26,851 nucleotides of DNA, from contig NEEC01000346.1 of the NCBI GenBank assembly GCA_002189035.1, positions 1-26,851 of the forward strand, read 5' to 3'. The notes beneath the pieces are model-generated. The model did not search any database, was not told where the DNA came from, and worked only from the letters and a program-made list of their open reading frames with translations. The translations under genes were made by a program, and so were the position numbers. The DNA is from Utricularia gibba. Taxonomy: Eukaryota; Plantae; Magnoliophyta. How positions within the stretch are numbered: position 1 is the first letter of the stretch; each line of letters opens with the position of its first letter. Positions 1 to 26,851 of this stretch are shown piece after piece.

Positions 1-957
1 TTTTTTTCCACGGCCGTATGGCCTTGTGGCTGCTGCTCGAGCACGCGGCATTAACCAAGCCCATGTGGCCTCGTGGTGCTGCTGCGTATGCACACGGGCT
101 GGGGGTCGCGCCGGGCATGAGCCCAAAGTCAGTTTTAGCCCGGCGAAAAAAGGGATGCATTTCTTAGCGTTGGGTTATCACGAGCCGCCTAATTTTTTTT
201 CGTGGAACACCATCTAGTTTTGTGGGGGGGCGCTCTCGAGGGGCCCTTGGCTTGGGCCCGGGTTCGGTCTGGCTGATGAGCCCACTCTGGTCCCACTCGG
301 CGAAAATCGTGACACATTTGTTGAAATTAGGATGTCACGTGCACCCAACACGGTTTTTTCAACAACACGCTTTATACTTGTGGAGACGCTCTCGGGGGGC
401 ACTCGAATCTTCCCATACGTCGTACCAGGCTCGAGCGTAAAGTCATTGTAGCCCGGCAAAGAAAGTGATGCATTTATTAACTTTGGGTTGTCACGAGCCG
501 CCTAAATGGTTTTCCATGGAACACCTTCTAGTTTTGGGGGGGAGGGGAGCGGGCGCTGCGCCTCGTCCGGGCCCGGGAGCCCGGTCCCGTCCGACTCGAC
601 GAAAATCGTGATGCATTTGTTGAAGTTAGGATGTCACGAGAACCGCACACGTTTTTTTTTCAACAACACACTTTATACTTAAGGAGGAGCTCTCGGGGGG
701 CACCCTGATCGGGCCGGAGGTCGTGCGAACTCAGGCCCAAAGTCAGCAGTAGCGCGCCAAAAAAAGTGATGCATTTATTAACGTTGGGTTGTGACGAGAC
801 GCGTATATGGTTTTTGAAGGAACACCTCCTCGTATTGAGGCGGGCGCTCTCGAGGGGCCCTTGGCCCGGGCCCCGGGTTCGGACGGGCTCATGGGCCCAC
901 TCGACGAAAATCATGATGCATTTGTTGAAATTGGGATGTCACGTGCACCCCACATTT

Positions 958-1206
958 GTTGAGCGAGGACGGCCAATTTTAGAGACTCGATGGGCCATTC
1001 TTCGATCAGCGTCCTACTATCTAGTTCAAACTCAAAGTCACATTATTCTTGCACAATTTCGTATGAATGAATATGGGATATGATCCGTTGGAAGCCCAAG
1101 TGTTAGAGAATTTTACTGAATCTGCTGAGCAAGGGGTTGTGAGTTCATAACAGCTGTTGAAACCTCTCCAGGGTGGTGTGCGTGGCGTGATGAGCTTTCT
1201 ACAATG
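958..1206 (+). pseudogene. PIF/Harbinger-type DDE transposase (DDE_Tnp_4 / HARBI1-like) C-terminal fragment, frameshifted; copy 1
   Basis: Manual translation in three segments: 958-1053 VERGRPILETRWAILRSASYYLVQTQSHIILA; 1049-1135 LHNFV*MNMGYDPLEAQVLENFTESAEQG; 1135-1206 GCEFITAVETSPGWCAWRDELSTM. This matches the remembered plant PIF/Harbinger transposase C-terminus (IERCFGLLKxRWAILR..S.YP...Q..II.ACCLLHNF.R.....DP.E ... W..WRD.LA..M) in motif order and spacing. Homology is convincing from 976 (ILETRW); 958-975 is tentative. Recognised from memory, not by search. Confidence 0.82.
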
Positions 1207-1322
1207 ACAAAAAAAATATTTTTATAATCATGTGATATATGTTTATTAAAATATAAATAATGTAAATACGTTAGTTATTAAAGCATATACTACATGTGAA
1301 AGTTTCTTAGTTTTTAATTTTA

Positions 1323-2026
1323 TTAGCATTCGACCCTTAGTTATACTTTGGATGGAGTGTGCATTTTTATTTTAATCATTTTAATTAGCATTCGATCCTT
1401 GGTTAAGATTCCAATCGAGTGTATATTTTTTATTTGAACGATTCTATTTGCATTCGATTCTAAGATATGATGCGGATCGAGCGTATATTTTTTATTTTAA
1501 TATTTTTATTGGCTTTCGGTCTTTAGACATGATTCGGATCGAGTGGAGATGGTTTACTTGAAACTTGTGTTAACGCTCGATCCTTAGGAGCAATGTGGAG
1601 CGTGTTTACATTGCAAGGGCACACGGGCGTGGGTTGTGCGTAAACCACGCCCGTGTGGCATGGCATTGTAATGTATACACGTTCTAAATTGCTCCTAACG
1701 GTGGAACGCTAATTAAGATTTAAAATAAATGAATATGCACTCGATCCAAAGTATACCTAAGGATCTAAGGCTAATAAAAATATGAGAGTGAAAAATATAC
1801 GCTCGATCCGCAGCATACCTAACGTTCGAATGCTAATAAAAAATATTAAAATAAAAAATACGCGCTCGATCCGCATTATACTTAAGGATCGAATGATAAT
1901 AAAAATATTTAAAGTAAAAAAATAGCAAATATGATCTGAATCATAACCAAGGATCGAATGCTAATTAAATTGACTAAAGTAAAAATACACACTCCATCCA
2001 AAGTACAACTGAGGATCAAATGGTAA
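1323..2026. repeat. ~62-bp modular subrepeats of the foldback arms (5 in the left arm, 6 inverted in the right arm); representative copy
   Basis: Left-arm TTAGCATTCGATCC-like starts at 1323, 1385, 1447, 1509, 1570. Right-arm CCTAAGGATCGAATGCTAA-like starts at 1694, 1756, 1818, 1881, 1946, 2008. Spacings are 61-65 bp. Confidence 0.9.
1620..1657. other. GC-rich perfect hairpin at the apex of the foldback; representative copy
   Basis: CACACGGGCGTGG (1620-1632) and CCACGCCCGTGTG (1645-1657) are exact reverse complements around a 12-nt loop, GTTGTGCGTAAA. Confidence 0.92.
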
Positions 2027-2125
2027 TAATTAAGTCAAAGAAGCTTTCACAGTTATCCTACGGTTTAATAAATAATGTATTTCAATTATTTATAATTTAA
2101 TAAACCTATATCATATGATTATGAT

Positions 2126-2282
2126 TAGAGATGGGCCTGGGTTGGATCCATTCAGGTTCGGACCCAACCCGATGAAATTCTGGGTATTACAGTTTGCATG
2201 ACCCATGGGGTTGTCTTTCTGTTCAACCCGAACGGGTTAAACCCTACGGGTTTTGATTGGGCCCGAACCGAACCAAGGGTTT
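2126..2282 (+). mobile_element. Orphan hAT-like transposon terminus with AACCC(G)/GGGTT subterminal motifs; representative copy
   Basis: Begins TAGAGATGGGC, resembling hAT TIR starts (Ac C/TAGGGATGAAA, Tam3 TAAAGATGTGAA). It is followed by clustered AACCCG, AAACCC, TGACCC, CGGGTT and ACCGAACC motifs. No matching opposite TIR is present in the monomer. Other copies start at 4461, 6796, 9129, 11463, 13795, 16126, 18458, 20792, 23116, 25434. Confidence 0.4.
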
Positions 2283-2350
2283 ATCAATTTTATTTTTTAT
2301 TTTTGGCTTATTGTATTTTATGGTTGTTTTTCTTTTTTTCCACGGCCGTA

Positions 2351-2432
2351 TGGCCTTGTGGCTGCTGCTCGAGCACGCGGGCATTAACCAAGCCCATGTG
2401 GCCTCGTGGTGCTGCTGCGTATGCACACGGGC
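2351..2432. repeat. Degenerate ~48-bp direct duplication in the linker; representative copy
   Basis: TGGCCTTGTGG-CTGCTGCTCGAGCACGCGGGC (from 2351) versus TGGCCTCGTGGTGCTGCTGCGTATGCACACGGGC (from 2399). Confidence 0.65.
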
Positions 2433-2433
2433 T

Positions 2434-3285
2434 GGGGGTCGCGCCGGGCATGAGCCCAAAGTCAGTTTTAGCCCGGCGAAAAAAGGGATGCATTTCTTAG
2501 CGTTGGGTTATCACGAGCCGCCTAATTTTTTTTCGTGGAACACCATCTAGTTTTGTGGGGGGGCGCTCTCGAGGGGCCCTTGGCTTGGGCCCCGGGTTCG
2601 GTCTGGCTGATGAGCCCACTCTGGTCCCACTCGGCGAAAATCGTGACACATTTGTTGAAATTAGGATGTCACGTGCACCCAACACGGTTTTTTCAACAAC
2701 ACGCTTTATACTTGTGGAGACGCTCTCGGGGGCACTCGAATCTTCCCATACGTCGTACCAGGCTCGAGCGTAAAGTCATTGTAGCCCGGCAAAGAAAGTG
2801 ATGCATTTATTAACTTTGGGTTGTCACGAGCCGCCTAAATGGTTTTCCATGGAACACCTTCTAGTTTTGGGGGGGAGGGGAGCGGGCGCTGCGCCTCGTC
2901 CGGGCCCCGGGAGCCCGGTCCCGTCCGACTCGACGAAAATCGTGATGCATTTGTTGAAGTTAGGATGTCACGAGAACCGCACACGGTTTTTTTCAACAAC
3001 ACACTTTATACTTAAGGAGGAGCTCTCGGTGGGGCACCCTGATCGAGCCGGAGGTCGTGCCGAACTCAGGCCCAAAGTCAGCAGTAGCGCGCCAAAAAAA
3101 GTGATGCATTTATTAACGTTGGGTTGTGACGAGACGCGTATATGGTTTTTGAAGGAACACCTCCTCGTATTGAGGCGGGCGCTCTCGAGGGGCCCTTGGC
3201 CCGGGCCCCGGGTTCGGACGGGCTCATGGGCCCACTCGACGAAAATCATGATGCATTTGTTGAAATTGGGATGTCACGTGCACCC
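2434..3285. repeat. GC-rich block of diverged ~150-bp subrepeats in alpha/beta alternation (~300-bp dimer); representative copy
   Basis: The anchor GATGCATTT(A/G/C)TT...GG(T/A)TGTCACG recurs at 2487 (alpha1), 2645 (beta1, GACACATTT), 2800 (alpha2), 2944 (beta2), 3103 (alpha3) and 3250 (beta3, truncated); spacings are 158, 155, 144, 159, 147. The same block is in every monomer: 101-950, 4769-5620, 7104-7954, 9436-10288, 11769-12619, 14102-14951, 16433-17282, 18765-19616, 21100-21947, 23424-24262, 25742-26587. Confidence 0.93.
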
Positions 3286-3292
3286 CACATTT

Positions 3293-3541
3293 GTTGAGCG
3301 AGGACGGCCAATTTTAGAGACTCGATGGGCCATTCTTCGATCAGCGTCCTACTATCTAGTTCAAACTCAAAGTCACATTATTCTTGCACAATTTCGTATG
3401 AATGAATATGGGATATGATCCGTTGGAAGCCCAAGTGTTAGAGAATTTTACTGAATCTGCTGAGCAAGGGGTTGTGAGTTCATAACAGCTGTTGAAACCT
3501 CTCCAGGGTGGTGTGCGTGGCGTGATGAGCTTTCTACAATG
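3293..3541 (+). pseudogene. PIF/Harbinger transposase C-terminal fragment; copy 2
   Basis: Same sequence and same lesions as 958-1206. Confidence 0.82.
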
Positions 3542-3558
3542 ACAAAAAAAATATTTTT

Positions 3559-4457
3559 ATAATCATGTGATATATGTTTATTAAAATATAAATAATGTAA
3601 ATACGTTAGTTATTAAAGCATATACTACATGTGAAAGTTTCTTAGTTTTTAATTTTATTAGCATTCGACCCTTAGTTATACTTTGGATGGAGTGTGCATT
3701 TTTATTTTAATCATTTTAATTAGCATTCGATCCTTGGTTAAGATTCCAATCGAGTGTATATTTTTTATTTGAACGATTCTATTTGCATTCGATTCTAAGA
3801 TATGATGCGGATCGAGCGTATATTTTTTATTTTAATATTTTTATTGGCTTTCGGTCTTTAGACATGATTCGGATCGAGTGGAGATGGTTTACTTGAAACT
3901 TGTGTTAACGCTCGATCCTTAGGAGCAATGTGGAGCGTGTTTACATTGCAAGGGCACACGGGCGTGGGTTGTGCGTAAACCACGCCCGTGTGGCATGGCA
4001 TTGTAATGTATACACGTTCTAAATTGCTCCTAACGGTGGAACGCTAATTAAGATTTAAAATAAATGAATATGCACTCGATCCAAAGTATACCTAAGGATC
4101 TAAGGCTAATAAAAATATGAGAGTGAAAAATATACGCTCGATCCGCAGCATACCTAACGTTCGAATGCTAATAAAAAATATTAAAATAAAAAATACGCGC
4201 TCGATCCGCATTATACTTAAGGATCGAATGATAATAAAAATATTTAAAGTAAAAAAATAGCAAATATGATCTGAATCATAACCAAGGATCGAATGCTAAT
4301 TAAATTGACTAAAGTAAAAATACACACTCCATCCAAAGTACAACTGAGGATCAAATGGTAATAATTAAGTCAAAGAAGCTTTCACAGTTATCCTACGGTT
4401 TAATAAATAATGTATTTCAATTATTTATAATTTAATAAACCTATATCATATGATTAT
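3559..4457. mobile_element. Foldback inverted repeat; copy 2
   Basis: Same sequence as 1224-2122. Confidence 0.7.
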
Positions 4458-5627
4458 GATTAGAGATGGGCCTGGGTTGGATCCATTCAGGTTCGGACCC
4501 AACCCGATGAAATTCTGGGTATTACAGTTTGCATGACCCATGGGGTTGTCTTTCTGTTCAACCCGAACGGGTTAAACCCTACGGGTTTTGATTGGGCCCG
4601 AACCGAACCAAGGGTTTATCAATTTTATTTTTTATTTTTGGCTTATTGTATTTTATGGTTGTTTTTCTTTTTTTCCACGGCCGTATGGCCTTGTGGCTGC
4701 TGCTCGAGCACGCGGGCATTAACCAAGCCCATGTGGCCTCGTGGTGCTGCTGCGTATGCACACGGGCTGGGGGTCGCGCCGGGCATGAGCCCAAAGTCAG
4801 TTTTAGCCCGGCGAAAAAAGGGATGCATTTCTTAGCGTTGGGTTATCACGAGCCGCCTAATTTTTTTTCGTGGAACACCATCTAGTTTTGTGGGGGGCGC
4901 TCTCGAGGGGCCCTTGGCTTGGGCCCCGGGTTCGGTCTGGCTGATGAGCCCACTCTGGTCCCACTCGGCGAAAATCGTGACACATTTGTTGAAATTAGGA
5001 TGTCACGTGCACCCAACACGGTTTTTTCAACAACACGCTTTATACTTGTGGAGACGCTCTCGGGGGGCACTCGAATCTTCCCATACGTCGTACCAGGCTC
5101 GAGCGTAAAGTCATTGTAGCCCGGCAAAGAAAGTGATGCATTTATTAACTTTGGGTTGTCACGAGCCGCCTAAATGGTTTTCCATGGAACACCTTCTAGT
5201 TTTGGGGGGGAGGGGAGCGGGCGCTGCGCCTCGTCCGGGCCCCGGGAGCCCGGTCCCGTCCGACTCGACGAAAATCGTGATGCATTTGTTGAAGTTAGGA
5301 TGTCACGAGAACCGCACACGGTTTTTTTCAACAACACACTTTATACTTAAGGAGGAGCTCTCGGTGGGGCACCCTGATCGAGCCGGAGGTCGTGCCGAAC
5401 TCAGGCCCAAAGTCAGCAGTAGCGCGCCAAAAAAAGTGATGCATTTATTAACGTTGGGTTGTGACGAGACGCGTATATGGTTTTTGAAGGAACACCTCCT
5501 CGTATTGAGGCGGGCGCTCTCGAGGGGCCCTTGGCCCGGGCCCCGGGTTCGGACGGGCTCATGGGCCCACTCGACGAAAATCATGATGCATTTGTTGAAA
5601 TTGGGATGTCACGTGCACCCCACATTT

Positions 5628-5876
5628 GTTGAGCGAGGACGGCCAATTTTAGAGACTCGATGGGCCATTCTTCGATCAGCGTCCTACTATCTAGTTCAAA
5701 CTCAAAGTCACATTATTCTTGCACAATTTCGTATGAATGAATATGGGATATGATCCGTTGGAAGCCCAAGTGTTAGAGAATTTTACTGAATCTGCTGAGC
5801 AAGGGGTTGTGAGTTCATAACAGCTGTTGAAACCTCTCCAGGGTGGTGTGCGTGGCGTGATGAGCTTTCTACAATG
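5628..5876 (+). pseudogene. PIF/Harbinger transposase C-terminal fragment; copy 3
   Basis: Same sequence and lesions as 958-1206. Confidence 0.82.
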
Positions 5877-5893
5877 ACAAAAAAAATATTTTT

Positions 5894-6792
5894 ATAATCA
5901 TGTGATATATGTTTATTAAAATATAAATAATGTAAATACGTTAGTTATTAAAGCATATACTACATGTGAAAGTTTCTTAGTTTTTAATTTTATTAGCATT
6001 CGACCCTTAGTTATACTTTGGATGGAGTGTGCATTTTTATTTTAATCATTTTAATTAGCATTCGATCCTTGGTTAAGATTCCAATCGAGTGTATATTTTT
6101 TATTTGAACGATTCTATTTGCATTCGATTCTAAGATATGATGCGGATCGAGCGTATATTTTTTATTTTAATATTTTTATTGGCTTTCGGTCTTTAGACAT
6201 GATTCGGATCGAGTGGAGATGGTTTACTTGAAACTTGTGTTAACGCTCGATCCTTAGGAGCAATGTGGAGCGTGTTTACATTGCAAGGGCACACGGGCGT
6301 GGGTTGTGCGTAAACCACGCCCGTGTGGCATGGCATTGTAATGTATACACGTTCTAAATTGCTCCTAACGGTGGAACGCTAATTAAGATTTAAAATAAAT
6401 GAATATGCACTCGATCCAAAGTATACCTAAGGATCTAAGGCTAATAAAAATATGAGAGTGAAAAATATACGCTCGATCCGCAGCATACCTAACGTTCGAA
6501 TGCTAATAAAAAATATTAAAATAAAAAATACGCGCTCGATCCGCATTATACTTAAGGATCGAATGATAATAAAAATATTTAAAGTAAAAAAATAGCAAAT
6601 ATGATCTGAATCATAACCAAGGATCGAATGCTAATTAAATTGACTAAAGTAAAAATACACACTCCATCCAAAGTACAACTGAGGATCAAATGGTAATAAT
6701 TAAGTCAAAGAAGCTTTCACAGTTATCCTACGGTTTAATAAATAATGTATTTCAATTATTTATAATTTAATAAACCTATATCATATGATTAT
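5894..6792. mobile_element. Foldback inverted repeat; copy 3
   Basis: Same sequence as 1224-2122. Confidence 0.7.
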
Positions 6793-7961
6793 GATTAGAG
6801 ATGGGCCTGGGTTGGATCCATTCAGGTTCGGACCCAACCCGATGAAATTCTGGGTATTACAGTTTGCATGACCCATGGGGTTGTCTTTCTGTTCAACCCG
6901 AACGGGTTAAACCCTACGGGTTTTGATTGGGCCCGAACCGAACCAAGGGTTTATCAATTTTATTTTTTATTTTTGGCTTATTGTATTTTATGGTTGTTTT
7001 TCTTTTTTTCCACGGCCGTATGGCCTTGTGGCTGCTGCTCGAGCACGCGGGCATTAACCAAGCCCATGTGGCCTCGTGGTGCTGCTGCGTATGCACACGG
7101 GCTGGGGGTCGCGCCGGGCATGAGCCCAAAGTCAGTTTTAGCCCGGCGAAAAAAGGGATGCATTTCTTAGCGTTGGGTTATCACGAGCCGCCTAATTTTT
7201 TTTCGTGGAACACCATCTAGTTTTGTGGGGGGCGCTCTCGAGGGGCCCTTGGCTTGGGCCCCGGGTTCGGTCTGGCTGATGAGCCCACTCTGGTCCCACT
7301 CGGCGAAAATCGTGACACATTTGTTGAAATTAGGATGTCACGTGCACCCAACACGGTTTTTTCAACAACACGCTTTATACTTGTGGAGACGCTCTCGGGG
7401 GGCACTCGAATCTTCCCATACGTCGTACCAGGCTCGAGCGTAAAGTCATTGTAGCCCGGCAAAGAAAGTGATGCATTTATTAACTTTGGGTTGTCACGAG
7501 CCGCCTAAATGGTTTTCCATGGAACACCTTCTAGTTTTGGGGGGGAGGGAGCGGGCGCTGCGCCTCGTCCGGGCCCCGGGAGCCCGGTCCCGTCCGACTC
7601 GACGAAAATCGTGATGCATTTGTTGAAGTTAGGATGTCACGAGAACCGCACACGGTTTTTTTCAACAACACACTTTATACTTAAGGAGGAGCTCTCGGGG
7701 GGGCACCCTGATCGAGCCGGAGGTCGTGCCGAACTCAGGCCCAAAGTCAGCAGTAGCGCGCCAAAAAAAGTGATGCATTTATTAACGTTGGGTTGTGACG
7801 AGACGCGTATATGGTTTTTGAAGGAACACCTCCTCGTATTGAGGCGGGCGCTCTCGAGGGGCCCTTGGCCCGGGCCCCGGGTTCGGACGGGCTCATGGGC
7901 CCACTCGACGAAAATCATGATGCATTTGTTGAAATTGGGATGTCACGTGCACCCCACATTT

Positions 7962-8210
7962 GTTGAGCGAGGACGGCCAATTTTAGAGACTCGATGGGCC
8001 ATTCTTCGATCAGCGTCCTACTATCTAGTTCAAACTCAAAGTCACATTATTCTTGCACAATTTCGTATGAATGAATATGGGATATGATCCGTTGGAAGCC
8101 CAAGTGTTAGAGAATTTTACTGAATCTGCTGAGCAAGGGGTTGTGAGTTCATAACAGCTGTTGAAACCTCTCCAGGGTGGTGTGCGTGGCGTGATGAGCT
8201 TTCTACAATG
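7962..8210 (+). pseudogene. PIF/Harbinger transposase C-terminal fragment; copy 4
   Basis: Same sequence and lesions as 958-1206. Confidence 0.82.
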
Positions 8211-8226
8211 ACAAAAAAATATTTTT

Positions 8227-9125
8227 ATAATCATGTGATATATGTTTATTAAAATATAAATAATGTAAATACGTTAGTTATTAAAGCATATACTACATGT
8301 GAAAGTTTCTTAGTTTTTAATTTTATTAGCATTCGACCCTTAGTTATACTTTGGATGGAGTGTGCATTTTTATTTTAATCATTTTAATTAGCATTCGATC
8401 CTTGGTTAAGATTCCAATCGAGTGTATATTTTTTATTTGAACGATTCTATTTGCATTCGATTCTAAGATATGATGCGGATCGAGCGTATATTTTTTATTT
8501 TAATATTTTTATTGGCTTTCGGTCTTTAGACATGATTCGGATCGAGTGGAGATGGTTTACTTGAAACTTGTGTTAACGCTCGATCCTTAGGAGCAATGTG
8601 GAGCGTGTTTACATTGCAAGGGCACACGGGCGTGGGTTGTGCGTAAACCACGCCCGTGTGGCATGGCATTGTAATGTATACACGTTCTAAATTGCTCCTA
8701 ACGGTGGAACGCTAATTAAGATTTAAAATAAATGAATATGCACTCGATCCAAAGTATACCTAAGGATCTAAGGCTAATAAAAATATGAGAGTGAAAAATA
8801 TACGCTCGATCCGCAGCATACCTAACGTTCGAATGCTAATAAAAAATATTAAAATAAAAAATACGCGCTCGATCCGCATTATACTTAAGGATCGAATGAT
8901 AATAAAAATATTTAAAGTAAAAAAATAGCAAATATGATCTGAATCATAACCAAGGATCGAATGCTAATTAAATTGACTAAAGTAAAAATACACACTCCAT
9001 CCAAAGTACAACTGAGGATCAAATGGTAATAATTAAGTCAAAGAAGCTTTCACAGTTATCCTACGGTTTAATAAATAATGTATTTCAATTATTTATAATT
9101 TAATAAACCTATATCATATGATTAT
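8227..9125. mobile_element. Foldback inverted repeat; copy 4
   Basis: Same sequence as 1224-2122. Confidence 0.7.
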
Positions 9126-10295
9126 GATTAGAGATGGGCCTGGGTTGGATCCATTCAGGTTCGGACCCAACCCGATGAAATTCTGGGTATTACAGTTTGC
9201 ATGACCCATGGGGTTGTCTTTCTGTTCAACCCGAACGGGTTAAACCCTACGGGTTTTGATTGGGCCCGAACCGAACCAAGGGTTTATCAATTTTATTTTT
9301 TATTTTTGGCTTATTGTATTTTATGGTTGTTTTTCTTTTTTTCCACGGCCGTATGGCCTTGTGGCTGCTGCTCGAGCACGCGGCATTAACCAAGCCCATG
9401 TGGCCTCGTGGTGCTGCTGCGTATGCACACGGGCTGGGGGTCGCGCCGGGCATGAGCCCAAAGTCAGTTTTAGCCCGGCGAAAAAAGGGATGCATTTCTT
9501 AGCGTTGGGTTATCACGAGCCGCCTAATTTTTTTTCGTGGAACACCATCTAGTTTTGTGGGGGGGCGCTCTCGAGGGGCCCTTGGCTTGGGCCCCGGGTT
9601 CGGTCTGGCTGATGAGCCCACTCTGGTCCCACTCGGCGAAAATCGTGACACATTTGTTGAAATTAGGATGTCACGTGCACCCAACACGGTTTTTTCAACA
9701 ACACGCTTTATACTTGTGGAGACGCTCTCGGGGGGCACTCGAATCTTCCCATACGTCGTACCAGGCTCGAGCGTAAAGTCATTGTAGCCCGGCAAAGAAA
9801 GTGATGCATTTATTAACTTTGGGTTGTCACGAGCCGCCTAAATGGTTTTCCATGGAACACCTTCTAGTTTTGGGGGGGAGGGGAGCGGGCGCTGCGCCTC
9901 GTCCGGGCCCCGGGAGCCCGGTCCCGTCCGACTCGACGAAAATCGTGATGCATTTGTTGAAGTTAGGATGTCACGAGAACCGCACACGGTTTTTTTCAAC
10001 AACACACTTTATACTTAAGGAGGAGCTCTCGGTGGGGCACCCTGATCGAGCCGGAGGTCGTGCCGAACTCAGGCCCAAAGTCAGCAGTAGCGCGCCAAAA
10101 AAAGTGATGCATTTATTAACGTTGGGTTGTGACGAGACGCGTATATGGTTTTTGAAGGAACACCTCCTCGTATTGAGGCGGGCGCTCTCGAGGGGCCCTT
10201 GGCCCGGGCCCCGGGTTCGGACGGGCTCATGGGCCCACTCGACGAAAATCATGATGCATTTGTTGAAATTGGGATGTCACGTGCACCCCACATTT

Positions 10296-10544
10296 GTTGA
10301 GCGAGGACGGCCAATTTTAGAGACTCGATGGGCCATTCTTCGATCAGCGTCCTACTATCTAGTTCAAACTCAAAGTCACATTATTCTTGCACAATTTCGT
10401 ATGAATGAATATGGGATATGATCCGTTGGAAGCCCAAGTGTTAGAGAATTTTACTGAATCTGCTGAGCAAGGGGTTGTGAGTTCATAACAGCTGTTGAAA
10501 CCTCTCCAGGGTGGTGTGCGTGGCGTGATGAGCTTTCTACAATG
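10296..10544 (+). pseudogene. PIF/Harbinger transposase C-terminal fragment; copy 5
   Basis: Same sequence and lesions as 958-1206. Confidence 0.82.
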
Positions 10545-10560
10545 ACAAAAAAAATTTTTT

Positions 10561-11459
10561 ATAATCATGTGATATATGTTTATTAAAATATAAATAATGT
10601 AAATACGTTAGTTATTAAAGCATATACTACATGTGAAAGTTTCTTAGTTTTTAATTTTATTAGCATTCGACCCTTAGTTATACTTTGGATGGAGTGTGCA
10701 TTTTTATTTTAATCATTTTAATTAGCATTCGATCCTTGGTTAAGATTCCAATCGAGTGTATATTTTTTATTTGAACGATTCTATTTGCATTCGATTCTAA
10801 GATATGATGCGGATCGAGCGTATATTTTTTATTTTAATATTTTTATTGGCTTTCGGTCTTTAGACATGATTCGGATCGAGTGGAGATGGTTTACTTGAAA
10901 CTTGTGTTAACGCTCGATCCTTAGGAGCAATGTGGAGCGTGTTTACATTGCAAGGGCACACGGGCGTGGGTTGTGCGTAAACCACGCCCGTGTGGCATGG
11001 CATTGTAATGTATACACGTTCTAAATTGCTCCTAACGGTGGAACGCTAATTAAGATTTAAAATAAATGAATATGCACTCGATCCAAAGTATACCTAAGGA
11101 TCTAAGGCTAATAAAAATATGAGAGTGAAAAATATACGCTCGATCCGCAGCATACCTAACGTTCGAATGCTAATAAAAAATATTAAAATAAAAAATACGC
11201 GCTCGATCCGCATTATACTTAAGGATCGAATGATAATAAAAATATTTAAAGTAAAAAAATAGCAAATATGATCTGAATCATAACCAAGGATCGAATGCTA
11301 ATTAAATTGACTAAAGTAAAAATACACACTCCATCCAAAGTACAACTGAGGATCAAATGGTAATAATTAAGTCAAAGAAGCTTTCACAGTTATCCTACGG
11401 TTTAATAAATAATGTATTTCAATTATTTATAATTTAATAAACCTATATCATATGATTAT
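10561..11459. mobile_element. Foldback inverted repeat; copy 5
   Basis: Same sequence as 1224-2122. Confidence 0.7.
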
Positions 11460-12626
11460 GATTAGAGATGGGCCTGGGTTGGATCCATTCAGGTTCGGAC
11501 CCAACCCGATGAAATTCTGGGTATTACAGTTTGCATGACCCATGGGGTTGTCTTTCTGTTCAACCCGAACGGGTTAAACCCTACGGGTTTTGATTGGGCC
11601 CGAACCGAACCAAGGGTTTATCAATTTTATTTTTTTTTTGGCTTATTGTATTTTATGGTTGTTTTTCTTTTTTTCCACGGCCGTATGGCCTTGTGGCTGC
11701 TGCTCGAGCACGCGGGCATTAACCAAGCCCATGTGGCCTCGTGGTGCTGCTGCGTATGCACACGGGCTGGGGGTCGCGCCGGGCATGAGCCCAAAGTCAG
11801 TTTTAGCCCGGCGAAAAAAGGGATGCATTTCTTAGCGTTGGGTTATCACGAGCCGCCTAATTTTTTTTCGTGGAACACCATCTAGTTTTGTGGGGGGCGC
11901 TCTCGAGGGGCCCTTGGCTTGGGCCCCGGGTTCGGTCTGGCTGATGAGCCCACTCTGGTCCCACTCGGCGAAAATCGTGACACATTTGTTGAAATTAGGA
12001 TGTCACGTGCACCCAACACGGTTTTTTCAACAACACGCTTTATACTTGTGGAGACGCTCTCGGGGGGCACTCGAATCTTCCCATACGTCGTACCAGGCTC
12101 GAGCGTAAAGTCATTGTAGCCCGGCAAAGAAAGTGATGCATTTATTAACTTTGGGTTGTCACGAGCCGCCTAAATGGTTTTCCATGGAACACCTTCTAGT
12201 TTTGGGGGGGAGGGAGCGGGCGCTGCGCCTCGTCCGGGCCCCGGGAGCCCGGTCCCGTCCGACTCGACGAAAATCGTGATGCATTTGTTGAAGTTAGGAT
12301 GTCACGAGAACCGCACACGGTTTTTTTCAACAACACACTTTATACTTAAGGAGGAGCTCTCGGTGGGGCACCCTGATCGAGCCGGAGGTCGTGCCGAACT
12401 CAGGCCCAAAGTCAGCAGTAGCGCGCCAAAAAAAGTGATGCATTTATTAACGTTGGGTTGTGACGAGACGCGTATATGGTTTTTGAAGGAACACCTCCTC
12501 GTATTGAGGCGGGCGCTCTCGAGGGGCCCTTGGCCCGGGCCCCGGGTTCGGACGGGCTCATGGGCCCACTCGACGAAAATCATGATGCATTTGTTGAAAT
12601 TGGGATGTCACGTGCACCCCACATTT

Positions 12627-12875
12627 GTTGAGCGAGGACGGCCAATTTTAGAGACTCGATGGGCCATTCTTCGATCAGCGTCCTACTATCTAGTTCAAAC
12701 TCAAAGTCACATTATTCTTGCACAATTTCGTATGAATGAATATGGGATATGATCCGTTGGAAGCCCAAGTGTTAGAGAATTTTACTGAATCTGCTGAGCA
12801 AGGGGTTGTGAGTTCATAACAGCTGTTGAAACCTCTCCAGGGTGGTGTGCGTGGCGTGATGAGCTTTCTACAATG
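12627..12875 (+). pseudogene. PIF/Harbinger transposase C-terminal fragment; copy 6
   Basis: Same sequence and lesions as 958-1206. Confidence 0.82.
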
Positions 12876-12892
12876 ACAAAAAAAATATTTTT

Positions 12893-13791
12893 ATAATCAT
12901 GTGATATATGTTTATTAAAATATAAATAATGTAAATACGTTAGTTATTAAAGCATATACTACATGTGAAAGTTTCTTAGTTTTTAATTTTATTAGCATTC
13001 GACCCTTAGTTATACTTTGGATGGAGTGTGCATTTTTATTTTAATCATTTTAATTAGCATTCGATCCTTGGTTAAGATTCCAATCGAGTGTATATTTTTT
13101 ATTTGAACGATTCTATTTGCATTCGATTCTAAGATATGATGCGGATCGAGCGTATATTTTTTATTTTAATATTTTTATTGGCTTTCGGTCTTTAGACATG
13201 ATTCGGATCGAGTGGAGATGGTTTACTTGAAACTTGTGTTAACGCTCGATCCTTAGGAGCAATGTGGAGCGTGTTTACATTGCAAGGGCACACGGGCGTG
13301 GGTTGTGCGTAAACCACGCCCGTGTGGCATGGCATTGTAATGTATACACGTTCTAAATTGCTCCTAACGGTGGAACGCTAATTAAGATTTAAAATAAATG
13401 AATATGCACTCGATCCAAAGTATACCTAAGGATCTAAGGCTAATAAAAATATGAGAGTGAAAAATATACGCTCGATCCGCAGCATACCTAACGTTCGAAT
13501 GCTAATAAAAAATATTAAAATAAAAAATACGCGCTCGATCCGCATTATACTTAAGGATCGAATGATAATAAAAATATTTAAAGTAAAAAAATAGCAAATA
13601 TGATCTGAATCATAACCAAGGATCGAATGCTAATTAAATTGACTAAAGTAAAAATACACACTCCATCCAAAGTACAACTGAGGATCAAATGGTAATAATT
13701 AAGTCAAAGAAGCTTTCACAGTTATCCTACGGTTTAATAAATAATGTATTTCAATTATTTATAATTTAATAAACCTATATCATATGATTAT
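12893..13791. mobile_element. Foldback inverted repeat; copy 6
   Basis: Same sequence as 1224-2122. Confidence 0.7.
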
Positions 13792-14958
13792 GATTAGAGA
13801 TGGGCCTGGGTTGGATCCATTCAGGTTCGGACCCAACCCGATGAAATTCTGGGTATTACAGTTTGCATGACCCATGGGGTTGTCTTTCTGTTCAACCCGA
13901 ACGGGTTAAACCCTACGGGTTTTGATTGGGCCCGAACCGAACCAAGGGTTTATCAATTTTATTTTTTATTTTTGGCTTATTGTATTTTATGGTTGTTTTC
14001 TTTTTTTCCACGGCCGTATGGCCTTGTGGCTGCTGCTCGAGCACGCGGGCATTAACCAAGCCCATGTGGCCTCGTGGTGCTGCTGCGTATGCACACGGGC
14101 TGGGGGTCGCGCCGGGCATGAGCCCAAAGTCAGTTTTAGCCCGGCGAAAAAAGGGATGCATTTCTTAGCGTTGGGTTATCACGAGCCGCCTAATTTTTTT
14201 TCGTGGAACACCATCTAGTTTTGTGGGGGGCGCTCTCGAGGGGCCCTTGGCTTGGGCCCCGGGTTCGGTCTGGCTGATGAGCCCACTCTGGTCCCACTCG
14301 GCGAAAATCGTGACACATTTGTTGAAATTAGGATGTCACGTGCACCCAACACGGTTTTTTCAACAACACGCTTTATACTTGTGGAGACGCTCTCGGGGGG
14401 CACTCGAATCTTCCCATACGTCGTACCAGGCTCGAGCGTAAAGTCATTGTAGCCCGGCAAAGAAAGTGATGCATTTATTAACTTTGGGTTGTCACGAGCC
14501 GCCTAAATGGTTTTCCATGGAACACCTTCTAGTTTTGGGGGGAGGGGAGCGGGCGCTGCGCCTCGTCCGGGCCCCGGGAGCCCGGTCCCGTCCGACTCGA
14601 CGAAAATCGTGATGCATTTGTTGAAGTTAGGATGTCACGAGAACCGCACACGGTTTTTTTCAACAACACACTTTATACTTAAGGAGGAGCTCTCGGGGGG
14701 CACCCTGATCGAGCCGGAGGTCGTGCCGAACTCAGGCCCAAAGTCAGCAGTAGCGCGCCAAAAAAAGTGATGCATTTATTAACGTTGGGTTGTGACGAGA
14801 CGCGTATATGGTTTTTGAAGGAACACCTCCTCGTATTGAGGCGGGCGCTCTCGAGGGGCCCTTGGCCCGGGCCCCGGGTTCGGACGGGCTCATGGGCCCA
14901 CTCGACGAAAATCATGATGCATTTGTTGAAATTGGGATGTCACGTGCACCCCACATTT

Positions 14959-15207
14959 GTTGAGCGAGGACGGCCAATTTTAGAGACTCGATGGGCCATT
15001 CTTCGATCAGCGTCCTACTATCTAGTTCAAACTCAAAGTCACATTATTCTTGCACAATTTCGTATGAATGAATATGGGATATGATCCGTTGGAAGCCCAA
15101 GTGTTAGAGAATTTTACTGAATCTGCTGAGCAAGGGGTTGTGAGTTCATAACAGCTGTTGAAACCTCTCCAGGGTGGTGTGCGTGGCGTGATGAGCTTTC
15201 TACAATG
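14959..15207 (+). pseudogene. PIF/Harbinger transposase C-terminal fragment; copy 7
   Basis: Same sequence and lesions as 958-1206. Confidence 0.82.
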
Positions 15208-15224
15208 ACAAAAAAAATATTTTT

Positions 15225-16122
15225 ATAATCATGTGATATATGTTTATTAAAATATAAATAATGTAAATACGTTAGTTATTAAAGCATATACTACATGTGA
15301 AAGTTTCTTAGTTTTTAATTTTATTAGCATTCGACCCTTAGTTATACTTTGGATGGAGTGTGCATTTTTATTTTAATCATTTTAATTAGCATTCGATCCT
15401 TGGTTAAGATTCCAATCGAGTGTATATTTTTTATTTGAACGATTCTATTTGCATTCGATTCTAAGATATGATGCGGATCGAGCGTATATTTTTTATTTTA
15501 ATATTTTTATTGGCTTTCGGTCTTTAGACATGATTCGGATCGAGTGGAGATGGTTTACTTGAAACTTGTGTTAACGCTCGATCCTTAGGAGCAATGTGGA
15601 GCGTGTTTACATTGCAAGGGCACACGGGCGTGGGTTGTGCGTAAACCACGCCCGTGTGGCATGGCATTGTAATGTATACACGTTCTAAATTGCTCCTAAC
15701 GGTGGAACGCTAATTAAGATTTAAAATAAATGAATATGCACTCGATCCAAAGTATACCTAAGGATCTAAGGCTAATAAAAATATGAGAGTGAAAAATATA
15801 CGCTCGATCCGCAGCATACCTAACGTTCGAATGCTAATAAAAATATTAAAATAAAAAATACGCGCTCGATCCGCATTATACTTAAGGATCGAATGATAAT
15901 AAAAATATTTAAAGTAAAAAAATAGCAAATATGATCTGAATCATAACCAAGGATCGAATGCTAATTAAATTGACTAAAGTAAAAATACACACTCCATCCA
16001 AAGTACAACTGAGGATCAAATGGTAATAATTAAGTCAAAGAAGCTTTCACAGTTATCCTACGGTTTAATAAATAATGTATTTCAATTATTTATAATTTAA
16101 TAAACCTATATCATATGATTAT
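15225..16122. mobile_element. Foldback inverted repeat; copy 7
   Basis: As copy 1, 1 bp shorter (A run). Confidence 0.7.
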
Positions 16123-17289
16123 GATTAGAGATGGGCCTGGGTTGGATCCATTCAGGTTCGGACCCAACCCGATGAAATTCTGGGTATTACAGTTTGCATG
16201 ACCCATGGGGTTGTCTTTCTGTTCAACCCGAACGGGTTAAACCCTACGGGTTTTGATTGGGCCCGAACCGAACCAAGGGTTTATCAATTTTATTTTTTAT
16301 TTTTGGCTTATTGTATTTTATGGTTGTTTCTTTTTTTTCCACGGCCGTATGGCCTTGTGGCTGCTGCTCGAGCACGCGGGCATTAACCAAGCCCATGTGG
16401 CCTCGTGGTGCTGCTGCGTATGCACACGGGCTGGGGGTCGCGCCGGGCATGAGCCCAAAGTCAGTTTTAGCCCGGCGAAAAAAGGGATGCATTTCTTAGC
16501 GTTGGGTTATCACGAGCCGCCTAATTTTTTTTCGTGGAACACCATCTAGTTTTGTGGGGGGGCGCTCTCGAGGGGCCCTTGGCTTGGGCCCCGGGTCGGT
16601 CTGGCTGATGAGCCCACTCTGGTCCCACTCGGCGAAAATCGTGACACATTTGTTGAAATTAGGATGTCACGTGCACCCAACACGGTTTTTTCAACAACAC
16701 GCTTTATACTTGTGGAGACGCTCTCGGGGGCACTCGAATCTTCCCATACGTCGTACCAGGCTCGAGCGTAAAGTCATTGTAGCCCGGCAAAGAAAGTGAT
16801 GCATTTATTAACTTTGGGTTGTCACGAGCCGCCTAAATGGTTTTCCATGGAACACCTTCTAGTTTTGGGGGGAGGGGAGCGGGCGCTGCGCCTCGTCCGG
16901 GCCCCGGGAGCCCGGTCCCGTCCGACTCGACGAAAATCGTGATGCATTTGTTGAAGTTAGGATGTCACGAGAACCGCACACGGTTTTTTTCAACAACACA
17001 CTTTATACTTAAGGAGGAGCTCTCGGTGGGGCACCCTGATCGAGCCGGAGGTCGTGCCGAACTCAGGCCCAAAGTCAGCAGTAGCGCGCCAAAAAAAGTG
17101 ATGCATTTATTAACGTTGGGTTGTGACGAGACGCGTATATGGTTTTTGAAGGAACACCTCCTCGTATTGAGGCGGGCGCTCTCGAGGGGCCCTTGGCCCG
17201 GGCCCCGGGTTCGGACGGGCTCATGGGCCCACTCGACGAAAATCATGATGCATTTGTTGAAATTGGGATGTCACGTGCACCCCACATTT

Positions 17290-17537
17290 GTTGAGCGAGG
17301 ACGGCCAATTTTAGAGACTCGATGGGCCATTCTTCGATCAGCGTCCTACTATCTAGTTCAAACTCAAAGTCACATTATTCTTGCACAATTTCGTATGAAT
17401 GAATATGGGATATGATCCGTTGGAAGCCCAAGTGTTAGAGAATTTTACTGAATCTGCTGAGCAAGGGTTGTGAGTTCATAACAGCTGTTGAAACCTCTCC
17501 AGGGTGGTGTGCGTGGCGTGATGAGCTTTCTACAATG
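17290..17537 (+). pseudogene. PIF/Harbinger transposase C-terminal fragment; copy 8
   Basis: As copy 1 but one G shorter in CAAGGGGTT. Confidence 0.82.
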
Positions 17538-17554
17538 ACAAAAAAAATATTTTT

Positions 17555-18454
17555 ATAATCATGTGATATATGTTTATTAAAATATAAATAATGTAAATAC
17601 GTTAGTTATTAAAGCATATACTACATGTGAAAGTTTCTTAGTTTTTAATTTTATTAGCATTCGACCCTTAGTTATACTTTGGATGGAGTGTGCATTTTTA
17701 TTTTAATCATTTTAATTAGCATTCGATCCTTGGTTAAGATTCCAATCGAGTGTATATTTTTTATTTGAACGATTCTATTTGCATTCGATTCTAAGATATG
17801 ATGCGGATCGAGCGTATATTTTTTATTTTAATATTTTTATTGGCTTTCGGTCTTTAGACATGATTCGGATCGAGTGGAGATGGTTTACTTGAAACTTGTG
17901 TTAACGCTCGATCCTTAGGAGCAATGTGGAGCGTGTTTACATTGCAAGGGCACACGGGCGTGGGTTGTGCGTAAACCACGCCCGTGTGGCATGGCATTGT
18001 AATGTATACACGTTCTAAATTGCTCCTAACGGTGGAACGCTAATTAAGATTTAAAATAAATGAATATGCACTCGATCCAAAGTATACCTAAGGATCTAAG
18101 GCTAATAAAAATATGAGAGTGAAAAATATACGCTCGATCCGCAGCATACCTAACGTTCGAATGCTAATAAAAAATATTAAAAATAAAAAATACGCGCTCG
18201 ATCCGCATTATACTTAAGGATCGAATGATAATAAAAATATTTAAAGTAAAAAAATAGCAAATATGATCTGAATCATAACCAAGGATCGAATGCTAATTAA
18301 ATTGACTAAAGTAAAAATACACACTCCATCCAAAGTACAACTGAGGATCAAATGGTAATAATTAAGTCAAAGAAGCTTTCACAGTTATCCTACGGTTTAA
18401 TAAATAATGTATTTCAATTATTTATAATTTAATAAACCTATATCATATGATTAT
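17555..18454. mobile_element. Foldback inverted repeat; copy 8
   Basis: As copy 1, 1 bp longer (A run). Confidence 0.7.
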
Positions 18455-19623
18455 GATTAGAGATGGGCCTGGGTTGGATCCATTCAGGTTCGGACCCAAC
18501 CCGATGAAATTCTGGGTATTACAGTTTGCATGACCCATGGGGTTGTCTTTCTGTTCAACCCGAACGGGTTAAACCCTACGGGTTTTGATTGGGCCCGAAC
18601 CGAACCAAGGGTTTATCAATTTTATTTTTTTTTTTGGCTTATTGTATTTTATGGTTGTTTTTCTTTTTTTCCACGGCCGTATGGCCTTGTGGCTGCTGCT
18701 CGAGCACGCGGGCATTAACCAAGCCCATGTGGCCTCGTGGTGCTGCTGCGTATGCACACGGGCTGGGGGTCGCGCCGGGCATGAGCCCAAAGTCAGTTTT
18801 AGCCCGGCGAAAAAAGGGATGCATTTCTTAGCGTTGGGTTATCACGAGCCGCCTAATTTTTTTTCGTGGAACACCATCTAGTTTTGTGGGGGGCGCTCTC
18901 GAGGGGCCCTTGGCTTGGGCCCCGGGTTCGGTCTGGCTGATGAGCCCACTCTGGTCCCACTCGGCGAAAATCGTGACACATTTGTTGAAATTAGGATGTC
19001 ACGTGCACCCAACACGGTTTTTTCAACAACACGCTTTATACTTGTGGAGACGCTCTCGGGGGGCACTCGAATCTTCCCATACGTCGTACCAGGCTCGAGC
19101 GTAAAGTCATTGTAGCCCGGCAAAGAAAGTGATGCATTTATTAACTTTGGGTTGTCACGAGCCGCCTAAATGGTTTTCCATGGAACACCTTCTAGTTTTG
19201 GGGGGGAGGGGAGCGGGCGCTGCGCCTCGTCCGGGCCCCGGGAGCCCGGTCCCGTCCGACTCGACGAAAATCGTGATGCATTTGTTGAAGTTAGGATGTC
19301 ACGAGAACCGCACACGGTTTTTTTCAACAACACACTTTATACTTAAGGAGGAGCTCTCGGTGGGGCACCCTGATCGAGCCGGAGGTCGTGCCGAACTCAG
19401 GCCCAAAGTCAGCAGTAGCGCGCCAAAAAAAGTGATGCATTTATTAACGTTGGGTTGTGACGAGACGCGTATATGGTTTTTGAAGGAACACCTCCTCGTA
19501 TTGAGGCGGGCGCTCTCGAGGGGCCCTTGGCCCGGGCCCCGGGTTCGGACGGGCTCATGGGCCCACTCGACGAAAATCATGATGCATTTGTTGAAATTGG
19601 GATGTCACGTGCACCCCACATTT

Positions 19624-19872
19624 GTTGAGCGAGGACGGCCAATTTTAGAGACTCGATGGGCCATTCTTCGATCAGCGTCCTACTATCTAGTTCAAACTCA
19701 AAGTCACATTATTCTTGCACAATTTCGTATGAATGAATATGGGATATGATCCGTTGGAAGCCCAAGTGTTAGAGAATTTTACTGAATCTGCTGAGCAAGG
19801 GGTTGTGAGTTCATAACAGCTGTTGAAACCTCTCCAGGGTGGTGTGCGTGGCGTGATGAGCTTTCTACAATG
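19624..19872 (+). pseudogene. PIF/Harbinger transposase C-terminal fragment; copy 9
   Basis: Same sequence and lesions as 958-1206. Confidence 0.82.
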
Positions 19873-19889
19873 ACAAAAAAAATATTTTT

Positions 19890-20788
19890 ATAATCATGTG
19901 ATATATGTTTATTAAAATATAAATAATGTAAATACGTTAGTTATTAAAGCATATACTACATGTGAAAGTTTCTTAGTTTTTAATTTTATTAGCATTCGAC
20001 CCTTAGTTATACTTTGGATGGAGTGTGCATTTTTATTTTAATCATTTTAATTAGCATTCGATCCTTGGTTAAGATTCCAATCGAGTGTATATTTTTTATT
20101 TGAACGATTCTATTTGCATTCGATTCTAAGATATGATGCGGATCGAGCGTATATTTTTTATTTTAATATTTTTATTGGCTTTCGGTCTTTAGACATGATT
20201 CGGATCGAGTGGAGATGGTTTACTTGAAACTTGTGTTAACGCTCGATCCTTAGGAGCAATGTGGAGCGTGTTTACATTGCAAGGGCACACGGGCGTGGGT
20301 TGTGCGTAAACCACGCCCGTGTGGCATGGCATTGTAATGTATACACGTTCTAAATTGCTCCTAACGGTGGAACGCTAATTAAGATTTAAAATAAATGAAT
20401 ATGCACTCGATCCAAAGTATACCTAAGGATCTAAGGCTAATAAAAATATGAGAGTGAAAAATATACGCTCGATCCGCAGCATACCTAACGTTCGAATGCT
20501 AATAAAAAATATTAAAATAAAAAATACGCGCTCGATCCGCATTATACTTAAGGATCGAATGATAATAAAAATATTTAAAGTAAAAAAATAGCAAATATGA
20601 TCTGAATCATAACCAAGGATCGAATGCTAATTAAATTGACTAAAGTAAAAATACACACTCCATCCAAAGTACAACTGAGGATCAAATGGTAATAATTAAG
20701 TCAAAGAAGCTTTCACAGTTATCCTACGGTTTAATAAATAATGTATTTCAATTATTTATAATTTAATAAACCTATATCATATGATTAT
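19890..20788. mobile_element. Foldback inverted repeat; copy 9
   Basis: Same sequence as 1224-2122. Confidence 0.7.
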
Positions 20789-21954
20789 GATTAGAGATGG
20801 GCCTGGGTTGGATCCATTCAGGTTCGGACCCAACCCGATGAAATTCTGGGTATTACAGTTTGCATGACCCATGGGGTTGTCTTTCTGTTCAACCCGAACG
20901 GGTTAAACCCTACGGGTTTTGATTGGGCCCGAACCGAACCAAGGGTTTATCAATTTTATTTTTTATTTTTGGCTTATTGTATTTTATGGTTGTTTTTCTT
21001 TTTTTCCACGGCCGTATGGCCTTGTGGCTGCTGCTCGAGCACGCGGGCATTAACCAAGCCCATGTGGCCTCGTGGTGCTGCTGCGTATGCACACGGGCTG
21101 GGGGTCGCGCCGGGCATGAGCCCAAAGTCAGTTTTAGCCCGGCGAAAAAAGGGATGCATTTCTTAGCGTTGGGTTATCACGAGCCGCCTAATTTTTTTTC
21201 GTGGAACACCATCTAGTTTTGTGGGGGGGCGCTCTCGAGGGGCCCTTGGCTTGGGCCCCGGGTTCGGTCTGGCTGATGAGCCCACTCTGGTCCCACTCGG
21301 CGAAAATCGTGACACATTTTTGAAATTAGGATGTCACGTGCACCCAACACGGTTTTTTCAACAACACGCTTTATACTTGTGGAGACGCTCTCGGGGGGCA
21401 CTCGAATCTTCCCATACGTCGTACCAGGCTCGAGCGTAAAGTCATTGTAGCCCGGCAAAGAAAGTGATGCATTTATTAACTTTGGGTTGTCACGAGCCGC
21501 CTAAATGGTTTTCCATGGAACACCTTCTAGTTTTGGGGGGAGGGGAGCGGGCGCTGCGCCTCGTCCGGGCCCCGGGAGCCCGGTCCCGTCCGACTCGACG
21601 AAAATCGTGATGCATTTGTTGAAGTTAGGATGTCACGAGAACCGCACACGTTTTTTTCAACAACACACTTTATACTTAAGGAGGAGCTCTCGGGGGCACC
21701 CTGATCGAGCCGGAGGTCGTGCCGAACTCAGGCCCAAAGTCAGCAGTAGCGCGCCAAAAAAAGTGATGCATTTATTAACGTTGGGTTGTGACGAGACGCG
21801 TATATGGTTTTTGAAGGAACACCTCCTCGTATTGAGGCGGGCGCTCTCGAGGGGCCCTTGGCCCGGGCCCCGGGTTCGGACGGGCTCATGGGCCCACTCG
21901 ACGAAAATCATGATGCATTTGTTGAAATTGGGATGTCACGTGCACCCCACATTT

Positions 21955-22200
21955 GTTGAGCGGGACGGCCAATTTTAGAGACTCGATGGGCCATTCTTCG
22001 ATCAGCGTCCTACTATCTAGTTCAAACTCAAAGTCACATTATTCTTGCACAATTTCGTATGAATGAATATGGGATATGATCCGTTGGAAGCCCAAGTGTT
22101 AGAGAATTTTACTGAATCTGCTGAGCAAGGGGTTGTGAGTTCATAACAGCTGTTGAAACCTCTCCAGGGTGGTGTGTGGCGTGATGAGCTTTCTACAATG
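21955..22200 (+). pseudogene. PIF/Harbinger transposase C-terminal fragment; copy 10
   Basis: As copy 1 with extra small deletions (CGAGGA>CGGGA; TGTGCGTGG>TGTGTGG). Confidence 0.8.
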
Positions 22201-22216
22201 ACAAAAAAAATATTTT

Positions 22217-23112
22217 ATAATCATGTGATATATGTTTATTAAAATATAAATAATGTAAATACGTTAGTTATTAAAGCATATACTACATGTGAAAGTTTCT
22301 TAGTTTTTAATTTTATTAGCATTCGACCCTTAGTTATACTTTGGATGGAGTGTGCATTTTTATTTTAATCATTTTAATTAGCATTCGATCCTTGGTTAAG
22401 ATTCCAATCGAGTGTATATTTTTTATTTGAACGATTCTATTTGCATTCGATTCTAAGATATGATGCGGATCGAGCGTATATTTTTTATTTTAATATTTTA
22501 TTGGCTTTCGGTCTTTAGACATGATTCGGATCGAGTGGAGATGGTTTACTTGAAACTTGTTTAACGCTCGATCCTTAGGAGCAATGTGGAGCGTGTTTAC
22601 ATTGCAAGGCACACGGGCGTGGGTTGTGCGTAAACCACGCCCGTGTGGCATGGCATTGTAATGTATACACGTTCTAAATTGCTCCTAACGGTGGAACGCT
22701 AATTAAGATTTAAAATAAATGAATATGCACTCGATCCAAAGTATACCTAAGGATCTAAGGCTAATAAAAATATGAGAGTGAAAAATATACGCTCGATCCG
22801 CAGCATACCTAACGTTCGAATGCTAATAAAAAATATTAAAATAAAAAATACGCGCTCGATCCGCATTATACTTAAGGATCGAATGATAATAAAAATATTT
22901 AAAGTAAAAAAATAGCAAATATGATCTGAATCATAACCAAGGATCGAATGCTAATTAAATTGACTAAAGTAAAAATACACACTCCATCCAAAGTACAACT
23001 GAGGATCAAATGGTAATAATTAAGTCAAAGAAGCTTTCACAGTTATCCTACGGTTTAATAAATAATGTATTTCAATTATTTATAATTTAATAAACCTATA
23101 TCATATGATTAT
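22217..23112. mobile_element. Foldback inverted repeat; copy 10
   Basis: As copy 1, 3 bp shorter through 1-bp deletions. Confidence 0.7.
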
Positions 23113-24269
23113 GATTAGAGATGGGCCTGGGTTGGATCCATTCAGGTTCGGACCCAACCCGATGAAATTCTGGGTATTACAGTTTGCATGACCCATGGGG
23201 TTGTCTTTCTGTTCAACCCGAACGGGTTAAACCCTACGGGTTTTGATTGGGCCCGAACCGAACCAAGGGTTTATCAATTTTATTTTTTTTTTTTGGCTTA
23301 TTGTATTTTATGGTTGTTTTTCTTTTTTTCCACGGCCGTATGGCCTTGTGGCTGCTGCTCGAGCACGCGGGCATTAACCAAGCCCATGTGGCCTCGTGGT
23401 GCTGCTGCGTATGCACACGGGCTGGGGGTCGCGCCGGGCATGAGCCCAAAGTCAGTTTTAGCCCGGCGAAAAAAGGGATGCATTTCTTAGCGTTGGGTTA
23501 TCACGAGCCGCCTAATTTTTTTTCGTGGAACACCATCTAGTTTTGTGGGGGGCGCTCTCGAGGGGCCCTTGGCTTGGGCCCCGGGTTCGGTCTGGATGAG
23601 CCCACTCTGGTCCCACTCGGCGAAAATCGTGACACATTTGTTGAAATTAGGATGTCACGTGCACCCAACACGGTTTTTTCAACAACACGCTTTATACTTG
23701 TGGAGACGCTCTCGGGGGGCACTCGAATCTTCCCATACGTCGTACCAGGCTCGAGCGTAAAGTCATTGTAGCCGGCAAAGAAAGTGATGCATTTATTAAC
23801 TTTGGGTTGTCACGAGCCGCCTAAATGGTTTTCCATGGAACACCTTAGTTTTGGGGGGAGGGGAGCGGGCGCTGCGCCTCGTCCGGGCCCCGGGAGCCCG
23901 GTCCCGTCCGACTCGACGAAAATCGTGATGCATTTGTTGAAGTTAGGATGTCACGAGAACCGCACACGTTTTTTTCAACAACACACTTTATACTTAAGGA
24001 GGAGCTCTCGGGGGCACCCTGATCGGCCGGAGGTCGTGCCGAACTCGGGCCCAAAGTCAGCAGTAGCGCGCCAAAAAAGTGATGCATTTATTAACGTTGG
24101 GTTGTGACGAGACGCGTATATGGTTTTTGAAGGAACACCCCTCGTATTGAGGCGGGCGCTCTCGAGGGGCCCTTGGCCCGGGCCCCGGGTTCGGACGGGC
24201 TCATGGGCCCACTCGACGAAAATCATGATGCATTTGTTGAAATTGGGATGTCACGTGCACCCCACATTT

Positions 24270-24518
24270 GTTGAGCGAGGACGGCCAATTTTAGAGACTC
24301 GATGGGCCATTCTTCGATCAGCGTCCTACTATCTAGTTCAAACTCAAAGTCACATTATTCTTGCACAATTTCGTATGAATGAATATGGGATATGATCCGT
24401 TGGAAGCCCAAGTGTTAGAGAATTTTACTGAATCTGCTGAGCAAGGGGTTGTGAGTTCATAACAGCTGTTGAAACCTCTCCAGGGTGGTGTGCGTGGCGT
24501 GATGAGCTTTCTACAATG
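24270..24518 (+). pseudogene. PIF/Harbinger transposase C-terminal fragment; copy 11
   Basis: Same sequence and lesions as 958-1206. Confidence 0.82.
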
Positions 24519-24535
24519 ACAAAAAAAATATTTTT

Positions 24536-25430
24536 ATAATCATGTGATATATGTTTATTAAAATATAAATAATGTAAATACGTTAGTTATTAAAGCATAT
24601 ACTACATGTGAAAGTTTCTTAGTTTTTAATTTTATTAGCATTCGACCCTTAGTTATACTTTGGATGGAGTGTGCATTTTTATTTTAATCATTTTAATTAG
24701 CATTCGATCCTTGGTTAAGATTCCAATCGAGTGTATATTTTTTATTTGAACGATTCTATTTGCATTCGATTCTAAGATATGATGCGGATCGAGCGTATAT
24801 TTTTTATTTTAATATTTTTATTGGCTTTCGGTCTTTAGACATGATTCGGATCGAGTGGAGATGGTTTACTTGAAACTTGTGTTAACGCTCGATCCTTAGG
24901 AGCAATGTGGAGCGTGTTTACATTGCAAGGGCACACGGGCGTGGGTTGTGCGTAAACCACGCCGTGTGGCATGGCATTGTAATGTATACACGTTCTAAAT
25001 TGCTCCTAACGGTGGAACGCTAATTAATTTAAAATAAATGAATATGCACTCGATCCAAAGTATACCTAAGGATCTAAGGCTAATAAAAATATGAGAGTGA
25101 AAAATATACGCTCGATCCGCAGCATACCTAACGTTCGAATGCTAATAAAAATATTAAAATAAAAAATACGCGCTCGATCCGCATTATACTTAAGGATCGA
25201 ATGATAATAAAAATATTTAAAGTAAAAAAATAGCAAATATGATCTGAATCATAACCAAGGATCGAATGCTAATTAAATTGACTAAAGTAAAAATACACAC
25301 TCCATCCAAAGTACAACTGAGGATCAAATGGTAATAATTAAGTCAAAGAAGCTTTCACAGTTATCCTACGGTTTAATAAATAATGTATTTCAATTATTTA
25401 TAATTTAATAAACCTATATCATATGATTAT
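24536..25430. mobile_element. Foldback inverted repeat; copy 11
   Basis: As copy 1, 4 bp shorter through small deletions. Confidence 0.7.
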
Positions 25431-26594
25431 GATTAGAGATGGGCCTGGGTTGGATCCATTCAGGTTCGGACCCAACCCGATGAAATTCTGGGTATTACAG
25501 TTTGCATGACCCATGGGGTTGTCTTTCTGTTCAACCCGAACGGGTTAAACCCTACGGGTTTTGATTGGGCCCGAACCGAACCAAGGGTTTATCAATTTTA
25601 TTTTTTATTTTTGGCTTATTGTATTTTATGGTTGTTTTTCTTTTTTTCCACGGCCGTATGGCCTTGTGGCTGCTGCTCGAGCACGCGGGCATTAACCAAG
25701 CCCATGTGGCCTCGTGGTGCTGCTGCGTATGCACACGGGCTGGGGTCGCGCCGGGCATGAGCCCAAAGTCAGTTTTAGCCCGGCGAAAAAAGGGATGCAT
25801 TTCTTAGCGTTGGGTTATCACGAGCCGCCTAATTTTTTTTCGTGGAACACCATCTAGTTTTGGGGGGGGCGCTCTCGAGGGGCCCTTGGCTTGGGCCCCG
25901 GGTTCGGTCTGGCTGATGAGCCCACTCTGGTCCCACTCGGCGAAAATCGTGACACATTTGTTGAAATTAGGATGTCACGTGCACCCAACACGGTTTTTTC
26001 AACAACACGCTTTATACTTGTGGAGACGCTCTCGGGGGGCACTCGAATCTTCCCATACGTCGTACCAGGCTCGAGCGTAAAGTCATTGTAGCCCGGCAAA
26101 GAAAGTGATGCATTTATTAACTTTGGGTTGTCACGAGCCGCCTAAATGGTTTTCCATGGAACACCTTCTAGTTTTGGGGGAGGGGAGCGGGCGCTGCGCC
26201 TCGTCCGGGCCCGGGAGCCCGGTCCCGTCCGACTCGACGAAAATCGTGATGCATTTGTTGAAGTTAGGATGTCACGAGAACCGCACACGTTTTTTTCAAC
26301 AACACACTTTATACTTAAGGAGGAGCTCTCGGGGGGGGCACCCTGATCGGCCGGAGGTCGTGCCGAACTCGGGCCCAAAAGTCAGCAGTAGCGCGCCAAA
26401 AAAAGTGATGCATTTATTAACGTTGGGTTGTGACGAGACGCGTATATGGTTTTTGAAGGAACACCTCCTCGTATTGAGGCGGGCGCTCTCGAGGGGCCTT
26501 GGCCCGGGCCCCGGGTTCGGACGGGCTCATGGGCCCACTCGACGAAAATCATGATGCATTTTTGAAATTGGGATGTCACGTGCACCCCACATTT

Positions 26595-26841
26595 GTTGAG
26601 CGAGGACGGCCAATTTTAGAGACTCGATGGGCCATTCTTCGATCAGCGTCCTACTATCTAGTTCAAACTCAAAGTCACATTATTCTTGCACAATTTCGTA
26701 TGAATGAATATGGGATATGATCCGTTGGAAGCCCAAGTGTTAGAGAATTTTACTGAATCTGCTGAGCAAGGGTTGTGAGTTCATAACAGCTGTTGAAACC
26801 TCTCCAGGGTGTGTGCGTGGCGTGATGAGCTTTCTACAATG
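26595..26841 (+). pseudogene. PIF/Harbinger transposase C-terminal fragment; copy 12
   Basis: As copy 1 with two 1-bp losses in G runs. Confidence 0.8.
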
Positions 26842-26851
26842 ACAAAAAAAA

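Follow-up and report, generated by a model that had tools for sequence, protein, structure and literature searches.

A 2.33-kb compound satellite unit made of an older satellite and class II transposon debris in Utricularia gibba

The long-monomer St satellites of potato have been shown to be centromeric, and the human D4Z4 macrosatellite repeats, head to tail, a 3.3-kb unit made of LSau and hhspm3 repeats and a retro-copied gene. In Sobo, potato and rye, compound monomers that consist of a transposon part and a genomic tandem repeat are homogenised up to 99% (PMC8091179). The Sobo satellite of Solanum bulbocastanum (Tek et al. 2005), as it is presented in passages of PMC8091179 and PMC9659126, has a 4.7 kb monomer in which the LTR of the retrotransposon Sore1 is combined with a tandem repeat, and its monomers are highly homogenised, recently amplified and placed at a single locus by FISH. 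The potato satellites St3-58, St3-238, St3-294 and St18 are listed in Table 1 of PMC9659126, and their long monomers derive from Ty3/gypsy LTR elements, with very high identity between copies. The same table includes satellites born from class II elements, namely the Tetris foldback TIR-220 arrays of Drosophila virilis, the MITE-derived D1100 of rye and the En/Spm-derived ENSAT1 of Arabidopsis. Each of these monomers comes from a single element, in many cases from repeats within it or at its ends.

Here we analysed a stretch of 26,851 nucleotides (the window) from contig NEEC01000346.1 of Utricularia gibba, a plant of the order Lamiales. The window holds nothing else than 11.5 head-to-tail copies of a 2,319-2,335-bp unit, all in the same orientation, but copy counts within such a contig are unreliable, since overlaps between reads may slip by whole units. 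The parts of the array, given for one representative unit where they recur, were as follows.

1-26851, + strand: whole array, made of a phase-shifted head partial unit (1-2335), ten full units and a partial last unit
2336-4670, + strand: representative unit, 2,335 bp, equal to the consensus unit length of 2335
2336-2431, + strand: GC-rich stretch outside the satellite, with two direct repeats of about 48 nt (D1/D2) that are 77% identical
2432-3286, + strand: older satellite block of about 855 bp, with six subrepeats of about 150 bp
2467-2624, + strand: subrepeat A1
2625-2779, + strand: subrepeat B1
2780-2923, + strand: subrepeat A2
2924-3082, + strand: subrepeat B2
3083-3229, + strand: subrepeat A3
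3230-3286, + strand: subrepeat B3, cut after about 57 nt
3030, + strand: T/G variant site, CTCGG[T]GGGG, called genuine
3287-3483, + strand: dead transposase tail (C-terminal) of PIF/Harbinger type (DDE_Tnp_4 / Plant_tran), at 952-1148 in the first unit
3559-4457, no strand assigned: foldback element with inverted repeats I1-I14 and direct families D1, D3, D5 and D6
4461-4625, + strand: orphan transposon-like end, which begins TAGAGATGGGCCTGGG and continues with short GGGTT/AACCC palindromic motifs
4626-4670, + strand: T-rich linker by direct reading, GC 0.18
24047 and 26371, + strand: A>G substitution common to two neighbouring units

About 140 bp of each unit is unassigned. A 30-mer anchor occurred 11 times, with spacings of 2335, 2335, 2333, 2334, 2332, 2332, 2330, 2335, 2327 and 2319 bp, and alignment of the ten full units gave 99.87-100% identity at aligned bases, which may overstate the youth of the array because polishing with multi-mapping reads may erase true differences. 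The anchor spacing and the monomer alignment confirmed the 11.5 co-oriented copies claimed by the initial annotation. Its single AAGCTT (HindIII) site per unit and its alternation of GC-rich and AT-rich halves were also borne out, with 11 sites starting at 2041 and a GC of 0.51-0.59 in one half vs 0.24-0.40 in the other. Both contig ends fall within a unit, and there is no flanking unique DNA in the window. The description of the unit as an older satellite of about 150/300 bp combined with class II transposon debris was supported by the part-by-part analysis, and the proposal of a young satellite agrees with the very high homogeneity of the array, which speaks for youth or for strong homogenisation. 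The array, its anatomy, the internal junction, the near-identity of the copies and the structured variants among them were read directly from the window.

By its architecture the array is a Sobo-type compound long-monomer satellite. Its monomers are in the kilobase range and stand head to tail, a transposon part (the Harbinger tail and the foldback) is joined to a pre-existing tandem repeat (2432-3286), and the monomers are homogenised beyond 99%, although polishing may itself homogenise them. The initial annotation was therefore right to set it beside Sobo and the long-monomer satellites of potato. Compared with Sobo, as far as the passages named above describe it, the monomer here is shorter (2.33 kb) but likewise highly homogenised and recently amplified, its transposon parts are of class II (Harbinger tail, foldback and orphan end) instead of an LTR, and the array is known from contig sequence, whereas Sobo was mapped by FISH. 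The potato St satellites resemble it in their long transposon-derived monomers and very high inter-copy identity, and they differ from it in their LTR origin and their demonstrated centromeric location. Tandem arrays of class II or foldback sequence, as found here, are also seen in the class II-born satellites, but in U. gibba several unrelated fragments and a pre-existing satellite have been amplified as one unit. The class II content, which the initial annotation considered the unusual part, is less so, because MITE-, foldback- and En/Spm-derived satellites are already tabulated in PMC9659126. D4Z4 differs in that it carries a functional open reading frame (DUX4), while the array here has only a dead transposase tail.

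In the older satellite block, which forms the GC-rich half, two subrepeat types, A and B, alternate and form dimers of 303-313 bp, with about 2.8 dimers per unit. The dimers were 60-89% alike depending on the segment, and a three-dimer alignment had a mean column identity of 65%. A shared 29-nt core pattern matched 70 times in the window vs 0 times in shuffles. Since the subrepeats are only 60-89% alike while the whole units are nearly 100% alike, an old satellite has apparently been captured in a young amplification. The GC-rich stretch 2336-2431 aligned locally with the A/B subrepeats no better than shuffles did, and two metagenome scans, one with the satellite core pattern and one with the satellite/Harbinger junction, gave 0 hits.

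The transposase piece comprises only the last 60 or so residues of the protein, and its reading frame is broken by one frameshift near 1046-1053 and, at 1064, by an in-frame stop (first-unit coordinates). Pfam found no family in the piece itself, which is too short for detection, so its identity was established by phmmer followed by Pfam on the matched proteins. Against 1.84 billion proteins, phmmer gave 3 hits at E<=0.001, and the two best carry DDE_Tnp_4. Identity was 72% over 32 aa and 79% over 28 aa to the library protein P0002, and 54% over 39 aa to a DDE_Tnp_4 protein of Sesamum latifolium. The nearest proteins, one from Sesamum and one from a Logan assembly, point to a nuclear plant origin, and the Harbinger fragment of the initial annotation is thus real. 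It is not an intact PIF/Harbinger element, because the tail starts inside an open reading frame at the satellite junction and contains the frameshift and the stop, and the repeat search within the unit found no inverted-repeat pair bracketing it.

The junction at 951/952 (3286/3287) is abrupt and lies inside both the transposase reading frame and subrepeat B3, of which about 60 nt are missing. No terminal inverted repeat or target duplication was found at this point, so we read it as a breakpoint and not as an insertion site. Conceivably, the cargo was instead inserted into one subrepeat and about 60 nt were deleted afterwards. A cargo sitting cleanly inside one broken subrepeat was rejected, since the missing part of B3 is not restored on the other side, where the similarity of 2300-2431 is at chance level.

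The foldback element, in the AT-rich half, has outer arms of 99 nt with 79% complementarity, and its inner arms consist of 62-65-bp modules, 4 on the left and 5-6 on the right (TRF period 62-63), around a GC-rich hairpin tip at 3941-4006. The HindIII site of the unit lies inside it, at 4376. Folded as DNA, the 899-nt hairpin reached -230 kcal/mol vs a shuffle mean of -80 (z = -28.6), so that long arms of tandem subrepeats form one hairpin, as in foldback-type elements. The flanks at 1215-1223 and 2123-2131 differ, and no target-site duplication was found around the element. At its tip (1596-1686), Rfam gave a MIR6143 (RF04002) look-alike of 28.2 bits, far below the gathering threshold of 75.

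The orphan end next to the foldback had been called hAT-like. A terminal-looking motif does occur once per unit (11 matches, all on the + strand), but the hAT label describes a look-alike terminus only: paired short TIRs with an 8-bp target duplication were not found, the motif being on one strand, and it had no inverted partner within 3 mismatches in the window. The end folds weakly (z = -2.1). Because it contains only short internal palindromes, 2126-2290 was rejected as a paired end of Harbinger or hAT type.

The array encodes nothing. Among 14 ORFs of both strands Pfam found no family, with only a weak chance match to EF_assoc_2, and five window ORFs were absent from the protein collection in an exact-sequence look-up. 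Searches of the window found no tRNA and no Rfam family above threshold, and a bacterial plasmid search gave no match.

The copies differ by 62 deletions vs 9 substitutions. Nearly all of the differences are deletions of 1-3 bases, and 39 of the 62 deletions are crowded into the last 2.5 units, towards the 3' end of the contig, a pattern that resembles consensus noise from long reads. A small number of variants appear to be real. Followed along the array from head to tail fragment, the T/G site reads G T T G T T G T T G G G, which is a period-3 run over 10 units that 6 of 924 arrangements would reach (p = 0.0065). A G-run site was longer in units 1, 4 and 7, with a period of 3 over 8 units (p = 0.07), and a cruder lag statistic gave p of about 0.1 for each of the two sites. 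Besides the A>G substitution shared by neighbouring units, a second change is shared among copies at 712, 24026 and 26350. The T/G periodicity hints at a 7-kb higher-order repeat, read from only two sites, one clean and one of homopolymer length.

Taken as a whole, the locus is quite probably a genuine nuclear tandem array, in which a compound long-monomer satellite arose at a satellite/transposon boundary and was then expanded by unequal exchange. We infer the following sequence of events and mechanism of recombination. The ancestral locus would have been the edge of an older satellite array of about 150/300 bp that adjoined a nest of dead class II pieces, in which an orphan terminal fragment lay together with a foldback element and a copy of Harbinger. 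From there, a stretch of 2.33 kb that began midway through the Harbinger transposase gene and ended midway through a subrepeat would have been tandemly duplicated by an illegitimate (non-homologous) join, and the abrupt B3/transposase junction present in every unit would be this founding join. With two copies in place, unequal exchange between sister chromatids or homologues could have multiplied and homogenised the array, at first in a one-unit register and later apparently in a three-unit register.

The near-identity of all copies would also fit a single burst, in which recombination between monomers looped out a cargo circle and a concatemer copied from it was re-integrated as a ready-made array. 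The satellite on one side of the unit could supply homology for such an excision, and eccDNA rolling-circle amplification was the model cited by the initial annotation for long-monomer plant satellites. However, excision between monomers does not match the B3/transposase junction, which is non-homologous and has lost sequence, and the window showed neither a replication gene nor an origin-like feature. The period-3 run and the changes shared by neighbours are unexpected from copying one monomeric circle, which cannot give copies that differ in an ordered way, so a rolling-circle origin is unlikely, being neither needed nor favoured given this structured variation. A contig of pure repeat without flanks, whose differences are dominated by consensus-type deletions, could moreover come from an assembly artefact or an extrachromosomal element, if a small circular or plasmid-like molecule, or a few copies, had been unrolled into 11.5. 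But direct repeats within a long read are a property of the molecule itself, since missed SMRTbell adapters give inverted copies, and reads of about 10 kb already cover about 4 units; the mean subread length of the U. gibba PacBio assembly was 10.4 kb (Table 2, PMC5793159). The variation among copies is ordered, and those variants that look genuine speak for an array in the chromosome and against a small circle that was unrolled. The content is also nuclear satellite and transposon debris, with no replicon genes and no plasmid match, and we consider the artefact highly improbable.

A nuclear array of this origin would be compatible with a function as (peri)centromeric, CENH3-binding satellite of chromosomes whose centromeres are unassembled. 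Long-monomer, highly homogenised and chromosome-specific centromeric satellites exist in potato, and repeat-only unplaced contigs are the usual hiding place of missing centromeres. But the unit has no centromere-specific feature, and a passage of PMC8333044, citing the long-read genome paper, describes the putative centromeric regions of U. gibba as lacking satellite repeats; we consider this function very unlikely. It is just as doubtful that the unit is the missing satellite fraction of unassembled centromeres, or that the foldback drives amplification via hairpin-induced breaks and feeds a hairpin small-RNA pathway. The small-RNA and methylation system of U. gibba is reportedly atypical. 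If true, the centromeric reading would overturn the published view of satellite-free U. gibba centromeres.

For the preferred reading as a chromosomal tandem array, the effects of the array are likely structural, as a heterochromatin block, and the 900-nt foldback in every unit is possibly a source of hairpin small RNA. Repeat-only contigs mark assembly gaps, and the unit can serve directly as a probe in FISH or Southern mapping. The underlying process is already documented, and current understanding of it is unchanged. If the genome does contain several near-identical arrays with kilobase units, they would show that tandem amplification has remained active in a genome that is shrinking overall. 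U. gibba is famous for shedding DNA, and this array is a clean and very young example of the birth of a new long-unit satellite in its genome, with an old satellite and dead transposon pieces frozen together in the unit and the founding breakpoint readable in every copy.

The window consists of tandem copies of one unit throughout. A 30-mer from position 1317 occurs 11 times, successive occurrences lying 2335, 2335, 2333, 2334, 2332, 2332, 2330, 2335, 2327, and 2319 bases apart, and the ten complete monomers showed 99.87-100% identity at aligned bases. The 11.5 co-oriented copies of the initial annotation were thus borne out as a reading of the window, where AAGCTT was found exactly once in each unit as had been claimed, and the copy count itself is unreliable in a repeat-only contig. 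Both window ends fall within a unit, and non-repeat or flanking DNA is absent from the window. The contig starts with a T run (1-7) and ends with an A run (26840-26851), about 10 nt short of the next foldback start, which may be chance or may reflect reads or assembly breaking at the hairpin. The parts of the unit are as follows.

Features of the unit, in the representative copy 2336-4670

2336-2431: GC-rich stretch, two direct repeats of about 48 nt (2340-2432), 77% alike
2432-3286: older satellite block, alternating A and B subrepeats of about 145-160 bp each
3287-3483 (952-1148 in the first unit): PIF/Harbinger transposase tail, by phmmer and tblastn
3559-4457: foldback, outer arms of 99 nt, inner arms of 62-65-bp modules
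4461-4625, + strand: orphan terminal-looking motif, then short GGGTT/AACCC palindromes, once per unit
4626-4670: T-rich linker

An older satellite of about 150 bp had been proposed to lie within the unit, and the alternating subrepeats and their recurring 29-nt core confirmed it. The core is common to the subrepeats, six per unit, with 70 matches in the window and 0 in shuffles. Types A and B are clearly homologous to one another, while the A+B dimers (303-313 bp) are just 60-89% alike by segment. Dimers 1 and 3 contain a 64-nt block that is 89% identical (2558-2621, 3174-3237) and dimer 2 has a different sequence there, which is a trace of an older periodicity of about 616 bp (two dimers) in the parent satellite. 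The GC-rich stretch showed no relation to the A/B satellite. The sixth subrepeat (B3) is truncated after about 57 nt; the missing 60 nt or so are not concealed in the GC-rich stretch either.

The Harbinger transposase fragment was also verified. Its 47-residue open piece, searched by phmmer against 1.84 billion proteins, gave three matches with E up to 0.001, and the best two of the three carry DDE_Tnp_4 and Plant_tran domains. On the unit, tblastn gave 72% identity over 32 residues at 958-1053 and, in the frame that follows, 79% over 28 residues at 1046-1129, where the alignment extends to the C-terminus of the library protein P0002. The tail contains one frameshift and one in-frame stop. Pfam detected nothing on the piece, which is too short. 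The named match is a Sesamum latifolium protein, which by sequence is weakly consistent with a host in the order Lamiales. The third match, P0003 (257 aa), is internally repetitive, with five repeat copies, and has no real Pfam family; it is probably a translated tandem repeat of another genome matched by chance.

The left inner arm of the foldback has four modules and the right one five to six; folded as single-stranded DNA, the element has an energy of -230 kcal/mol, compared with -80 for shuffles (z = -28.6). No target-site duplication was seen at its edges. The AT-rich foldback has a CpG observed/expected ratio of 1.68 and the satellite block one of 1.03, which means that CpG depletion is absent; the high foldback value arises because TCGATCC / GGATCGA motifs recur in every 62-bp module, and from their sequence these motifs may be a candidate conserved protein-binding dyad. 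The GC-rich foldback tip (1596-1686, in each unit) scored 28.2 bits as a weak match to the Rfam MIR6143 precursor (threshold 75, E = 0.023), which is probably mere hairpin resemblance, and the MIR6143 family might derive from a related foldback or MITE. The initial annotation had named a hAT-like end: the terminal-looking motif is present once per unit, but the hAT label is resemblance only. All its occurrences are on the + strand, and an inverted partner was not found. In the unit there was no tRNA, no Rfam family above threshold, no Pfam family in fourteen ORFs on both strands, and no similarity to bacterial plasmids. Metagenome scans with the satellite core pattern and the satellite/Harbinger junction gave no matches.

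Compared with the 2,335-bp consensus, the whole window has 9 substitutions, 62 deletions, and 9 insertions. The last 2.5 units (19983-26851) account for 39 of the deletions, with a sharp rise in the deletion rate there, and many deletions are within homopolymer runs; this pattern is typical of long-read consensus error under falling coverage rather than of divergence. Sequence quality is low at this end of the contig, and ORFs and motifs read at 19983-26851 are therefore unreliable. The true divergence among units is a few hundredths of a percent at most, a value to be read knowing that the copies of a tandem array become more alike when multi-mapping reads are used for polishing. Some variants nevertheless look genuine. 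At the CTCGG[T]GGGG site (3030 and equivalents), six units have the T and six the G run, in the order G T T G T T G T T G G G along the array, and a non-constant period-3 run of ten is found in only 6 of 924 arrangements. A second site varies in G-run length (2557 and the equivalent positions), with the longer run in units 1, 4, and 7 (p = 0.07); a cruder lag statistic gave about 0.1 for each of the two sites. An A>G change is common to the last two units (24047, 26371), and another change to the first and last units (712, 24026, 26350). The heterogeneity is best read as real and ordered, with a hint of a possible three-unit (7-kb) higher order. Reads of the U. gibba PacBio assembly are about 10 kb (Table 2 of PMC5793159).

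The subrepeats are old and diverged and the 2.33-kb units are near-identical, which means that a recent amplification took up an existing satellite. At 3286/3287 the subrepeat breaks off internally, and the base that follows it belongs to the transposase reading frame, with no terminal repeat or target duplication at this junction. Judged from the sequence, it is a breakpoint rather than an insertion site; a version with the cargo of transposon-derived pieces sitting cleanly inside one broken subrepeat was not supported by alignment. The ancestral locus would have been the edge of a satellite array adjoining a nest of class II debris, where the segment from mid-transposase to mid-subrepeat would have been tandemly duplicated through a non-homologous join. 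Unequal exchange would then have enlarged and homogenised the array, and the period-3 variants point to exchange in a register of several units. An origin of the array by rolling circle is not favoured, since the join is non-homologous and some copies differ from one another, and a monomeric circle unrolled by the assembler could not yield ordered variants among copies. Duplication at the array edge is the simplest account.

Compound monomers have already been described. According to PMC8091179, Sobo (4.7 kb) combines part of an LTR retrotransposon with a genomic tandem repeat, and similar long-monomer satellites homogenised to about 99% occur in potato and rye. The likeness to Sobo and the potato satellites that had been drawn holds: the U. 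gibba unit fits in each feature tested and belongs among this known kind, although its transposon part is class II fragments in 2.33 kb whereas that of Sobo is an LTR retrotransposon in 4.7 kb. Satellites from class II elements have also been tabulated, including MITEs, the foldback element Tetris, and En/Spm (PMC9659126). No published description of the 2.33-kb repeat was found, in a search that did not reach the two most relevant papers. PMC8333044, which cites the long-read genome paper, describes U. gibba as having no satellite repeats in its putative centromeric regions, and this literature leans against a possible centromeric role of the array in the assembled chromosomes. Taken as a whole, the initial annotation was right in what it observed and supported in part in its interpretation. 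What is particular to the unit is that three class II fragments are mixed with an older satellite and that the founding breakpoint is still legible.
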